IMG/VR virus record: IMGVR_UViG_3300028832_000098
Span: 17,241-81,240 of that record
DNA from: a virus
Lineage: Duplodnaviria; Heunggongvirae; Uroviricota; Caudoviricetes
Reading direction: 5' to 3' (one strand)
DNA: 64,000 bases
Part shown: in pieces, positions 1-64,000 of the stretch
How positions within the stretch are numbered: position 1 is the stretch's first letter
Layout of the letters: each line of letters begins with the position of its first letter
Program-made: the position numbers and the translations under genes
Notes under the pieces: generated by a model
The model's input: the letters and a program-made list of their open reading frames with translations, nothing else
The model's database searches: none
Told to the model about the DNA's origin: nothing

Positions 1-138
1 CTCATAGTCTAATTGGATTGTGAATAGTGTATTCTTGACTATATGACATAACCCTTGTTCCAACATCTTACGAACCTTTCGGTTTCGTGATGTCGGCATC
101 AAAGGATTGCCATTTATGTCAAGTATATATACTACCAT
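1..138 (-). CDS. iscB: IscB/IsrB-family OMEGA nuclease, N-terminal 46 aa (runs off window edge)
   Basis: Manual translation MVVYILDINGNPLMPTSRNRKVRKMLEQGLCHIVKNTLFTIQLDYE shows the PLMP and RRXRR-type motifs; an omegaRNA-like sequence lies directly upstream. IscB vs IsrB cannot be resolved from this fragment. Confidence 0.9.
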   Translation of the reverse strand, partial: MVVYILDINGNPLMPTSRNRKVRKMLEQGLCHIVKNTLFTIQLDYE

Positions 139-164
139 TTGTTAGTTTATTAAATAGTTAAAAA

Positions 165-454
165 ATAGACTTTTAGTTGCTGTAAGCCGAGAGTCTTAAC
201 TCGTAAAAACATCCATAGACAATGTTATCGTGGAGTTTTGATGCTGACATCACTGCTCCTACCCAACGGAGTTGTTTAAACATCAGCCACAGAGCAAGGG
301 ACTTGGATGAACATCCCTTGGTGTCTATATATTTCCACATAACGTAGTGCAACCATCGCTGAAACTCGTCAGCTGCCGGTCTTACTCAGTCTAATCAACC
401 TTGGGTTCAGCGTTTCCGCCAAACCCACGAATCTTTAGTTCGTGGGTGGTTGAT
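165..454 (-). ncRNA. omegaRNA (HEARO-like) scaffold of an IS200/IS605-superfamily IscB element
   Basis: Minus strand begins ATCAACCACCCACGAACTAAAGATTCGTGGGT (hairpin 423-447) and contains GTTGATTAGACTGAG, CTACGTTA, GGATG..CCAAGTCC, TTAAACA and ATAACATTG blocks typical of IscB omegaRNAs; 3' boundary approximate. Confidence 0.8.
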
Positions 455-481
455 AATAGTAATCGTTTATTAAAATTATCT

Positions 482-691
482 TCAGGCATCTTTATTTTGT
501 AAATCTTCAAAATTCTTTAATATCTTATCATCTGGACATATACAGTCAACGTAACAACTATCAAAATCATATCTTGTAAGCTTGTTATACTTACACCCAC
601 TACATACAATACTACCTACCCTCAATACAAAATCTGCGTGTGGACATTGTTTAAGACAAGCTTGATTCTTTATTTTACTTTCTATTATCAT
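482..691 (-). CDS. small Cys-rich hypothetical protein
   Basis: 69 aa ORF with several CxxC-like pairs. Confidence 0.6.
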   Translation of the reverse strand: MIIESKIKNQACLKQCPHADFVLRVGSIVCSGCKYNKLTRYDFDSCYVDCICPDDKILKNFEDLQNKDA

Positions 692-1226
692 TTGCTTGAT
701 TATTTAAAAAATTGTACATATCTTCAGGAGCTTTTAATGCGAGGCCTTTCTTAATTAAACCTCTGAAGTCGAAGTGATGTGAGTTGAGCCAATCAATTCC
801 TCGCCAGTTTTCTAATGGCGAAGTTCTTGTCTTTTGGAAAATCACTTGATAATGTTCTGGGTCACGTACTAATGAACAATGAATATTTATGAAACCCTTT
901 CCTGTACAACGGAAGCCAACTATCTTATAAATATCGTCATAAGCAAAGTCATATTTAGCATAGGAAATTAAATCCTCATCAGTCATACTTTCTAATGGGC
1001 GCAAATATGGTCTAATTGTACTTAGTTTACATTTTTGTGTAAGACCAAGTGTACAATAATCATATCCAATGTTTGTCAATGGACCGACGGCTTCCCTGTC
1101 TATAATATACTTATCTTTGTCTATATCAAAGTACCTGTTTATTCCTTTGCATATTACGCCGTACGACAGTCTCGCCGAAAGGTCTCTTAATAATAATTCA
1201 TTTTCTTCTGTTGTCATAATTTTCAA
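675..1226 (-). CDS. paralog family A protein
   Basis: LLLRDLSARLSYGV...PYLRPLESMT...IDWLNSHHFDFRGLIKKGLALKAPEDMY. Confidence 0.85.
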   Translation of the reverse strand: MKIMTTEENELLLRDLSARLSYGVICKGINRYFDIDKDKYIIDREAVGPLTNIGYDYCTLGLTQKCKLSTIRPYLRPLESMTDEDLISYAKYDFAYDDIYKIVGFRCTGKGFINIHCSLVRDPEHYQVIFQKTRTSPLENWRGIDWLNSHHFDFRGLIKKGLALKAPEDMYNFLNNQANDNRK

Positions 1227-1242
1227 TCTTAATAAACAGTTC

Positions 1243-1683
1243 TTACTTATTCAATAATTTGAAAAATTGTTTGTCTTTATGGTATATGTTTTTCTCATCA
1301 AGAAGTCCTTCCTTCCATAACGATTCATCAACGCTTGTATAACAGTCCTTATAAATACTCTCAAGAATTCTGAATAGTGAAAACCTTATAAGTTTCCTAT
1401 CTCTTTCACTCCCATCAAAATTTGAATTAGCCAATGTCCTACAGATATGTTTATTATAATCAGAAAATTCAATTTGATTAAAAGTATTCTTCCTGAAATA
1501 AACAAACAATGTTGCAACTGTACAATGTCCTGTGTAATCTTTTCCCTCTACTAATTTACCCAACGCATACTTAAATACAAACATCGCCTTGCCACAAAAT
1601 TGTTCGGAAGTATCAAGCGTATAGCTAATCTTTCCTCCGAGATTCTTAATCTCCTCCTCAACGAGATTCATATAAGCTTCCAT
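1243..1683 (-). CDS. hypothetical protein, paralog of 21175-21603
   Basis: Shared LGGK..GKAMF..KDYT..VAT..VY block. Confidence 0.75.
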   Translation of the reverse strand: MEAYMNLVEEEIKNLGGKISYTLDTSEQFCGKAMFVFKYALGKLVEGKDYTGHCTVATLFVYFRKNTFNQIEFSDYNKHICRTLANSNFDGSERDRKLIRFSLFRILESIYKDCYTSVDESLWKEGLLDEKNIYHKDKQFFKLLNK

Positions 1684-1738
1684 AATCCTATTCTTTTTTG
1701 TGATATTTGTTCATATCGCTTTAATATTATTCTCTCAT

Positions 1739-1972
1739 TTATCTCATCAGACCTCTTGAATGAAGGAGTTTAATAAGATTATCATGGATTTTCTTTTTTC
1801 TCTTTTCTAACTCTTCATCTTTCCACTTTGCCATCTCCATAGCCGCCCTTTGTAGGTCGCTATGATTATAACATCTAACATTTGTATTATAAACGTTCGT
1901 ATGATAGATATTTGACTGTACGCCTATCATTATACCGTTAGCTATCAGCTCTGCTTTCTCCTTGTTTTTCAT
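1739..1972 (-). CDS. small hypothetical protein (AMEMAKWKDE motif)
   Basis: Motif shared with 14641-14898 and 35737-36024. Confidence 0.7.
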   Translation of the reverse strand: MKNKEKAELIANGIMIGVQSNIYHTNVYNTNVRCYNHSDLQRAAMEMAKWKDEELEKRKKKIHDNLIKLLHSRGLMR

Positions 1973-2756
1973 AATTATTTTTTTTATTATTATACATATC
2001 GTCAGGAGCTTTTAATGCGAGTCCTTTCGCAATCAACCCTCTGTAATCAAAGTAACGTCCATTAAGAAAATCATATAGTATCTCGATATTGTTAGGTACA
2101 GGGCTGAACACTCCTTTAACAAGCTCACGATACTTATTAAATTCTTCTTCGGTCATTGATTGCATCGGACGAAGATATGGCCTGCAGCTGCTTATAAGAG
2201 GATGATACATGTCAGTATAAATAATCAGACTGTTATCAAGTCCGTCTCTTTTTTCCTTTACGAATATGTCATAAGGTAATCTTGCGAACAAGTCCTTACG
2301 CAGCAACTCAGACTCTTCACTTGACAATTCATCTTTTTCAACGGTGCCTTCAGATTTCGCATACATTCCTTCAGGAGCTTCCAGAGCGAGACCCTTTTCA
2401 ATTAAATGATTATAATCGAAATGATTTTCATTAAGCCACGTAATGACTTTGGAACACCATTCAGGATTTATTTTGCTTATATCATCCGTAAATGTCAAAG
2501 CCTCATAAATGCTTTTCTCCATGTCCGTCATACTTGACATCGGACGAAGAAACAACTTGACATGGTCTTGCGTGAACCTGAACGCGCCGCTGTCCACTTT
2601 CGCAATAAGAGGCTTGTCGTTATTTTCAGGCTCGATACCTATTAGTTCGCAAGTGTAATGACTTTTAGTCGCCTTAGCATAGAAATCTAATTTTACGCCG
2701 TATGGAAGCCTTGCTATCAGGTCTCTCATCAGCAATGTTTCATTTTCTGCAGTCAT
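1938..2756 (-). CDS. paralog family A protein with two tandem domains
   Basis: Two DL.ARLPY...LRPM.SMT...FDY..LI.KGLAL.AP..MY units. Confidence 0.85.
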   Translation of the reverse strand: MTAENETLLMRDLIARLPYGVKLDFYAKATKSHYTCELIGIEPENNDKPLIAKVDSGAFRFTQDHVKLFLRPMSSMTDMEKSIYEALTFTDDISKINPEWCSKVITWLNENHFDYNHLIEKGLALEAPEGMYAKSEGTVEKDELSSEESELLRKDLFARLPYDIFVKEKRDGLDNSLIIYTDMYHPLISSCRPYLRPMQSMTEEEFNKYRELVKGVFSPVPNNIEILYDFLNGRYFDYRGLIAKGLALKAPDDMYNNKKNNYEKQGESRADS

Positions 2757-2771
2757 AATTATTCTTTTAAG

Positions 2772-3230
2772 TTATATTTTATACATATCTTTCGGGGCTT
2801 CAAGAGCAAGCCCCTTATGAATAAGTTCTCTATAATCTATGTAGATAGAGTCCAGGTAGTCGCATATTTTGCCGATGGTATCAGCATACCTGCCTGTTAA
2901 GAAATGGAATCTGATACCTTTCACATCATTTATCGAAATCCAGTCTTCATCGGTGCCATCCGGATTAACCTTCGCAATTTTGAAAAGCTTATCCATTTCA
3001 TTCTCCGTTATTGAGGATACCGGGCGGAGGTAGGGCTTGCATGTTTCTATGTCAAAAATATCGGTGTCTGTTCCGTTATAATTCCAAATGACACATTCGT
3101 CGTCATTTATATTAACAGATTCAAGCTTTCCGATATTGTCCCCGTAATCATCTTCGTGGTATAATTTTACACCATACGGCAACCTCGCGCAAAGGTCTTT
3201 TAATAGCAACTGTTTTTCTTCTGCTGTCAT
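2772..3230 (-). CDS. paralog family A protein
   Basis: MTAEEKQLLLKDLCARLPYGVK...KGLALEAPKDMY. Confidence 0.85.
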   Translation of the reverse strand: MTAEEKQLLLKDLCARLPYGVKLYHEDDYGDNIGKLESVNINDDECVIWNYNGTDTDIFDIETCKPYLRPVSSITENEMDKLFKIAKVNPDGTDEDWISINDVKGIRFHFLTGRYADTIGKICDYLDSIYIDYRELIHKGLALEAPKDMYKI

Positions 3231-3234
3231 AATT

Positions 3235-3501
3235 TTATGCGGTTATAGTATTATTTTTTAAGAATGGGCAATTATCCAATACACCTGTTTCAGGATTACG
3301 ATAGTCACGATGTTCGTTCTCAAACAACCACAGTTCTATATATTCATTTGTTCGTTCGCACTCGGTATGTGTCGGTGAATAATCATCATCAACAAACTTT
3401 TTAAGTGGGCAATTGTCGCAGTTGTCAAATTCTATTATGTATCTGAACTTATTTGTATGTTTAGTATTATTTTCCATATCTGTATTATTTTTTATTTTCA
3501 A
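3235..3501 (-). CDS. Cys-containing hypothetical protein
   Basis: 88 aa ORF, CDNCPL motif. Confidence 0.6.
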   Translation of the reverse strand: MKIKNNTDMENNTKHTNKFRYIIEFDNCDNCPLKKFVDDDYSPTHTECERTNEYIELWLFENEHRDYRNPETGVLDNCPFLKNNTITA

Positions 3502-3517
3502 GTGTATAGTTCATTTG

Positions 3518-3922
3518 TTATATCAAATTTCTTTTTTTAAGCTTAGCTATCATTTCTACACAAGCATCAACAGCATCGAGGTGCCTGTTCGAATACACAT
3601 CAAAATAACGTGCTTCATAAGATGCTATATAATAATATGTTTTCATACCATCAGTCTGTTTATTAAGTGAAACTTCTAATGGTAAAATACCAAGCAATGC
3701 CGAAAGACTCCAAGCAGGAACCAATTTTACATTAAATGTTGTTTTTAACGAATCCTGTGTTCTTTTAATAGATGCTATTGCTTCTTTAGTTGTAAGCATA
3801 GCCAATCTATATTCCTCACCAGATATAGACTCCCATTGCATGTCTGCTGTGTTTGGGTCTATTCTCAACTCAGTAGTTAGTTTGATACTTTGCTCCAATG
3901 ATGTCGCTATCTTTGTTTCCAT
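3518..3922 (-). CDS. phage hypothetical protein (TSLEQS...PAWSLSALL type), possibly a distant relative of family B
   Basis: 134 aa ORF with the same overall layout as family B. Confidence 0.7.
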   Translation of the reverse strand: METKIATSLEQSIKLTTELRIDPNTADMQWESISGEEYRLAMLTTKEAIASIKRTQDSLKTTFNVKLVPAWSLSALLGILPLEVSLNKQTDGMKTYYYIASYEARYFDVYSNRHLDAVDACVEMIAKLKKRNLI

Positions 3923-3926
3923 AGTT

Positions 3927-5201
3927 TTATTCTTTTAGTAGTTTTTGTAAGTCTTCGTATAGAGAGGAAAGCACTCCGGTATCTTGTCTCCATGTTGTGC
4001 CTCCAAAAGTTAAGAAGTTGTTAAGAGTCTGCATTTGCTCTTCACTGGGTTTCCATTGAGGTTTGAATGATTTCAGTAATGATTTTAGTTTGGTTATAAA
4101 TGTAATAAATCCTTTTTGAGTCGCTTTCCCCGTATTACTGTTTTCAATAAGATAAACCAAATTATTGAACAGATTTTCATCCTCCTCACTCCAATAAGAC
4201 TTCTGTCCACCTTGCTTTTCAAGTTTCTTTCGCATATAACGGTACACTTTCTCCCAATTCGAATCAAGTATTGATTTTTCCAAATCTTCGCATTCCATGT
4301 TTGACATATTCATAGCTCCTGCGTATCTGTTATCGTCAAGATATTTAGTGAGTGAAGATGCAATGCCTCTGCAAATGGATTTATTCATTTCTTCTGGAGA
4401 AATTGAATTGCTATTACCTTCTTTTTCAAGGGATTCTAAGTCAGATAAATGAAGCCAATATAAGACATCGGTATCTTTTACTTTACCGGACCATCTGTAT
4501 TGACACCATTCTTCGCCAAGCCATTCTCCTTCTGCTACGCCATGAGTTGTAAGCATAAGAACGGAATGCTTTATTTGTGGCTTATTATCTGGGCGATTTT
4601 CTCTCCATCCAGTAACATAAGGATAGTCTAATCGTTTTTGTTCTCCTTGCTTTTCAAGCCAAGTAATTGCCTTATCTACAAAATCAACACTATCTTCATC
4701 TAAGTTATGATGCTTAATCTTGATTTCGTTAATAATCCATTTTCTTATCTCCTTATCCTCGCTCTCATTGAGTTCGGATGTTGAATTATCTTTAAGTATC
4801 CTCTCATCTTGTTTTTCAATCTTTACAACTCTATTTCTTTTTAATGATTTAAGCCAATTTTCAGCAAACCAAAGATTACCCATATCATTTTCATCTTTAG
4901 CAACAAGTCTTGCTTTTCCTATTGCAAATAGTACGTCATTATATCCAATCTCATCCTCCTCACTCCAAGAAGGCTTCTGTTCTCCTTGTTTTTCAAGCCA
5001 GGAAATTGCGGATTCTTTATCTATTTGAGAATAATGGCTATCACCATATTGTAGGACAAACTTAATAAGGTCTTTCCTCATCTTTTCATCTTTACTCTCT
5101 TTTAGCTCCGGAATTAAGGTTTCCAGAGCCTCACGTAACATTGTGAAACCACTGTGAGGCCAATTCTTTTTTATAACTTCTATTGCTTCTTGTCTTTCCA
5201 T
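3927..5201 (-). CDS. modular protein with KDE.IRK..WLEKQGEQK / WSEEDE repeats
   Basis: 424 aa ORF; repeats shared with the N-terminus of 7202-10159. Confidence 0.8.
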   Translation of the reverse strand: MERQEAIEVIKKNWPHSGFTMLREALETLIPELKESKDEKMRKDLIKFVLQYGDSHYSQIDKESAISWLEKQGEQKPSWSEEDEIGYNDVLFAIGKARLVAKDENDMGNLWFAENWLKSLKRNRVVKIEKQDERILKDNSTSELNESEDKEIRKWIINEIKIKHHNLDEDSVDFVDKAITWLEKQGEQKRLDYPYVTGWRENRPDNKPQIKHSVLMLTTHGVAEGEWLGEEWCQYRWSGKVKDTDVLYWLHLSDLESLEKEGNSNSISPEEMNKSICRGIASSLTKYLDDNRYAGAMNMSNMECEDLEKSILDSNWEKVYRYMRKKLEKQGGQKSYWSEEDENLFNNLVYLIENSNTGKATQKGFITFITKLKSLLKSFKPQWKPSEEQMQTLNNFLTFGGTTWRQDTGVLSSLYEDLQKLLKE

Positions 5202-5250
5202 ATCCTTTATATTTTAATTTTCTTCTTTGTAATTTTTACACTTTCAACAG

Positions 5251-5403
5251 CTATTCTCCACTGCTTAATCCTATTGTAGATGGCTGCTCAATCAAACCTT
5301 TATTTTTTAATTCTTGTTCCATTTCAAATGGGTCAGTATCTGTTGCTTCAGCCATAAGCATTGTGAATAGCAAATCAATTTGTCCGTCTGCTAAATTTTC
5401 CAT
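5251..5403 (-). CDS. small hypothetical protein (50 aa, not in ORF track)
   Basis: Manual translation MENLADGQIDLLFTMLMAE... Confidence 0.45.
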   Translation of the reverse strand: MENLADGQIDLLFTMLMAEATDTDPFEMEQELKNKGLIEQPSTIGLSSGE

Positions 5404-5782
5404 ATATCAATTTTTAATTGTACATATTGTATCATTTTTAATAAATTATATAAAATTTATAAAGAATGTTTATGAGTTATTTCTAACATCAATGGCGAAA
5501 CAACATCACCTCTATCACGTAAGAGCAATATTTGCTCATCTGTGACTACTTTTACTTTTTTAAGTCTCTATGATTCTATTCTTTCGAACAGTCTTGAGAA
5601 TTCATGTATTGGTCATTCCGAATCCTTGATGATTTTACACTACTAAGGAAATGTTTTAGTAGCAACCTTATATCATTTCAATGTACTAACTAAAAAATTT
5701 TATATAAAACTAAACTATAAAGTTCTAATAAAATTTATTATATTTATTTAGTTTATCAACTTAAATACATTCTTTGATGTTG

Positions 5783-6160
5783 TTAATGTTTTGTTATTAC
5801 CGAACATATAAGCGGATGTTTTGACACGTCAAGCAAATAATCCTTCTTTGTCCTCGCATTGTCAATTTGAATTTCAGTTCCAAATCCAATATTTAATACA
5901 CGGTTAATGAAACTTAAAAGTCCTATGTTTACATAAAAGCATTTATCATTTATTGGTGAATAGGATATATCCGCAGTTATTTCAAGCAATCTTGAAATTC
6001 TAAGACATAAGTTATGGTCAATAGTTATTGGTTCCTTTAATTCTCCAATACCTATCAAATTTCCAGGTGCGCTCAATATCGCACCGATAAATTTTGTCAC
6101 ATCAGTATTCACATAGAATCCATATTCACACATTCCTGTCATTTTTTGCATATCTTCCAT
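5783..6160 (-). CDS. hypothetical protein
   Basis: 125 aa ORF in the minus-strand gene run. Confidence 0.65.
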   Translation of the reverse strand: MEDMQKMTGMCEYGFYVNTDVTKFIGAILSAPGNLIGIGELKEPITIDHNLCLRISRLLEITADISYSPINDKCFYVNIGLLSFINRVLNIGFGTEIQIDNARTKKDYLLDVSKHPLICSVITKH

Positions 6161-6195
6161 ATATCTCCTATTTTAATTACATATTAAATAACTGT

Positions 6196-6504
6196 TTATA
6201 TCGTAGTATATTCAACCATCTTACCTCTCTGCCATTTCAATCTCTTTCTTTTCAAGAAGTACTTTATATCCTGCAAAGTCCAATTGTGCCATATACCGAC
6301 AGAATCCGCACCACCTAAGTCACCATCCATGATTTGCACCATATCGTTCTCGTCGACGACTGACAGTTTGTAACGCCACTTCTTTTCAAGAGTTTCAGCA
6401 TCTGGTCTTTTGCCGCATCTTTGAGTTATCGATAATGTTAGTAAGTACTGATATGCTTCTTTACCAATCCATATTGAACTTCTCTTTGCCATATCTTTTG
6501 TCAA
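6196..6504 (-). CDS. hypothetical protein
   Basis: 102 aa ORF. Confidence 0.6.
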   Translation of the reverse strand: MTKDMAKRSSIWIGKEAYQYLLTLSITQRCGKRPDAETLEKKWRYKLSVVDENDMVQIMDGDLGGADSVGIWHNWTLQDIKYFLKRKRLKWQRGKMVEYTTI

Positions 6505-6505
6505 T

Positions 6506-6766
6506 TTAATTTTTGTTACTTGTCATATTTTCTTGGGAACCTTCTTCATCACATCCTGTGAAAAGTACGCCATCTTTGAAATACTCTACACACCAGAACA
6601 GCCATCCTAACCTCACATAGGCGTTGCCTTTGCGCATGATGTTCATGATATTGGTGACTGAAAAGAATGGTATAATATTACATTCCTCTGTTCGCCATAT
6701 TCCAATATAATCTCTTTGATATGAATCTGGCTTTAAATAAAAGCGTTTTAATAGTTTAGGTATCAT
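6506..6766 (-). CDS. hypothetical protein
   Basis: 86 aa ORF, tightly packed. Confidence 0.6.
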   Translation of the reverse strand: MIPKLLKRFYLKPDSYQRDYIGIWRTEECNIIPFFSVTNIMNIMRKGNAYVRLGWLFWCVEYFKDGVLFTGCDEEGSQENMTSNKN

Positions 6767-6768
6767 AA

Positions 6769-6954
6769 TTATTTCTCCTCATTTAATTTTTCTACAATGA
6801 TGAAATGTCTGTTTATGTTACCGTCTTTTCTTTTACATGGTAAAAGAGGCTTTGTCTTCTCACAAATTTTGAGCAATGCACAAAATAAGCAGTCTGATTC
6901 AGAACGGTTATCCTCAACCTCTTCATAAATATTTCCAAACAATTCAAATGCCAT
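6769..6954 (-). CDS. small Cys-rich hypothetical protein
   Basis: CLFCALLKIC motif. Confidence 0.6.
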   Translation of the reverse strand: MAFELFGNIYEEVEDNRSESDCLFCALLKICEKTKPLLPCKRKDGNINRHFIIVEKLNEEK

Positions 6955-6964
6955 AGTTATAAAT

Positions 6965-7177
6965 TTAATTGTTATTTACAAATAAGCTGAACAATTGGGA
7001 CGGGGTTATGTGAAATTTTCGATTGAGAATATTGTCACTCCTTCCAACGTATGTGTCAGCGCCTATGTATTCAAGCCAATAAGTGTTTCCTTCTTTAAAC
7101 TCATTGAAGGATTTTTGGCACGTAATGAATTTTCCGCTGACAAAATCATTTTTTCTTTTTTCTTCTTGTGAAATCAT
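6965..7177 (-). CDS. hypothetical protein
   Basis: 70 aa ORF. Confidence 0.6.
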   Translation of the reverse strand: MISQEEKRKNDFVSGKFITCQKSFNEFKEGNTYWLEYIGADTYVGRSDNILNRKFHITPSQLFSLFVNNN

Positions 7178-7201
7178 AACATTTACTTTTTGTTTGTGTC
7201 A

Positions 7202-10159
7202 TTACTTATAGTTTATTTCCTTTACCATCTCTTTCTTTTTGGCATCCCATTCGTAGCCGGCTTCTTTCATCTTATGAAATAGCAGGTCACGCTCTTCTTT
7301 GGTGGCAGGGCAGACCTCAATGCCATCTTCAATAGCATGAAACTTACCGCAATCCCTTCCATTGGTAAGCCTAAATGCTCCAGTTGCATGGGCAAAACAA
7401 TGGCTGATATAAACAGTCGGTGATGTAGGAAAACTTTTAAATATTGCTCCTTTAAATAGGAAATACGTATTTCCGATTGCAAGTACATCACCTTCTTTTG
7501 CATCTTCGATAGTCCAGAGATGACAAATTTTATCTATAAAATCAATAGGCTGAGTTTCTTTGGTACCATTGTCAGTAAATTCAATTTCATACTTATCACC
7601 GTCAATGTTTACTATAAACATGGGATGAAATCCTTCATGAAAAATCCACTGTCCTTTCTGAAACTTTGGACCAACCTTGTCAACAGGTTCCTGATTACAT
7701 TGTTTTCTTAATTCTTTATTTTTAGCATTCCATTCGTAGCCTGCTTCTTTCATCTTTTGAAAGAATAGGTTACGTTGTTCTTTAGTGGCAGGATGAGCTC
7801 CTTCTATGTCATGGAAACCTTCTCTATTTTCGAAAGATTGAGTACAGTGCCCTACAAGTCCGTAACTGCAAAAATTCTCTTTATTGTAAATACTTTTGAA
7901 TAAAGCAAGACACATACTACCATCCCATGCCAGTACATCTCCTTCTTTTGCATCTTCGATAGTCCAAAGACGACAGTTATTTTCATTATCAAAACCAATG
8001 GAATACTGTTTTCCTGTTTCGCCATTATACGAGATTACCTCATACCAAGACTCGCAAACCTCTATAATTTTGTATACGCTTACATCATTATGCACAATCC
8101 AGTCACCTACCTTGAACTTTGGGTAAGCCCTAACGATAGATTCCTGATTACATTGTTTTCTCAATTCCTTATTTTTAGCATCCCATTCGTAACCGGCGTC
8201 TTCAATCTTTTGAAGTAGTAAGTCACGTTGTTCGTTGGTAGCAGGACGGAAAGCTGTCTTATTTTGTAAAGTTTCTACATGAAAACTTGGATTGTACCCC
8301 ATATAATGATATGTACAGTGACATCTAATATTCAATCCGGCAATGTTTTTGAATAGTACATAACATTCGTGACCTGCAAGTACATCACCATCCTTTGCAT
8401 CTTCGATAGTCCAAAGATTGAAGTCGCTGTCTATACAATCAATGCCGGAAAAACGTTTGGTGCCGTCAATGAATTCAAATTCATACCTATTATTTTTGAT
8501 GTCCGTTATAAGTATAGGGTTAAATCCTTCACCTATAACCCAGTCCCCTACTTTGAATTTTGGTCCAACTTTATTAGATTCCGGATGGCTTCGTTTTCTC
8601 AATTCCTTATTTTTAGCGTCCCATTCATATCCTGCCTCCATCATCTTTTGGAATAATATGTCACGCTGTTCCTTGGTTGCTATTTTAATAGTTTTTGATT
8701 TAATAGTTCCGCAATGTAGGTTATCTTTTTGAATAATAATTTCATCTGAACGAAAATTATAACAAGCATAAAAATCAATAACATCATTCCAAACATCATT
8801 ACCAATTTTTCTAAAGATAGTTATTGAATCATCATCAGCCAGCACATCACCATTCCTTGCATCTTCAATAGTCCAATGATGATAGTTATTATCCAATGGT
8901 AAACAAGGATAATGAGTGATACCATCAACGTCCTCCAATGACAAATATCCGCAACTAATATTCTTTATAAAAAATACTTCTTTCTTATCATTATGAACAA
9001 TCCAATCGCCATTATGAAATTTAAAGAAATCTCGTCCTTCTTTGGTTGCTTTAGATACTGAATCACGAAATTTGAATAAATCTCGTTCTTTGATTTCTTC
9101 TTGTGCTGAATTGCCTTTCTTATCAGGCTGATAAACATCATGAACTCTATCATGGAGGCTTTGCAGTTGCTCATGGAGTTCTTCTTCTTTTTCAGTCATT
9201 TTCATACAACATTCCAAGGCAAGAACATCATCGAATGTAAACTTAGGAAATATTACTTTACCATCTTTATTTTGGTTTTCAAGCAAAGCTACAACATCTT
9301 TGCATTTGTCCTTGAAAGATTTAAGCCAAGTGGCAATTCTGCCTGAAGAGACATTATCTCCATTAAATACAGTTATGTTATTAGTCGTGAAAAGTTCGTT
9401 TGGGTGCATATTAGTGAATATAGCTAAGAGTAAATCCACAAACCCATTATCCTCTTCACTCCAAACAAGTTTCTGCTCACCTCGTTTTTCATGTTCAAGA
9501 TAGCATCTTCCTAATTCTGTTATATCTTGACATGATTGAGAAGGTTGAGCTTTCCTGCATTTATCACAAGCCGTTTCTTTCTGCTCACCTTGTTTTTCAG
9601 ACAAAGTCTTACCATATTCCATGGCATCCTTGCATTTGACCTTGATATTGTCATAAAAGTCCTTCAAATCGCCATTATCGGCATACCTTTCAACCATGGC
9701 AGCAATGGACTCAATCGTCGCCTTATATGGATTGTAGTCAGCTTGCTCAACTTGTTTTTCAAGCAAAGCCTTATCATCTTTTATAGAGCATTTGTCTTTA
9801 AAAGATTTGAGCCAATCTATCTGGTCGGAATCAAGTAAGCCGGTTCCGTCTATACATTCAATGATAGATTCAAGCATTTTTCTGTCTTGCCCTTTCAATT
9901 CAGGACTATGGTCAAAACAAAGTTCAACCTTATCGATTTCCTTCTTGTCTTGCTTTTCAATCCAAGCAACCCATTCTTTGGTCGGATAACCGTGTTCATA
10001 AAGGTCTTTGAAATAATCAAGTATTTCTTTCCTTATCTTCTCATCCAAGCTCTCTACAAGTTCTGGAAAGATGGATTCCAATCTTCTTTTTTCTGCACCT
10101 GTCATACACTTTGAGTAGGCCTCTCTCGCTTTCTCTAATAGTTTGTTGTAATTTTCCAT
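7202..10159 (-). CDS. large modular repeat protein (5 x FK.GDW...WTIEDAK.GDVL...PATKEQR..L..KM.EAGYEW units)
   Basis: 985 aa ORF; repeats visible in both protein and DNA. Confidence 0.9.
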   Translation of the reverse strand: MENYNKLLEKAREAYSKCMTGAEKRRLESIFPELVESLDEKIRKEILDYFKDLYEHGYPTKEWVAWIEKQDKKEIDKVELCFDHSPELKGQDRKMLESIIECIDGTGLLDSDQIDWLKSFKDKCSIKDDKALLEKQVEQADYNPYKATIESIAAMVERYADNGDLKDFYDNIKVKCKDAMEYGKTLSEKQGEQKETACDKCRKAQPSQSCQDITELGRCYLEHEKRGEQKLVWSEEDNGFVDLLLAIFTNMHPNELFTTNNITVFNGDNVSSGRIATWLKSFKDKCKDVVALLENQNKDGKVIFPKFTFDDVLALECCMKMTEKEEELHEQLQSLHDRVHDVYQPDKKGNSAQEEIKERDLFKFRDSVSKATKEGRDFFKFHNGDWIVHNDKKEVFFIKNISCGYLSLEDVDGITHYPCLPLDNNYHHWTIEDARNGDVLADDDSITIFRKIGNDVWNDVIDFYACYNFRSDEIIIQKDNLHCGTIKSKTIKIATKEQRDILFQKMMEAGYEWDAKNKELRKRSHPESNKVGPKFKVGDWVIGEGFNPILITDIKNNRYEFEFIDGTKRFSGIDCIDSDFNLWTIEDAKDGDVLAGHECYVLFKNIAGLNIRCHCTYHYMGYNPSFHVETLQNKTAFRPATNEQRDLLLQKIEDAGYEWDAKNKELRKQCNQESIVRAYPKFKVGDWIVHNDVSVYKIIEVCESWYEVISYNGETGKQYSIGFDNENNCRLWTIEDAKEGDVLAWDGSMCLALFKSIYNKENFCSYGLVGHCTQSFENREGFHDIEGAHPATKEQRNLFFQKMKEAGYEWNAKNKELRKQCNQEPVDKVGPKFQKGQWIFHEGFHPMFIVNIDGDKYEIEFTDNGTKETQPIDFIDKICHLWTIEDAKEGDVLAIGNTYFLFKGAIFKSFPTSPTVYISHCFAHATGAFRLTNGRDCGKFHAIEDGIEVCPATKEERDLLFHKMKEAGYEWDAKKKEMVKEINYK

Positions 10160-10163
10160 ATTG

Positions 10164-10469
10164 TTATTGTCTTACTAATTTTGTACACTTTTTAAATGTC
10201 CTGCATGGTGTCCCCTTTGATGCCGTAGGTTCGTACCATACTACCCGGCGATATGGCAGATTGTTTACCGAGATTGATAACCAGCAGCGTTCCTTGCCTG
10301 TTGGTGAACAGCAAGCGAAATCTACGCAACACTCGTCTCTCAATGGGTTATGTATGGCAATGCCAAACCATTGCAATATACTCTGCAATCTGCTGCTAAC
10401 TGCAATATTTTTTCGAAATGCAGTTTTTAAATAATATTTATCAAATGCTTTCATAATTTTTTTAATCAA
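10164..10469 (-). CDS. hypothetical protein
   Basis: 101 aa ORF; start uncertain. Confidence 0.5.
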   Translation of the reverse strand: MIKKIMKAFDKYYLKTAFRKNIAVSSRLQSILQWFGIAIHNPLRDECCVDFACCSPTGKERCWLSISVNNLPYRRVVWYEPTASKGTPCRTFKKCTKLVRQ

Positions 10470-10766
10470 ATTTAGATTCTTCTGTAGAATTGAACATAGT
10501 ATTTTGTTATTGAAAATCTGTAATCTTTTCTACTTTGATATATAAATTATATCCATCGGTTTTCACAAATTTGTGTCTTTCTTGTGTTATATCCTCTATT
10601 TTTCTAAAAGGATTATGTCTATCGCTACGTCGTAAGATTCGTTATTGTGCTTTGTCACAATCATGTCAATATCTTTCAGCCAGTCTTTCATAATTCAAAA
10701 ACGTTCTTTAAGTACAATATGATTTTTTCCAATTTTCTTTTATCATAATTCTGTTTTTTAGTATTT

Positions 10767-10991
10767 TTACTGTTCAGCTATTTTTCGTTTCCGTACGATT
10801 TCATCACAGATAGGACATTTTATAATTTTGTAAATGTCTTTATGATAGTATCCTACTGACGAAAATTCCCGTACGGTATCTATGTTTTCAGGTGTAACCT
10901 TAAATTTACAATTACAGAAATCACACGTCAACGTATTGTCAACAATACCATTTTTCACTATTTCATAATTTTTGTCTGTTTCCATAACCAT
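10767..10991 (-). CDS. Zn-ribbon protein
   Basis: CDFC...CPIC. Confidence 0.7.
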   Translation of the reverse strand: MVMETDKNYEIVKNGIVDNTLTCDFCNCKFKVTPENIDTVREFSSVGYYHKDIYKIIKCPICDEIVRKRKIAEQ

Positions 10992-11006
10992 AAGATGTTG
11001 ACATAA

Positions 11007-11801
11007 CTATTTATTTAAGTGTTCCTTATATGCTTTAATAATTTCTTCAACAGATACGTCTATCGTTCCAAGAAAACTTGTACAATGCACAATATTTGGA
11101 TTTTCTAAATCAACATTCATACTGCATCCGACCTCAGAACCATAATAGCTAAGAGCATTATTTAATAAAAGTTGGTATGCGGTAGATTCCATTTTATTTT
11201 CAACAAGTATAACTCTTCCGCCAATATATCTTCCTGAAATTACAGGATATTCGCTTTCTATGATTTTATGTATAGCGTTATGTTTTTCAGTATCTCCATA
11301 AGAGTCATCTTCTATAATAAGGTAATTTACATTCATTCCTATAAAGGTTCTTGAATCATATTTTGTAAAGATTATCTTAAATTCTTCAAATTCAAACTTT
11401 GAACAGCCTTCTGTTATTTTAACTTTGAATACGTCTTTTAAGAACTTACATATTCTCTGATAAAAATAATGTGTCTTGTTGCATACGATATAAACAGTTT
11501 GCCGTTCTCTATCTGCATAGTAATGGTCTAAAGCAGATTTTATCACGTAAATCAAGATATATAGAATATCGTTTTTTAATGTAAGCATTTCGGTAGAATT
11601 ATCAACCATATTCTGTCCTGATTCTATTTTTTCCGAAATCTTGTTAATGTCATCTCTTGTAATCTCATCAATTTTATCACAAGAATGCTCAAATACCAAC
11701 TTTTTGACAGAATTCTTAAAAGATGTTGTCAGTAAGTAAGAAATAGAGTGGTTTATAAATTTTGACGGTTCCATAATATTTTTATTTTTATAGCTTGCCA
11801 T
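11007..11801 (-). CDS. protein resembling a degenerate large-terminase ATPase domain
   Basis: TVYIVCNK...FIGMNVNYLIIEDD...YPVISG..GGRVILVEN; no Walker A found. Confidence 0.5.
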   Translation of the reverse strand: MASYKNKNIMEPSKFINHSISYLLTTSFKNSVKKLVFEHSCDKIDEITRDDINKISEKIESGQNMVDNSTEMLTLKNDILYILIYVIKSALDHYYADRERQTVYIVCNKTHYFYQRICKFLKDVFKVKITEGCSKFEFEEFKIIFTKYDSRTFIGMNVNYLIIEDDSYGDTEKHNAIHKIIESEYPVISGRYIGGRVILVENKMESTAYQLLLNNALSYYGSEVGCSMNVDLENPNIVHCTSFLGTIDVSVEEIIKAYKEHLNK

Positions 11802-11804
11802 TGT

Positions 11805-11823
11805 TTATATAAAAAACAACGTT
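11805..11823 (-). promoter_or_regulatory. repeated motif AACGTTGTTTTTTATATAA (putative phage middle promoter), copy 1
   Basis: Intergenic, upstream of a minus-strand gene; 10 near-identical copies in the window. Confidence 0.75.
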
Positions 11824-11876
11824 ATTATGTAAATGAGAAAATAAAATTTTTATAACAGCTACCTTTTAATTGCTGT

Positions 11877-12170
11877 TCAGTCATTTTCAGAATTTTGTCG
11901 TTCAGCCATTCTTCTTTGATATTGTCTCTCGAATTTGACCATATCCTCATAAAATTTTACTGTTTGCTGGTTCGAATAGCAAGGGTCCTCTTCATATTTC
12001 TTATATGCGAAGTATAATAAGTCCTGATACCTTTCCTCTGCTGTTTGCTCGGTACAGAATCTCTCGACAAAATCATCATATTCTTTCTTATTCAAAAACA
12101 GTGGGAATAAGATTCTTTTATACCATGGTAATTTCCGTTTGTATGATAAAAATTGAATATAAGTCGCCAT
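11877..12170 (-). CDS. hypothetical protein
   Basis: 97 aa ORF. Confidence 0.65.
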   Translation of the reverse strand: MATYIQFLSYKRKLPWYKRILFPLFLNKKEYDDFVERFCTEQTAEERYQDLLYFAYKKYEEDPCYSNQQTVKFYEDMVKFERQYQRRMAERQNSEND

Positions 12171-12187
12171 GTTTAAGATTTTTATTT

Positions 12188-12976
12188 TTAGATGTCATAT
12201 CGTTCCGCTTCTTCCTTAGTTCTGAAAAAATGTATACCTTCTCCGCATTCAACATTATATTTTGTATTGAAATTTTTAATCTCCAATACATCACCCTTTC
12301 TATACTCGAAACTATAGAATAATATCGAGTGCTGGATGCCCTTGCATTTCTTTACGATTGCCTTATTGGTACGGCATTTGTCCTTGTTTATTGAAAACAC
12401 TGTCGCTCCTTCCGGTATCTCCAATTCTATTACGTTTCCTTCGAACGTCTTCTTGTATCCTTTCATCGGTTCTTTTAAAACCATACCGAGCCTGCATTTT
12501 TCGGAATCGTCAAATTTGGCTCCATTCAGATTAGCTCCGCTAAAAGTAGTCTTACCTAAAATGGCTCCTCTCAAGTCTGCGCCGTCTAAATCAGCACGAC
12601 TCAAATCTGCGCCGGTCAAACCGGCATTACTCAAATTAGCTCCTCTTAAATTGGCTTCATAAAAACTGGCTTCATTCAAATAAGCGCCAGCTAAATAGGC
12701 GTCACTCAAATTGGCTCCTGTTAAATTGGCTTCAAATAAATTGGCTCCAGCTAAATTAGCATTCCTCAAATGAGCTAATCTTAAATCGGCGCCATCTAAA
12801 TCGACTCCTTCTAAATTGGCACCAATCATACAGGCTTTCCTCAAATCGGCACCTGTCAAAGTGACATTACTCAAATCACCTCTCAAGCTGGCACGCATAA
12901 GTTCCCATCCGTCACAGTCCTTGTTTAACCAATGCTGATGTTGTTCTATTATGTCGTTTAACTCTTTTTGTGTCAT
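12188..12976 (-). CDS. pentapeptide-repeat protein with C-terminal phage domain (DUF5758-like)
   Basis: A[DN]L.G repeats over about 125 aa; C-terminal GYKK..LEIP..KCR...EC..GIHFF. Confidence 0.9.
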   Translation of the reverse strand: MTQKELNDIIEQHQHWLNKDCDGWELMRASLRGDLSNVTLTGADLRKACMIGANLEGVDLDGADLRLAHLRNANLAGANLFEANLTGANLSDAYLAGAYLNEASFYEANLRGANLSNAGLTGADLSRADLDGADLRGAILGKTTFSGANLNGAKFDDSEKCRLGMVLKEPMKGYKKTFEGNVIELEIPEGATVFSINKDKCRTNKAIVKKCKGIQHSILFYSFEYRKGDVLEIKNFNTKYNVECGEGIHFFRTKEEAERYDI

Positions 12977-13001
12977 AGCTTTAATTATTTAAATTGTACA
13001 T
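12968..13001. repeat. 34-bp direct repeat spanning a gene junction (second copy at 13380-13413)
   Basis: ttgtgtcatagctttaattatttaaattgtacat is identical at both sites. Confidence 0.9.
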
Positions 13002-13388
13002 ACCCTCAGGAGCATCTAATGCAAGACCTCTGTCAATAAGTCCAAGAAAATCAAAATGATGTTCAATGAGCCATTCAATAGTAAACGCTATATTATATTC
13101 AAATGTTAATCCAACTCTTCTAACTAATATTTGATGGTGACGATAAACTGCTTTCTCTACTTTTGTCATTGAACTCATTGGACGAAGATACGGCTTAACA
13201 TCTTCTATGTCAGCAAAAAGTGTGTCACCATCTGGTAATAAAGTACCGCATTCATTTTTCAAAAGTAGTTTCGAGTCAGAACATAAGGAATCAATCGTAC
13301 CAATTTCATTTTGGTATAGGACTTTGACTCCATACGGCAATCTTGCCGAAATGTCCTTAAATAAAATTTGTTTTTCCTCTTGTGTCAT
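12981..13388 (-). CDS. paralog family A protein
   Basis: KDISARLPYGVK..KPYLRPMSSMT..HHFDFLGLIDRGLALDAPEGMY. Confidence 0.85.
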   Translation of the reverse strand: MTQEEKQILFKDISARLPYGVKVLYQNEIGTIDSLCSDSKLLLKNECGTLLPDGDTLFADIEDVKPYLRPMSSMTKVEKAVYRHHQILVRRVGLTFEYNIAFTIEWLIEHHFDFLGLIDRGLALDAPEGMYNLNN

Positions 13389-13392
13389 AGCT

Positions 13393-13878
13393 TTAATTAT
13401 TTAAATTGTACATTCCCTCTGGAGCCTCCAATGCCAAATCTTTCTCAATTAAGTTGTGACAGTCAAAATGATGTTCTGTGAGCCAATCAATAGCATCTAC
13501 AATGGAATAAAGAGGATATTCGTCAAGCCATAAGTCTATGAAAGCGTAATTTGAATTATCTCTCTTCATCAATTCAACAGTATCAAATTCAAAGAATTCA
13601 ATTCTAAACTCATCCAATTCTTTTTTTGTCATTGACGATAGTGGACGAAGGTATGGCTTATATCGTAATTTATCCTTGTGTATAAGTTTATCTTCTCCAG
13701 CGAATTCCAAATTACTTTCTTTCCTTTTCGAAAAAGAATACTTTATACTTAATGAATTTACATCCACATAATCTAATGTATATATTTCATCAGGCTTATA
13801 TAAGCATTTGATTTTTACGCCGTGAGGCTGTCTTGCGCATAAATCCTTAATCAATAATTCTTTTTTCTTTTGTTCCAT
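13393..13878 (-). CDS. paralog family A protein
   Basis: KDLCARQPHGVK..KPYLRPLSSMT..ALEAPEGMY. Confidence 0.85.
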   Translation of the reverse strand: MEQKKKELLIKDLCARQPHGVKIKCLYKPDEIYTLDYVDVNSLSIKYSFSKRKESNLEFAGEDKLIHKDKLRYKPYLRPLSSMTKKELDEFRIEFFEFDTVELMKRDNSNYAFIDLWLDEYPLYSIVDAIDWLTEHHFDCHNLIEKDLALEAPEGMYNLNN

Positions 13879-13927
13879 GGCCTAATCTATTTTACATTCC
13901 TTCCGGACGTTTCGAAATCTTTTGTAA

Positions 13928-14149
13928 TTATAATTCGTTATTTTTCTTTGCTTCATCCAAAGCATCCCAAAAACTTATTGATGAATCACATCGCAGTTCC
14001 CAAAAACCGCATGATGTAGAGTCTTCAATATTTGTAATAGGGTGATTTGTAGCAGTATGACCTCCCATGTTAATCATAATGAAACCGTCATCAGGAACTT
14101 GTTCTAATTCCTTCAATAAGTCTTTTTTACGAAATTTATAATATCCCAT
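13928..14149 (-). CDS. hypothetical protein
   Basis: 73 aa ORF. Confidence 0.65.
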   Translation of the reverse strand: MGYYKFRKKDLLKELEQVPDDGFIMINMGGHTATNHPITNIEDSTSCGFWELRCDSSISFWDALDEAKKNNEL

Positions 14150-14161
14150 AGTATTTTAGTA

Positions 14162-14638
14162 TTAGTCATACATACCATCTGGAGCCTGCAATGCCAAACC
14201 CATTGGAATCAAACCACGGTAGTCGAAGTGATTCTCATTGAGCCAGTCAATTTCTTCAATATAGGAACCTCGTCCTACATACACAGTTGAAACAACTTCT
14301 TTGTCATTTTCATCTTTGTAGGCAATTTGTACGCACCAGCAATTATCAAGGAAGAGTTCAGTTTCCTTTATCCTCAAATCTTTCCTACATCTTTTATCTC
14401 TTGCAAGATAAAGGGTAACCAATTCCAGTTTTTCCTTATCCGTCATTGAAGACAATGGACGGAGATATGGCTTTACTGGTGGCTCTATATAATCACCGTT
14501 TCCATAGAATAAATCTATAATGTATGAGTCGCCTATATGTAACTCATACATTCTTCCCATATCATCAAGCACCTTGACCTTATATGGTAGTCTCGTACAA
14601 AGTTCTTTTAACAGTAATTGCTTTTCTTCTGCTGTCAT
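14162..14638 (-). CDS. paralog family A protein
   Basis: Likely start MTAEEKQ at 14638; family motifs present. Confidence 0.85.
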   Translation of the reverse strand: MTAEEKQLLLKELCTRLPYKVKVLDDMGRMYELHIGDSYIIDLFYGNGDYIEPPVKPYLRPLSSMTDKEKLELVTLYLARDKRCRKDLRIKETELFLDNCWCVQIAYKDENDKEVVSTVYVGRGSYIEEIDWLNENHFDYRGLIPMGLALQAPDGMYD

Positions 14639-14640
14639 AA

Positions 14641-14898
14641 CTATTCCTCCAATTTCTTTCTTAAACGGTGAATTAACTCGGTGCAATCAGCAAATGAAAC
14701 ATTGTTTCTACATATTTCTTTCCTCATTTCGTATGCTTCATCAAGAATCTTAGCAAACTGCTCATCTTTCCACTTAGCCATCTCCATAGCACACGCAAAG
14801 CCTGCACTCTCAGTATCTGGTGAAGCGATTCCTAATTGACCTCTTCTGAAATAATCTCTTGCAAGGTCTCTTGCTTTTTCTCTTACTTTTGCATCCAT
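14641..14898 (-). CDS. small hypothetical protein (AMEMAKWKDE motif)
   Basis: 85 aa ORF. Confidence 0.7.
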   Translation of the reverse strand: MDAKVREKARDLARDYFRRGQLGIASPDTESAGFACAMEMAKWKDEQFAKILDEAYEMRKEICRNNVSFADCTELIHRLRKKLEE

Positions 14899-14959
14899 AC
14901 TATTTAATATTTAGTTATATACTTTAGTTCTTTTGTTTATGTCACAGGCGTAGTCATAA

Positions 14960-15130
14960 CTATTCCTCCTCAAGAATTAAGGGTTTTTGACCATTACAAT
15001 AGACCCAATCAAGAGCATCTTTAACTCCTTCTTCATAACTACGAAAAGAATCAGTATTTCCTTCGTTTATACACTTTGAACATTCATCCATAAGTTGCAT
15101 TGCTTGTTCTTTTTTATCTTCTGTTATCAT
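14960..15130 (-). CDS. small hypothetical protein (56 aa, not in ORF track)
   Basis: MITEDKKEQAMQLMDECS...YEEGVKDALDWV. Confidence 0.55.
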   Translation of the reverse strand: MITEDKKEQAMQLMDECSKCINEGNTDSFRSYEEGVKDALDWVYCNGQKPLILEEE

Positions 15131-15141
15131 AATCCCATAAA

Positions 15142-15513
15142 TTATAAGTCATAGTCAAATCCGTACATTTTACAATACACATCCACAATAATACCAAGCT
15201 CGTCTAAGAGCGTCTTATGACGAAGCTCCGCAGACTTAAAATCTGTAGGTTTGTTGTCATGGCATTCCCAAAGCCAGCTATGTAATCTGTTTATGGAATC
15301 TGTATTCTTACAGAAGGAATCCATATCAAATTCGCAGGCAGCTTGCTTTTTAGTAGTGTATTTAATGATATTTCCTATATTGGACGTGACATGAATCTCG
15401 GTGCAATAACCATCTTCATGCTGCTCCAGGTTACATTCTATTTCGAATATATCTATATCCGACGTCTCGTTATCATATATTATTTTATATGTACTCGTGC
15501 GTTTTATCTTCAT
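15142..15513 (-). CDS. hypothetical protein
   Basis: 123 aa ORF. Confidence 0.65.
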   Translation of the reverse strand: MKIKRTSTYKIIYDNETSDIDIFEIECNLEQHEDGYCTEIHVTSNIGNIIKYTTKKQAACEFDMDSFCKNTDSINRLHSWLWECHDNKPTDFKSAELRHKTLLDELGIIVDVYCKMYGFDYDL

Positions 15514-15556
15514 AGCTTTGTTTTTTTAATCTGTTGTTATTTGAAATCCATATTTT

Positions 15557-15763
15557 TTACTCCGTTAATTCTTGCGCCTTGTTAATAATCATTTCATCAG
15601 GAATGATGCTAAGTAATTCGTCGAATAGCTTTCTTGACTGAATTTCGTTTATTAAGGCTTCGTCAGATGCGTTCACACAGAACTAATTGCCTATTGCTTC
15701 ATCCTGCTGCCTGCTTGTATGTTCAAGCAGGTTGTCAGTGTTTATCGTAACCGTAATTTCCAT
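15557..15763 (-). pseudogene. 68-codon gene interrupted by one in-frame TAG (15683-15685)
   Basis: MEITVTINTDNLLEHTSRQQDEAIGN*FCVNASDEALINEIQSRKLF...; fills the intergenic gap. Confidence 0.65.
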
Positions 15764-15785
15764 AATTTATACTTTATATGATAAC

Positions 15786-16259
15786 TTATATCTTATTTAG
15801 TTCTTTCTTTTCTGAATCCCATTCATACCCTGTTTTTTTCATCCTTCGAAACAAGCGGTCTCGTTGTTCTTTTGTTGCAGGATGAGCATTACCATTCAAT
15901 GTAGCATCAATAGAATGCACCTCATAACCTGTATGAAACTCTCCATCTGCAGTTATAAAACAATGTGAACTATACCATATTCCATGAATGTACTTAAAAA
16001 TACAAGTCCATCCACTATCGTAAAATATTACATCTCCATCCTTCGCATCCTCTATGGTCCAAAGGTGTATTTCTTCTTCAAAAGAAGAACCAATCCATCC
16101 ACCATAAGTTGTCTTATATCCGTCTTTTGTAACCTCTGCAATTTGTCTTGGTTCATTCTCTGTTGCTCTGCCTATAATCCAATCACCAACTTTGAACTTT
16201 GGCTTAAAGTTATTAGTTTTCAGCTTATTGTCAGTGCTTATTGTAGTCGTTGTTTTCAT
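15786..16259 (-). CDS. free-standing single WTIEDAKDGDV repeat module
   Basis: KFKVGDW..WTIEDAKDGDVI..HPATKEQRD..GYEWDSEKKEL. Confidence 0.85.
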   Translation of the reverse strand: MKTTTTISTDNKLKTNNFKPKFKVGDWIIGRATENEPRQIAEVTKDGYKTTYGGWIGSSFEEEIHLWTIEDAKDGDVIFYDSGWTCIFKYIHGIWYSSHCFITADGEFHTGYEVHSIDATLNGNAHPATKEQRDRLFRRMKKTGYEWDSEKKELNKI

Positions 16260-16262
16260 AAT

Positions 16263-16436
16263 TTATATTTTTTGTATATGAATTGATTTAAGCCTTTTAA
16301 TAGTATCTTCAGACAGATTAGCGGAACTGCCATCATTCTGCTTTATCCTAAGATATTTCTTTGCGAAATAAGCTATGTCAGAGCGACATTTCTCTGTCTC
16401 AATCTTAATTTTGTCAGTTGTAATGTTATTCTTCAT
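16263..16436 (-). CDS. 57-aa protein resembling the N-terminus of a T4 gp17-like large terminase
   Basis: EKCRSDIAYFAKKY; ATG at 16436 lies just downstream of a promoter motif. Confidence 0.6.
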   Translation of the reverse strand: MKNNITTDKIKIETEKCRSDIAYFAKKYLRIKQNDGSSANLSEDTIKRLKSIHIQKI

Positions 16437-16446
16437 TTTATTGTTT

Positions 16447-16464
16447 TTATATAAAAAACAACAA
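16447..16464 (-). promoter_or_regulatory. putative middle promoter motif, copy 2
   Basis: ttatataaaaaacaacaa on plus strand. Confidence 0.7.
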
Positions 16465-16509
16465 AATTCTAACAATTGCCTGAAATTATCTTACTTAATC
16501 TTGTGAAGC

Positions 16510-16938
16510 TTACTTATATATGTCTTCAGACGCTCTCATGGCGAGACCTTTCTCAATTAGGCCTCTGTAATCGAAATGATGTTCGTTGAGCCAATCAATT
16601 CCAGTTTGCATTATCCTGGCTTGGTTGATATAACCTTGTATATTGCCTCCCTTCCGTGCAAGCTCATCAATAACACAGAAGTCATTAAATTCTTTATATT
16701 CTTTCTTAGTCATACTTGACATCGGACGGAGGAATGCCTTCACTTTACCGCATCCATGAAGCAGCCAGTCCAAGTCGCTCTCGTCAAGCGTCTTGTCACG
16801 TGTCACGTTCTTTACTTTATTGGTGTCGTAATCGACTATTTCTGGATATGTTGCTCGTATCTTTACTCCATATATCAGCCTTGCCGATAAATCTTTGAGA
16901 ATTTCTCTTTCTTTTTTACTTATCTTCATAGCGTTCAT
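16510..16938 (-). CDS. paralog family A protein
   Basis: KDLSARLIYGVK..FLRPMSSMT..DWLNEHHFDYRGLIEKGLA. Confidence 0.85.
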   Translation of the reverse strand: MNAMKISKKEREILKDLSARLIYGVKIRATYPEIVDYDTNKVKNVTRDKTLDESDLDWLLHGCGKVKAFLRPMSSMTKKEYKEFNDFCVIDELARKGGNIQGYINQARIMQTGIDWLNEHHFDYRGLIEKGLAMRASEDIYK

Positions 16939-17357
16939 TATTTGTACATTCCTGCAGGCGCTTCTGCTGCAAGCCCGTTGTCGATGAGGTTCCTGTAATC
17001 GAAATGATTTTTATTAAGCCAGTCTGTAGCTTCCGTTTCATTCCATACACCTACGATGTCATTGGTTTCTTTATGCCTAAGTACGACGAGGCCTCCTTTA
17101 AGGTTCGCAACAAATTTCTTCTCGTCGTCAGTCATACTTGACATCGGTCTGAGTAGAGGCGTTACGAATTCTATCTCGACGAAACCGTCTGATTCCTTCC
17201 AGTCAAGCTCCTTGAAATATGCGGTGTCATCATCTTTTATACCTGAAAGAATATGGGTGTTCTGAATGTCTCCATAGACAAAACATTTGACTCCATATAT
17301 CAGTCTTGCTGATAAATCTTTGAGTAATAGCTCTTTACGTTTTATATCCATAGTCAT
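16938..17357 (-). CDS. paralog family A protein
   Basis: KDLSARLIYGVK..LLRPMSSMT..DWLNKNHFDYRNLI..APAGMY. Confidence 0.85.
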   Translation of the reverse strand: MTMDIKRKELLLKDLSARLIYGVKCFVYGDIQNTHILSGIKDDDTAYFKELDWKESDGFVEIEFVTPLLRPMSSMTDDEKKFVANLKGGLVVLRHKETNDIVGVWNETEATDWLNKNHFDYRNLIDNGLAAEAPAGMYK

Positions 17358-17401
17358 AACACCTATTTAAGATTCTTTAACACCAGCATTTCACATTATT
17401 T

Positions 17402-17686
17402 TCAGTTCTCACATTTTTTAAGAATGTTTTCAGCATCAATATCATAGCATTCCAGGACCTCATCAAGGTTTTCGATAAACGTACTGCCGTCATAGCATAA
17501 TGTCGTTTCACATAGCACTCTGTCGTCAAATGCACTGTATCCTAACAAATCACAGAAATCCTTCAACAAATAAGCTGGTACCCATAAGTTCAGCTTCTTT
17601 ACGTACTTTCCGTTTTCGTAGAAGTCCTGCCATCTGCATTCAAGCTCGTTTTCATGTATGAACTTGTAAATCTGTAATTCAGTCAT
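17402..17686 (-). CDS. hypothetical protein
   Basis: 94 aa ORF. Confidence 0.7.
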   Translation of the reverse strand: MTELQIYKFIHENELECRWQDFYENGKYVKKLNLWVPAYLLKDFCDLLGYSAFDDRVLCETTLCYDGSTFIENLDEVLECYDIDAENILKKCEN

Positions 17687-17716
17687 CTTGTTATAAATTT
17701 AAGTCTATATTCATTT

Positions 17717-18055
17717 TTACACGAATCCTTCTATCGGCTTCAGCCCGTTATTGAGAGCCCTCGTAACTTTCTCCATAGTATTCTCATAAGGTTTTTCTCC
17801 CAATATCGGATGTTTTGTATTATATGTCTTGTATATCAGTTCAGTCGTCTCACGCCCGCAATATCCGGCATAGTAGCCTATATTGCTTTTCGCGATTTTC
17901 TCTGCCTCCTCATACGTACAGTTATTCTCGACGGATATATAGTTTATATACGCCTCGAAGAATTCCTGGGTTTTCGGACTTTTTTGTTCCGCAAGTCTGA
18001 GACATTCTAAAAATATCTCGTCAAACGTCGAATATGTCTTACCTTCAAATTCCAT
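17717..18055 (-). CDS. hypothetical protein (SNIGYYAGY motif)
   Basis: Likely start MEFEG at 18055. Confidence 0.7.
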   Translation of the reverse strand: MEFEGKTYSTFDEIFLECLRLAEQKSPKTQEFFEAYINYISVENNCTYEEAEKIAKSNIGYYAGYCGRETTELIYKTYNTKHPILGEKPYENTMEKVTRALNNGLKPIEGFV

Positions 18056-18059
18056 GGCT

Positions 18060-18239
18060 TCAATCTTCTTCTGGTCTGTATAAAAAATCAATGAAATTAG
18101 GCACCTTGCCTTTCTTAAGCTCTCTTTCTATAAAGCGTCTTACACGGCGCGATAAACTACTCCATTCTTCTTCTACCAGAACAGGCTTACCTTCTCCGTC
18201 ATATTTGAACGGTAATTTCTTATATTCTTCAATAGTCAT
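18060..18239 (-). CDS. small hypothetical protein (59 aa, not in ORF track)
   Basis: MTIEEYKKLPFKYDGEGKPVLVEEEWSSLSRRVRRF... Confidence 0.6.
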   Translation of the reverse strand: MTIEEYKKLPFKYDGEGKPVLVEEEWSSLSRRVRRFIERELKKGKVPNFIDFLYRPEED

Positions 18240-18253
18240 AATAAGTATTTGTT

Positions 18254-18472
18254 TTAAATGTTATCAATTAAATGTCGTGAAGGCATTTGTTGAGGGAAAT
18301 ATATCTTATGCAGCTTGCTGCCGCATGTCGTATAAAGTCTCTTGCATACAGAACACCTGTAATTACGCCAGACTTCTCCGCCGTTTGTCGTACCTGTCTC
18401 AGGAAACCTGCTGCCCTCGATATATACCAGATTTCCGTTACAGTTATGAAATATCCTCTCAAGAATCTTCAT
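18254..18472 (-). CDS. small hypothetical protein, possible Zn-binding
   Basis: 72 aa; CSVC; ATGA overlap with the upstream gene. Confidence 0.55.
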   Translation of the reverse strand: MKILERIFHNCNGNLVYIEGSRFPETGTTNGGEVWRNYRCSVCKRLYTTCGSKLHKIYFPQQMPSRHLIDNI

Positions 18473-18762
18473 AGCTCAAATTTCTTTTTGTCCTCAAGAT
18501 ATTTCTGATACTCTTCAGGATTGTTCTTGATGTTGTCATCAATCTCCTTCTTACGTTTTTCTCTTTCAATTTCTCGGATATACTCCTTATACTCATCCAT
18601 GCTTTCTATGTTAGCTTTCTGCTCCGGAGTAATGTCTTCGCATTCGAGATAATGCCTTACACAGTATTCTTTACCCTTTGTCAAGCCAAGATAGCTGTTA
18701 CCTTCTTGAGCGTATCGCTTCCAAATTTCGGAGCATTTGTCCATCAATTCTTTGTATGTCAT
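18469..18762 (-). CDS. hypothetical protein
   Basis: Likely start MTYKEL. Confidence 0.65.
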   Translation of the reverse strand: MTYKELMDKCSEIWKRYAQEGNSYLGLTKGKEYCVRHYLECEDITPEQKANIESMDEYKEYIREIEREKRKKEIDDNIKNNPEEYQKYLEDKKKFEL

Positions 18763-18791
18763 ATTAAGTTTTATTTTTCTTATTATTAAAG

Positions 18792-19019
18792 CTATATATT
18801 TCGGCGATAGGGACTCCACTGCTCCATTCTCGGCTGTCTAATACAAGTGCGTTTAAACAAAATTTCACAATTAGGACAGCAGTGTGTCTCATAGTCAATT
18901 CCGAATTCCGTATGATGACACGGATATATTGCATTTGGGTATTTTTTGCTTGGATGATAATCTTTACCACTTGGTGGATACCATCCGCAGTTTGGACAAT
19001 TGTCTGATTCTATAGCCAT
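18792..19019 (-). CDS. Zn-finger-like small protein
   Basis: CPNC twice. Confidence 0.65.
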   Translation of the reverse strand: MAIESDNCPNCGWYPPSGKDYHPSKKYPNAIYPCHHTEFGIDYETHCCPNCEILFKRTCIRQPRMEQWSPYRRNI

Positions 19020-19088
19020 ATCTTAGTTAAGTTTATTATTTCATATTAAAGTTACTACATTCTAAAGTGATTTAGTTTTTACTTTGCT

Positions 19089-19403
19089 TTACTTATCGGT
19101 ATCGGTGAGGAACTCTTCGCTTTCAGTTTCTCCTTCAACTATATTGACTGAGACGACGCTTACAGAAACGACACTCTTGACCTCATCCTTGTATCTGTAA
19201 TTACGCGTATCGTCATCTATCATCAACTTGAATGTATGAATCTTGTCTTTCATTACGTTTACAGCGGTTCCTTTCGTTTTGTAGAAAGTCGCGTGGTTAA
19301 AATCCTCGGTGCCGAGAAGCGTGTCCTGCGACCACTGTCTCTTGTTTGTATAATAGACGACTTTCCCGTCCTTCTTAACGAATTTCACTACATATAGTCT
19401 CAT
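19089..19403 (-). CDS. hypothetical protein
   Basis: 104 aa ORF. Confidence 0.65.
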   Translation of the reverse strand: MRLYVVKFVKKDGKVVYYTNKRQWSQDTLLGTEDFNHATFYKTKGTAVNVMKDKIHTFKLMIDDDTRNYRYKDEVKSVVSVSVVSVNIVEGETESEEFLTDTDK

Positions 19404-19406
19404 AAC

Positions 19407-19610
19407 TTAATTCTTTACGTTTTCTATTTTTACCTTAAACATTTTTCTAACCTTTTCTATTCTCTTTACAAGAGAGCTGTTATGCTTCCTTCTTGCAGCG
19501 ATGAAATCTTCTTCGGAATCCAATCCTGTCACACCAAGAATCGTGTTATAACAGAGTCTTAGAACGTCATCAGCCTCTTCTATTATCGCCTTGTCAATTT
19601 TTACTTCCAT
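19407..19610 (-). CDS. hypothetical protein
   Basis: 67 aa ORF. Confidence 0.6.
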   Translation of the reverse strand: MEVKIDKAIIEEADDVLRLCYNTILGVTGLDSEEDFIAARRKHNSSLVKRIEKVRKMFKVKIENVKN

Positions 19611-19613
19611 AGC

Positions 19614-20048
19614 TCAATGTTTTTGTAAGTAGTATTTCCATTCGCCTTCGACAAAATACATATTGACGTATGATTTGCCGTATGGCTTAAACTGCTTATA
19701 ATGTTCAGGGTCTTTTGTGAACAACCTCTTCTTCATATTGTCGCAGTACTCGTCTGTTATGAAGTCAGGCATTATTTTCATAATGTCGATACTCCTTTCC
19801 CGCAAATCGAAAGACGAAACCTGACTGCATCCTTCCGCTTTATACATCTTCAGTATTTCAGTATAGCAGTGTAAGAAATATAAGTGGTCCTTATACATCC
19901 TAACGATAGGATGATTTTTCCAGGCGTCCGATACACCGTTTATCGCATTCGCTATCTGCTCGCATTCAATAATCTGCTTGTTCAGACGTCTTTTGTCAAG
20001 GCATCTCGCTGTTTCGAGGGGTGACTTATATGGAAGAAATACGTTCAT
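19614..20048 (-). CDS. pyrimidine-dimer DNA glycosylase (endonuclease V-like) family protein
   Basis: MNVFLPY..ARCLDKRRLNKQIIE..W.NHP..RM. Confidence 0.8.
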   Translation of the reverse strand: MNVFLPYKSPLETARCLDKRRLNKQIIECEQIANAINGVSDAWKNHPIVRMYKDHLYFLHCYTEILKMYKAEGCSQVSSFDLRERSIDIMKIMPDFITDEYCDNMKKRLFTKDPEHYKQFKPYGKSYVNMYFVEGEWKYYLQKH

Positions 20049-20062
20049 TTTACAATTTTTAC

Positions 20063-20572
20063 CTAAAGATTTTTACCAAAAGTAGTTGTAAACCATTTGT
20101 TTATTTTTTTGATTTCTTTCCTGTAATCGTCTTCAGATTTTATCTCAACCTCAAATGTGTCGTAACTATCACACATGTCAACATGATGTATGCCTATAAA
20201 ATAAATTCCATTTTCTTTATAGTCATAGCCAATAAGTTTTTTAAAGGCGTTTGTATAATCTTCTGAATCTATATTAGACACAGCACGCAAGCCTCTGTCA
20301 GGACTACAGATATTCCATACTGCAAGCATTGCTGTCATCATTTTTTGAAACAGTTCTTGATTGCCTGACTTATATGTGAAAGAATTAAAACTGTAAGCTC
20401 TATAATCGTAGACGCGCTCCAGGCCATATTCTTTCTTGGCTTGCTCAATATCTAAGAAATGTTCATGGCATATACAGTCATCAACTCTTTCGAATACTTT
20501 GCCGTCAACTGCAACATAAACATTCTTTGTAGTCGTTATGACATTTTGCATAGATACGCTTTTTACTTCCAT
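20063..20572 (-). CDS. hypothetical protein, paralog of 33950-34477
   Basis: M.VK.V..V[YF]V..DGK.F....DC..HE N-terminus. Confidence 0.7.
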   Translation of the reverse strand: MEVKSVSMQNVITTTKNVYVAVDGKVFERVDDCICHEHFLDIEQAKKEYGLERVYDYRAYSFNSFTYKSGNQELFQKMMTAMLAVWNICSPDRGLRAVSNIDSEDYTNAFKKLIGYDYKENGIYFIGIHHVDMCDSYDTFEVEIKSEDDYRKEIKKINKWFTTTFGKNL

Positions 20573-20584
20573 AGCTATTTGATT

Positions 20585-20603
20585 TTATATAAAAAACAAC
20601 GAT
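20585..20603 (-). promoter_or_regulatory. putative middle promoter motif, copy 3
   Basis: ttatataaaaaacaacgat on plus strand. Confidence 0.75.
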
Positions 20604-20608
20604 TCCTG

Positions 20609-21178
20609 TCATTCCGTGCTTTCAAGCGGCAGAACTCCCTGCACACCGTTCTTTTTCACTTTTATTTCTTCAGCTATCTTCTTATCAAAAGCGCTCCAAT
20701 ACCTTAGTGACAGAAGTCTTGCTATCGTAACCCGCTCTTCAATGAACAGTTTCCTTCCGAATCCGGTATAAGCGTAACTGCAGTCTTTGTCTACGTCTAT
20801 AATTCCGTTATCGTCATAGGTAAGAATTGCAGGCATCCTGAAAGTTCCGTAGAACTCGGAAAGCTTCTCCCTCTGTGTCAGCATGTATTCCTTTACCTTG
20901 CCTACTATCGACAACGGCACGCAATAATAGAACTTATAAACTTTTTCGTCACGGTGGAAAACTTCTTTCTGGAAATCAGCCTTGAAGTCAGCAAACGACC
21001 TTTTAATTTCGACTTCCGTCAGATAGCCTGTCTTGTTAATGACTACAAAGTCAGCTTCATGGTTCAAAAGTCCCCATGACAGGTTGGCTATAAACGTGTC
21101 GCTCCTCTGATTCCATAGATAGCTTATATGGAGATAATACAGTATCTCTTGTATGCTCAGCTTAGTGTCTGCCTTCAT
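20609..21178 (-). CDS. PD-(D/E)XK nuclease, MmcB-like
   Basis: EADFVVI...LTEVEIKRS.ADFKAD..K. Confidence 0.75.
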   Translation of the reverse strand: MKADTKLSIQEILYYLHISYLWNQRSDTFIANLSWGLLNHEADFVVINKTGYLTEVEIKRSFADFKADFQKEVFHRDEKVYKFYYCVPLSIVGKVKEYMLTQREKLSEFYGTFRMPAILTYDDNGIIDVDKDCSYAYTGFGRKLFIEERVTIARLLSLRYWSAFDKKIAEEIKVKKNGVQGVLPLESTE

Positions 21179-21603
21179 TGTACTAACGTCATTTGAACAT
21201 ACCTATGATAGATATTATTTTCGTCAAGCATGCCGTCGCACCATAGATGTTCATCTCCGCGGTTGCGACGCATATAAAGCTCATCAAGAAATTTCATAAG
21301 GGATATTCTGATAAGGTATCTGTCGTTTTCGTCATCATTGAAATTATTAAAATTCAATGTCATCTGATTATACCTGTCATAATCTGAAAATATGATTCTG
21401 TTGTCAGCTTTCCTGATATAGACATAGATAGTGGCCACTGAATGACTGTTGGTATAATCTTTCCCGTCAATAAGTTCTCCTATGGCGAACCTATATTCGA
21501 ACATTCCCCTATCACACACATTGCCGTCGGCATCGAAAGCAAAAGTAAATTTGCCTCCGAGTCGTTCAGCTTCTTGTCTTACCTCAGACAGATAAATTTC
21601 CAT
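21175..21603 (-). CDS. hypothetical protein, paralog of 1243-1683
   Basis: Shared motif blocks. Confidence 0.75.
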   Translation of the reverse strand: MEIYLSEVRQEAERLGGKFTFAFDADGNVCDRGMFEYRFAIGELIDGKDYTNSHSVATIYVYIRKADNRIIFSDYDRYNQMTLNFNNFNDDENDRYLIRISLMKFLDELYMRRNRGDEHLWCDGMLDENNIYHRYVQMTLVQ

Positions 21604-21608
21604 ATCAG

Positions 21609-22370
21609 CTACTTATTACGTTTCTTTATATAGTCTTTAATAAAAGACAACTCGCCGACAGGCTTCATTTTATTCTTGTCTTTATTAAACTGGAACATTT
21701 TACCAATTGACGGTTTCTTTCTTGTCAAGTTCACAGCAAACAGATTTCCCTGCCTGTTGTCATCCAATTCTTCGTCCTGAGACTCCATTACACGGAATTT
21801 GTCTATGTCAGCGACTTTATAGGGGTCAGGCACGGTTCCGTCATAAGCTCCTTCTGTCTTGACTTCAGGTTTAGCTTCAGGTTTAGCTTCAGGCTCATTT
21901 GCAATGTCCTCTTGCTCTTCGTCTATTTCAGGCACTGACGGATTACTGCCGTTCGCGTTAATGACTTCATGAGCTTTTGCGATGTCTACCTTAAGAGTTT
22001 CATTGCCGGTTGAATCACATTTTCCGATATTACCCTTCTCATAAGTTAATGTACCGGAATCCCTTACTTGCCTGCATGCCCTTACGATTTCGTTAAGGAT
22101 GAGGTCAGACACGTCATTAAACCCTATGAACTGATTGTATTTCGCCTTCTCACTTTCGCTTAGCTCATTGAATCTGTTCATAGCATGCTCCCACCATTCA
22201 TGGGATGTCATCAAGGCGTATTCTTTAATTTCATCGTCTGACAGGTTGTGAATGTATTTCGTATTCCTCCCGTCTTCGAAAGCTCTGATAATCTTCATAT
22301 CTTCGCTGTTAGTCTGGTCAGCCTCACGGCCGAAAGTGGCATAAAACCACTGCAAAACATAATCTTCCAT
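21609..22370 (-). CDS. hypothetical protein with acidic linker
   Basis: 253 aa; EAKP repeats. Confidence 0.75.
   Translation of the reverse strand: MEDYVLQWFYATFGREADQTNSEDMKIIRAFEDGRNTKYIHNLSDDEIKEYALMTSHEWWEHAMNRFNELSESEKAKYNQFIGFNDVSDLILNEIVRACRQVRDSGTLTYEKGNIGKCDSTGNETLKVDIAKAHEVINANGSNPSVPEIDEEQEDIANEPEAKPEAKPEVKTEGAYDGTVPDPYKVADIDKFRVMESQDEELDDNRQGNLFAVNLTRKKPSIGKMFQFNKDKNKMKPVGELSFIKDYIKKRNK
21863..21893. repeat. 12-bp in-frame tandem repeat (cttcaggtttag x2.6)
   Basis: Encodes the PEAK repeats. Confidence 0.8.
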
Positions 22371-22405
22371 AATTTATTTATTTTAAGAGTTTATAAATCA
22401 ATACT

Positions 22406-22711
22406 TTAGAATCTATCTGTAAACGTTACTTTGTTATAATTATTACGGATATGTTCAGATAACTTTCTGAATATCCCGTTATTGAAATTCTCGACAACAA
22501 TTATATAATCGTCATCCCTTAGATATGAGCAGACCTTTTCTGTAAGTTCCTTAAAGGCATAGCTGCTTATGTCTATCTTATCTATTACTGTCATTATCTG
22601 ACGAATCGGCTTCATATATCCGGAAGCAGAACTCGGAGAATCCTTCATAAGAACCTCGACAAGCTCTGTTCCCAAAATATCTTTGCAATAATTCAGATAA
22701 ATTTCTCTCAT
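22406..22711 (-). CDS. hypothetical protein
   Basis: 101 aa ORF. Confidence 0.65.
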   Translation of the reverse strand: MREIYLNYCKDILGTELVEVLMKDSPSSASGYMKPIRQIMTVIDKIDISSYAFKELTEKVCSYLRDDDYIIVVENFNNGIFRKLSEHIRNNYNKVTFTDRF

Positions 22712-22911
22712 CCCTTCAGCTTTGTATCCATAAAATTCTTACAGGTCTTACTTTCGCTATCATAAGGCGATTCTATGAAGAGACTTATATTTCCTCTTAT
22801 CTTGTTATCAACGATGTCCCTGTACGCTATATACCTATAGCATTTCTGTCTTTTCTTCTCCGGACAAGTTTTGCCTTTGCAGTGTGTGATGTCATGTATA
22901 ATAAAACTCAT
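22708..22911 (-). CDS. small Cys-rich protein
   Basis: DITHC....CP....CYRY. Confidence 0.7.
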   Translation of the reverse strand: MSFIIHDITHCKGKTCPEKKRQKCYRYIAYRDIVDNKIRGNISLFIESPYDSESKTCKNFMDTKLKG

Positions 22912-23360
22912 TGCTGTTTGAATTTAAATTGTTTCAAATAAGTTTCTACCTGGTGCTCTATGTCGCATTGCAGGTCTTCAGCCATAAATCCCCTTCTGTT
23001 AAGGTATTTCATAAAGTCAACAAGAAGAGCTTTCTCATTCTGGTTGATACTATGCACCTCGTCGAAGTCGTCGCAGTGTATTCTGACAATATCAGAATAG
23101 GTGCCGTAAAGCCAGAGTTTGAATGCCTGCCAGAGTTCTTTCAATTTGAGTGTCATCTCAGACGAATTGTCATCGATATATATTTCGTCAGGCTGTCCTA
23201 TCATTCCTCTCACATTTTTGAGGAAATCCCCGATATTGATGTTATCCCCGTCGAGCAAGCTGCAATATTGAACCGTCGCGCATCTACCATCGGAAACTAT
23301 GACAGTGAAATCACTGCTGTGCGTGTTAACTCCTATTGTAATTACTCTTTTCTTTTCCAT
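22908..23360 (-). CDS. hypothetical protein; N-terminal half weakly resembles a terminase RNase H-like domain
   Basis: VITIGVNTHSSDFTVI...PDEIYIDDNS. Confidence 0.45.
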   Translation of the reverse strand: MEKKRVITIGVNTHSSDFTVIVSDGRCATVQYCSLLDGDNINIGDFLKNVRGMIGQPDEIYIDDNSSEMTLKLKELWQAFKLWLYGTYSDIVRIHCDDFDEVHSINQNEKALLVDFMKYLNRRGFMAEDLQCDIEHQVETYLKQFKFKQQ

Positions 23361-23363
23361 TAC

Positions 23364-24425
23364 TTATTCCTCCTTTTCGTCAACAACTTGTAGCTTGGCG
23401 ACACAAGTCAGATAATATCCCTTGCCGTCCTCTGTCTCTGCATAATAGTAGTTATCTTCATGCGTCATCTCGACTCCTTTAAGAATTCCGATAATTCCAT
23501 ACGATATGACAACTTTCTTATATCTGTTCTTAATGAAGTTGTCTATTATACTTTCGAGGGTTTTATCTTTTTTCTTTACGGCATACGTCTTTGCCTCGAT
23601 GATTTTCGTATCGGTATCTATGAGATAGCTGATATTTATACCGGCATAAGCATCCTCACCTCTTTCAAGCATCTTTTCATTACATAATGCTTCATACTCA
23701 TATATATCCTTTGCTCTCAATGTCTTATCAAAGCAGATGGTCCTCATATCGTCATTACATCTTGGCGACAGCTTATAGGTATTCCTCATTACGCCGTTCC
23801 TGATTTCAAGATGTTGACTGATTATCCTTCCGAACCTTATGCCAGCCGGCAGCAAGTTATAATAATAGCCTTTATCGTTAAGCATCTCTATTACTTCATT
23901 CCGCTTCTTACCCTTTATAGCCTTATGTCCAAGGACGTGCTCACCGACGCTGTTGACGGCATTGCGGACACAGTCATTCATTCTGTACCTCAGCCATGCG
24001 TTGGCCTCATCCTCATTTGGAACGCTCCATACCTTGCAATCGAACTCATACTCATTCTTGTCACCAAGCTCCCATAAGATATGGTTGAATTTGGCAGTCG
24101 CAATACCGGCGCAGATGGACTGTAGCTTGCACAGCCTGCCGTTGAAATCAAGTCCTGATGCTGACTCGTCTTTGCAGAAGAGATTTATCTCATCGCTTTG
24201 TATAAACGCATATTTTATATTCTGAAGCTTCTTGCATAGGTGAAGAGCAGTTTCGTCCATAGCGGAGACGAAAACATCGTCAAACGGCCTCTTATAACGT
24301 TTTTTGATGCTCTTTGAAAACGAATGACCGTCAAGCATAATAATATACCAGCTGTTCGGCGTGATTTTATAGTCGAACAGGTCACGGTAATAATTTGTCC
24401 TATCTTTTAGCGTCTTGAATATCAT
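23364..24425 (-). CDS. thg1: tRNA-His guanylyltransferase (Thg1-like) with about 125 aa extra C-terminal region
   Basis: IIMLDGHSFS..PFD..AFIQSDEINL..GRLCKLQSICAG..FDCKVW..W.RYRMNDCVRNAV. Confidence 0.9.
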   Translation of the reverse strand: MIFKTLKDRTNYYRDLFDYKITPNSWYIIMLDGHSFSKSIKKRYKRPFDDVFVSAMDETALHLCKKLQNIKYAFIQSDEINLFCKDESASGLDFNGRLCKLQSICAGIATAKFNHILWELGDKNEYEFDCKVWSVPNEDEANAWLRYRMNDCVRNAVNSVGEHVLGHKAIKGKKRNEVIEMLNDKGYYYNLLPAGIRFGRIISQHLEIRNGVMRNTYKLSPRCNDDMRTICFDKTLRAKDIYEYEALCNEKMLERGEDAYAGINISYLIDTDTKIIEAKTYAVKKKDKTLESIIDNFIKNRYKKVVISYGIIGILKGVEMTHEDNYYYAETEDGKGYYLTCVAKLQVVDEKEE

Positions 24426-24439
24426 TGTACAAGTTTTTC

Positions 24440-24790
24440 TTAAATTCCTTTCTCTTCTACAGACTTGTTGCCAGAGTATGTAGACTTTATATAATCTATA
24501 AGCTTTTTGAAAGTGTCTCCGTCATTCAGGTATCTTACAATACTTATTTCATCAGCTGCCTGCAGTATCGGGTCCAGTATCTTGATAATTTCGTCATAAG
24601 GTGTCTTCGTATAATTCAGAAAACCTCCTTCATACATCTTATCAGTTTCAGCGCATGTATACGCTATGTCTATATACAAATCGCCTTCTTTCTCAATTCC
24701 AGCATAATAGCAGGCAAGCTCGACAATGTAACTGTCACTGCCGTCATTTGCCTGATTACTTTCTTTCCAGCTTTTATAAGTCTTACACAT
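24440..24790 (-). CDS. hypothetical protein
   Basis: 116 aa ORF. Confidence 0.65.
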   Translation of the reverse strand: MCKTYKSWKESNQANDGSDSYIVELACYYAGIEKEGDLYIDIAYTCAETDKMYEGGFLNYTKTPYDEIIKILDPILQAADEISIVRYLNDGDTFKKLIDYIKSTYSGNKSVEEKGI

Positions 24791-24793
24791 AGT

Positions 24794-25594
24794 TTATAAT
24801 TTAGATGGTCCGACAAGTTTCAACATTTTGTTAATGCCTCCTTTTATCTTGTCAAGATAACCGTCAGTCATTTCTATGAAATTTACAGAATCCACTTTTG
24901 ACAGCGCTGCTATCAATAACGGATTATGAAGAACCATGATAATCTGTGTCTGCTCCTTATGGAATTTGAACATTTTATAAATGCTTTCCACGTTGTCTAT
25001 ATCCAATGACGAATCTGGCTCATCGATAATGAATGTGAACTCATCACCTTCAACCCTGTTTCTCTTGATATATTCAAGATATTTCGTCGCCTCATGTATT
25101 TTCGCGATTTTATCGTAATTGAATACAAGCTCTTCCGGCTTCGCTGAGAACGCCTTGCTGAACATCAGCTGCATGGCGAACTTCGTGCCCTCACCCTGCG
25201 ACATCGACTGAGAATCCATTTTCGCGACAATGTCGGCGAGGTTGTTCATACTGACTTTTGCGGATACTTCCGTCAGACGTTTGAACCTGAAGGTATTCCT
25301 GTACCAGTCTGATTTCACGTCTGCCCCGTCAAGGAACGTACTGTAATCAAGATAATTCTTGTGCAGCCTGTGCATATTCATATTGAAGTCGTCAAGCCCG
25401 CAATTATAGTCGTCAACCATAAGATAAGACGTAATCAGGGAAAGCAAAGTTGTCTTGCCGCATCCGTTCTCACCTATGATGACATTCACACCTGGTTTGA
25501 ATTCAAATTTTGTACCGTTCTTGAATGCAGGTAATTTATGAAGATACTCGACAGGAGTATTCTTGTTGTTCTTTATTTCTACGGAATAAATCAT
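24794..25594 (-). CDS. ABC/AAA-type ATPase
   Basis: Walker A GENGCGKTT, signature MSQGE, Walker B FIIDEPD, H-loop VLHN. Confidence 0.9.
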   Translation of the reverse strand: MIYSVEIKNNKNTPVEYLHKLPAFKNGTKFEFKPGVNVIIGENGCGKTTLLSLITSYLMVDDYNCGLDDFNMNMHRLHKNYLDYSTFLDGADVKSDWYRNTFRFKRLTEVSAKVSMNNLADIVAKMDSQSMSQGEGTKFAMQLMFSKAFSAKPEELVFNYDKIAKIHEATKYLEYIKRNRVEGDEFTFIIDEPDSSLDIDNVESIYKMFKFHKEQTQIIMVLHNPLLIAALSKVDSVNFIEMTDGYLDKIKGGINKMLKLVGPSKL

Positions 25595-25599
25595 ATCAT

Positions 25600-25926
25600 T
25601 TATACTAATGTGTTTGTTTCTAATTTCTTAACTACATTTTCAGTATTGCAAGTGGCCAGTATCCTGTTATAATAATCAAGAGCCGTCTTATACCGCTCTT
25701 CTATTTCACCAACTGATTCTTCTACATTGATGGTATCATATTCTGGATGATAGCCGTCACCTTCATAACTGCAAATAGTTATGACAGTACCTTCAGGTTC
25801 AGCATGCACTTCTACGAAATCTTTTACATCGATTTCAATTTCTTCGTCAATCCTGGCGTTATGAACCTTGAAAGCAACGAATGCCTCTGCGACTACCCTT
25901 ACGTTATATACATCATTTAACTGCAT
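25600..25926 (-). CDS. hypothetical protein
   Basis: 108 aa ORF. Confidence 0.65.
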   Translation of the reverse strand: MQLNDVYNVRVVAEAFVAFKVHNARIDEEIEIDVKDFVEVHAEPEGTVITICSYEGDGYHPEYDTINVEESVGEIEERYKTALDYYNRILATCNTENVVKKLETNTLV

Positions 25927-25940
25927 GGTCTATTACTGTT

Positions 25941-26240
25941 TTATTTTGTTATAGCTAATTTTATTTTTATCTTCTCGCAGAATTCCTTACTGTAATAATT
26001 GTCTACCTTCAATCTCTTTAAGGAAAACAACATCTTACTATGACTGATGAGGTGGAATTCTGATAAAAGGCGGTCTATCGTTTCCTTATCATTATACTCG
26101 AAAATCGCGTTAATAATCTTTACTCTGAAATCTCGTACATTTATCACTCTGATTGCATAAATGTACGACAATGCAGCTATTACGGCATAAAGAACCATAA
26201 TATGGGCATTCGTCTTAAAAATTATAAACATCATATTCAT
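25941..26240 (-). CDS. putative membrane protein
   Basis: N-terminal hydrophobic stretch. Confidence 0.6.
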   Translation of the reverse strand: MNMMFIIFKTNAHIMVLYAVIAALSYIYAIRVINVRDFRVKIINAIFEYNDKETIDRLLSEFHLISHSKMLFSLKRLKVDNYYSKEFCEKIKIKLAITK

Positions 26241-26728
26241 CCTATCAAGTATAAAATAACGTAATTATCCCAATCCATAGTCTTGTATATGTACAAAGAC
26301 TCATATAAACAGTCAAACCATGTATCAGTGCTTTCCAGCAAAGTATCTTTGCCTTCGCTAACCTTCAGATAGAGGCTTGACTCAAAAATTCTCTTATGCT
26401 CATTAGCGCATAACTCATTTTCGCGGATGGCGTCAAGCAAGCGTGACACCCTTTTACGGCAGTATCCTATGAATACCTCAAAAAGTTCTTTGTCAAGTAT
26501 GCCTTGGAAAATGTCGCATTCCCATGACGCCTTTATAAGAGAAAACCTTTTTATTTTTCCGTCAGTGGCCATATCGCGAAACAAATCCGTCGCGAAGTCT
26601 GTATGTAGGATTTCGCATATATTGTTACAGTCTCTCAAGAAATTTTCCACTTTCTCATTATCGTCGGTATTGAGATAGTCTTCCCAGATTTCTTTTCTGA
26701 CCTTATATATTGTAGCTCGCGTTCCCAT
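26237..26728 (-). CDS. hypothetical protein, paralog of 54397-54867
   Basis: M.TR...Y....WE N-terminus and L.E..Y.YK C-terminus shared. Confidence 0.7.
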   Translation of the reverse strand: MGTRATIYKVRKEIWEDYLNTDDNEKVENFLRDCNNICEILHTDFATDLFRDMATDGKIKRFSLIKASWECDIFQGILDKELFEVFIGYCRKRVSRLLDAIRENELCANEHKRIFESSLYLKVSEGKDTLLESTDTWFDCLYESLYIYKTMDWDNYVILYLIG

Positions 26729-27032
26729 CTTTGCACTTTTTAAGCTCTATATTAAATTCGTCTTCAGTTATCCATTCAACTTTCGAAGCCTTGCTTATGG
26801 CAAGATTCTTATTTCCACTGAAATCAAGTCTCTCGTAATGAATCATTCCATTGTCTATAATCTTGCTCACTGCAAGCACAGCATAAGGTACGTAATCATT
26901 TGCGCCGTTACCTTGTCTTATAAGAAAAGCAAGGTTATTCATTTGCGTGACAATTTTTGCATAAATTGTTTTGTCCTTGTCTTCGAATCTTGCATACTTC
27001 GTTGTCCAACTCATAACAACTGAATTTATCAA
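26703..27032 (-). CDS. hypothetical protein
   Basis: 109 aa ORF; start uncertain. Confidence 0.6.
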   Translation of the reverse strand: MINSVVMSWTTKYARFEDKDKTIYAKIVTQMNNLAFLIRQGNGANDYVPYAVLAVSKIIDNGMIHYERLDFSGNKNLAISKASKVEWITEDEFNIELKKCKDGNASYNI

Positions 27033-27043
27033 TTTTGATTTTG

Positions 27044-27115
27044 TAGCCTCGCCGGGAATCGAACCCGAATCTAAAGTTTAGGAAACTTCTATTCTATCCA
27101 TTGAACTACAGGGCC
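27044..27115 (-). tRNA. trnR: tRNA-Arg (CCU)
   Basis: GGCCCTGTAGTTCAATGGATAGAATAGAAGTTTCCTAAACTTTAGATTCGGGTTCGATTCCCGGCGAGGCTA folds as a cloverleaf with GTTCGA T-loop and anticodon CCT; CCA not encoded. Confidence 0.92.
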
Positions 27116-27116
27116 A

Positions 27117-27155
27117 GAAAGGACGGTGTTCTGTTCTAATTTGAACTATCACGCC
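27117..27155 (-). pseudogene. possible 5' half of a tRNA-Glu(UUC)
   Basis: GGCGTGA TA GTTC..GAAC A CCGTC CT TTC, ending at the anticodon 1 nt before tRNA-Arg; D-loop lacks GG. Confidence 0.35.
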
Positions 27156-27238
27156 ATCTAATGACGCTTGTCTCCGCCAGACGGATTAAAATTTAAATTT
27201 CTTCATAACTCTTAAAATTTTAATTTAACGTTCTAACA

Positions 27239-27258
27239 TTATATAAAAAACAACGTTT
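27239..27258 (-). promoter_or_regulatory. putative middle promoter motif, copy 4 (upstream of the tRNA locus)
   Basis: ttatataaaaaacaacgttt on plus strand. Confidence 0.75.
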
Positions 27259-27268
27259 GACAATGGAT

Positions 27269-27985
27269 TTATACCGGAATATGATATTCCTCCATAGAAA
27301 CATTTTTCTTCGTCTGCATCCTCGCCTGCATCTTATACGCTATAATCTGAGCTTCCTTGCATGTCTCCATATATTTTTCGGTGTTAAGCTCGAGTGCATA
27401 TTCCTTTGCAAGCTTCATCAACTCGTTATACTTTACGCGTAATGCCTTATATTCCGTCATTGCTGGCGTGTTCTGCTCCGGCTGGCTTTTCTTCTCAGAC
27501 CGTTTTTTCAGGCATTCGCTGCACGTCTTATATGTAGAGAACTTGAAAGCAGTCAATGGCAGTTCCTGCCCGCAAACATGACATACCTTTGTTTCGTTCT
27601 CCCTGCTTTCAGCAAGCTGCTTTTGCCGTACGGTATTGAATCCCACAGACCTTTTGATTTTATCATATTCGTTACGGAACTCATCATTGGTTTTCTTGAT
27701 TTCCTGAAACGCGTGTGTCGTAATTCCAGACTCTTTAAGCGATGTCATGAAGTTCTTGCCTGACTTATATGCTTCGAGGAAAACCTTCATTTGCTTCTCG
27801 CGTTTGCCTTCAGGAACCTTGCTCTTCTTATAGTTCTCTATGGTAGTACGCTTGCAGGCTGCGTCAAACTCGTCGTCTACCTTGCGTATCTTCTGTACTT
27901 TCTCTTGTGAAATATGAAGGTAGTTACAGGTATCTTTAAGATTCCCGAACTCCTTATACATTTTTATGAACAGCTCTTTATCCAT
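27269..27985 (-). CDS. putative DNA-binding protein (HTH-like repeats plus Zn ribbon)
   Basis: CHVC...CSEC; Lys-rich helical N-terminus. Confidence 0.55.
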   Translation of the reverse strand: MDKELFIKMYKEFGNLKDTCNYLHISQEKVQKIRKVDDEFDAACKRTTIENYKKSKVPEGKREKQMKVFLEAYKSGKNFMTSLKESGITTHAFQEIKKTNDEFRNEYDKIKRSVGFNTVRQKQLAESRENETKVCHVCGQELPLTAFKFSTYKTCSECLKKRSEKKSQPEQNTPAMTEYKALRVKYNELMKLAKEYALELNTEKYMETCKEAQIIAYKMQARMQTKKNVSMEEYHIPV

Positions 27986-27986
27986 C

Positions 27987-28238
27987 TCAGTGGTTGTTAT
28001 TTGCTTTGAGTTCTTCTATTTTCTTATCTATCATTTCAAACAAATGCTGGGTAGTACTCATTAGTTTCAGGCTCGTAAGAAACTTTATGAATTCTTCGTT
28101 CTTCGTAACGGCCATTTTCTTCACAGCAGCCTTAAGCTCATCTTCCACGAATACAAGCTCTGTGTCGTTGTCTGTAATGCCGTCGACAATTCTTTGAATA
28201 AGTTCGTCATCAATGTCTTCTCTAATTTTTCTTTCCAT
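27987..28238 (-). CDS. hypothetical protein
   Basis: 83 aa ORF. Confidence 0.65.
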   Translation of the reverse strand: MERKIREDIDDELIQRIVDGITDNDTELVFVEDELKAAVKKMAVTKNEEFIKFLTSLKLMSTTQHLFEMIDKKIEELKANNNH

Positions 28239-28494
28239 GTTTGCGCAATTTTTGTTTGATCCACATCTTTATCCTTGTCGTGAAGTCAGGCTCGAAGTCC
28301 TTGCAATATTCGTTTATAACACTTTTCTCAAGAACCTTGTAGCAGTATTGAAAGCTTCTTTGGCCATAAATCCTTGAATATAACGGAGCCTTCTTGCAAC
28401 AGCATGTCCCTATTCCTGCCAGGTTAGTCTCAGATATGATGCAGTGCTTGCAGTTAACGCAGCAGATGTCATAATTGAGTTCAGTATTTTCCAT
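28222..28494 (-). CDS. Cys-rich small protein
   Basis: CCVNCKHC...C. Confidence 0.65.
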   Translation of the reverse strand: MENTELNYDICCVNCKHCIISETNLAGIGTCCCKKAPLYSRIYGQRSFQYCYKVLEKSVINEYCKDFEPDFTTRIKMWIKQKLRKHGKKN

Positions 28495-28495
28495 C

Positions 28496-28918
28496 CTAAA
28501 GAACCTTTCTTATTACCAACAACTTTCTTACCTCTTCCCAGTCAACGAACACATTACCTCTTCCGTCAGCGATAAGCGGCACGCCGAGAGCGCAGTCGTC
28601 TATATACATGTTCGCATATATCTTCTTGCTTTCCGTCCAGGCCTTCTGTGAAGGATTCTCGTTAACGCCGTATAATTCTATACCGTTCTCATTGAACCAG
28701 TCGACAGCATCCTGTAATGTATCCTTTTCAGTTGCTATATATCCTTTCTCAGAGGCGTGCTTTGTCTTTTCAGACGGATGAGACCTCATTGTACACAATA
28801 TCAACTTGTGTCCTGCCTCTACAAGTTCTTTCAATACAGGCACTGCTCCTATGTCTTCTCCTACTTCTGGAAACTGATGCTTTACGCATGTTCCGTCAAA
28901 ATCTACTGCTATATACAT
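28496..28918 (-). CDS. HAD-superfamily phosphatase (BT0820-like)
   Basis: IAVDFDGT...LILCTMR...KKIYANMYIDD. Confidence 0.9.
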   Translation of the reverse strand: MYIAVDFDGTCVKHQFPEVGEDIGAVPVLKELVEAGHKLILCTMRSHPSEKTKHASEKGYIATEKDTLQDAVDWFNENGIELYGVNENPSQKAWTESKKIYANMYIDDCALGVPLIADGRGNVFVDWEEVRKLLVIRKVL

Positions 28919-28936
28919 TTCTTTCTATTTTTATAA

Positions 28937-29485
28937 TTAGATATTCATTTCTGAAAGCTGCTTGAAATAACTTTCTATCTCCTGGAATTCAACAGGTTTG
29001 TAATCGTGGAATTCACAGTTGACGTTATAGTATTTATCGCTTCCGGCCGGCAGCGTCATATCGTAGTCATGTTCGCTGTCAGGTACGTGGATATGTCCGT
29101 GAATGTTTCCACGGCATTCTTTCAGAAACAGAGGATGAATAGGTATATGCGTACATAGAAAACCTTTGTACTTCAGCACTCCCATAACAGGTATGTTCAT
29201 ACCAGTAATCGCCTTGCAGCATTTCTGTATGTCATGATTCCCGCCTACAACGGTTATATCGCCTCTAAGCTGTTTCAGCAAACAAAGATTCGAGTGTTTC
29301 TCCATAGTCAGGTCACCGAGGACATATACCTTGTCGTGTTTAGTAACGATGCTGTTCCAGTTCTCGATAATAAGCTCGTCTGACTCCTTTGCTGACATTT
29401 TCCTCAAAGCTTGCGTAAGAAGCTCATGACCGAAATGCAGGTCTGATGTAAAAAATACTTTTCCCATAAGATTTTTCAGTATCAA
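28937..29485 (-). CDS. calcineurin-like metallophosphoesterase
   Basis: SDLHFGH, LGD, GNHD, THIP, NIHGHIH. Confidence 0.92.
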   Translation of the reverse strand: MILKNLMGKVFFTSDLHFGHELLTQALRKMSAKESDELIIENWNSIVTKHDKVYVLGDLTMEKHSNLCLLKQLRGDITVVGGNHDIQKCCKAITGMNIPVMGVLKYKGFLCTHIPIHPLFLKECRGNIHGHIHVPDSEHDYDMTLPAGSDKYYNVNCEFHDYKPVEFQEIESYFKQLSEMNI

Positions 29486-29880
29486 TTATTTAGATTATGC
29501 TGCTTCAAGATAGCTTCTTTTTCAATGGCGGCATTACTGTCAAGAATATCACGGAAAAGCTCCATACGTTTCAAGTAGTTTTCAAAAGCCAGCCTGTAAT
29601 CAGAATGTATGTTTGTACTGTATTTATTAAGGCGTTCCGCGATAATATCCTTTGTTTCTTGAGATGACAAGTCAAATACCAGCATATCATCAAAACTAAT
29701 CCATTTACTGTCTTTGTATTTGAATGTATGATATACCTTTTTACACTCGTTATCATAAGTATAAACTCTTACCTCTTCAGAGTTTGCTGAATAAATTACA
29801 GCTTTGTTGATTCTTCCACTATGTCTTATGACCCATGCGTCATGAAACATATCTTTTGGTAAATTTTGAATATCAGTCAT
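29482..29880 (-). CDS. hypothetical protein
   Basis: 132 aa ORF. Confidence 0.65.
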   Translation of the reverse strand: MTDIQNLPKDMFHDAWVIRHSGRINKAVIYSANSEEVRVYTYDNECKKVYHTFKYKDSKWISFDDMLVFDLSSQETKDIIAERLNKYSTNIHSDYRLAFENYLKRMELFRDILDSNAAIEKEAILKQHNLNN

Positions 29881-29897
29881 AGCAATTTATTTTTAAG

Positions 29898-30386
29898 TTA
29901 TACGTAAAGCTTTGGAGAAATCCCTTGCATAAGCGCGCTGCCTGCTATCATCATATTCCCAAACAGCCTACGCATTTTCTCGTTGTGCTTTTTAATAAGT
30001 TCCGCATTAGTTTCATCGCTGACAAACTCGTCGTACTCTTTCTTCGAATCTTCGAAATTGCCAAGTACAATAGGCTGGCATTTAAACCATTCGATATTGC
30101 TGTCGCACTGACGTACATACTGTCCTATCGAATTCATAGACGTTGTGCTTATTGCAGCCTTGCCTGAAAGACTCTCGCAGTCCTGAATATCGGTAAACAG
30201 GGATGACAATGTGTAATATGCCCTGATATAGTCTTCACGGAATCTTCTTAACCCTGTATTATGTATGTCGTCTTCAGTCGTTCTCAGCTGAAACTTATAT
30301 TCGTCGCAAATCTTATAGAGAACATGGTCGCCGCCATATTTCTCTATAAGAGCCTGAATAATTTTTAATGCTTTTGATTTTGTCAT
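29898..30386 (-). CDS. hypothetical protein
   Basis: 162 aa ORF. Confidence 0.65.
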   Translation of the reverse strand: MTKSKALKIIQALIEKYGGDHVLYKICDEYKFQLRTTEDDIHNTGLRRFREDYIRAYYTLSSLFTDIQDCESLSGKAAISTTSMNSIGQYVRQCDSNIEWFKCQPIVLGNFEDSKKEYDEFVSDETNAELIKKHNEKMRRLFGNMMIAGSALMQGISPKLYV

Positions 30387-30403
30387 TTTGTTTTATGCCT
30401 TTA

Positions 30404-30844
30404 TTATTTTTCTACAAGCTTCTTCACTACTTCACCAAGCTTCTTCTCAATCTGTTCGTTAACACGGTGTTCGAAATCATAGTTTGCAAGGAATTCTTCG
30501 GCATGTGTTTGGAACATATTGATATGCTTGTTGATTTTGTCTTGAATGCCTTGGATATTTTCTTGAACTGACTTTTCTATCAATTCTGACACAGCTGCAT
30601 CAAAAATCTCTTTGTAGTCTTTCGTAAACGATGACCGTAGGAATGTCTTTTCAAACATTGCCTTGAGAACATCCTCTCGAAGCTGCTTGCTGACATTGCA
30701 GTCATTATCGAAAGCACCCTTGGCCACTCTTTTCGCTACACCGTCAATGATGGCGTCCTTGATTTTAATTTGAACTTCTGGGTCTTTCGCGACTTCCAAG
30801 ATAGTTTCTTTATCCTGCAAAGCCAAAATAATTTTATTGTTCAT
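30404..30844 (-). CDS. helical hypothetical protein
   Basis: 146 aa ORF. Confidence 0.7.
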   Translation of the reverse strand: MNNKIILALQDKETILEVAKDPEVQIKIKDAIIDGVAKRVAKGAFDNDCNVSKQLREDVLKAMFEKTFLRSSFTKDYKEIFDAAVSELIEKSVQENIQGIQDKINKHINMFQTHAEEFLANYDFEHRVNEQIEKKLGEVVKKLVEK

Positions 30845-30864
30845 GTCTGTAAATGTTTTTGTTT

Positions 30865-30882
30865 AATATAAAAAACAACGTT
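30865..30882 (-). promoter_or_regulatory. putative middle promoter motif, copy 5
   Basis: aatataaaaaacaacgtt on plus strand. Confidence 0.75.
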
Positions 30883-31389
30883 TTAATATGATTTGCCGTG
30901 CTTATGCTCTCTCTGCTCGTTATACTTGAGCTTAGCGTCTATATATTTCTGGATGTCGAGACCGAGGTATCCGCAGAGGTCAAACATCCTTATAAAAACG
31001 TCGGCTAACTCATCTTCGAAGCTATCCTTTATGAATCCCTTGAAAACTACAGGGTCTGAAATGTCGTGGCTTGCCGCAACCTCCTCTATGTCGCAATGTC
31101 TGCCGTTCCTATCTGCCTCAAGAGCTTCTGAGAGTTCTGAAACAATAAGCATCAGCATTGTGCCGAGTTCACGGCTTTTATCATAGAAACCCTTCTCGAC
31201 ATTTTTTTCATGGATTTTCTTAGACATCCATTTAAGGTGGGTGTCGTCTGCCCATTTCAATATGTTTCCTTCGGTCTGAGTCGGCTTCTTGTAATCCGTG
31301 TGGATGTCGCCGTCATTCACAGCAAGTGTGTAATCTCTGCCAATCTGGTATGATTGGGCGTCTTCAAAAGTCAAATTGTAATTTCCCAT
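30883..31389 (-). CDS. mazG: MazG-like NTP pyrophosphohydrolase
   Basis: LMLIVSELSEALEADR...EDELADVFIR..D....K..YN. Confidence 0.85.
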   Translation of the reverse strand: MGNYNLTFEDAQSYQIGRDYTLAVNDGDIHTDYKKPTQTEGNILKWADDTHLKWMSKKIHEKNVEKGFYDKSRELGTMLMLIVSELSEALEADRNGRHCDIEEVAASHDISDPVVFKGFIKDSFEDELADVFIRMFDLCGYLGLDIQKYIDAKLKYNEQREHKHGKSY

Positions 31390-31393
31390 ATTT

Positions 31394-31921
31394 TTAAATC
31401 ATTAAATATTGTTTAACTAATTCTGGATATTCTTTAAGGAACAACGTAGCATACTTCTTATTCTTGAATATAAGAAGCTGGTATATGGATGCTGGACTTA
31501 TCTCAGGTCCGTTACTGCCCCTCACGATTATTGCGTTAGCCTTGTCCCATTCCTCAGGACTTATGACGCCGCCAAACCTTTTGTCATGCAGAAGTATCTG
31601 CGAAATCTGAGACATAGACTTCGAGCACAAAGCCTGCTTCTCCGTCGCGAATACGTTATACGTGTCCTCTGTAAACAGTAGCGGACTATTCTGTTTGATA
31701 ATCATTGCAGATTCATCAATATAATATCCGGTGACTTCACGTACTGTTTTCGCACGCTCTGCCCAGCTTACGTCTTTTCTAAACACAATTCTTGAAAAAG
31801 AAGATTTCTCTTCATCTATGACGTATCCTTTCGGAACTTTCACGTCATAAAATTTTTCTTCTTGTTCCTCTCCTTGTTTTTCTTTAGATTTCTCTCCTGA
31901 TTTTTTCTTATCGCACCACAT
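31394..31921 (-). CDS. hypothetical protein, paralog of 46725-47231
   Basis: P.GY.ID.E.S.F..I; FATEK.A...QISQI...D.RFGG.I...EW. Confidence 0.8.
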   Translation of the reverse strand: MWCDKKKSGEKSKEKQGEEQEEKFYDVKVPKGYVIDEEKSSFSRIVFRKDVSWAERAKTVREVTGYYIDESAMIIKQNSPLLFTEDTYNVFATEKQALCSKSMSQISQILLHDKRFGGVISPEEWDKANAIIVRGSNGPEISPASIYQLLIFKNKKYATLFLKEYPELVKQYLMI

Positions 31922-31927
31922 AATTTC

Positions 31928-32347
31928 TTATTTTTTATTCTTAATAACTTCTATAGCTGAATTGATTACGCTGTCAATAGGATTCTGACTCCCTTCCCCG
32001 TTATTATTCCAGTTGACTATCTTTGTATGCGTATCGTCAAACCTATATGAAGATTCTTCAGGAATTCCTAAATCCTTTACAGGGTCAAGTATCGCAATTT
32101 CCATAAGCTCAGTCATCATGGAATTTAGGTCGGCATGTCTTTCTCCTGCCTCCGGATAGCCGTCAAAAATATAGAACATTACGCCTGAGCGGATATACGT
32201 CACCTTTATCTTGCACCAATATATGACAGTGTCGTCGGTTATTCGTAATCCACCGAAGTTATACCAATATTCCTCGCCTGCCTTGATATGTTCGGAATAC
32301 TCGCTGCCGAAAAGGTCTCCAAGCTTCGTAGAAAAAGTTGATTCCAT
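31928..32347 (-). CDS. hypothetical protein
   Basis: 139 aa ORF. Confidence 0.65.
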   Translation of the reverse strand: MESTFSTKLGDLFGSEYSEHIKAGEEYWYNFGGLRITDDTVIYWCKIKVTYIRSGVMFYIFDGYPEAGERHADLNSMMTELMEIAILDPVKDLGIPEESSYRFDDTHTKIVNWNNNGEGSQNPIDSVINSAIEVIKNKK

Positions 32348-32348
32348 A

Positions 32349-32735
32349 TTATTTTCCCTCGTATTTCGCTTTAAGGCGTTCGTATTCTGAACGCTCGTAC
32401 TTTTCTATATCCTGCTGTAATTGCTCGTCTTTGTCGTCAATTTCCTGCAGTACACTGTCAAAATATTTTTCAAGGGCTTCATCAGAATAAAACGCGTCTA
32501 TAGGGATTTCTTCTGAATAATCATACCAGGATTCACCTTTTGAGCTGTAGTATTCAGCTATTACGAAATCATCATCATACAACGAGACGTCATCACATTT
32601 CGATATGTTAAGCTCTACGCCTCTTTCTTCAGCCTTCTCGATAATTTCTGCTCCTCTCTCAAGAATAAGTGTCCTACACTCATCTTCAAGACGCTTGAAT
32701 TCGTCTATCTTTTCTTTTGTCAATCCTTCTATCAT
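32349..32735 (-). CDS. paralog family G protein
   Basis: EGLTKE..PIDA.YSDEAL..EYERLKAKY. Confidence 0.8.
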   Translation of the reverse strand: MIEGLTKEKIDEFKRLEDECRTLILERGAEIIEKAEERGVELNISKCDDVSLYDDDFVIAEYYSSKGESWYDYSEEIPIDAFYSDEALEKYFDSVLQEIDDKDEQLQQDIEKYERSEYERLKAKYEGK

Positions 32736-32746
32736 AATATCTAATT

Positions 32747-33061
32747 TTATATAGTTTCTTCATCTTCATAGTTCTGGAGAACCTTTATGGGGATACATTC
32801 ACGTCTAACGCTTTCTCCATTGCAAAGGTAACTGAATTTGACATAAGGCAACCGCATCGGCGAATGCGCGTCAGGGTTAAGGTTTACTTCTTCCACCTGG
32901 CAAAGCGCGTCTCTGTTTATGTCTTTATTCTTGTCAAACCATTTTCTTACCGCTTTGCCAAACACTTCGGTAATGACCTTTTTCTCATTCTCGATAATTT
33001 TTTCCTTATCTATTCTAATAGTTCGCAGAACCATTACTGCTTCTTCTATTGTAGCATCCAT
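32747..33061 (-). CDS. hypothetical protein (C-terminus similar to that of 33083-33763)
   Basis: P[YF]V.F.Y...LxxxE ending shared. Confidence 0.65.
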   Translation of the reverse strand: MDATIEEAVMVLRTIRIDKEKIIENEKKVITEVFGKAVRKWFDKNKDINRDALCQVEEVNLNPDAHSPMRLPYVKFSYLCNGESVRRECIPIKVLQNYEDEETI

Positions 33062-33082
33062 AATTTTCCAACTTATTAAACG

Positions 33083-33763
33083 TTAATCACATTTTATTTC
33101 ATAAGTCATTTCGAATCCTTTCAAAGTATTCAATGACAAGTATCCCTCAGTTTTTTCGTTATTACTATTGGTATAATAGAAATGAACAAAAGGTTCCTGT
33201 ATCGCACAGTTCTTTAAAGGCTTTGTATAAACATTTTCAATACGTTCAAACTTTTCGCCATCATAACGGTATTCTTTAAACCATGCCTTCAAGACATCAG
33301 TCAGCTCAGTCTCTACGAGATTATCAAATCTCTTCATTAGCTTGTCATATTCTTCAGAAATTTCGTCAAGCTTGTCGAAGACAGACTTTTTCTGGCAGGC
33401 TGCGGTATCCAAAGGTTCCTTATAGAATTCATCAACCAGGCCTTCTATTGTGAATATCTTGCCTAAATATGGGTCATCAAGTCCATGTCCGCCTTTTAAG
33501 GTCGTGACTTCATAACCTTGAAGACAGTTCTCATGGATATACGGCATGATGACGTATTGTTTGGGAATCGACAGATATTCGTCGAAGTGAACGAAAAGAG
33601 GATTATCCGCGAAATCAGACAAAGCGCGCTTGTCTTCATTTACGCATATTTCTTGCGCGAATAACACTTCTTCATTGTGAAGTATCCGAATTATTTCATT
33701 TTTACTTTTCATACTTGGTTTATTTAAACAGAAATTACAAAAGAATTTTATGGATGACGTCAA
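33083..33763 (-). CDS. two-module hypothetical protein
   Basis: 226 aa ORF. Confidence 0.7.
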   Translation of the reverse strand: MTSSIKFFCNFCLNKPSMKSKNEIIRILHNEEVLFAQEICVNEDKRALSDFADNPLFVHFDEYLSIPKQYVIMPYIHENCLQGYEVTTLKGGHGLDDPYLGKIFTIEGLVDEFYKEPLDTAACQKKSVFDKLDEISEEYDKLMKRFDNLVETELTDVLKAWFKEYRYDGEKFERIENVYTKPLKNCAIQEPFVHFYYTNSNNEKTEGYLSLNTLKGFEMTYEIKCD

Positions 33764-33935
33764 ACATCACTTTCTCATCTTTATTTCCGGCTTCAAGCTT
33801 TTCCTTTTCACGAAGAGCGTCTCTTAATGACCTGTAAACTCCAATGATTGCTGTCGGCGCCTTAAACCATTCGACACCGTCTATGATTTCAGTCTTTACA
33901 AGAACTGATACTTGTATATCATTAAACTTTCCCAT
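33735..33935 (-). CDS. hypothetical protein
   Basis: 66 aa ORF. Confidence 0.6.
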   Translation of the reverse strand: MGKFNDIQVSVLVKTEIIDGVEWFKAPTAIIGVYRSLRDALREKEKLEAGNKDEKVMFDVIHKILL

Positions 33936-33949
33936 AGGCTACTTACATT

Positions 33950-34477
33950 TTACTTTTTCGGCATATCGTCAGAAATTACATATCTGCAACCGAATATCGA
34001 ATTAAGCCATTCCACTCGCTTTTGAATATCTTCAAGGTAGTTGTCCACATCAATGACATTCAATGAAATTGAATCCGGCTCGCTGCTACCAAACATCCGC
34101 TCTCGCTCAATGACATATTTCTTTTGATGCTTGAACTTATATGAATCAAGAAAATGAGAAATGATGTACATATTAGAAACCTTTACGATGTTTGCAATCT
34201 TGTAATCTTCATCTATAACTGTATTGATAAAAAGCAGTAACATCTTCCGGAATAAGTCTGGATGTTCCTTAGCGGCAATTTCATTATATGTGAACATCAT
34301 ACGGCGCTTGTTACCATCATAAGACAATACTCGCTTGATTTCAAACATATCCTTGCAGCTGTCTATGACATACTGAGCTTCGTGCATCTCGCAATCATAC
34401 TTGTCGACAAATTCCTTTCCGTCAATAGAAACAAAGACTTCCGACATTACTTCTTTCTTAACCTGTTTTACTTGCAT
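33950..34477 (-). CDS. hypothetical protein, paralog of 20063-20572
   Basis: Shared N-terminal motif. Confidence 0.7.
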   Translation of the reverse strand: MQVKQVKKEVMSEVFVSIDGKEFVDKYDCEMHEAQYVIDSCKDMFEIKRVLSYDGNKRRMMFTYNEIAAKEHPDLFRKMLLLFINTVIDEDYKIANIVKVSNMYIISHFLDSYKFKHQKKYVIERERMFGSSEPDSISLNVIDVDNYLEDIQKRVEWLNSIFGCRYVISDDMPKK

Positions 34478-34502
34478 TTTTACCTCCTTGCTATTTTGTT
34501 TC

Positions 34503-34519
34503 TTATAAAAAACAACATT
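34503..34519 (-). promoter_or_regulatory. putative middle promoter motif, copy 6
   Basis: ttataaaaaacaacatt on plus strand. Confidence 0.65.
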
Positions 34520-34592
34520 TTAACAAAAGTAGTTTGAAGATTCTATAAATTATTTTTATTATACTGATAACCAATATATTATAAGTTCATAA

Positions 34593-35435
34593 CTAATCCT
34601 CAGACTCTTCCTGAATTTCATTGTCCATAAGAACTGAAATATCCTTGTAGATATTTCCGATGACATCAAAATGCTGGGCGTCAGCTATGCCTGTAATGCC
34701 GTAATGGTTGCATCTCTTGTCAGATTTGTTCAGATTGCCATCTTCATCGACATACCCGGAATCCTGCATATAGCGCAGCTTGACGTAACATCCTTCCCGC
34801 TCGCAGATATAGACTCCTGCTTTTTCCTTTACCTTATACAATGAAAACATGTGGTCGTGCAAGTCGTGGTGCACAAAAATAATGTCACCCTCGAATATCT
34901 TTATCTTCTTTCTGTCCCTGCTGTCGGTTTCGATTTCTTCACAGAATTTAGAATGGCCTACATACTTGAGGTCAGTGCGGTTTCTCAGGATGTCTGCAAG
35001 GACGAGAATATCAGATGATTCTGAAAGGTTCACATCAACCTCCTCCATTTCGCCTTCTTGCCCTTCGACCTTCTTTTCGAAATAGTACCTTCTGATGTCA
35101 GCAGGCTCTTCGTAACTTCTTCTATGCAGAGTGACTGAGTTATGTATGTTGTCATACGCAACCTTCGCTATATTCAGAGCTTCTGGGAAGTATTTCGCAA
35201 ACTTACCGTTAAGTTCGCTTTCGATAAGTCTCAGATTCTTGAAATATCCAGCAGAGAAAATACTGTACAGCTTCTCGGCATTCGAGTCATCATACCCGTT
35301 TGCTTTCGCTTGCTTGACAAAACGCTCAATAGAGACGTACTGCCGTAATTCGTCATACATGTCTTTCCATTTCGAAAGCTCCTGCATTTTTTCGAAGGTT
35401 AAATTTTCATTGTTCTTTTCCATAACTTTTATCAT
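34593..35435 (-). CDS. YopX-like domain protein
   Basis: DRKKIKIFEGDII...FDVIGNIY. Confidence 0.7.
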   Translation of the reverse strand: MIKVMEKNNENLTFEKMQELSKWKDMYDELRQYVSIERFVKQAKANGYDDSNAEKLYSIFSAGYFKNLRLIESELNGKFAKYFPEALNIAKVAYDNIHNSVTLHRRSYEEPADIRRYYFEKKVEGQEGEMEEVDVNLSESSDILVLADILRNRTDLKYVGHSKFCEEIETDSRDRKKIKIFEGDIIFVHHDLHDHMFSLYKVKEKAGVYICEREGCYVKLRYMQDSGYVDEDGNLNKSDKRCNHYGITGIADAQHFDVIGNIYKDISVLMDNEIQEESED

Positions 35436-35765
35436 TTAAGTTTTTTTGAAATCGTTGACAAGCTCCTTGACTGATAACGTTATCGAACAAGGTCCTGACG
35501 CAATCACGCCTACATAGTTCAATGAATTCTTTTCAAGTCATTTGAGAAGCTCGTCAAACATAAATTTTCTTTCTTCGTCAAACTTTTCGTCTTTCAGTTT
35601 AGCGATTTCACTGCATGCGACTTCAACATCAAGCTCGCCTATGTCTTTACCTGCATATTCTGAAGCTATTCGTTTCGAAAGTTCAGAATTGATACAGCTC
35701 CTAACTATATTTCTCCGATATTGTCGTTTCATTTCCTTATTGTTTATGTAACTGACTCTCTTCAT
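35436..35765 (-). pseudogene. gene interrupted by an in-frame TGA (35538-35540) at a probable Trp position
   Basis: ...DELLK*LEKNSLNY...KELVNDFKKT; the TAA abuts the next ATG; matches the EWLEENA...DFKKAM module of 36028-36450. Confidence 0.7.
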
Positions 35766-36024
35766 TTACAGTAGAAATATAATGCTGAACTGCCGCAAGA
35801 GCGGAGTCATATCCAAACTGGTGCAGTATTGAGAAAATCTGTTGCTCTTTCGCCTTCGCACACTTCTCCATTTCCACCTTATGACATTCATCTTTCCATT
35901 GCGCCATTTCGAGCAAGTCTTCCCTTAGAGCTTCACGTAAGGCGTCGAAATCAACCACGTCGTACACCTGGTACGCGTTAGACATCTGTACTATCTCTTC
36001 TATTTTTTCCTTATCTGTAATCAT
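35737..36024 (-). CDS. small hypothetical protein (EMAQWKDE motif)
   Basis: 95 aa ORF. Confidence 0.7.
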   Translation of the reverse strand: MITDKEKIEEIVQMSNAYQVYDVVDFDALREALREDLLEMAQWKDECHKVEMEKCAKAKEQQIFSILHQFGYDSALAAVQHYISTVNEESQLHKQ

Positions 36025-36027
36025 AAG

Positions 36028-36450
36028 TTATTTTTCCATAGCTTTCTTGAAGTCTTCAAGCATACTTTCAATATCATAGGTATCGCCTTGCCCTGCAAGA
36101 CCGACCTTTATGTAATTATAGGAATAGGCATTCTCTTCAAGCCATTCGCACGCTTTCTCAATAAGCTTAGACTTCTTACAGTCGTAATTTTTTACCTTGC
36201 TGGTTTCTCTAAACCACACCTGCTTTGCCTCGTCAACGAGAGCGTTTACCTCTTCGACGGATTCCTTGACATATAGGTCTCTCGAGCCTCGTGCTCCGGA
36301 CGTAAGGTGTATCTTCGTCATGGTATCCATTCTAACTGCTCCGCGGAAATCATCCTTATGGACATAGACAAATTTGCCTACGGCATTGGTGACACGGAAG
36401 CTGACGCTTACGTTTACTGTTCTTGTCACTAAAAATTTTTTATCATCCAT
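36028..36450 (-). CDS. two-module hypothetical protein
   Basis: C-terminal KACEWLEEN...EDFKKAM module. Confidence 0.7.
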   Translation of the reverse strand: MDDKKFLVTRTVNVSVSFRVTNAVGKFVYVHKDDFRGAVRMDTMTKIHLTSGARGSRDLYVKESVEEVNALVDEAKQVWFRETSKVKNYDCKKSKLIEKACEWLEENAYSYNYIKVGLAGQGDTYDIESMLEDFKKAMEK

Positions 36451-36461
36451 AACCGCGGAAA

Positions 36462-36827
36462 TTAAGAATTAACTTGGATTTTCTTTGTACAGACAGTAGC
36501 AGCGGCATAAATCACGTTGCCTTTGTACAAAAGGCGTTCAAGATGGAAGCCGTCAAGCTTGTCAGAAAAGTTTATCTGATATTTAATGTCATTGCTGTTA
36601 TATTCTTTGTCGATGTCATCTTCTTCGTACCATGACATATCCATATTGTCTGGATTCAGAAACTCACGTATGCAAACTTTCTCTTTCATCAGTCTGTGGT
36701 CGGGGGTATCTGTCCATTCATAGCTGGTTCCTCCGTATAGATGGGCGAGACAAACCGATTTCTGATACCACCTGCCGGATTTCGGCTCATAACATTTTGT
36801 CCTATAGACAATACTTTCCATTTCCAT
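36462..36827 (-). CDS. hypothetical protein
   Basis: 121 aa ORF. Confidence 0.65.
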   Translation of the reverse strand: MEMESIVYRTKCYEPKSGRWYQKSVCLAHLYGGTSYEWTDTPDHRLMKEKVCIREFLNPDNMDMSWYEEDDIDKEYNSNDIKYQINFSDKLDGFHLERLLYKGNVIYAAATVCTKKIQVNS

Positions 36828-36835
36828 AATTGAAA

Positions 36836-37291
36836 CTATTTTAGGTCATACATATTTTCTGGGGCCTCGATAGCAAGACCCTTTCTTATAAGATTCCGGT
36901 AATCGATGTGATGACTGTTCAGCCAGTCGAAAAATTTGACGACATCTTTCAAGCTGACGCTCGTCATACCCTCGCCATACGTCCATCTCTCGAATTCATA
37001 TTTGTCGTTAATGCCGAAAGTAGCTCTGAGGCTTGCCTTTTCGTCTTTCGTTATTTTCGACATCGAGCGCAAATACGGCTTCACGTCGTCTATATTGCAA
37101 TAGAACGGACTTTCCTTGATTTGTATCCGGTAGCCGGCTGATATTAGCGTACATTCATAATGCACGCCTGATTTCCTGTCGCAATAATCAAGCTTAACGC
37201 CGTAAGGAACTCGACTTGCGAGGTCCATAGACAGAATGCCTGCATCCGGTAACCTATCCTGATTCTGCGTTATTTTAACATTTTCTTCCAT
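36836..37291 (-). CDS. paralog family A protein
   Basis: DLASRVPYGVK..KPYLRSMS..DWLNSHHIDYRNLI.KGLAIEAPENMY. Confidence 0.85.
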   Translation of the reverse strand: MEENVKITQNQDRLPDAGILSMDLASRVPYGVKLDYCDRKSGVHYECTLISAGYRIQIKESPFYCNIDDVKPYLRSMSKITKDEKASLRATFGINDKYEFERWTYGEGMTSVSLKDVVKFFDWLNSHHIDYRNLIRKGLAIEAPENMYDLK

Positions 37292-37378
37292 TTTGCTTGT
37301 TTTAAGATGTTATTTTTGTTTTTTCTTGTATTGTTGCTTAATTCTTAGTGAAAGTGTCCCAGAATCGATGTTTCACGC

Positions 37379-37615
37379 CTAATTTCTCGTTTTCCTCAAT
37401 TCCACGGCGTCATCAAACTCCTGCTTTCTTATATCAAGTATTATTTCTTCCCTCATCTCCTTGACGTCTTGCCGCGAACAGTCATAGCAATGAGCCTTGA
37501 TTTCCTTGTTAGTCGGAATGAGGTAATCGCTTCTGACGGTAAGTTTCTGGCAATATGACTGCATAGGCAGTATCAGGACAGAAATAATAACGGATATTTT
37601 TACGAATCTCTTCAT
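37379..37615 (-). CDS. small protein with signal-peptide-like N-terminus
   Basis: MKRFVKISVIISVLILPMQSYC. Confidence 0.6.
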   Translation of the reverse strand: MKRFVKISVIISVLILPMQSYCQKLTVRSDYLIPTNKEIKAHCYDCSRQDVKEMREEIILDIRKQEFDDAVELRKTRN

Positions 37616-37617
37616 AG

Positions 37618-37857
37618 TTATATCTTCTCGAATTCTTTTTCAAGAATCTTAATTTTCTTCAAGTTCTCGCTCTGAATGAAATTGACAATACTTTTGCATC
37701 GTTCGGAATCTCTGATTACGACATCGCTTTCATGTATTCCTGTAGTCAGAGTTATCGGAACTCTGTCCTTAAAATTCTCAAGCTTGCGATTTTCTGTCTT
37801 GAGCAGCTGTATCTTGTTATAAAGCGAATCAGCCGCCTTAAAGTCTTCCATTATCAT
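37618..37857 (-). CDS. hypothetical protein
   Basis: 79 aa ORF. Confidence 0.65.
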   Translation of the reverse strand: MIMEDFKAADSLYNKIQLLKTENRKLENFKDRVPITLTTGIHESDVVIRDSERCKSIVNFIQSENLKKIKILEKEFEKI

Positions 37858-37870
37858 ATCTCTTATATTT

Positions 37871-37889
37871 TTATATAAAAAACAACGTT
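37871..37889 (-). promoter_or_regulatory. putative middle promoter motif, copy 7
   Basis: ttatataaaaaacaacgtt on plus strand. Confidence 0.75.
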
Positions 37890-37916
37890 TGTGAAATCAT
37901 TCAGCCTAACCACTGA

Positions 37917-38843
37917 CTAAAAATTTTTTATGTTATTATTCTGTCTGTCAAGAAGGAATTCGTAGAGCTTCTTGAGCTTTTCATCATTCTCATCGCATTC
38001 AGCGGCTGAGCGACAGTCTGCCGTAAGATGTCCTATCATAGCGCTGCATTGAAATGTATTCAACAACGATACATCAAGTTCAGAATACTTGCCGTTAAGC
38101 AATTTTAACAGAAATGTCTGTTGTTTCTCGCTCGACTGTTTCAAAGGCGTGTCAAGCAATCCTCTCAAGATATTAGCCTTCCGATTTTTTGAATAGTTCA
38201 AAGAATACACCTTGCAGGACGTCAGATAGCTGCCGATATATTCTTCGGAAGGAAAGCCACGATATGCGACAACCTTGTCAATCGCATCCTGCCAGTTCTT
38301 CTCAATCTCTTTCGTCACTTTCTGCTTTCCGCCTATATTAGAGGTTTTGAACTTGTCAGGGGTAACGGTGCCTATTAGGAAACGTTGCTGTCCTGTACCT
38401 TTTTTGTACTCATCCAGATAAACATAGCAAGAGACAGATTTAACCTCAGCGCATTCCATCTCAAATGTATTCATATCCCGGTCTGAAACAACCGACCACA
38501 TAATCTTCTTCTTGTAATTCAGCGTTGCAACAAGATAGTTCTCACGAACTACAAAATGTTGGTACATCTTATATTTCTTGCCGTCGAGGTATTCGGTCTC
38601 GACAAGAACACCGATTTCACTTATGACGTAATTGCCGTCACAAAGGACGCCTTTAAGGTTTTCGCTTTTGATGAACTTGTTCACCTCATCATAAGACACT
38701 TCGGCAAACTTGCCGTCGCAAGTATCAAACTTTATAACTGCGTCCAGACACTTTGTCAGGCTCTTCGTATTTTTTCTAACTTCGAATTCTATAATTGTTT
38801 TGTTTTGAATTATTTCTGCTTTGTTAGTTGTTCCAGTGTGCAT
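37917..38843 (-). CDS. hypothetical protein
   Basis: 308 aa ORF. Confidence 0.75.
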   Translation of the reverse strand: MHTGTTNKAEIIQNKTIIEFEVRKNTKSLTKCLDAVIKFDTCDGKFAEVSYDEVNKFIKSENLKGVLCDGNYVISEIGVLVETEYLDGKKYKMYQHFVVRENYLVATLNYKKKIMWSVVSDRDMNTFEMECAEVKSVSCYVYLDEYKKGTGQQRFLIGTVTPDKFKTSNIGGKQKVTKEIEKNWQDAIDKVVAYRGFPSEEYIGSYLTSCKVYSLNYSKNRKANILRGLLDTPLKQSSEKQQTFLLKLLNGKYSELDVSLLNTFQCSAMIGHLTADCRSAAECDENDEKLKKLYEFLLDRQNNNIKNF

Positions 38844-39063
38844 ACATAGATTTCCGCAAGACTGAATATACGTTGCTTATCATCTTATCCTGAATTTTAC
38901 CGGTATCGTCGCCATAGCCGCATTCATGTCTAAGCCTTGATACCTTGTCCATAAGAAGAGACACATATTGGACAGCTGCGTCGTAATGTTCGTATGTCTT
39001 GCAGGATTCTATGACTCTGACTGCCTTGTCACAGTCTGCCTTTATAATATCGATTGCTTTCAT
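38824..39063 (-). CDS. hypothetical protein
   Basis: 79 aa ORF. Confidence 0.65.
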   Translation of the reverse strand: MKAIDIIKADCDKAVRVIESCKTYEHYDAAVQYVSLLMDKVSRLRHECGYGDDTGKIQDKMISNVYSVLRKSMYAHWNN

Positions 39064-39260
39064 AACTCTTGATTATTTAATGATACCTTCAATGCGCGAC
39101 GAACTTTCTTAGTGAAAGTTCTCTTGATTCTCTTGAATGAGTTCTTGTGGGTAGCGCTCTTCTGTGCTGAACATCCTTTCCAGGCGCGCAACTCATCAAA
39201 TTCAGTTGCGTCTGTGTATTCGTGATACAATCTCTTTCCTGATACTTTTATTATTTCCAT
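39060..39260 (-). CDS. small basic protein
   Basis: ATG at 39260 preferred, because the GTG at 39290 overlaps the promoter. Confidence 0.65.
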   Translation of the reverse strand: MEIIKVSGKRLYHEYTDATEFDELRAWKGCSAQKSATHKNSFKRIKRTFTKKVRRALKVSLNNQEL

Positions 39261-39289
39261 CTCTTTGTTTATTTTAAGTTTTGTTTCCA

Positions 39290-39369
39290 CAAATATAGTA
39301 TGAAAAATCTTATTTCTAACAAAAACTGTTAAAAATTTTTATAACATATATGTAACTAACTGATTTTCA
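39290..39369 (-). promoter_or_regulatory. composite host-sigma promoter, copy 1 (TATATTTG -7 box plus two palindromes)
   Basis: Plus strand: caaatata 39290-39297, ctaacaaaaactgttaa 39316-39332, tgattttca 39361-39369. Confidence 0.8.
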
Positions 39370-39399
39370 GTAAGAAAAATTTTCATTATAAATAAGAAA

Positions 39400-39425
39400 G
39401 CCTATCGCTTTTATAAACGATAGGT
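39400..39425 (-). terminator. intrinsic terminator
   Basis: CCTATCG/CGATAGG hairpin followed by TTTCTT on the minus strand. Confidence 0.7.
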
Positions 39426-39454
39426 CTAATTTCAAAAGAATTATTTGACAGACT

Positions 39455-39691
39455 TTATTCGATTTTGTGGAAATGGTCTTCACCGTAAATCAACGCGCAA
39501 CCTCCCCATGAGCCGTGAATCTGACCGATGCCGTCAATATATTCAACTTCTCCGGTCTTGCCACTGTATTGAGGCTCGCCAACCATAAAATCGATTTTAA
39601 TCTTATCTCCAGGCTTAAACAATGACTTCACCATTTCTACACTGTGCTGCGACTCGCCTATAACTTTACTAAACGTTTTCAATTTTCCCAT
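39455..39691 (-). CDS. DUF4314-like protein
   Basis: PGDKIKI..M..EP...G..G.V..ID..GQIH..W...ALI.GED.F. Confidence 0.75.
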   Translation of the reverse strand: MGKLKTFSKVIGESQHSVEMVKSLFKPGDKIKIDFMVGEPQYSGKTGEVEYIDGIGQIHGSWGGCALIYGEDHFHKIE

Positions 39692-39722
39692 AATGATATA
39701 GTTTATATATTCATTCTATTTA

Positions 39723-40202
39723 TCAATTTCGGGATTCTTCGTTTTCTTCGCAGGAATTATCTTGCCTATGTTCGACGGTTGCAAGCTTTCCCATCAAAAA
39801 AATATCTTCAGTTGTTGCAAGCTTTCTCATCAAAAAATTATAGAATATCACTCCAAGGTAGCCAGACAGATAGGCAGCTGTCTCCATGTCGTGTATGCTG
39901 CAGAATTCAAGTATCCTGTCTTCAAGATGGCGTTTCTCGTGCATATATATTTTTATCATATCCTTCTCGTTAGTCATATTATAGAAAACTATAAGAAACC
40001 TTTTCTCATTGAAATTCCAATAGAGTTCTCCACCGTCATGAAAACCTCTGGACAGCTTACCTTCAATATCCTTCAAATCTTCTTCAAGAAGACCTGCGAA
40101 TGCACATGACTCAACAATTTCTTTATAGTTATCATTTGTTTCTGATTGTATCAACCTTACATCGACATCAAAAAGAGGTATGCCAAAATTAAATATTTTC
40201 AT
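39723..40202 (-). CDS. hypothetical protein with HExxH motif
   Basis: MHEKRH. Confidence 0.65.
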   Translation of the reverse strand: MKIFNFGIPLFDVDVRLIQSETNDNYKEIVESCAFAGLLEEDLKDIEGKLSRGFHDGGELYWNFNEKRFLIVFYNMTNEKDMIKIYMHEKRHLEDRILEFCSIHDMETAAYLSGYLGVIFYNFLMRKLATTEDIFLMGKLATVEHRQDNSCEENEESRN

Positions 40203-40213
40203 AATTATATGAT

Positions 40214-40813
40214 TTATAGGTTATTAGCAATCTCATTAAGCCTTTCCTTGTAAGACTTGCCTTTTAAGTATTCATTTCTTTCAATAAGCTTCCAGCAGTC
40301 CCAATGTTTTATAGGCATATCAGAAGCCTCAGAATAAAAACATTTGGCATCATTATCCCATTCGGCGACAATGTAGAAACAGTTCTTCGGGAATTCTTCT
40401 GTCATCAGCAGGACATAGCAATCTGTATCAGGTTCTTCCTTCTTCCAACCATCAAGTTCTACTATAGGCCGGTTGTCTTTGAAATCTGCCTTCACCCTCC
40501 TCATCTTATCCTCCATCTCATTTATCAGCTTCTGATTCCAGATAAAGTTCTCCTTCACAAAATTAGTCGCGATTCGCATAAGCTGGCGTTCTTCTTCCCG
40601 GTATATCTCGTCACACGCCTTGTTTACAGCTTCTTCGATAGTGATGTTATTCTCACGGTTCTTATAGCTTTCAACCCATTTTGCAGCGATTATCGCTGCT
40701 GCCTTATTATCTTTCATAATTTGGGTAATAGGCATACAGGTAACATTATCCATATCAATATTGCCTTTATGGATAATGACATTCTTATACATTTCGGACA
40801 ATTTCTTTTTCAT
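40214..40813 (-). CDS. modular hypothetical protein
   Basis: 199 aa ORF. Confidence 0.7.
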   Translation of the reverse strand: MKKKLSEMYKNVIIHKGNIDMDNVTCMPITQIMKDNKAAAIIAAKWVESYKNRENNITIEEAVNKACDEIYREEERQLMRIATNFVKENFIWNQKLINEMEDKMRRVKADFKDNRPIVELDGWKKEEPDTDCYVLLMTEEFPKNCFYIVAEWDNDAKCFYSEASDMPIKHWDCWKLIERNEYLKGKSYKERLNEIANNL

Positions 40814-40823
40814 GTCTCAACTC

Positions 40824-41624
40824 TTATATGATTATCTTTTTCTGGAATTCAAACAACCTGCTTCCGAAATACACATACGGACAGTCATCATAATCTATCA
40901 CCCATCCATCTTCAGGCGCCGTATATACTGTATCAGTCCTTCCTGGAAACGATAATGTAAGAATCGTGTCTCCTTTCTTATAGAATCCTTGAATATCCTC
41001 GCTTATAAAAACTTTCTCACCATAATTATGGTATGTAAAGTCATTGCACTTGACATCAGCAAGCTGAGACGTAAAATCGATGAGGTTCTGCACCACATAA
41101 AAATCGATGTCGCTCTTACAGAAAGCTTCTATGAGTTTGTTCAGAAATCTGACGTTATTGTCATATACCTCCCTGCTTGTAATACCCATACCGTTAAGTT
41201 CCACTGTAAACGCAGCGGTATGTGCTCCTGACATTACATGCAGGCTTGTATTCCTGATAACAGCATTCTTTATCGTATCATTCGCGTCAACCAAGGCATA
41301 CGGTATGTCATTCTCATTACAGAACTTTATATAGTTGGCTGCGTACCTGTTGTTGTCTATGACTACGCAGTTAAGTAGATTCGGAGAACAATGCACGTCC
41401 ATGACGACATCGTAGTCGGAAACATTCTTCAAATCAATTTCAGATGCGTGGCGGTTCCAGTCGTAGCCGTTAACGCACCTCACATTCTTTTTACGCGCCT
41501 CCTCGCTTTCAGGCAGGACAAATAGTTTCCAAGGGTTTTCTTTAACGACATCATGACAAACCTTTATTGCATTCTGTTCGTCTCCGTGGACACCCGCTAT
41601 CAATAAAATATTCTTATTTTTCAT
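40824..41624 (-). CDS. M14-family zinc hydrolase (AstE/AspA-like)
   Basis: IAGVHGDE, D.NR, DVHC, later E. Confidence 0.8.
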   Translation of the reverse strand: MKNKNILLIAGVHGDEQNAIKVCHDVVKENPWKLFVLPESEEARKKNVRCVNGYDWNRHASEIDLKNVSDYDVVMDVHCSPNLLNCVVIDNNRYAANYIKFCNENDIPYALVDANDTIKNAVIRNTSLHVMSGAHTAAFTVELNGMGITSREVYDNNVRFLNKLIEAFCKSDIDFYVVQNLIDFTSQLADVKCNDFTYHNYGEKVFISEDIQGFYKKGDTILTLSFPGRTDTVYTAPEDGWVIDYDDCPYVYFGSRLFEFQKKIII

Positions 41625-41626
41625 AA

Positions 41627-41872
41627 CTATAAAACTTCTATGTCATAATAAATTTCTCTCAGCGCCTCACAGAATCCCTCATTATCATTTGATGAATCTG
41701 CCGCATCAAGGTGAGCCTTCAAAGTACTCATAACTTTTTCAAACGATTTGTCTTTCTGCTCAGCCATTGTCATAGCAGCATTATAAGCAGTCTTGTAATC
41801 ATTCCAATGTTTTTCAGCTATGTGTGTAGCTTCGTCGGAATTGTGTCTTTCAATAACATAGTTTTCTATCAT
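41627..41872 (-). CDS. small hypothetical protein
   Basis: 81 aa; AAMTMAEQKD is similar to the AMEMAKWKD motif. Confidence 0.65.
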   Translation of the reverse strand: MIENYVIERHNSDEATHIAEKHWNDYKTAYNAAMTMAEQKDKSFEKVMSTLKAHLDAADSSNDNEGFCEALREIYYDIEVL

Positions 41873-42243
41873 AACTCTAAAATTTTTCGGATGTTCGTAA
41901 TATCTTTTTGTTTATATCTTTCTTTCAGACCAGCTAAAAACTTTGAGCTTTCAGGAGATTCACTATTACATCTCCATATAATAATATCATTATCCATAAG
42001 CTCGATGTCGAGAAACTGCTGTATTCCATTCATATCCGTGAAATCTTTATAAGACGCCCTCAGAACATCACATGGCGGCTGTCTGACAATATCTTCATTT
42101 TTGCACAAATCCTTATATAATGAGTACTTGCAACGGAACTGCTTCTGAGTTACCGTAAATCCAGACTCATATAAATCTACGATTGCTACTAATCTATCTC
42201 CTAAAATCATTTTAACTATGTTTAAAGCAAATTTGTCAGGCAA
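41869..42243 (-). CDS. hypothetical protein
   Basis: 124 aa ORF. Confidence 0.6.
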   Translation of the reverse strand: MPDKFALNIVKMILGDRLVAIVDLYESGFTVTQKQFRCKYSLYKDLCKNEDIVRQPPCDVLRASYKDFTDMNGIQQFLDIELMDNDIIIWRCNSESPESSKFLAGLKERYKQKDITNIRKILEL

Positions 42244-42611
42244 TACCTTAAAGCGGCATCTGCAGCCATTTCATAATTTTTCTGAAATTTCTTATCTACA
42301 TCATTGCCTTTGACAACCTCCATCCCATTATCATTAGCGACAAGCCAAGTGTATTTGCCTGTACAGTAAGCATTTATTGTACTGTCATAATCATAGATTA
42401 GACAGATTTCCTTAGGCAAGATTGTAATGTACAGCTTATGTCTTTCCCTCAGCCATCTGATGGCTGTTGCAAGAGTAGGCGCATAAATTCCTTCTTCATA
42501 ATCGAACTTACTTGTCGGATAAAAGCATCGCGTACGGCATACCCAGTCAAAACCTTTGCCATTCAAAAGTTTCGCGGTTTTCTTTGATACATATTCTTCA
42601 GATTCGCTCAT
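42222..42611 (-). CDS. paralog family B protein
   Basis: YVS...AKLL..KGF..APT....RWLRE..YE.A..AAL.YCLTNLL. Confidence 0.85.
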   Translation of the reverse strand: MSESEEYVSKKTAKLLNGKGFDWVCRTRCFYPTSKFDYEEGIYAPTLATAIRWLRERHKLYITILPKEICLIYDYDSTINAYCTGKYTWLVANDNGMEVVKGNDVDKKFQKNYEMAADAALRYCLTNLL

Positions 42612-42613
42612 AA

Positions 42614-43012
42614 TTATACAAGATTTATTAACGTGTATTTCAATGCAGCTTCCACCGCCTCTTCGTAAGTCGTGAAATCCTTATCGCTCTCATGCAATAT
42701 CGAATGAGGCGACTTACGATGTATCGTGTAGCCATATCCGCAGAAACGAGTCACACTGCCCTCTATTTCTTTCGCTTGCCCGACGTCGCTTGCGTCCATC
42801 ATATCAGCTGTCATGTCATAGTTGACATTCACTTCTATAATGATTCCCTTGATGTCTCGAAGCCACTTCATAGCGAGGGCCTGAGTTATCTTTGGATAAA
42901 CCGCTCGATTCGTACTATACGGATTAAGAACGTATGTATCCGTATATTCCCAGCCGTACTGTTTGTCGTACAGGAATTTAGCTGTTGCTTCGTCTATATA
43001 TACGTCTGTCAT
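42614..43012 (-). CDS. paralog family B protein
   Basis: AMKWLRD..TYEEAVEAALKY. Confidence 0.85.
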   Translation of the reverse strand: MTDVYIDEATAKFLYDKQYGWEYTDTYVLNPYSTNRAVYPKITQALAMKWLRDIKGIIIEVNVNYDMTADMMDASDVGQAKEIEGSVTRFCGYGYTIHRKSPHSILHESDKDFTTYEEAVEAALKYTLINLV

Positions 43013-43018
43013 AACTAC

Positions 43019-43240
43019 TTATTTATCAACATTATATGAGCACCACGTCGTATAACCGCATTTATTGCATGTATATCCTCTGCTGCCGTCAGAAGCAATA
43101 TCGAACTGCCGAAGCTTCTCGCCGCATTTTGGACAGATGCCGTTATTATAGTTCTTCTTTTCAGAATGCCTTGTAAGAATGCAGCCGAGCATAAAGAATG
43201 ATACGACTGCTAAAATCAATAAAATAAATCCTATGCACAT
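43019..43240 (-). CDS. membrane-anchored Zn-ribbon protein
   Basis: N-terminal transmembrane stretch, CPKC...CNKC. Confidence 0.7.
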   Translation of the reverse strand: MCIGFILLILAVVSFFMLGCILTRHSEKKNYNNGICPKCGEKLRQFDIASDGSRGYTCNKCGYTTWCSYNVDK

Positions 43241-43244
43241 AATC

Positions 43245-43568
43245 TTATAACCTTAAAATTTTACTTTCAAAACAATTATCTACAGGGAAATCATGAATAT
43301 CGGTACAAAGCTCACAAAATTTGTCAGAGTATGTGTTATAAGCCCAATCACCTGTAGCGACATACACAACAGCAGGTATGACAAACATCGATATAATCAT
43401 GCCTATGATAAAGAATGGCAGAAATATAGCAAACCATATAACGTAGTATGCTATACAGAATATCAGGTACAGTAAAGCCATTAAAAGTTTTGCGATACGT
43501 ACTGAATAGACAGCAATCCTTAATTGCTTCATCTTGCTTGTAATTGTCGATAATCTTAAGTTTGTCAT
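43245..43568 (-). CDS. membrane protein
   Basis: Long hydrophobic segment. Confidence 0.65.
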   Translation of the reverse strand: MTNLRLSTITSKMKQLRIAVYSVRIAKLLMALLYLIFCIAYYVIWFAIFLPFFIIGMIISMFVIPAVVYVATGDWAYNTYSDKFCELCTDIHDFPVDNCFESKILRL

Positions 43569-43574
43569 AATCGT

Positions 43575-43964
43575 TTATATTATATTTGTTAATGCGTATT
43601 TCAATGCAGCCTCGACTGCCTCTTCATAAGTTTTGTAGTCATAATCTACATTTGCCCCACTTTTATGATTTAACGAAGAATCAGCAAGGCATATAGTGTA
43701 CTTATATTGATAGCAAATGTAACTATACTCAATAGAGATAAAGACATTCTTAACCTCTCTCAGCCACTTCATTGCCATCTGTGGAGTCGGTGCAGATACT
43801 AAATCAGTCCATTTGTTATGGTTTGATGTCCCGAAATTAGTATAGTACTTATTGATTTCGCAGGATTTAGGCCTGTCCAAATCATATATTACGGAGCACA
43901 TCCAATCGAATCCCTTTTCTTTAAGGAGCTTCGCGATTTCAAAACTAACATAATCTTCTCTCAT
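43575..43964 (-). CDS. paralog family B protein
   Basis: MREDYVSFEIAKLLKEKGF..SAPTPQMAMKWLRE..TYEEAVEAALKY. Confidence 0.85.
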   Translation of the reverse strand: MREDYVSFEIAKLLKEKGFDWMCSVIYDLDRPKSCEINKYYTNFGTSNHNKWTDLVSAPTPQMAMKWLREVKNVFISIEYSYICYQYKYTICLADSSLNHKSGANVDYDYKTYEEAVEAALKYALTNII

Positions 43965-44077
43965 AGCCAATCATAAAATTTAATCAATAAACGTCCAATG
44001 TAAAATATTGCAACAGCAACTAATGTCATCGGGAAAAATATACCTATTAAATATCCGATTATAATTAGAGCTATCAT
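43961..44077 (-). CDS. 38-aa hydrophobic peptide (not in ORF track)
   Basis: MIALIIIGYLIGIFFPMTLVAVAIF...; ATGA overlap with the next gene. Confidence 0.5.
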   Translation of the reverse strand: MIALIIIGYLIGIFFPMTLVAVAIFYIGRLLIKFYDWL

Positions 44078-44079
44078 AT

Positions 44080-44451
44080 CTATTTCTCCTCCCATTCTAT
44101 TTTAGACGTAGAAACATATCCTCGTCCGGCGATACCTGCCTCTATAGCTTGTTCTTTAGTATCATATATGGTATTACCGGCATAAATTCCTTTCTCAGAC
44201 CTGTAAATGTTTATCCATTTTTCATGCTTTACTGGAGCCATCATGAGGTCTGCCTTATTGTCACCACTTGAACTTGAATATTCACCTTTTATAGTGTAGT
44301 GAACCGGATATTCATAATCGTTCTCATCTATTAACGCTATAATAGGATATTTTTTGTCTTTACAGTCATAACATATTATTCTGGCCTTATGTCCATCTCT
44401 TGTGCAGATTGGACAACCTTTCTTAGCATCCTCTAAATTAAACGGTTTCAT
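44080..44451 (-). CDS. phage hypothetical protein (MKPFNLE..TRDG..ARI type)
   Basis: 123 aa ORF with a recognisable phage N-terminal motif. Confidence 0.75.
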   Translation of the reverse strand: MKPFNLEDAKKGCPICTRDGHKARIICYDCKDKKYPIIALIDENDYEYPVHYTIKGEYSSSSGDNKADLMMAPVKHEKWINIYRSEKGIYAGNTIYDTKEQAIEAGIAGRGYVSTSKIEWEEK

Positions 44452-44863
44452 TTTCTTTATTTTTAGTCGATAACTGTTGTAACAATGCGTCAGCGCAAGC
44501 TACCGCGAATTTTGCGACTCCAACAGGAATCGAATGTATTTCACCTTCTTCATAAGCTTCTACTATTGTATGACGGAACTGGTCGTAATTGGCAAGAATG
44601 CCGTTCATTGCGGATATTGCAACCTGTGTTCTCTTATCAAGAGCATAATCAGACATAAACCCTTTGAACTTGTTCGCGTCCATTGTCATAACCTCTGGCT
44701 CATTGTTATCATTGATAACCTGCCACTTATCGACAGGCGTCATATCAAATTTAAGCAGACCAGTACTGTCAATATATGATACAGTCCCATACTCTCTTGA
44801 ATAACCGAAGTTATCGACAATCTCTCCTGTTTGTAAATTCTTTGCTTTCATATCATAAACCAT
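44438..44863 (-). CDS. phage hypothetical protein (AISAMNGIL..AV..ADALL type)
   Basis: 141 aa ORF. Confidence 0.75.
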   Translation of the reverse strand: MVYDMKAKNLQTGEIVDNFGYSREYGTVSYIDSTGLLKFDMTPVDKWQVINDNNEPEVMTMDANKFKGFMSDYALDKRTQVAISAMNGILANYDQFRHTIVEAYEEGEIHSIPVGVAKFAVACADALLQQLSTKNKENETV

Positions 44864-45225
44864 TCAAATCCCTTTATAAAATCACCAAGGCTTGGAGTAA
44901 TTATATATTCAGTACCATCCTTTCGTTCTATGATTCTGTAATAGCTGCCTCTGATTTCCTCAATTTTCTGCGACGCATCCGGGAACTTCTCACATGCCTC
45001 CACTATCCATGGATGGGAACGATACTTATATTCGTGCCAAACAGAACTGCGCAAATTGTAATTATCCAATTGTACAAAGGCCAAATTTTTATCTCCAAAA
45101 CTGGAAATAATATCACTAATGAGAGGAGATATGACTGATTGTATTATCGCCTTATTGAATAACCATTCAGCCTGCTCCTTGGTATACTGAAATACTCCTA
45201 CCTTATTGTTTATTACAACTTTCAT
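44848..45225 (-). CDS. hypothetical protein
   Basis: 125 aa ORF. Confidence 0.65.
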   Translation of the reverse strand: MKVVINNKVGVFQYTKEQAEWLFNKAIIQSVISPLISDIISSFGDKNLAFVQLDNYNLRSSVWHEYKYRSHPWIVEACEKFPDASQKIEEIRGSYYRIIERKDGTEYIITPSLGDFIKGFEWFMI

Positions 45226-45234
45226 AAAACCATT

Positions 45235-45253
45235 TTATATAAAAAACAACATT
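45235..45253 (-). promoter_or_regulatory. putative middle promoter motif, copy 8
   Basis: ttatataaaaaacaacatt on plus strand. Confidence 0.75.
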
Positions 45254-45479
45254 TAACATTAAACCTTGCTCATTCTTCTGCTTTCAACCTTGAATGCCTT
45301 CATGACGAATTCCAGCAATATAGGCATAGTCCTATTTCATTACCATTCTTGTATCAACAAACAGATTTTTACTGTGAAGATATTCGCAGAATGGAATGGC
45401 CTGATTCCAGCTATAGAATTCTTTTGACCTCAGAACAGACTGATATTCATCATGATATATTACTACTATAACCATAGGC

Positions 45480-45887
45480 CTATAAAAGTTTCGTTAAGCA
45501 ATACTTAATGGCATCCATAGCAGCATCTTCATAGGTATTGTATAACGTATTTAATACAAGACGCTTTACCTCTTCAAATTCTTTTTGTTTTATGAATTTT
45601 ATTGCAATACCATATTGGTATTTTTCGTTTTCATCTTCCTGATTAACGTTACTATAGAGTTCATAGTCTATTTCAATGAATAATTTATGTACTTCTCTCA
45701 GCCACTTCATTGCCACTTGAAGTGTTGGTGCTGAGCATAATTCATCTATACCGTCAAGGTCTTTTTCAAAAGAATCAGCATAGTAATATAAATTCCCTTT
45801 CGTCGAATACCAATCTAAGCATTTCCAATCAAATCTATTTTCTTTTAGCAGCTTCGCAATTTTGAAGCTTACGTAATCTTCTTTCAT
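45480..45887 (-). CDS. paralog family B protein
   Basis: EDYVSFKIAKLLKE..SAPTLQVAMKWLRE..YCLTKLL. Confidence 0.85.
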   Translation of the reverse strand: MKEDYVSFKIAKLLKENRFDWKCLDWYSTKGNLYYYADSFEKDLDGIDELCSAPTLQVAMKWLREVHKLFIEIDYELYSNVNQEDENEKYQYGIAIKFIKQKEFEEVKRLVLNTLYNTYEDAAMDAIKYCLTKLL

Positions 45888-45922
45888 ATCTTATTCCTCA
45901 TTTTTTTTATTCTCAATTGCAC

Positions 45923-46201
45923 TCACTTATAATGTTCTTCCCAGAAGTAGTCGATGAACTCCTTCGGCACATGATAGAACTCTCCGAACTTGTCTAAGCA
46001 CCACTTCATTGCAACTTGAATCTCAGGCGCTGAGAACAGCTCCGTTCCGCCTCCGTTGTAGTCGTCCGTCTTGATTTCCTCGCAGTTGAGGTAGTGGCTT
46101 TCCGCGTCACCTATCCATAATGCGGACACTGGCTCACTGAATCCATTCACCTTCAGCCACACAGCCGTCTCGTATCCAACATATTTTCTTTCGTCTCCCA
46201 T
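45923..46201 (-). CDS. paralog family B protein, short and visibly GC-richer
   Basis: YVGYETAVWLK..GF..SAPEIQVAMKW. Confidence 0.75.
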   Translation of the reverse strand: MGDERKYVGYETAVWLKVNGFSEPVSALWIGDAESHYLNCEEIKTDDYNGGGTELFSAPEIQVAMKWCLDKFGEFYHVPKEFIDYFWEEHYK

Positions 46202-46203
46202 AA

Positions 46204-46611
46204 TTATAAAAGTTTGGTTAAGCAAATTTTGATGGCTTCCATAGCAGCCTCCTTATAAGTTTCATAAAAGACAGCTTCTACAAAATCAGAAAGCATGCTC
46301 TCATAGTCAGAATCTGTTTTTTGTAAGACGACATAATAACCTGAGCTTCCTTCGCAAGCAAAAGAATCAAGCATTATCTGTATGTAGATATGCTTTTCTT
46401 CCCTCAACCACTTCATTGCCATTTGAAGCGTCGGACATTTTATTCTGTCATGCGAATTCTTGACGGGTGTGCCTTTATATTCAAAAGGCCATCCTCGATA
46501 CAAAGTCACACCTGACTCGAAATATTCGTAGCAAGCATAGCAAGTTCCGTCAAATCCTTTTTCTTTAAGCAGGTTAGCGACCTCAAATGATACATAATCT
46601 TCTTCAACCAT
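46204..46611 (-). CDS. paralog family B protein
   Basis: EDYVSFEVANLLKEKGF..CPTLQMAMKWLRE..CLTKLL. Confidence 0.85.
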   Translation of the reverse strand: MVEEDYVSFEVANLLKEKGFDGTCYACYEYFESGVTLYRGWPFEYKGTPVKNSHDRIKCPTLQMAMKWLREEKHIYIQIMLDSFACEGSSGYYVVLQKTDSDYESMLSDFVEAVFYETYKEAAMEAIKICLTKLL

Positions 46612-46724
46612 AACTACAATCTTTATTTGTTATAAATCACCTCTATCATCGTCCCAGTCGGAATATATGTCATATGCCGCTCCGACTAAAAATCCGATTA
46701 ACAATATTATTAAACATATAATAA

Positions 46725-47231
46725 CTAATCAATCATAAAGTAATCTTTAACCAAATCTTCGTTTTCTTCGAGGAACAAATTACATTGTCCAAGCGTACGA
46801 AATGCAAGGAAATAATAGCGAGTCCAATACTTAAACACTTCTATTTTATTATTTGAGCGTACAATCACGTATTTATCAACATCATCGTCTTCCCACTCCT
46901 TATCAGTAATAATACCTCCAAACCTATTGTCATTTGCCATTATCTGGCTAATCTGCGCCATAGCGAGCGCTGACTTTGCTATCTTCTCCGTAGCGAATAT
47001 ACCATGTCCGCCACATCCCTTCGTGCTGACAGCGCCAGTAGCCTCTATTCCTCCGAAGCCGCCTATGGTGAATCCATTTAACTTACTTACGGTATCTCTC
47101 CACCTGTTTCTAATCCGTTTGAGCTTAATACATTCAAACGTGCTATTCTCTCTATCTATTTCGTATCCTTCAGGAATATCGGTTTTCAACTCGATAGTTT
47201 CTTGTAAATTCTTTGTGTTTTCCATAATCAT
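46725..47231 (-). CDS. hypothetical protein, paralog of 31394-31921
   Basis: Shared motifs. Confidence 0.8.
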   Translation of the reverse strand: MIMENTKNLQETIELKTDIPEGYEIDRENSTFECIKLKRIRNRWRDTVSKLNGFTIGGFGGIEATGAVSTKGCGGHGIFATEKIAKSALAMAQISQIMANDNRFGGIITDKEWEDDDVDKYVIVRSNNKIEVFKYWTRYYFLAFRTLGQCNLFLEENEDLVKDYFMID

Positions 47232-47782
47232 AAAAGTTTAGTTAAGCAATACTTGAAAGCGACCTCATAGGCATCACATTTATCCTCATAGAATTCGAAG
47301 CTATATGGCTTTCCGCCTTTCACTATAATATTCGGTTGGTAGGCGTTGACATCACGCATCTTCTCATGGACTGTGTTCATAAAAACAAAGATATGATGCT
47401 TTATAAACAGCCAGATACCAACTTCAAGATAAGTAGGCGCGGAATAAAAGTTTTCATTATTGCCGTTCCAGTCGCATAATTCGATGTCTTCTGCCTTCAA
47501 TTCATTATAGTTGTTATTCCAATGTATGTAATAAGCGTTTTCTTTTTCGTGGAAAAACTTTATTTTCAGAAGACGAGCAAGCTCGAAGCTGACTCTCTTT
47601 GTGTTATCTTCACCTGCATTCGCTCTTAATATCGCCTGCAATGTCTTTTCGTTCATCATAGGCAATAATGACCTTTCAAGAACTTGATTCTCGACATAAT
47701 CTTTTTCAAAAATTTCAGACATTTTATTTTTGCCTGTATTTTTGATGTTCTTTTCTTCAGCTGTTCTAATAGACATTGTCAT
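47228..47782 (-). CDS. paralog family B protein with N-terminal extension
   Basis: VSFELARLLK..SAPT....WL..YCLTKLL; start uncertain. Confidence 0.8.
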   Translation of the reverse strand: MTMSIRTAEEKNIKNTGKNKMSEIFEKDYVENQVLERSLLPMMNEKTLQAILRANAGEDNTKRVSFELARLLKIKFFHEKENAYYIHWNNNYNELKAEDIELCDWNGNNENFYSAPTYLEVGIWLFIKHHIFVFMNTVHEKMRDVNAYQPNIIVKGGKPYSFEFYEDKCDAYEVAFKYCLTKLL

Positions 47783-48471
47783 ATCTCATCAATTTTTTCC
47801 GTCAAATCATTAAGAGTGATTCTTATCTCAGTATATTTCTTAAGATTTCTGCTTGCGTCAGGCGTACCGCCTATGCAGTCATCAGGAATATCAAGATTTA
47901 CCAACGACGTAATTTCCTTAACCTTCTTTATAAGCAGAGATGTCGAATTAGGCTGCTTGCCGCACTGTAGTGAATCAGAAAGTTGATGTATCAGTTTTCC
48001 AGAAACTTCATCAGAACTTATGTCCTCTAAATCTTCGGAATCATCATATCCTTCTAATTTTGCGTCAGCAGCTTCTCTGTCTATTTCGTCAAGTCTTGAC
48101 TCTATATCTTGTATGCCGTAGTCGACCTCAACCCTTTTATTATACGTCGTTACAATTGTCAGTGCCTTTTGGAAAACATCACTACCTTTGATATTATATG
48201 TCGAAAAGGCACAGAGGCATTCATTTATCGATGTCCAAGCACAAAAGCTCTCATTCATGTCTTTTTTGTCAACACGATAGCAAGAACCTTCTGTATCCTG
48301 AATACGTAACCATGTATTGTATTTTTCTCTTACAGCATCAATTTTATCAATAATGACTGCTCCCTTTTTCTTTATTTGCCATCCGTAAGTATCTCTTTCA
48401 AATACCCAATGGTATAGGATGTCATTCTTGACAAGCTTCTTAAACGTTTTCTCTGTCTTCTTTGTTTTCAT
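47779..48471 (-). CDS. hypothetical protein
   Basis: 230 aa ORF. Confidence 0.7.
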   Translation of the reverse strand: MKTKKTEKTFKKLVKNDILYHWVFERDTYGWQIKKKGAVIIDKIDAVREKYNTWLRIQDTEGSCYRVDKKDMNESFCAWTSINECLCAFSTYNIKGSDVFQKALTIVTTYNKRVEVDYGIQDIESRLDEIDREAADAKLEGYDDSEDLEDISSDEVSGKLIHQLSDSLQCGKQPNSTSLLIKKVKEITSLVNLDIPDDCIGGTPDASRNLKKYTEIRITLNDLTEKIDEI

Positions 48472-48504
48472 GCCTAAATTATTTTTATGAATTAAGCCAT
48501 AATA

Positions 48505-48687
48505 TCAGTTAAGTTCTACTCTTTGATATGTCGCCTCTGACTCATTATGGATATTCCAGTCATCACAAAATCTGACTGCATCTATCTCTGAAAAGAATGC
48601 CGCCTCTACATGGACTTCCGGGAAATATGTCCGTTGATATTTGCCGAAAGTTGTCACTAACACTACAAAAACAAAATCTCTTTTCAT
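48505..48687 (-). CDS. hypothetical protein
   Basis: 60 aa ORF. Confidence 0.6.
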   Translation of the reverse strand: MKRDFVFVVLVTTFGKYQRTYFPEVHVEAAFFSEIDAVRFCDDWNIHNESEATYQRVELN

Positions 48688-48692
48688 AATTC

Positions 48693-49043
48693 TTATCTTT
48701 TATTTCCTGCTTTGAATTCCGGTTTCTTCTTGAACTTCCACCATTCTCTTCCGTCATAGTCATCTCTTTCAAACCATGTACCGTCATTCATAACGATATA
48801 ACCTTGTACATATTGCTTCCCGTAATCGTTATCATACTCGAAATTGACGTTTTTTAAGAACTCCTCATATTCTGCATAGCTATAATTCGGTATAAGGGAA
48901 ATATAGCGTTCTTCGTCTTCATCAGAAGTATATGTCTCCCATATCTCCGCATAGGCAATGTCAGTCGGAAGCTTGCCATTTCTTGAAAGTGTCAACAGAA
49001 TTTCATCTTTCAGATTCATAAGTTCGTCATCTTCACAGAACAT
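48693..49043 (-). CDS. phage hypothetical protein (YD..YG.Q...G...DGTW.ER..YDG.EWW type)
   Basis: 116 aa ORF with a recognisable motif. Confidence 0.75.
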   Translation of the reverse strand: MFCEDDELMNLKDEILLTLSRNGKLPTDIAYAEIWETYTSDEDEERYISLIPNYSYAEYEEFLKNVNFEYDNDYGKQYVQGYIVMNDGTWFERDDYDGREWWKFKKKPEFKAGNKR

Positions 49044-49060
49044 ATCTTTTGTAATTTATG

Positions 49061-49294
49061 TTAACAACTTAGGTCACAAGGTCTTGCACCGCACTCATCA
49101 CATACAACAGGTGAATAGTTACATCCGCAGACGCAGCTGCCACCAGATGTTGCACGGCCGCATTCCGGACAAATTCCGTCCATTTCTCCGAAAGAATCTT
49201 TCCAAGGGTCACAGCATCCGTAAATATCTTCAAGAGTCTCGTCATAGACTTTACGGCGTTCTTCCACCGTCATTTCTTCAAATTTCTTTTCCAT
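49061..49294 (-). CDS. Cys-rich small protein
   Basis: CPEC..C..GCNYSP..C..CG..PCD.SC. Confidence 0.75.
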   Translation of the reverse strand: MEKKFEEMTVEERRKVYDETLEDIYGCCDPWKDSFGEMDGICPECGRATSGGSCVCGCNYSPVVCDECGARPCDLSC

Positions 49295-49310
49295 AAGCTT
49301 ATTATTTTAG

Positions 49311-49964
49311 TTATTGTATCCTTACAGCGTGGAATCCGAAGATATACCCTTGAAAGTCTTTAGGAAACACACAGTCGTCGAAGTATTCACAGCCTTCTAT
49401 GATTTTCTTATACTTACCGATATACTCGCCATTCTTATGAGGCCTGAATCCTCCCCACTGTCCAGCATTCTCCGGATGATGGAAAATCGGATACATCCAG
49501 ATGACGAATACCTTGGACTTGTGGTTAATAAATTTCTTCAGGTATTTCTTCGCCTGCTCGACGTTGTCACAAAGGCCGTAAGCTGTACCAAGGTATTCCT
49601 CATTCTTTTTCATGCCGGCATGAGGATTGTCTTTCGTAGGCCTTTCGAAATATTCCATTTCTTTAAAGCTCCACCAGAAACCTTGTTCAAGGTCCCTTGT
49701 CTGGTCAAACGCATAACTTGGAAAATTCCCGTCATATCCAATGTACACGCCTTCACATGGATGGAACTCGTTGAATTCGCTCTGCTCCAACACCCAAGGC
49801 ATATCGAGTTTCCTCACATCATAATCTGGGAAACCGGAATCTTTCCTGATTTTTTCTTCCGTATCAAGGAGGCTCTTCATAAGCTCCTCGCTTGTTGTTA
49901 ATGTTCCTAACATAGTCTTATGTTTTTCTGAATTACTTATTACGATACAACTATCTTTAATCAA
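49311..49964 (-). CDS. phage hypothetical protein (YG.CD..EQ...GGFR.HK.G.YIG type)
   Basis: 217 aa ORF. Confidence 0.75.
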   Translation of the reverse strand: MIKDSCIVISNSEKHKTMLGTLTTSEELMKSLLDTEEKIRKDSGFPDYDVRKLDMPWVLEQSEFNEFHPCEGVYIGYDGNFPSYAFDQTRDLEQGFWWSFKEMEYFERPTKDNPHAGMKKNEEYLGTAYGLCDNVEQAKKYLKKFINHKSKVFVIWMYPIFHHPENAGQWGGFRPHKNGEYIGKYKKIIEGCEYFDDCVFPKDFQGYIFGFHAVRIQ

Positions 49965-50227
49965 TGTTCTTTCTCTTCTTGAACATGAGCTTTTATATTC
50001 GTATCTTCAATTTTAACTTCTTCCCAATGTAGTGCGATACGATAACCCATAAGGTCAAGACGAAAAGTTTGGTGAACGACACCGCAAACAACGTAAAATA
50101 TATTATGCGGATTTTCGTAGTTATATTTTGAAGGAACAATATCTGCACCTCTTTTTACGAGTTCTTCTTTAATTAACTCTCCGCATTTCTTCTTGCCTCA
50201 GATGTACCAATTATGACTTGTTTCCAT
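49961..50227 (-). pseudogene. 88-codon gene interrupted by an in-frame TGA at codon 10 (50198-50200)
   Basis: METSHNWYI*GKKKCGELIKEELVKRGA...; downstream of a promoter motif; its stop overlaps the next start. Confidence 0.7.
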
Positions 50228-50266
50228 TTTAACATTTTATTTTAATAGTTTAACACAATCTTATTT

Positions 50267-50285
50267 TTATATAAAAAACAACGTT
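50267..50285 (-). promoter_or_regulatory. putative middle promoter motif, copy 9
   Basis: ttatataaaaaacaacgtt on plus strand. Confidence 0.75.
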
Positions 50286-51595
50286 TATTCCACAGCCTTT
50301 ATGTTTATCTTTGATTTCACGACATATAAGATGTCACATGTTTCAGTGATGAGGTCCTTTATCTCCTGAGTATCCTTATAAGCCTGAGGCGACTCGTCAA
50401 GAGTTCCTTCGCATACTGTCGTCGAATAGACTCCCTTCATAGATTCCTTGAAATCAGACATAGAAACCTCTCTTTTCGCTTGCGACCTCGACATCCTACG
50501 TCCTGCTCCGTGCGAGCAGGAATTCAGCCATTCGCCGTTTTCCTTTCCGACACATACCGCAACACCGTCCCTCATATTAAAGGGTACAAGAATCTTTATG
50601 CCTTTATAAGCAGATATTGCAGACTTCCTGAGGACATGGTCATTAAGGTCTATATAATTATGGGTTGTCTTGACAACTTCAGTCACCTTGATTCCATATT
50701 TGTTCAATATGCCGGCAATTATGTCTCCCGTAATCTTATGGTTGTATGCAGCGTACATCTGTGCGAAACACATATCCATAAGATAGCCTTTAAGATTCTC
50801 TCCAGTAAGGTATCCTGTTATGTGATTCTTCATAATGGATTCCTGATATTCCGAAAGGACGTTCTTAAATTCAGACATATCTTTATGGCTTGACTTGTAT
50901 TCATCTTTGAATTTATTCACAAGCTCCTTCATTTTCTGCTTAGGATACGGCGTAATCGTTTTCGACATCCAGTATTTGCATACCTTTACGCCGAAATTCC
51001 TTGAACCGAAATGAAGCGTCACCCCGGAATGTTTCTTATCCTCCGTCTCGCCATATTCGATAAAGTGGTTTCCACCTCCGACAGTCCCTATCGAATGATA
51101 GAAAACAGCTGGGTCCATATTAAGGCGTTTAAGTTGTTCGATAACCCATTTCTCGCTGACGACCTCAGGTAATCCAGAAAGCATTTCAGGCCAGCGGTTC
51201 TTATAAACGCAAAAAGCCTTTGTAAGATATTTGTAGAAATCTTTCTCATCGAAGATTGTCTTGTTGTGGATATTCATACCGAACGGTATCTGGGTCTTAA
51301 CCTTATGTTCGAAATCAGCATACTTGTCATCAGGCAGACACTTGTCAAGCACAAGCATAGAAATGCTGCAACCTATGTCGACGCCTATATGTTCTGGGCA
51401 TACATAGTCTCCGATAGTCGCCACAAGCCCACAAGGACCAGATGCGCCGACATGTACGTCAGGCATACAGGCAACTTTCTGCCCAGCAAACGCTCTACAG
51501 TTGATAATATCATAAACCTGCTGGTATACTCCTTCTTCTACGGTTTCAGCGAAGATTTTCGCAGTAGCATATTTTCCTTTAAGTTCTATCATCAC
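50285..51595 (-). CDS. rtcB: RNA ligase RtcB
   Basis: MPDVH, GVDIGC, GT.GGGNHF.E, HFGSRN.G, HNY, SHGAGR, DE.PQAYK. Confidence 0.95.
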   Translation of the reverse strand: MMIELKGKYATAKIFAETVEEGVYQQVYDIINCRAFAGQKVACMPDVHVGASGPCGLVATIGDYVCPEHIGVDIGCSISMLVLDKCLPDDKYADFEHKVKTQIPFGMNIHNKTIFDEKDFYKYLTKAFCVYKNRWPEMLSGLPEVVSEKWVIEQLKRLNMDPAVFYHSIGTVGGGNHFIEYGETEDKKHSGVTLHFGSRNFGVKVCKYWMSKTITPYPKQKMKELVNKFKDEYKSSHKDMSEFKNVLSEYQESIMKNHITGYLTGENLKGYLMDMCFAQMYAAYNHKITGDIIAGILNKYGIKVTEVVKTTHNYIDLNDHVLRKSAISAYKGIKILVPFNMRDGVAVCVGKENGEWLNSCSHGAGRRMSRSQAKREVSMSDFKESMKGVYSTTVCEGTLDESPQAYKDTQEIKDLITETCDILYVVKSKINIKAVE

Positions 51596-51619
51596 TAATA
51601 AATTTAAGATAATAAGTAA

Positions 51620-51848
51620 TTATTTTCCTGTATTTAGAAGACTTTCAATGTATTCAAAACCGAGACAAGCTCCTATTAGATAATAAGCTCTGTCAAGGTT
51701 TAAGCCTGTTTTATAAATATATTCAAGCAAGTCTTCACTTTCGAAGTGTCTTCTTTTCCATGCTTTATCTTCAATAAAAAAGCATCACTGTTTCTTGTTG
51801 TTCCTTTGTAAGAATTTTATTCAGTGTCACAAGTTTCGATGTTCCCAT
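51620..51848 (-). pseudogene. 75-aa gene with a +1 frameshift in a T6 run (51776-51781)
   Basis: Removing one base gives MGTSKLVTLNKILTKEQQETVMLFIEDKAWKRRHF...; first gene after composite promoter copy 2. Confidence 0.65.
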
Positions 51849-51888
51849 AATTTTACTTAAGTTTAAGTTTTGAATTGTTTTGACTCAA

Positions 51889-51968
51889 CAAATATAATAC
51901 AGGAATTTACATTTTTAACAAAAAATGTTAAATATTTTTGATTATTTTTTGAATTGTATTGATTATCA
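51889..51968 (-). promoter_or_regulatory. composite host-sigma promoter, copy 2
   Basis: Plus strand: caaatata 51889-51896, ttaacaaaaaatgttaa 51915-51931, tgattatca 51960-51968. Confidence 0.8.
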
Positions 51969-52325
51969 GCTATTTAAAATTTTAATAATCAATTCAACTT
52001 TAAACAATTTCAAAAGATGTTGAAGCTCGTGGACATATTCGCATTTGAACCACGCGTACTTGGTTTTGAGTGTGTCCCCAATAATGCTTACTTCAAGATA
52101 ATGGCTATACGGCGACCATTGCAATACGAAATGTTCCGTAGGCAATAGTAAGTATCTGCCCATATTCTGGAATCCGTTAATTTCAAGAATGTTTCCAGTC
52201 AGCGGCAAAAATAAAAAATCCATTGTCAGAACTCCATCAAGTTCTTGATACATCGTAATCTGATGAGGTCGTCCAGAGTTTTTCATCTGAACCCAGTCTC
52301 CTATCATCAATAATTTCGAGCTCAT
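51966..52325 (-). CDS. phage hypothetical protein (LMIGDWV...YVHELQH type)
   Basis: Paralog of 52329-52799. Confidence 0.75.
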   Translation of the reverse strand: MSSKLLMIGDWVQMKNSGRPHQITMYQELDGVLTMDFLFLPLTGNILEINGFQNMGRYLLLPTEHFVLQWSPYSHYLEVSIIGDTLKTKYAWFKCEYVHELQHLLKLFKVELIIKILNS

Positions 52326-52328
52326 AAC

Positions 52329-52799
52329 TTATATTTTTATATTGTCAGCTTCTTGGATAAATCCAACGTCTCGAAGAATATGCTGGAATTCGTGAACATA
52401 ATTTATTGTAATGTCGGCGCAGCCTATCGATGTCGTCAGCTTGCCGTCAGACAAGGTTCCAAGTACCTTCCCGTTAACTATCACGTCGCAGAAAAGCATA
52501 AACCTGTCTATCTGACAGTTGTCTCTTACGAACTTTTCCGTTATAGGAAAGTACTCGATGTCATCATCATCTGAATCATTGAGGTGCACCGCGGAATCCC
52601 TCTTCACTCTTTCCCATTTCTTTTCATCGCGGTTATAGGCTACACTGTGTCTGAACTCTATTTTGTCATCGCTTACACCCTTCACCTGTATAGGTATGTT
52701 TCCGCAGCTCTTGCCGCTGCTTACATAATCATTCGGCTGTAAATTCTGTAGTAAATTCTTCATGCCCTTAAATTTTCTAATTATTCGAATCTTTGTCAA
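52329..52799 (-). CDS. phage hypothetical protein (YVHEFQH type)
   Basis: Paralog of 51966-52325. Confidence 0.75.
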   Translation of the reverse strand: MTKIRIIRKFKGMKNLLQNLQPNDYVSSGKSCGNIPIQVKGVSDDKIEFRHSVAYNRDEKKWERVKRDSAVHLNDSDDDDIEYFPITEKFVRDNCQIDRFMLFCDVIVNGKVLGTLSDGKLTTSIGCADITINYVHEFQHILRDVGFIQEADNIKI

Positions 52800-52959
52800 T
52801 AATGTCTACAAGCTTACCATACAATTTCGCTATAAGCCAACTGCTTGCTATAAGTCCTGCCATATAAAGCAATAGCGATACTGGAGCAACAAACTTTACA
52901 AGCATCCCTCCCAAAATCAATGAGAGTCCTAATACCATAACTAATAATCCTGTTTTCAT
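52777..52959 (-). CDS. small two-TM membrane protein
   Basis: Two hydrophobic helices. Confidence 0.6.
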   Translation of the reverse strand: MKTGLLVMVLGLSLILGGMLVKFVAPVSLLLYMAGLIASSWLIAKLYGKLVDIIDKDSNN

Positions 52960-53324
52960 TGTCTATCTTTTTTATCTGTTTTACCTTTCTTATCTTTCTG
53001 AGTATCTTTCAGAAATCCTTTCAGCTGTTGAAGTCTCTCAGAGCGCAGCTTCTGTTCTTTCTTAAATTCTATGAACTTATCGAGTATCTCATCGGAATAT
53101 AAGGCACCAATCGGAAAACCGATACTTTCTATTCTTCCAGAAATTATCGAGAATATATGCTCATAGAGCTTGATTTCGTCGCAACTGGAGACTCTTATAT
53201 CAATTCCTGCAGATTTTGATTTCTTAATTATTTCGAGGCCTCTGGCGCAAAATTTCGCATTCAGCTTACTCCTTTCTTCCAGGAATGCCTCGACACGTTC
53301 CTTTGTCAATCCTTTTACATCCAT
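52956..53324 (-). CDS. paralog family G protein
   Basis: KGLTKE..PIGALYSDE. Confidence 0.8.
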   Translation of the reverse strand: MDVKGLTKERVEAFLEERSKLNAKFCARGLEIIKKSKSAGIDIRVSSCDEIKLYEHIFSIISGRIESIGFPIGALYSDEILDKFIEFKKEQKLRSERLQQLKGFLKDTQKDKKGKTDKKDRQ

Positions 53325-53327
53325 AAC

Positions 53328-54077
53328 TTACTTATTTTCACTTTTACCATATTTTGCCTTTAGCCGTTCGTACTGAGCTCTTTCCCTTTTCTCCTGTGTA
53401 GCCTTACGCTTCTCTTCTATAGCTTTCTTGCGGCATTCCTCCTCTTCTTTTTCTTTTACAAGCCTGCTATAGTATTCGTCAAGTGCTTCATCAGAATATA
53501 GTGCATCTATCGGAAAGGGGATACTGTATCTCGTTTTGCTTTCTCCTCGGAAAGTAGTCTCTTCTTCTATGTGGAATGTATGGTTCCCGTTTATGGAAGC
53601 CTCATCAATGAATTCAACACAAATAATGCCGTTCGGCTTTACTTTGACATCGATTCCTTCAGGTGCCTTTCTGATAATCTCTTTACATCTTTTAATAATA
53701 AGCTCTTCAACACGGTCTTTCTCCTTTATGAGAGCAAGATGTCTTTCCTTCGTCAGCTTTCCTTCAGAAGTTCGTTCTTTTGTATTCTGAATTGCAGAAT
53801 TCCATGTTTCCACAAGCACGTCAGGCGTGTCGTAGAGACGGTTTCCCATAGGTATGCAATCTGCGTCGTCCTCGCTGTCAAATGAAATCGGACACTCTTT
53901 TACGACATCATGCCTTATACCGAATGCTATGCCAGACCACGTATCATTAAGATAGTCGGTATTTCTCGGATTACCTTCGTCGTCAGTTATGATGATTTTC
54001 GGCACAGTACCGCAGAAAGGACATGCGTGCAATTTCTTCATTGCATTGATTATGTCTTGTTTTGTATAAGTTTTCAT
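53328..54077 (-). CDS. Lar-like Zn-finger module fused to a family G domain
   Basis: LHACPFCG...ETWN followed by GKLTKE..PIDALYSDEAL..YERLKAKY. Confidence 0.7.
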   Translation of the reverse strand: MKTYTKQDIINAMKKLHACPFCGTVPKIIITDDEGNPRNTDYLNDTWSGIAFGIRHDVVKECPISFDSEDDADCIPMGNRLYDTPDVLVETWNSAIQNTKERTSEGKLTKERHLALIKEKDRVEELIIKRCKEIIRKAPEGIDVKVKPNGIICVEFIDEASINGNHTFHIEEETTFRGESKTRYSIPFPIDALYSDEALDEYYSRLVKEKEEEECRKKAIEEKRKATQEKRERAQYERLKAKYGKSENK

Positions 54078-54097
54078 ATCAGTATTATATTAAAATT

Positions 54098-54331
54098 TTA
54101 CCAAGTAATTTCCCATTCATCGTATGATGAAGCATGAAATTCAAAACCATCCTCTTCAAGTCTATCCTTCGTTTCATCAAGGCATACCCAATCTGGCTTG
54201 AAATCTGTGGCAAAAGACTCCTTGCCGACATAAATTCTATGTGCTCCTTTTTGCATTGCTTCCTTTATATGATTTTGAATAACATCATAATTATTTTTTA
54301 CATATTGCTGTAACATCTCTCCTTTTGTCAT
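54098..54331 (-). CDS. hypothetical protein
   Basis: 77 aa ORF. Confidence 0.65.
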   Translation of the reverse strand: MTKGEMLQQYVKNNYDVIQNHIKEAMQKGAHRIYVGKESFATDFKPDWVCLDETKDRLEEDGFEFHASSYDEWEITW

Positions 54332-54396
54332 GACTATCTTCTTTTTATTATGGTTTATTATTTTTATGATACACTAACCAATATCATCTCCTTTTC

Positions 54397-54867
54397 TCAG
54401 TTCGTTATCTTGTACATATAGTACAGCTCAAACAAGTCTTCTATGGAAGTCCAAGAACAACTCAATAGCTGGTTAGGATTGTCAGATGGTGAAGATGCAA
54501 GAAGCATTGTCTTCATATATTCTCTGCGGTCCTTATCAAGCAGGTAGTCAGACTCAAACACCTCTTTGATGAGCTCCTTGTGACATTCTATAACTTTTTC
54601 AAAGTTTTCTTTGTCAAAGACATAGTATGACGTATCTGTACGTTCTGCTGGCGGTATGTCTAAGAACAATTTCTTTGCATATCCCTTTTTGTCTGCTTCA
54701 AACACTGCTCCTATTGCAACTTCTGAATTAAGCTTCGTCAAATGAAGATTCTTTTCTATAAAATCTCCAACATACTCATACTCCTCCTGTATCTTGGAAT
54801 AACTTGTTTCAAGACATTTCTCCCATTCCTGTTTCAGAATGTTGTAAAAGTAATTTCTTGTACTCAT
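54397..54867 (-). CDS. hypothetical protein, paralog of 26237-26728
   Basis: Shared terminal motifs. Confidence 0.7.
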   Translation of the reverse strand: MSTRNYFYNILKQEWEKCLETSYSKIQEEYEYVGDFIEKNLHLTKLNSEVAIGAVFEADKKGYAKKLFLDIPPAERTDTSYYVFDKENFEKVIECHKELIKEVFESDYLLDKDRREYMKTMLLASSPSDNPNQLLSCSWTSIEDLFELYYMYKITN

Positions 54868-54879
54868 AACTATTCATCC

Positions 54880-55053
54880 TTAATTCTCACGCCAATTTGT
54901 TATATAAATACCGACCCTACCCTCCCTGACCATGAACTTATCAATGGGATAGCAACTAATATCACCAATGCTATCTTCAATAGCTATAAATACCTCCTTG
55001 TCGGTATCCATTGCCTTTATTTCCTCAATAAACTTTCCAATAATATTACGCAT
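54880..55053 (-). CDS. small hypothetical protein (57 aa, not in ORF track)
   Basis: MRNIIGKFIEEIKAMDTDKEVFIAIED... Confidence 0.55.
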   Translation of the reverse strand: MRNIIGKFIEEIKAMDTDKEVFIAIEDSIGDISCYPIDKFMVREGRVGIYITNWREN

Positions 55054-55069
55054 TCATCCTTTGCCATAA

Positions 55070-55543
55070 CTATTTTCCTTCAAATTTTGTCTTTAGTCTT
55101 TCGTACTCTTCTCTTTCTTTTGCTTCTTTTGCGGCTTCAGCTGCTTCTTTTGCTTTTTTCTCCTCTGCAACAACTGCTTCTTTCTCTTCTACGAGCTTTT
55201 TGAAGAACTTTTCAAGAGCCGTATCGGAATACAATGTGTCAATAGGAAACTTGATACTGACTTTCCTGTCGTCTGCATAACGACAAGGGATGCGCTCACT
55301 GATGTAGAATTTGCAATACTTCTCCCTATCTTCTTTAGAATCCTCTTTAGAATATTCAAACATATCTTCGAAAGAAACATAATAGTCGTCGGCATAGACT
55401 TGGTCACATTTCTTAACTCCGATGTCAATACCTTCTGGGACTTTTGACACTATCTCTTTCCCTCTTTCAATAATAAGCTTTTTGACTGTCTTAACTTCTT
55501 CTATAGAAGCTATGTGTCTTTCTTTTGTAAGTCCTTCTACCAT
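55070..55543 (-). CDS. paralog family G protein
   Basis: EGLTKE..PIDTLYSD.AL..EYERLK.KFEGK. Confidence 0.8.
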   Translation of the reverse strand: MVEGLTKERHIASIEEVKTVKKLIIERGKEIVSKVPEGIDIGVKKCDQVYADDYYVSFEDMFEYSKEDSKEDREKYCKFYISERIPCRYADDRKVSIKFPIDTLYSDTALEKFFKKLVEEKEAVVAEEKKAKEAAEAAKEAKEREEYERLKTKFEGK

Positions 55544-55678
55544 AATATTCTATTTGTTTAATAATTCAATTTAGTTACCATACTTTCAGATATTTAGTTG
55601 TTCTGTTCCTTGTCCCAGGACCTTGTCCAAACCAAGGGCCGTGACTTCTTTCATCAACTACTGTATAGACATTGTCTT

Positions 55679-56548
55679 TCAAAGTGACAGTACCTCCTTC
55701 AAGATTCCGAAACATCTTTCAGCTTCAGCACATTTCATAGCAGACTCCTTTAAGTCCTCTGATGTAAGCATCTCATCTTCTGATTCGCTTTTTGTCACTT
55801 TATCCTTAATAATCCTAAAATCATTTACTATTATAAAATAAGAAACGCTGTTAAGAAATGTTCGTGTCATAACAATATAATCCGTCACTTCGATATTCTT
55901 ATTCCTTACAACAACGCCCTTTCCGTTACGGCATGGCAGAATGCTGTAAAGTGTTTCCTTATACTCCTCAAACACAAGTGTAACATTCGTATACTCAATG
56001 TTAATATCATTTATCCTATCAAGGACAAGTTTGCAGCTGTCAGATAACGGATAGCCGTCATTATTGTATCTTACTCGGTCTGATGACGAGCAAGTGAACG
56101 GTAAAGATTTTTCAAGCGCCTTGTTGATATTAAAAGCTTCATCTTCACGGGTTTTGTCACGCTGAGCAAACTTTGTATATTCTTCTTCAGTCATCATTCT
56201 ACCATCATAAAACTTATATCCACGGCTTTCCAAAACCTGTCTAAGACAATCGCAACTACCTCCATTGTTATACCACCACAACATATAGCTATCATCGTGA
56301 CAATCTTCAAATTTCGTACCTTTATACATACCTCCTTCGAAGCAGTCATTCTCAAGGGGGTCTTCTATTTTTCTTGTAAAGCTGTGGCTGCCTTTAAGAC
56401 TCATATCGATGTCTGCTTTAGGATAAAGTCTTTTAGCCTTCTCTTCGTCAGTCGATATGTTTTTAACATAGTCGTAATGAACATACCCGTCTTTTTCGTA
56501 TACATACCATAACGTGTAATATGTACCTCCGAATCCTATTGTTTCCAT
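55679..56548 (-). CDS. hypothetical protein; 3' end possibly frameshifted
   Basis: 289 aa; first gene after composite promoter copy 3. Confidence 0.75.
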   Translation of the reverse strand: METIGFGGTYYTLWYVYEKDGYVHYDYVKNISTDEEKAKRLYPKADIDMSLKGSHSFTRKIEDPLENDCFEGGMYKGTKFEDCHDDSYMLWWYNNGGSCDCLRQVLESRGYKFYDGRMMTEEEYTKFAQRDKTREDEAFNINKALEKSLPFTCSSSDRVRYNNDGYPLSDSCKLVLDRINDINIEYTNVTLVFEEYKETLYSILPCRNGKGVVVRNKNIEVTDYIVMTRTFLNSVSYFIIVNDFRIIKDKVTKSESEDEMLTSEDLKESAMKCAEAERCFGILKEVLSL

Positions 56549-56582
56549 AATGCTTAAGTTTTGTTTATCAATTTTGTTTTGA

Positions 56583-56662
56583 CAAATATAAGCTGATATT
56601 TTTCATTTTTAACATTTTTTGTTAAAAATTTTCAAATTATTTTCAGTTGATATTGATAATCA
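56583..56662 (-). promoter_or_regulatory. composite host-sigma promoter, copy 3
   Basis: Plus strand: caaatata 56583-56590, ttaacattttttgttaa 56609-56625, tgataatca 56654-56662. Confidence 0.8.
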
Positions 56663-56676
56663 ATAAGTTACAGACG

Positions 56677-57816
56677 TTAATTTCTTATGTTTATGAATGT
56701 ATTTGTTCTGTTAAAAGTATCAATCTGGCTGTTAGTGTCTGTTTTTTGAACTATGATGTCATGCCATTCTTTAAGGTCGACCTTGTTCTTAAGCAGATTA
56801 TTGACGTCAGCGCAGAAATCTTCAGTTATCTTCTGTATGGCCCGACTTGATTCATTGTACATATTGTAGTCGTAAGCTTCATCTATATTCGATATGTACA
56901 TAGATGTACTGAAGCTGTTAAATATGTTGTAATTCTTTACAAATTCAGAGGCATAGCACCAGATGCAAATAACCTTGCTTGCTTTGATAAGGTATTTGTT
57001 ATTTTCGTGCAGGAGATACTGGTTACTTGCAAAGTTAGGGTGCAGCAACCCGTATGGCGTTCCATGCCCGGCGAAGATTAGGGTTCCCTTCTCTTCCATA
57101 ATCGCTTTATCGACGATACTTTCGTAATTTTCGGAATTCTTCGTAATTTCTATAACGTTGACATTCTTCAAATCCTTCCAGATTCCTTTAAGCAGTTCGG
57201 TGTCGGTGTCATCCGCATTCGCATATATGACAGTTATAGAATCAGACCCATAAATTTTGTCATGGCTGCTGACATAATTCGTAAGTCTATACTTCTTATA
57301 CTCCAATGCCTTGATATATTTTTTAAGTCTCTCTATTTTTTCAGAAGTTTCAGTAAGCTTGCCTAATAAATCGTGTTTAAACGCGTTTTTATCTCGTTTA
57401 AAGACTTTTTCTATATGAATGTACTTGTTATCATACATGTGGAAAAACAAATGATTATGCGTCAAATTAAACAACATTTTGACTGCCTTCTTTTTATTCC
57501 GGCTTTTACGAATCTGATTATTGCTTAATTGATAGGCGTCTTTCAATATTTGGCTGCCTTCAGTGATTTCATTAAGGTAGTTGTTGCTGGGCTCGATATA
57601 TGTATTATGACATGTACGAGCGTAATCGTAGTCTTCTTTATTAAATATGACGAGCTTAGGACGACTGAACACTCCTGACAACGTCTTTTTATCATCGTTT
57701 ACCGTCATAATATGCACTTCGCAAATAGTGCCTTCAAGGTATTCGATGACATCGTTCAGAGTTATTGAATCGCATAACTCTTTCTTTTCTTCAAAGCTTC
57801 CTGATATTGTTTCCAT
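56677..57816 (-). CDS. two-module hypothetical protein (C-terminal GHGT..GL..IWC.A module)
   Basis: 379 aa ORF. Confidence 0.75.
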   Translation of the reverse strand: METISGSFEEKKELCDSITLNDVIEYLEGTICEVHIMTVNDDKKTLSGVFSRPKLVIFNKEDYDYARTCHNTYIEPSNNYLNEITEGSQILKDAYQLSNNQIRKSRNKKKAVKMLFNLTHNHLFFHMYDNKYIHIEKVFKRDKNAFKHDLLGKLTETSEKIERLKKYIKALEYKKYRLTNYVSSHDKIYGSDSITVIYANADDTDTELLKGIWKDLKNVNVIEITKNSENYESIVDKAIMEEKGTLIFAGHGTPYGLLHPNFASNQYLLHENNKYLIKASKVICIWCYASEFVKNYNIFNSFSTSMYISNIDEAYDYNMYNESSRAIQKITEDFCADVNNLLKNKVDLKEWHDIIVQKTDTNSQIDTFNRTNTFINIRN

Positions 57817-57828
57817 TTTCTGTTTTTT

Positions 57829-57844
57829 AATATAATAAACAACC
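57829..57844 (-). promoter_or_regulatory. degenerate middle promoter motif
   Basis: aatataataaacaacc, upstream of the 57816 start. Confidence 0.45.
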
Positions 57845-58536
57845 TATTTTACAAGACTCAGTAATCTCGTGACATCTTTGTCAGTATGACCGTCCCAATG
57901 TTTGCCGTTTTCAAGCTCCTCGCAGTCGAAGTCGTCGAAATACTTCATCTCATAATGATACGTATAAGAGCCTTCAGGCGTATCTATTCCGACTATGAAC
58001 CAATTGCCGTCAAAACATTGCTTGCCGTCTTCATGCCTCTTGGACTTCCATGCTCTGTCCTTATAAACTTTTACTATTGTCTGGAACAGAATACGTCTTT
58101 GCTCATAGAGCTCATTGAATGTGTGATAGCCATCGGAAAGGTCTCCAATATCCTTAAGATGGAGCTTACGGCAAAATTCGGCAAGTTCCAGATTATACTT
58201 TCCTTTATCAGAAAGTCTTATGACTATGCCCATGTGCTCGACTATGTCTTCATTCTTTTCAAATACGAGTTCACACGGTTCGAATACCTTAAAGACGTCA
58301 TCAAAAGTTTCTACGCCGGCAATGAAAAGGTCTCTGTCGAAATAGAAGTCTATGCTTTTCTTTCCAGAGTCATTAAGGTCCTTCATCTTCGTAACGATTT
58401 CAGACTCATCGCATCCTGAAGCAAGCATATTGTTAAGTTCAGTGACTGCTTTATCGATATATCCAGTATCACATACCATATCTACAAACGATTTAATAGA
58501 TTTATTTTTTATTTGTACCAATTTGTTCTTTTTCAT
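57844..58536 (-). CDS. protein with C-terminal WDGH-type phage domain
   Basis: SDGYHTFNELY..R..LF...WFIVGI.TP.G..TYHY...WDGHT. Confidence 0.8.
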   Translation of the reverse strand: MKKNKLVQIKNKSIKSFVDMVCDTGYIDKAVTELNNMLASGCDESEIVTKMKDLNDSGKKSIDFYFDRDLFIAGVETFDDVFKVFEPCELVFEKNEDIVEHMGIVIRLSDKGKYNLELAEFCRKLHLKDIGDLSDGYHTFNELYEQRRILFQTIVKVYKDRAWKSKRHEDGKQCFDGNWFIVGIDTPEGSYTYHYEMKYFDDFDCEELENGKHWDGHTDKDVTRLLSLVK

Positions 58537-58542
58537 AGCCTA

Positions 58543-58956
58543 TTATTTTTTAATGTCATACATTCCTTCAGGAGCTTCAAGAGCGATTCCCTTTTCAATA
58601 TAACCTCTGAAATCAAAGTGATGCTCGATGAGCCAATCAGTTACAAAAATCAGCTGTGTTCTATCAAGAGTAGATATGTTATAATCTACACTATCCTGTT
58701 CGAGGCAGTCATCACATAACTCATCATATTCTTTTTTCTCTTCTTTCGTCATTGACGATAGTGGACGGAGATAAGACTTTATTTCATCAGCATCCCTTCC
58801 TGAAAAAATGTCCATCACTGTGTTTAACACCGCAAGTCAGTTCTTCGCAATCAAATTCTCTTAAAGAGCAAATTTCATTGTCAACTTGTACATAAAGACC
58901 ATAAGGCATTCTTGTACATAGTTCTTTAATCAACAGTTGTTTTTCTCTTGTGTCAT
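58543..58956 (-). pseudogene. family A gene with two offsetting frameshifts
   Basis: MTQ(E)EKQLLIKELCTRMPYG is recovered in a shifted frame; the C-terminal family motif is back in the ATG frame; total length 414 nt. Confidence 0.75.
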
Positions 58957-58977
58957 AGTCTTATTATTTAATTATTT

Positions 58978-59232
58978 TTATCGGTTAATAATTATAGCTG
59001 CAATACAACATAATAAACCAATTATAAAAGTTATTACTATAATTGCATCTTCTCCGCTACAAGTTGTACAAACAGTAGGGCAATCTCTTTCGATAGATAT
59101 TTCCTTATGAAATTCTCTATGGCAAGAATCACATACAAATGTGCATTCTTTCGTTTTGCGTGTATGGCTGTGATGATTGATGACACTCGTTCTTGCTCCC
59201 GTCATTGACGATGAATAAATTCCTGGATTCAT
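58978..59232 (-). CDS. Zn-ribbon plus C-terminal TM protein, paralog of 59646-59909
   Basis: CDSC...PTVC..C followed by a hydrophobic tail. Confidence 0.7.
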   Translation of the reverse strand: MNPGIYSSSMTGARTSVINHHSHTRKTKECTFVCDSCHREFHKEISIERDCPTVCTTCSGEDAIIVITFIIGLLCCIAAIIINR

Positions 59233-59245
59233 AACGCTATCTCAT

Positions 59246-59494
59246 TTAACTTATCTTTATTGTCACATCCCTTATCGTCAAATCTTCAAGAAGAAGAACT
59301 TGTGACGTATATGGGAATCTTTTCTTGCCGGTTAACATATCTTCAAGCCACCATGTTTGTTCATCCTTCATAAGTTTCCCTATACACAATTTATTGTCAT
59401 CTGATATATAGGCGAACAATTTTCCTTCAGGTTCAATGCTTGGATTGAATTGTTTGAATCCGCCGAGGATAACCGCTTTCTCTGTAGTTTTCAT
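59246..59494 (-). CDS. hypothetical protein
   Basis: 82 aa ORF. Confidence 0.65.
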   Translation of the reverse strand: MKTTEKAVILGGFKQFNPSIEPEGKLFAYISDDNKLCIGKLMKDEQTWWLEDMLTGKKRFPYTSQVLLLEDLTIRDVTIKIS

Positions 59495-59505
59495 AGCTTT
59501 TATTT

Positions 59506-59643
59506 TTATTTGTTAATACTTGAAGGAGCATCCAATGCGAATCCTCTCATCTTTAATTCGTTCATATAATTCGTATATCCGCCTTTATAAGGCAGATGTT
59601 TGTTTAGCCATTCAAAAGCTTCACATAATAAAATCTTTTCCAT
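59506..59643 (-). CDS. 45-aa mini-protein resembling the family A C-terminus (not in ORF track)
   Basis: EWLNKHLPY..G...L..RGFALDAP. Confidence 0.5.
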   Translation of the reverse strand: MEKILLCEAFEWLNKHLPYKGGYTNYMNELKMRGFALDAPSSINK

Positions 59644-59645
59644 AA

Positions 59646-59909
59646 CTATCTTACTTTAATAGCGACATAAACTATAATCAATATTGGCAACATAATAAAG
59701 AACATTGTCAATCCCTGTTCCAGACTTGATTTCTTGCACCATTCGCACACAGTAGGCATTGGTTCTCCCCTTTTCACTTCAGCATAAAATGTACACTTGC
59801 AAGAGTCGCATTTTACAGATACCTGTTCTGCAGACCTATTTCCCTTTGTATGCGCATGCTTGCCATAGAAACAAGAATGAGGTACTATGACTGTCATAAT
59901 CGTTTTCAT
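59646..59909 (-). CDS. Zn-ribbon plus C-terminal TM protein
   Basis: CDSC...PTVCEWC followed by a hydrophobic tail. Confidence 0.7.
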   Translation of the reverse strand: MKTIMTVIVPHSCFYGKHAHTKGNRSAEQVSVKCDSCKCTFYAEVKRGEPMPTVCEWCKKSSLEQGLTMFFIMLPILIIVYVAIKVR

Positions 59910-60529
59910 AATGATAAGTTTTTAGGTAAGCTGTACCATATTCCAAGATTTAATGAAACCCTTACGAATTCCAAAAGGAATGTAACAGCCTCATTATACT
60001 TTTCAATTGTCTTCCAGAATCTTTTGTAATCCGTCCCGAAAACTTTCTGAAAATCATCCATAGATATTTCGGCATAAGAACCCTTTACATTGAAGGTATG
60101 CTTCATATTATACAGCTTGAATCCAAACACGTCCATGTCAAAGCATGAACAGGTACGATGTACATTATCGACAACCATATAATACTTTTTCGTATTCGAC
60201 GTATAATTGTTTTCACTGTAGGAGATGAAGTAATCAATCTTACGTTGGTCGTCATCAAGCCTGCCTTTATAATCAAGACTTTCCAGGAACTTCTTCGCCT
60301 TATTGATGGTATCGAGCATGTCTTCAAACTGTTCGAACAGACCAGGAACATTGAATTCCCGCAAGATGTCTTTGTCCTCAACATAGTAAACGCTTGACGA
60401 CTTTACTAAATGATACGTGTCGAATGCTCTCTCCGTAACATACTTGGCACTGACAGTGTTTTCACTCTTATTGTATTCCCCAAATATAAGTTGGGTATGA
60501 AACAAGTGCTTCTTAACAAGGATTTCCAT
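59906..60529 (-). CDS. hypothetical protein
   Basis: 207 aa ORF. Confidence 0.7.
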   Translation of the reverse strand: MEILVKKHLFHTQLIFGEYNKSENTVSAKYVTERAFDTYHLVKSSSVYYVEDKDILREFNVPGLFEQFEDMLDTINKAKKFLESLDYKGRLDDDQRKIDYFISYSENNYTSNTKKYYMVVDNVHRTCSCFDMDVFGFKLYNMKHTFNVKGSYAEISMDDFQKVFGTDYKRFWKTIEKYNEAVTFLLEFVRVSLNLGIWYSLPKNLSL

Positions 60530-60569
60530 AGCTGTAAGTTTTGTTCTGTTATTGTCTTATCTATAATTA

Positions 60570-61151
60570 TCAGGCGTAAACAAGTTCCTTGCGCATAGTT
60601 TTGATTGCATTGTCAAGGCATACTTGATAACCTTTGCTGTCAAGCCTGAATTCACGGCAGATGTCACTTTTCAGGGTATCAGTAAACTTAAGCTCGCGTT
60701 TAAGAATCGCGATTTCCTCGATTTTCAGGCTGTTGTTGCCTGACAAGTATCTCTCGACCGTAATCATTCTGTCATCACGTTCGTATTCCTTATCAATTCC
60801 GCCGCTGGTCATAGAGATAATCGTCGTTTCTTCTTTCTGCATATTGTTTACAGCCTGGTGAACATAGTTCAGCTCAGTTGTGATACCGTGACGAATTTCT
60901 CCTTCAATGTATGTCTTGTAATAAGCAAGACGAGCGAATTCGTCTCCATCAAAACGCTTGCAGGCATTAGTAAGTCCTATCATGCCATATCCGAAAATAT
61001 CTTCAAATGGAATTCTTGGATACTTGTTGGCATAACGGAACGCACATTGTGAGACAAGCTCCATATAACGAGTAGGGTCGTTTACTGCGTAATTTTCTCT
61101 GTTTTCAGTCGCTTTCTTGATAAGTTGCTGTAATTGATAAGTAGGTAACAT
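60570..61151 (-). CDS. phage sigma-70-like transcription factor
   Basis: Region 2-like EDIFGYGMIGLTNACKRFD..F..Y..TYI.GEI; C-terminal HTH-like region. Confidence 0.8.
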   Translation of the reverse strand: MLPTYQLQQLIKKATENRENYAVNDPTRYMELVSQCAFRYANKYPRIPFEDIFGYGMIGLTNACKRFDGDEFARLAYYKTYIEGEIRHGITTELNYVHQAVNNMQKEETTIISMTSGGIDKEYERDDRMITVERYLSGNNSLKIEEIAILKRELKFTDTLKSDICREFRLDSKGYQVCLDNAIKTMRKELVYA

Positions 61152-61184
61152 AGTAGTAAGATTTAGAATTGTTGTACTTTGGGT

Positions 61185-61274
61185 TTACTTGAATAAGGCG
61201 TTAAGTAATCTTTGATAGCCTTCAAATTCTTTCGGACATCCGAATGTTTCTGGTTTTCTGTTTTTCTTTGCCAT
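61185..61274 (-). CDS. 29-aa ORF between composite promoter copy 4 and the sigma gene
   Basis: MAKKNRKPETFGCPKEFEGYQRLLNALFK; in frame with the sigma ATG across a TAA. Confidence 0.35.
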   Translation of the reverse strand: MAKKNRKPETFGCPKEFEGYQRLLNALFK

Positions 61275-61314
61275 AACGATAATTTTTTAAGAGTTTTAAT
61301 TAAATTTGTTTTGA

Positions 61315-61404
61315 CAAATATAACACATTATTTTTAATTTTTAACAAAAACTGTTAAAAATTTTCAATTTTTTTGAAAATTTTTTTCTCAAGCCCTGATT
61401 TTCA
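61315..61404 (-). promoter_or_regulatory. composite host-sigma promoter, copy 4 (upstream of the sigma gene)
   Basis: Plus strand: caaatata 61315-61322, ttaacaaaaactgttaa 61341-61357, tgattttca 61396-61404. Confidence 0.8.
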
Positions 61405-61410
61405 ATCATT

Positions 61411-61418
61411 TATAAATA
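61411..61418 (+). promoter_or_regulatory. T4-type late promoter TATAAATA
   Basis: Exact T4 late consensus 18 nt upstream of the only structural gene in the window. Confidence 0.65.
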
Positions 61419-61436
61419 TATAAAAATAGTAGAGAA

Positions 61437-62111
61437 ATGAGACTTTTAGGTAAAGTTGTCGATAATTTCGACCCAGAATATGAAGGAAAAATAAAATGTC
61501 GTATCTTTTCAAAGCAAGAAGAAAAGGATAAATCTGGCGATTATATTATAAATGACGACAGTCTGCCATGGTGCGTCAGGCTCATAGGTAATGATAAGTC
61601 GTCTTTCTCGATTCCTGATGTCGGAGATGTCGTTATATTATATAAAGTGAATGAATATACGTATCTCTATGAGAGTATGCTTAAAGTCGATAAAGATGTC
61701 AAGACCGACCTTCTTGAGAATAAGAATTACCTCGATGCGAACGTGCTACTGTACCGTAAACTGAAATCAGGAACAACAGTTGGAATCTATTACACGGACG
61801 AAACCGGACTTGTTATAGAATCTTCCTGTAAGGACGGCAAAAGGATAGTGTTGTCCAATGATGGAGACCTTTCCATAGAAATAGGGAAGTCATTCATAAA
61901 AATGGATAAAAGCAGTATTGAGATAAATTCAAAGAAGCTCCTCATCAATTCGGATAACGTTGTCATAAACGGCGGAAGCGAAAGGCTTATAACCGCGAAT
62001 GAAGTGATGGATATTTTCAATAAACATACACATGGTACGACTCAAGGACCAACAGGCGTACCTTTCATGCCTATCGGTCCAAATTCCATGAAGAAAAAAA
62101 TAAAGGTCTAA
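61437..62111 (+). CDS. baseplate central spike (gpV / T4 gp5 OB-fold type)
   Basis: LGKVVDN.DP...G.IKCRI..LPW..SIP..GD.V; beta-helix-like repeats; C-terminal HTH metal-tip motif. Confidence 0.85.
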   Translation: MRLLGKVVDNFDPEYEGKIKCRIFSKQEEKDKSGDYIINDDSLPWCVRLIGNDKSSFSIPDVGDVVILYKVNEYTYLYESMLKVDKDVKTDLLENKNYLDANVLLYRKLKSGTTVGIYYTDETGLVIESSCKDGKRIVLSNDGDLSIEIGKSFIKMDKSSIEINSKKLLINSDNVVINGGSERLITANEVMDIFNKHTHGTTQGPTGVPFMPIGPNSMKKKIKV

Positions 62112-63169
62112 TGTGCGACATTGCTATAGACTTTCTTAAATATCTTGCCTATAACCTCAACATCCTGTTTTGAATACAGGTCTTGTTCAATAAGGTTTGC
62201 CATATAAGCGTCTACCTTGTCATCAAAATTCTGGTTTCCTATGGTCATGGTTTCGGAATCTGTATCTGTATTCCCGCTTTCGCTGTCGAGTACGACCTTT
62301 CCACCTGTAATGACAGTCCTCATACTGTAAGCTTCTTTGTTTACTTCCGCTATCAGGCGCGGGTCGGTCTTAGTCATCTCCGAACATTTGACCTCAAGAA
62401 TAATGTTGTTATTCGCAAGGACAGACTTGCTTATGTTCTGGATGTCGCTGTAAGGAACAGTTATAAACCTCGGCGACATATTATTTTTGAATGCAGCCAC
62501 TTTGTTTGTCGAAGTGTCAAGCATCAAAAGGTTTTTCGAATTCCCTTCATCCGCAGCGGTAAGCTCGTATGCGGAGCCGACATTTATTATATTGTCTTTC
62601 TTTTGGAAAAGGTGTATATGTCCGTTGAATATGATACCAGCTTTTGCATCCTCTTTCATAAGCTTTGTATCAGATACTGAATACTTGTTCATTTTCAGAC
62701 CGCAGAAATCAAGATGTGAAAACATATAATCGAATGAACCTTCATAGCTCTGCAGTTTCTCTTTCGCGACATCTGGAGTATAATACGGCACGAATAAGGC
62801 CTTTTTGCCGCTAATGCTCATTTCCGTAATGTCTCTTATAATATGTATCTTAGGTGAGACGTATTCAAGAAAAGACGTAGATATGATGTCGTGCTCGTCA
62901 TTTTTCCTGGTGTCATGATTCCCGACAATGATATATGTGTCAACTTTTAGTTTCTTAAAAAGCCTGATGACGGTTTCCAACACGATTGTACCGACGTTCA
63001 TTCTCCTGTCAAGCAAATCGCCAAGCTGGACAAATATGTCTCCTTCAGAAGATTCATTGTTAATCTTGTCTATGACGGCTTCAAGATATTCCGTCATTTT
63101 CTGTAAATGCCTTTCATCATCATTCTTGTATCCAAGATGAGTGTCTCCAAGTATCCAAACTTTACTCAT
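62108..63169 (-). CDS. recombination nuclease, T4 gp47 / Mre11-SbcD-like
   Basis: GDTHLG, QLGDLLD, GNHD, FSH, GHIH. Confidence 0.9.
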   Translation of the reverse strand: MSKVWILGDTHLGYKNDDERHLQKMTEYLEAVIDKINNESSEGDIFVQLGDLLDRRMNVGTIVLETVIRLFKKLKVDTYIIVGNHDTRKNDEHDIISTSFLEYVSPKIHIIRDITEMSISGKKALFVPYYTPDVAKEKLQSYEGSFDYMFSHLDFCGLKMNKYSVSDTKLMKEDAKAGIIFNGHIHLFQKKDNIINVGSAYELTAADEGNSKNLLMLDTSTNKVAAFKNNMSPRFITVPYSDIQNISKSVLANNNIILEVKCSEMTKTDPRLIAEVNKEAYSMRTVITGGKVVLDSESGNTDTDSETMTIGNQNFDDKVDAYMANLIEQDLYSKQDVEVIGKIFKKVYSNVAH

Positions 63170-63188
63170 TAAATATTCTATTTTAGTT

Positions 63189-63207
63189 TTATATAAAAAA
63201 CAACGTT
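63189..63207 (-). promoter_or_regulatory. putative middle promoter motif, copy 10
   Basis: ttatataaaaaacaacgtt, upstream of the gp47-like gene. Confidence 0.75.
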
Positions 63208-63216
63208 AGAAAAAGA

Positions 63217-63245
63217 AAGCGTCAAGAATTTAATCCTGACGCCTT
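63217..63245 (-). terminator. intrinsic terminator
   Basis: GGCGTCAGG/CTTGACGCT hairpin followed by TTCTTTTT on the minus strand. Confidence 0.75.
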
Positions 63246-63267
63246 CCGTTCATATACAGTATGGAAT

Positions 63268-63984
63268 TTAGAATTCGTACACTATATTGGAATCTCTGCT
63301 GATTATTTCACCTTCTATGTCCTCATAATCAGTATCTATAATTACCTTACAGATATTCTCTCCAGGTTCAAGGTTCTTCTTAGCGTATTCGATTGCTTCT
63401 TTCTCAGTCTTGAATTCCTGTTCAATAAGGTCTCCGTTACATCTTATCGTATATGCGGTGTATGTATTATCACCACGTACCACTCTATCGACAAAATCAC
63501 AAAGCTTCTTGTCTTCTATCTGTAGCTCGCCGTTTATGATTTGCGAATTAGACCAGTCGTTAGTATCGACATCGCTAAGTTTTAAGTCGCCTCCAAACGT
63601 GGAATGTGTCCAGCCTGCGCCATAAATGTATTTGAATTTGAACTCCGCTTGTCTAAGGTCTTCTTTTATCTCTTCTTCATCGCCCTTGTTCATATCATAT
63701 ACCTGGATTTTCAGATTCGAAATTTTGGCGGCTGCATTATATTCGTTAAATACCTTATTATCTCCGCCATATTCGTAAGATGCAGCCTTAGTGACTTCGA
63801 CATTGCAGGTGATGTCACCATTTATAATGAAAGTATCATCATTTACTTTCTTGAATTTCGCATTTTCTCCAAGATTGATATTTCGTATAATGCCTTCTAT
63901 GGTATATCCTGCACCTGCTCCTTCGTTAACTTGTTTCATGGTTTTATTCTCCATGAACTGCTTATATGTCATTAACTTTCCCAT
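63268..63984 (-). CDS. hypothetical protein, possibly virion-packaged (MGKLMTYKQFMEN...VNE leader)
   Basis: Leader resembles head-protease-cleaved propeptides of large myophages. Confidence 0.65.
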   Translation of the reverse strand: MGKLMTYKQFMENKTMKQVNEGAGAGYTIEGIIRNINLGENAKFKKVNDDTFIINGDITCNVEVTKAASYEYGGDNKVFNEYNAAAKISNLKIQVYDMNKGDEEEIKEDLRQAEFKFKYIYGAGWTHSTFGGDLKLSDVDTNDWSNSQIINGELQIEDKKLCDFVDRVVRGDNTYTAYTIRCNGDLIEQEFKTEKEAIEYAKKNLEPGENICKVIIDTDYEDIEGEIISRDSNIVYEF

Positions 63985-64000
63985 AAGTAATCAGTTTTAT

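Follow-up and report, generated by a model that had tools for sequence, protein, structure and literature searches.

The accessory regions of T4-type phages are plastic and encode polymorphic internal proteins, and multi-copy family expansions occur in large viruses. Accessory arrays of the T4 type consist of small, fast-turnover genes whose copy number varies between related phages, and whole genes are exchanged between regulatory cassettes. In the tail-fibre adhesins gp38 of T-even phages, according to Trojet et al. (2011; PMC3157838; Tetart et al. 1998 cited there), hypervariable segments are set between conserved glycine-rich motifs. Here, we describe a phage protein family, termed family A, that resembles gp38 in its design: constant motifs form the core, the hypervariable segments V1 and V2 are bounded by these motifs and have their recombination breakpoints within them, and the segments appear to belong to an interchangeable library spread over a phage population. 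The two proteins are related neither in sequence nor in fold, and we found no Pfam or PHROG adhesin match for family A. Whereas gp38 is a single virion adhesin with four short loops, family A is multi-copy, small, acidic and apparently non-structural, is encoded in accessory arrays, and carries two folded modules under purifying selection. Its blocks are not glycine-rich, and its genes are surrounded by small unknown accessory genes of a non-structural type instead of a tail-fibre module. Compared with the T4-type arrays, family A exchanges modules within a gene, set in a constant frame, and not whole genes.

We analyzed a window of 64,000 nucleotides from a large uncultured rumen phage (positions 17,241–81,240 of the 154-kb IMG/VR record IMGVR_UViG_3300028832_000098, Caudoviricetes). 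A preliminary description had listed ten genes with 11 domains that share an N-terminal, a middle, and a C-terminal constant block. All of these open reading frames translate with the three blocks and match the family HMM far above chance (E 1e-34 to 1e-47 in a six-frame search of the window), confirming one family. The count itself had to be revised, because the reading frame at 58543–58830 is only the 3′ part of a frameshifted copy: the window holds nine intact genes (10 domains), one frameshifted full-length copy, and one weak C-terminal relic, all on the minus strand. The gene at 675–1226 (HMM E 5e-46) has its likely start at ATG 1217, and its product of 180 aa includes a long V2 (54 aa). 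It is followed by a two-domain gene at 1938–2756 (domain a, 2343–2756, 1e-44; domain b, 1938–2342, 7e-37; whole gene, 6e-83) and a 152-aa gene at 2772–3230, identified by the HMM (E 4e-43) and block alignment. The gene at 12981–13388 (135 aa, E 1e-46) is the shortest canonical form and was the reference for structure modelling; its tandem neighbour at 13393–13878 encodes 161 aa (E 1e-45). The gene at 14162–14686 (E 2e-45; likely start ATG 14638, 158 aa) again has a long V2, of 56 aa. At 16510–16938 (142 aa, E 8e-42) lies the sole basic copy in the genome (pI 8.5), whose start overlaps by one base with the gene at 16938–17357 (139 aa, E 1e-44), and an isolated gene at 36836–37291 encodes 151 aa with an N-terminal extension (E 5e-42).

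The HMM matched the frameshifted copy (58543–58960) twice, each time in a separate frame (E 4e-34 and 7e-7). Three-frame translation placed the N-block in the 58790–58960 frame and the middle block, V2, and C-block in 58543–58836, with the shift at a T6 run, so this copy is either a pseudogene or an assembly error. The 45-aa sequence at 59506–59643, described earlier as a C-terminus-only copy, retains a WLN.H ... G.AL.AP pattern, but its match is weak (E 7e-9 with a model containing the sequence itself, E 0.07 with an independent model), and we treat it as a candidate degenerate relic. Two extra intact copies lie just upstream of the window in the same record (G000:C1:14997-15386 and 15397-15783), which brings the phage to more than a dozen copies. 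A scan for sigma-70 promoters and terminators revealed no enrichment.

All 10 window proteins matched phrog_10841 (PHROGs v4, function unknown) with E 2e-4 to 3.8e-10, the best alignments spanning profile positions 3–158 of 163. Searches of Pfam-A returned nothing better than E 0.1, NCBIfam nothing at E ≤1, and PADLOC no meaningful match. The family comprises 8351 clusters at 50% identity and was seen in viruses only, namely phages of Bacteroidota type; its carriers are jumbo phages of the rumen and herbivore gut, with 1–48 copies per genome. With one window copy as query, tblastn found no match among 50,697 phage records, and a more consensus-like member retrieved Cellulophaga phages only. 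In these cultured relatives the gene is single-copy, with about 28–31% identity; gp046 of Cellulophaga phage phi10:1, a distant relative, contains the three blocks and scored 51.8 bits against the family HMM. The annotation of gp046 is hypothetical only. Structure searches of BFVD returned uncharacterised phage proteins only, the ESM Atlas gave unnamed viral clusters only, one with a DUF6794 fusion, and viral contigs scanned for exact 27-mers gave no match. We found no paper that mentions phrog_10841 or the block motifs, and nothing relevant in the literature on jumbo or huge phages, the rumen, and paralogs. The expansion and mosaicism of the phrog_10841/gp046 family has not been described previously.

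The blocks had been noted for high DNA identity. The 35-nt stretch with two mismatches cited for this is real, but the DNA identity of the blocks is as a rule only 60–80%. Among the window paralogs, identical amino acids used the same codon in 1142 of 2740 cases, compared with 1029 expected from codon usage. The constant blocks gave pS of 0.61–0.68 and dN/dS of 0.11–0.19, with synonymous sites near saturation. This near-chance codon agreement indicates that the blocks are kept by protein-level selection and not by recent gene conversion, which the codon test rules out among the window paralogs with one exception. Self-comparison of the window DNA revealed a 34-bp exact repeat (12968–13001 and 13380–13413) that covers the last family A codons, the stop, the spacer, and ATGACACAA of the next gene. 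The 3′ ends of the genes at 13393 and 12981 share 81% identity over 119 nt, the repeat included, and the repeat is the sole clear tract of recent intragenomic exchange.

Identity between the variable segments of paralogs in this genome does not exceed 0.29, and no V segment is shared. Together with the near-saturated synonymous sites, this is what would be expected if the family consisted of ordinary diverged paralogs whose homologous V segments evolve fast, any mosaics arising from chimeric assembly across the blocks. Conservation of up to about 35 nt might indeed mislead short-k assemblers, and some mosaic loci are close to contig ends. We therefore weighed this reading against the pattern across phages, using 200 non-redundant domains and scoring a V segment as shared at ≥50% identity and as unrelated at <30%. 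The 200 domains fell into 172 V1 types and 155 V2 types. V1 was shared by 29 pairs, 26 of which had V2 below 30% and two of which also had a common V2; conversely, 55 of the 58 pairs sharing V2 had V1 below 30%. The predicted number of double-sharing pairs is ∼0.08 under full independence and ∼29 under ordinary divergence, and sharing of V1 and V2 was nearly uncorrelated (r 0.17), contrary to what simple divergence predicts.

The DNA of these pairs places the exchange within the blocks. Within the middle and C-terminal blocks, nucleotide identity falls from 90–100% to background level, so that nearly identical DNA adjoins unalignable segments of differing length, which argues against fast divergence of homologous segments. 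In L052/L067, 100% identity drops to 30–60% at the middle block. In L016/L011, which come from two different metagenomes, identity is 100%, then 0–46% across V2, and then 100% again; this pattern is a double crossover. Block by block, V1-sharers had elevated identity in N, M1, and M2; in V2-sharers the rise was confined to M3 and C1. The mosaic evidence derives from metagenome assemblies throughout, and individual single-breakpoint cases could be chimeric assemblies. Chimeric assembly cannot explain the double crossovers or the diverged shared modules: 39 non-redundant V2-sharing pairs are 60–90% identical and thus do not stem from the same reads. On these sequence comparisons, diverged paralogs or an assembly artefact is a highly improbable and largely refuted account. 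The earlier proposal of diversification by recombination between constant blocks was supported by the nearly independent assortment of V1 and V2, the in-block identity jumps, and the chimeric genes described below. A blastp search for V modules in 115 loci found no match outside family A. Shared modules gave dN/dS of 0.22 (V1) and 0.16 (V2), with no pair above 1. Judged by these ratios, the module types are under purifying selection and not hypermutating; such selection shows that the modules are functional, and an arms race is not implied by it.

Chimerism extends to this genome, whose genes combine modules that another phage carries in different genes. The upstream gene u15397 combines the V1 of L005_11965 (93%) with the V2 of L005_1623 (67%). 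The V2 of the gene at 675 is 89% identical to that of L005_12773, from another phage, and its V1 is unrelated; against G005 332.1 kb, the 3′ half of this gene shows 63–90% nucleotide identity and the 5′ half background. In domain a of the gene at 1938–2756, V1 is 62% identical to L004_11026, and V2 is unrelated.

To describe the architecture of the proteins, AlphaFold2 models were built for two paralogs, the reference at 12981–13388 and the gene at 675. The reference model (pLDDT 89.9, pTM 0.83) contains a helix (3–19; pLDDT 96 for this N-block helix), a five-strand barrel (22–69), two further helices (76–91 and 96–109), and an ordered C-tail (pLDDT 95–98). The model of the gene at 675 (pLDDT 81) has the same core, and the two differ in V2, a helical hairpin in the reference and a helix with a three-stranded sheet in the gene at 675. 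The models confidently predict a fold of an N-terminal helix, a small beta-barrel of the Sm/Tudor/SH3 type, a variable helical/beta insert, and a conserved C-terminal tail. In these models, the three blocks make up the frame: the N-terminal helix with strand 1, strand 5 with the RPMSSMT turn, and the final part of the last helix with the 25-residue C-tail. V1 forms strands 2–4 of the barrel, and V2 a helical hairpin or larger alpha/beta insert. The earlier picture of a scaffold with exposed loops thus holds for the common frame and its variable inserts but not for the loops, as V1 and V2 are folded sub-structures in both models and are under purifying selection.

An N-terminal helix with a bent five-stranded barrel is also the layout of Sm/Hfq, Tudor, SH3, KOW, and PWWP domains, and the nearest structures to family A are Hfq, Tudor, KOW, PWWP-ssDNA, and OapB. 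Residues 2–72 superpose on Hfq or Tudor with an rmsd of 1.9–3.2 Å over 50–64 residues; for the Sm/Hfq fold, Z was 3.3–3.9 and the rmsd 2.6–3.6 Å over 56–64 residues, short of what the search tool counts as meaningful. This topology would fit nucleic acid-binding regulators whose paralogs bind different RNAs or DNA sites. However, by the search tool's guidance, Z scores of 3.3–4.4 count as noise among small barrels; the Pfam models for Sm, KOW, and Tudor gave no match even at E 1; and family A differs from these families in its additional helical/beta insert, its conserved C-tail, and its acidic instead of basic character. Its median pI is 4.95, 90% of domains lie below pI 6, and the mean charge of V1 is −3.9; this acidity argues against general RNA binding, and we consider a nucleic acid-binding role unlikely. 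Broad Foldseek PDB and VIA-align searches with both models returned generic small barrels only (Z ≤4.4), and a PDB sequence-profile search gave chance-level matches only. Two weak candidates were dismissed in the course of these searches: Acb4 (E 0.17, TM 0.18–0.31) and the RyR domain (PF02026), which shared only a local motif, hPLlRP..lTe.EK, with RyR3 chain 4erv (E 0.74) and had no Pfam RyR match at E ≤1.

In the blocks, around twelve polar residues are almost invariant (Asp-12, Arg-16, Arg-69, Ser-72, Ser-73, Thr-75, Glu-78, Asp-105, Asn-108, His-111, Asp-113, and Arg-115) and, from their conservation, could mark a ligand, partner, or catalytic site instead of a passive frame. Such residues would be expected if the blocks docked all paralogs on one conserved phage or host machine, such as a protease, polymerase, or ribosome, while V1 and V2 recruited different substrates or sensed signals. 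The ordered and highly conserved C-tail is compatible with docking, although in the prediction it packs against its own domain and is not free, and the conserved positions are mostly hydrophobic and core-like. In other phages, the domain is fused to DUF6794, a class II aldolase-like domain, GNAT, or a phrog_1945-like barrel, but some of these fusions are possible gene-calling read-throughs, and the partners of the longer fused forms are heterogeneous and uninformative. DUF6794 was not found in this genome, a weak test given that control genomes also gave no match. The family is further syntenic with the repeat protein at 7202–10159 in five phages. No docking partner was identified, and we regard the docking model as rather doubtful.

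The shared N-terminus could alternatively be a capsid-loading tag on virion proteins that are packaged and injected. We rejected a T4-type capsid-targeting tag because the N-block forms a helix that belongs to the fold itself and lacks an ending resembling the (L/I)xE protease site. Furthermore, the genes sit among small non-structural genes, and the Cellulophaga phage homologue carries its hypothetical annotation only, making a virion role very unlikely.

These data lead us to favor a combinatorial repertoire. Family A is a virus-specific group of small (about 130–180 aa), mostly acidic, cytoplasmic proteins, putative intracellular binders or inhibitors in which V1 and V2 are reassorted; we assign this explanation as a whole a probability of about one half. 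The sequence comparisons show that both segments come from a very extensive set of module types and are reassorted independently among genes and phages. Exchange takes place by homologous recombination, the crossovers falling within blocks that are constrained at the protein level: N plus V1 is swapped through a crossover in the middle block, and V2 moves as a cassette bounded by the middle and the C-terminal block. A diversity-generating retroelement was considered and rejected, as no RVT_1 was found in the 154-kb record (a genome fragment; control genomes matched), no TR/VR-like repeat was found, and the variable segments are unalignable and of differing length.

V1 and V2 together may form a target-recognizing surface, with the frame providing the fold. 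The probable targets would be host defence or takeover proteins, or the proteins of competing phages; none was pointed to by homology, structure matches, or fusion partners. The acidic pI would fit the putative binder or anti-defence role, as would the location of the genes among other small accessory genes. By analogy with gp38, one module library may be common to the phage population. More tentatively, rumen Bacteroidota jumbo phages might keep a population-wide V1 × V2 library of intracellular recognition proteins, whose paralogs would neutralise different host-defence or rival-phage proteins.

Family A is among the largest unannotated phage protein families, with >8000 clusters at 50% identity and no Pfam model, and can supply dozens of genes to one genome. 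It extends motif-guided shuffling, known from T-even adhesins, to an intracellular multi-copy family, and module exchange at constrained blocks offers a handle on functional diversification in huge phages. Because a cultured Cellulophaga phage carries one copy of a homologue, the function can be approached experimentally. Should the modules serve in target recognition, family A would amount to a ready-made natural collection of small binders and would chart what these phages must neutralise.

The translated family A open reading frames of the window share three constant blocks: an N-block close to E-K-x-L-L-x-K-D-L-x-A-R-L-P-Y-G-V-K, a middle (M) block K-P-Y-L-R-P-M/L-S-S-M-T, and a C-block D-W-L-N-x-H-H-F-D-Y-R-G-L-I-x-K-G-L-A-L-E-A-P-E-G-M-Y. 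When the 12 family A pieces were aligned, the blocks fell in register, and the intervening stretches, V1 and V2, varied in both length and sequence. A profile built from these pieces and run against the six-frame translation of the window recovered the intact copies, with E-values of 1e-42 to 1e-47 for single-domain genes and 6e-83 for the two-domain one (1938-2756). These data are in agreement with the preliminary description, which had assigned the ORFs to one constant-variable-constant scaffold. ORF 58543-58830, which had been counted as a gene of the family, carries the M and C blocks but lacks the N-block, which lies in another frame at 58790-58960. The two frames join at a T6 run, and 58543-58960 is a single full-length copy with a 1-nt frameshift. 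The 45-aa ORF at 59506-59643, described earlier as a C-terminus-only version, shows the pattern WLN.H...G.AL.AP but reached an E-value of only 0.07 against a model built without it, making its status as a family A relic plausible but unproven. The window covers bases 17241-81240 of a 153,699-bp IMG/VR virus record. Two further intact copies are located directly upstream of it, at 14997-15386 and 15397-15783 of the record's contig (G000 C1); the record therefore holds 12 intact genes (13 domains), together with one frameshifted copy and one possible relic.

All 10 window proteins match phrog_10841, whose function is unknown in PHROGs. Scans of Pfam, NCBIfam, and PADLOC returned no match. Run exhaustively against 1.84 billion cluster representatives, the profile retrieved 8351 proteins at E ≤1e-3, 4065 at ≤1e-10, and 981 at ≤1e-30, and a word-indexed search gave at least 8000 candidates. 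Family A contigs in IMG/VR reach 413 kb. In 18 phage genomes of 240-413 kb that were at least 90% complete, the copy numbers were 1, 2, 2, 3, 4, 5, 5, 5, 6, 6, 7, 7, 7, 7, 15, 17, 27, and 48, the last obtained with a looser threshold. All matches in the species-genome collection were rumen or herbivore-gut MAG contigs with inconsistent taxonomic labels, and several were single contigs of 286-410 kb that are evidently misbinned phages. Public MAG contigs ONIZ01000001.1 (loci L091/L104, 410,106 bp), CACYXI010000001.1 (L085, 286,648 bp), CADBGE010000001.1 (L092, 400,076 bp), and JAGAYY010000025.1 (L110, 376,162 bp), which carry family A genes and come from MAGs labeled Firmicutes, Bacteroidales, Erysipelotrichaceae, or Bacilli, resemble jumbo phage genomes that were misbinned or submitted under a bacterial name. 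A search of 50,697 deposited phage genomes found relatives only in Cellulophaga phages phi10:1 and phi13:1, at 28-31% identity; gp046 of phi10:1 contains the three blocks (51.8 bits) and sits within a run of small hypothetical genes.

An AlphaFold2 model of the 135-aa copy (12981-13388), based on a 62-sequence alignment, had a pLDDT of 89.9 and a pTM of 0.83. It consists of a helix (residues 3-19), a five-strand small barrel (22-69), two further helices (76-91 and 96-109), and a C-terminal tail that is ordered (pLDDT 95-98). The N-block forms the first helix and strand 1, V1 forms strands 2-4 with their loops, the M block forms strand 5 and the turn leading to helix 2, V2 forms the helical hairpin, and the C-block forms the end of the last helix and the tail. 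In a second model, that of the 180-aa copy (675-1217; pLDDT 81), the core was unchanged, and the 54-residue V2 was predicted to form a three-stranded sheet (pLDDT 90-95) with one helix before it and one after it. The expected common core with differing inserts was thus present in the two copies modeled; the variable parts, folded in both models, are predicted to be sub-structures rather than the loops initially proposed. PDB searches with Foldseek and VIA-align yielded nothing beyond small barrels of a generic kind (Hfq, Tudor, KOW, PWWP, and SH3) at Z 3.3-4.4, and searches of BFVD and the ESM Atlas returned unnamed viral proteins only.

To compare modules between phages, 225 domains from 83 loci, all of them from metagenome assemblies, were divided into the segments N, V1, M, V2, and C according to profile position; removal of near-identical duplicates left 200 domains. 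With types defined at 50% identity, these contained 172 of V1 and 155 of V2. V1 was shared (≥50%) by 29 pairs, only 2 of which also shared V2, and V2 identity was below 30% in 26 of the 29. Conversely, V1 identity was below 30% in 55 of the 58 pairs that shared V2 (≥50%). About 0.08 double-sharing pairs would be expected if the modules were fully independent, and nearly all pairs would share both under ordinary divergence. The DNA shows sharp transitions. Over the upstream flank, N, V1, and M, identity between loci L052 and L067 is 100%; it then drops to 30-60%. In L016 and L011, which come from different metagenomes, V2 segments of unequal length share 0-46% and the sequence on either side 96-100%, a double crossover. 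In L004/L044, L033/L048, and G000-15397/L005, N-V1-M alone is 86-100% identical between flanks at the ~40% background. Frameshifts cannot explain these mosaics, because the DNA of the differing segment is itself unalignable, and assembly chimeras can account for neither double crossovers nor shared modules that have diverged to 60-90% identity.

Identity within the blocks shows where the exchanges occur. Pairs sharing V1 had a mean identity of 0.80 in the N block (versus 0.61-0.67) and of 0.77-0.81 in the first two thirds of M, falling near the baseline in its last third (0.64 versus 0.58). For pairs sharing V2, identity exceeded the baseline in just two places, the final third of M (0.71 versus 0.58) and the opening third of C (0.79 versus 0.59). 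These shifts place the crossovers inside the M block and inside the C-block. There are chimeras among the genes of the record itself. The upstream gene at 15397-15783 matches one L005 gene in V1 (41/44 residues) and a different L005 gene in V2 (8/12 residues). In the 675 gene, the 54-residue V2 matches the V2 of a third L005 gene at 89% identity, the two V1s being unrelated, and it also shares 78% nucleotide identity over 307 nt with phage genome G005. Seven of the 12 domains in the record have one module with a counterpart of at least 50% identity in another phage. At L071, two paralogs in one phage have identical V2 and unrelated V1. Together, these data support diversification by recombination between constant blocks, as the preliminary description had proposed, over ordinary divergence.

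For pairs sharing one module at 60-99% identity, the pooled dN/dS of V1 was 0.22 over 18 pairs and that of V2 was 0.16 over 39 pairs, with no pair above 1. Such low values indicate that the diversity reflects a large pool of conserved module types joined in many combinations, not loop hypermutation. Neither a reverse transcriptase nor a template repeat was found in the 153,699-bp record.

The high DNA identity earlier attributed to the constant blocks was not borne out in general: it is 60-80% among the paralogs of the record, and in paralog pairs the same codon was used in 1142 of 2740 identical-amino-acid block columns, compared with 1029 expected from the genome's codon usage, ruling out wholesale gene conversion. 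Across phages, the blocks showed pS of 0.61-0.68 and dN/dS of 0.11-0.19. This near-expected codon use, with high pS and low dN/dS, indicates that the paralogs are old and the blocks maintained by protein-level selection. The sole clear recent exchange tract among them is a 34-bp exact repeat at 12968-13001 and 13380-13413, embedded in a 119-nt stretch at 81% identity. It spans the last family A codons, the stop, a spacer, and ATGACACAA, the first codons of the next gene, which is family A in one copy and a pentapeptide-repeat gene in the other. The pentapeptide-repeat protein (12188-12976), directly downstream of a family A gene, matches Pfam in its repeats and in a DUF5758 at its C terminus (E 4e-35 and 1.5e-13).

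Other families accompany the arrays. Family B comprises ORFs 7202-10159 (985 aa, with internal repeats of ~450 nt), 3927-5201, and 15786-16259, which share the motifs W-T-I-E-D-A-K-E-G-D-V-L and W-L-E-K-Q-G-E-Q-K ... W-S-E-E-D-E and have no Pfam match. Its relatives, 72 members in all, occur at 50 of the 115 family A loci and are syntenic with family A arrays in G001, G002, G003, and G005; synteny of the arrays with the 7202-10159 repeat protein extends to five other phages. In one metagenomic protein, P0138, a family A domain is fused with a family B-type domain. Other small multi-copy families adjoin family A (for example at L011:7249-7656 and L033:16511-16906). One has the conserved ends I-T-E-D-Y-V-S-F-E-V-A-K-L-L-K-E-K-G-F ... 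C-L-x-N-L-I (97 copies, 57 loci), and another has Y-T-D-L-E-Q-S-K-K-L-A ... P-C-W-S-L ... V-D-A-C-V (43 copies, 30 loci, including window 3518-3922). Both lack Pfam matches and look constant-variable-constant in sequence; module shuffling may be a general trait of these accessory regions.

Elsewhere in the window, an intergenic motif, TTATATAAAAAACAACGTTT, occurs at about ten gene-cluster boundaries (approximate starts 11805, 20585, 27239, 30864, 34494, 37871, 45235, 50267, 57821, and 63189) and is a possible promoter or terminator of the phage. Another element, a composite of 96 nt, is found at 39254, 56547, and 61279. Between 42222 and 46611 lies a four- or five-member paralog family of ~130-aa proteins (42222-42611, 43575-43970, 45480-45887, 46204-46611, and possibly 45923-46225). 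The window also carries RNA-repair and tRNA genes, for an RtcB ligase (E-value 1e-99), a Thg1-like tRNA-His guanylyltransferase (E-value 3e-46), and tRNA-Arg(CCT), as well as an SbcD/gp47-like recombination nuclease, a set located at 50285-51595, 23364-24425, 27043-27115, and 62108-63169.

The T-even gp38 adhesins have a core of conserved motifs with hypervariable segments between them; exchanges occur in the motifs, and the segment library is common to the population (PMC3157838). Family A follows the same design principle but shows no relation to gp38 in its sequence, fold, location, or copy number. Our literature search found no paper mentioning phrog_10841 or the block motifs. We class as new a very large, multi-copy, putatively intracellular protein family with motif-guided module shuffling, the principle itself being known.

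Family A proteins are acidic (median pI 4.95, 90% below pI 6), with mean charges of -3.9 for V1 and -2.3 for V2. Although the barrel is Sm/Tudor-like, this acidity speaks against nucleic-acid binding as a general function. Binding of host proteins by small acidic phage proteins is a common pattern, and the acidity of family A fits it. No target was pointed to by any of the analyses. A reading of the N-block as a capsid-targeting leader was rejected, as AlphaFold2 models it as an integral helix and not a cleavable leader. In rare cases the domain is fused to DUF6794, an aldolase-II-like domain, a GNAT acetyltransferase, or a phrog_1945-type barrel, and the arrays co-occur with other small multi-copy families. 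Of the roles considered, the most likely for family A in these phages is that of small putative binders acting inside the cell and forming a shuffled repertoire. Its main rival is a closely allied model, with the constant blocks docking onto one common partner.
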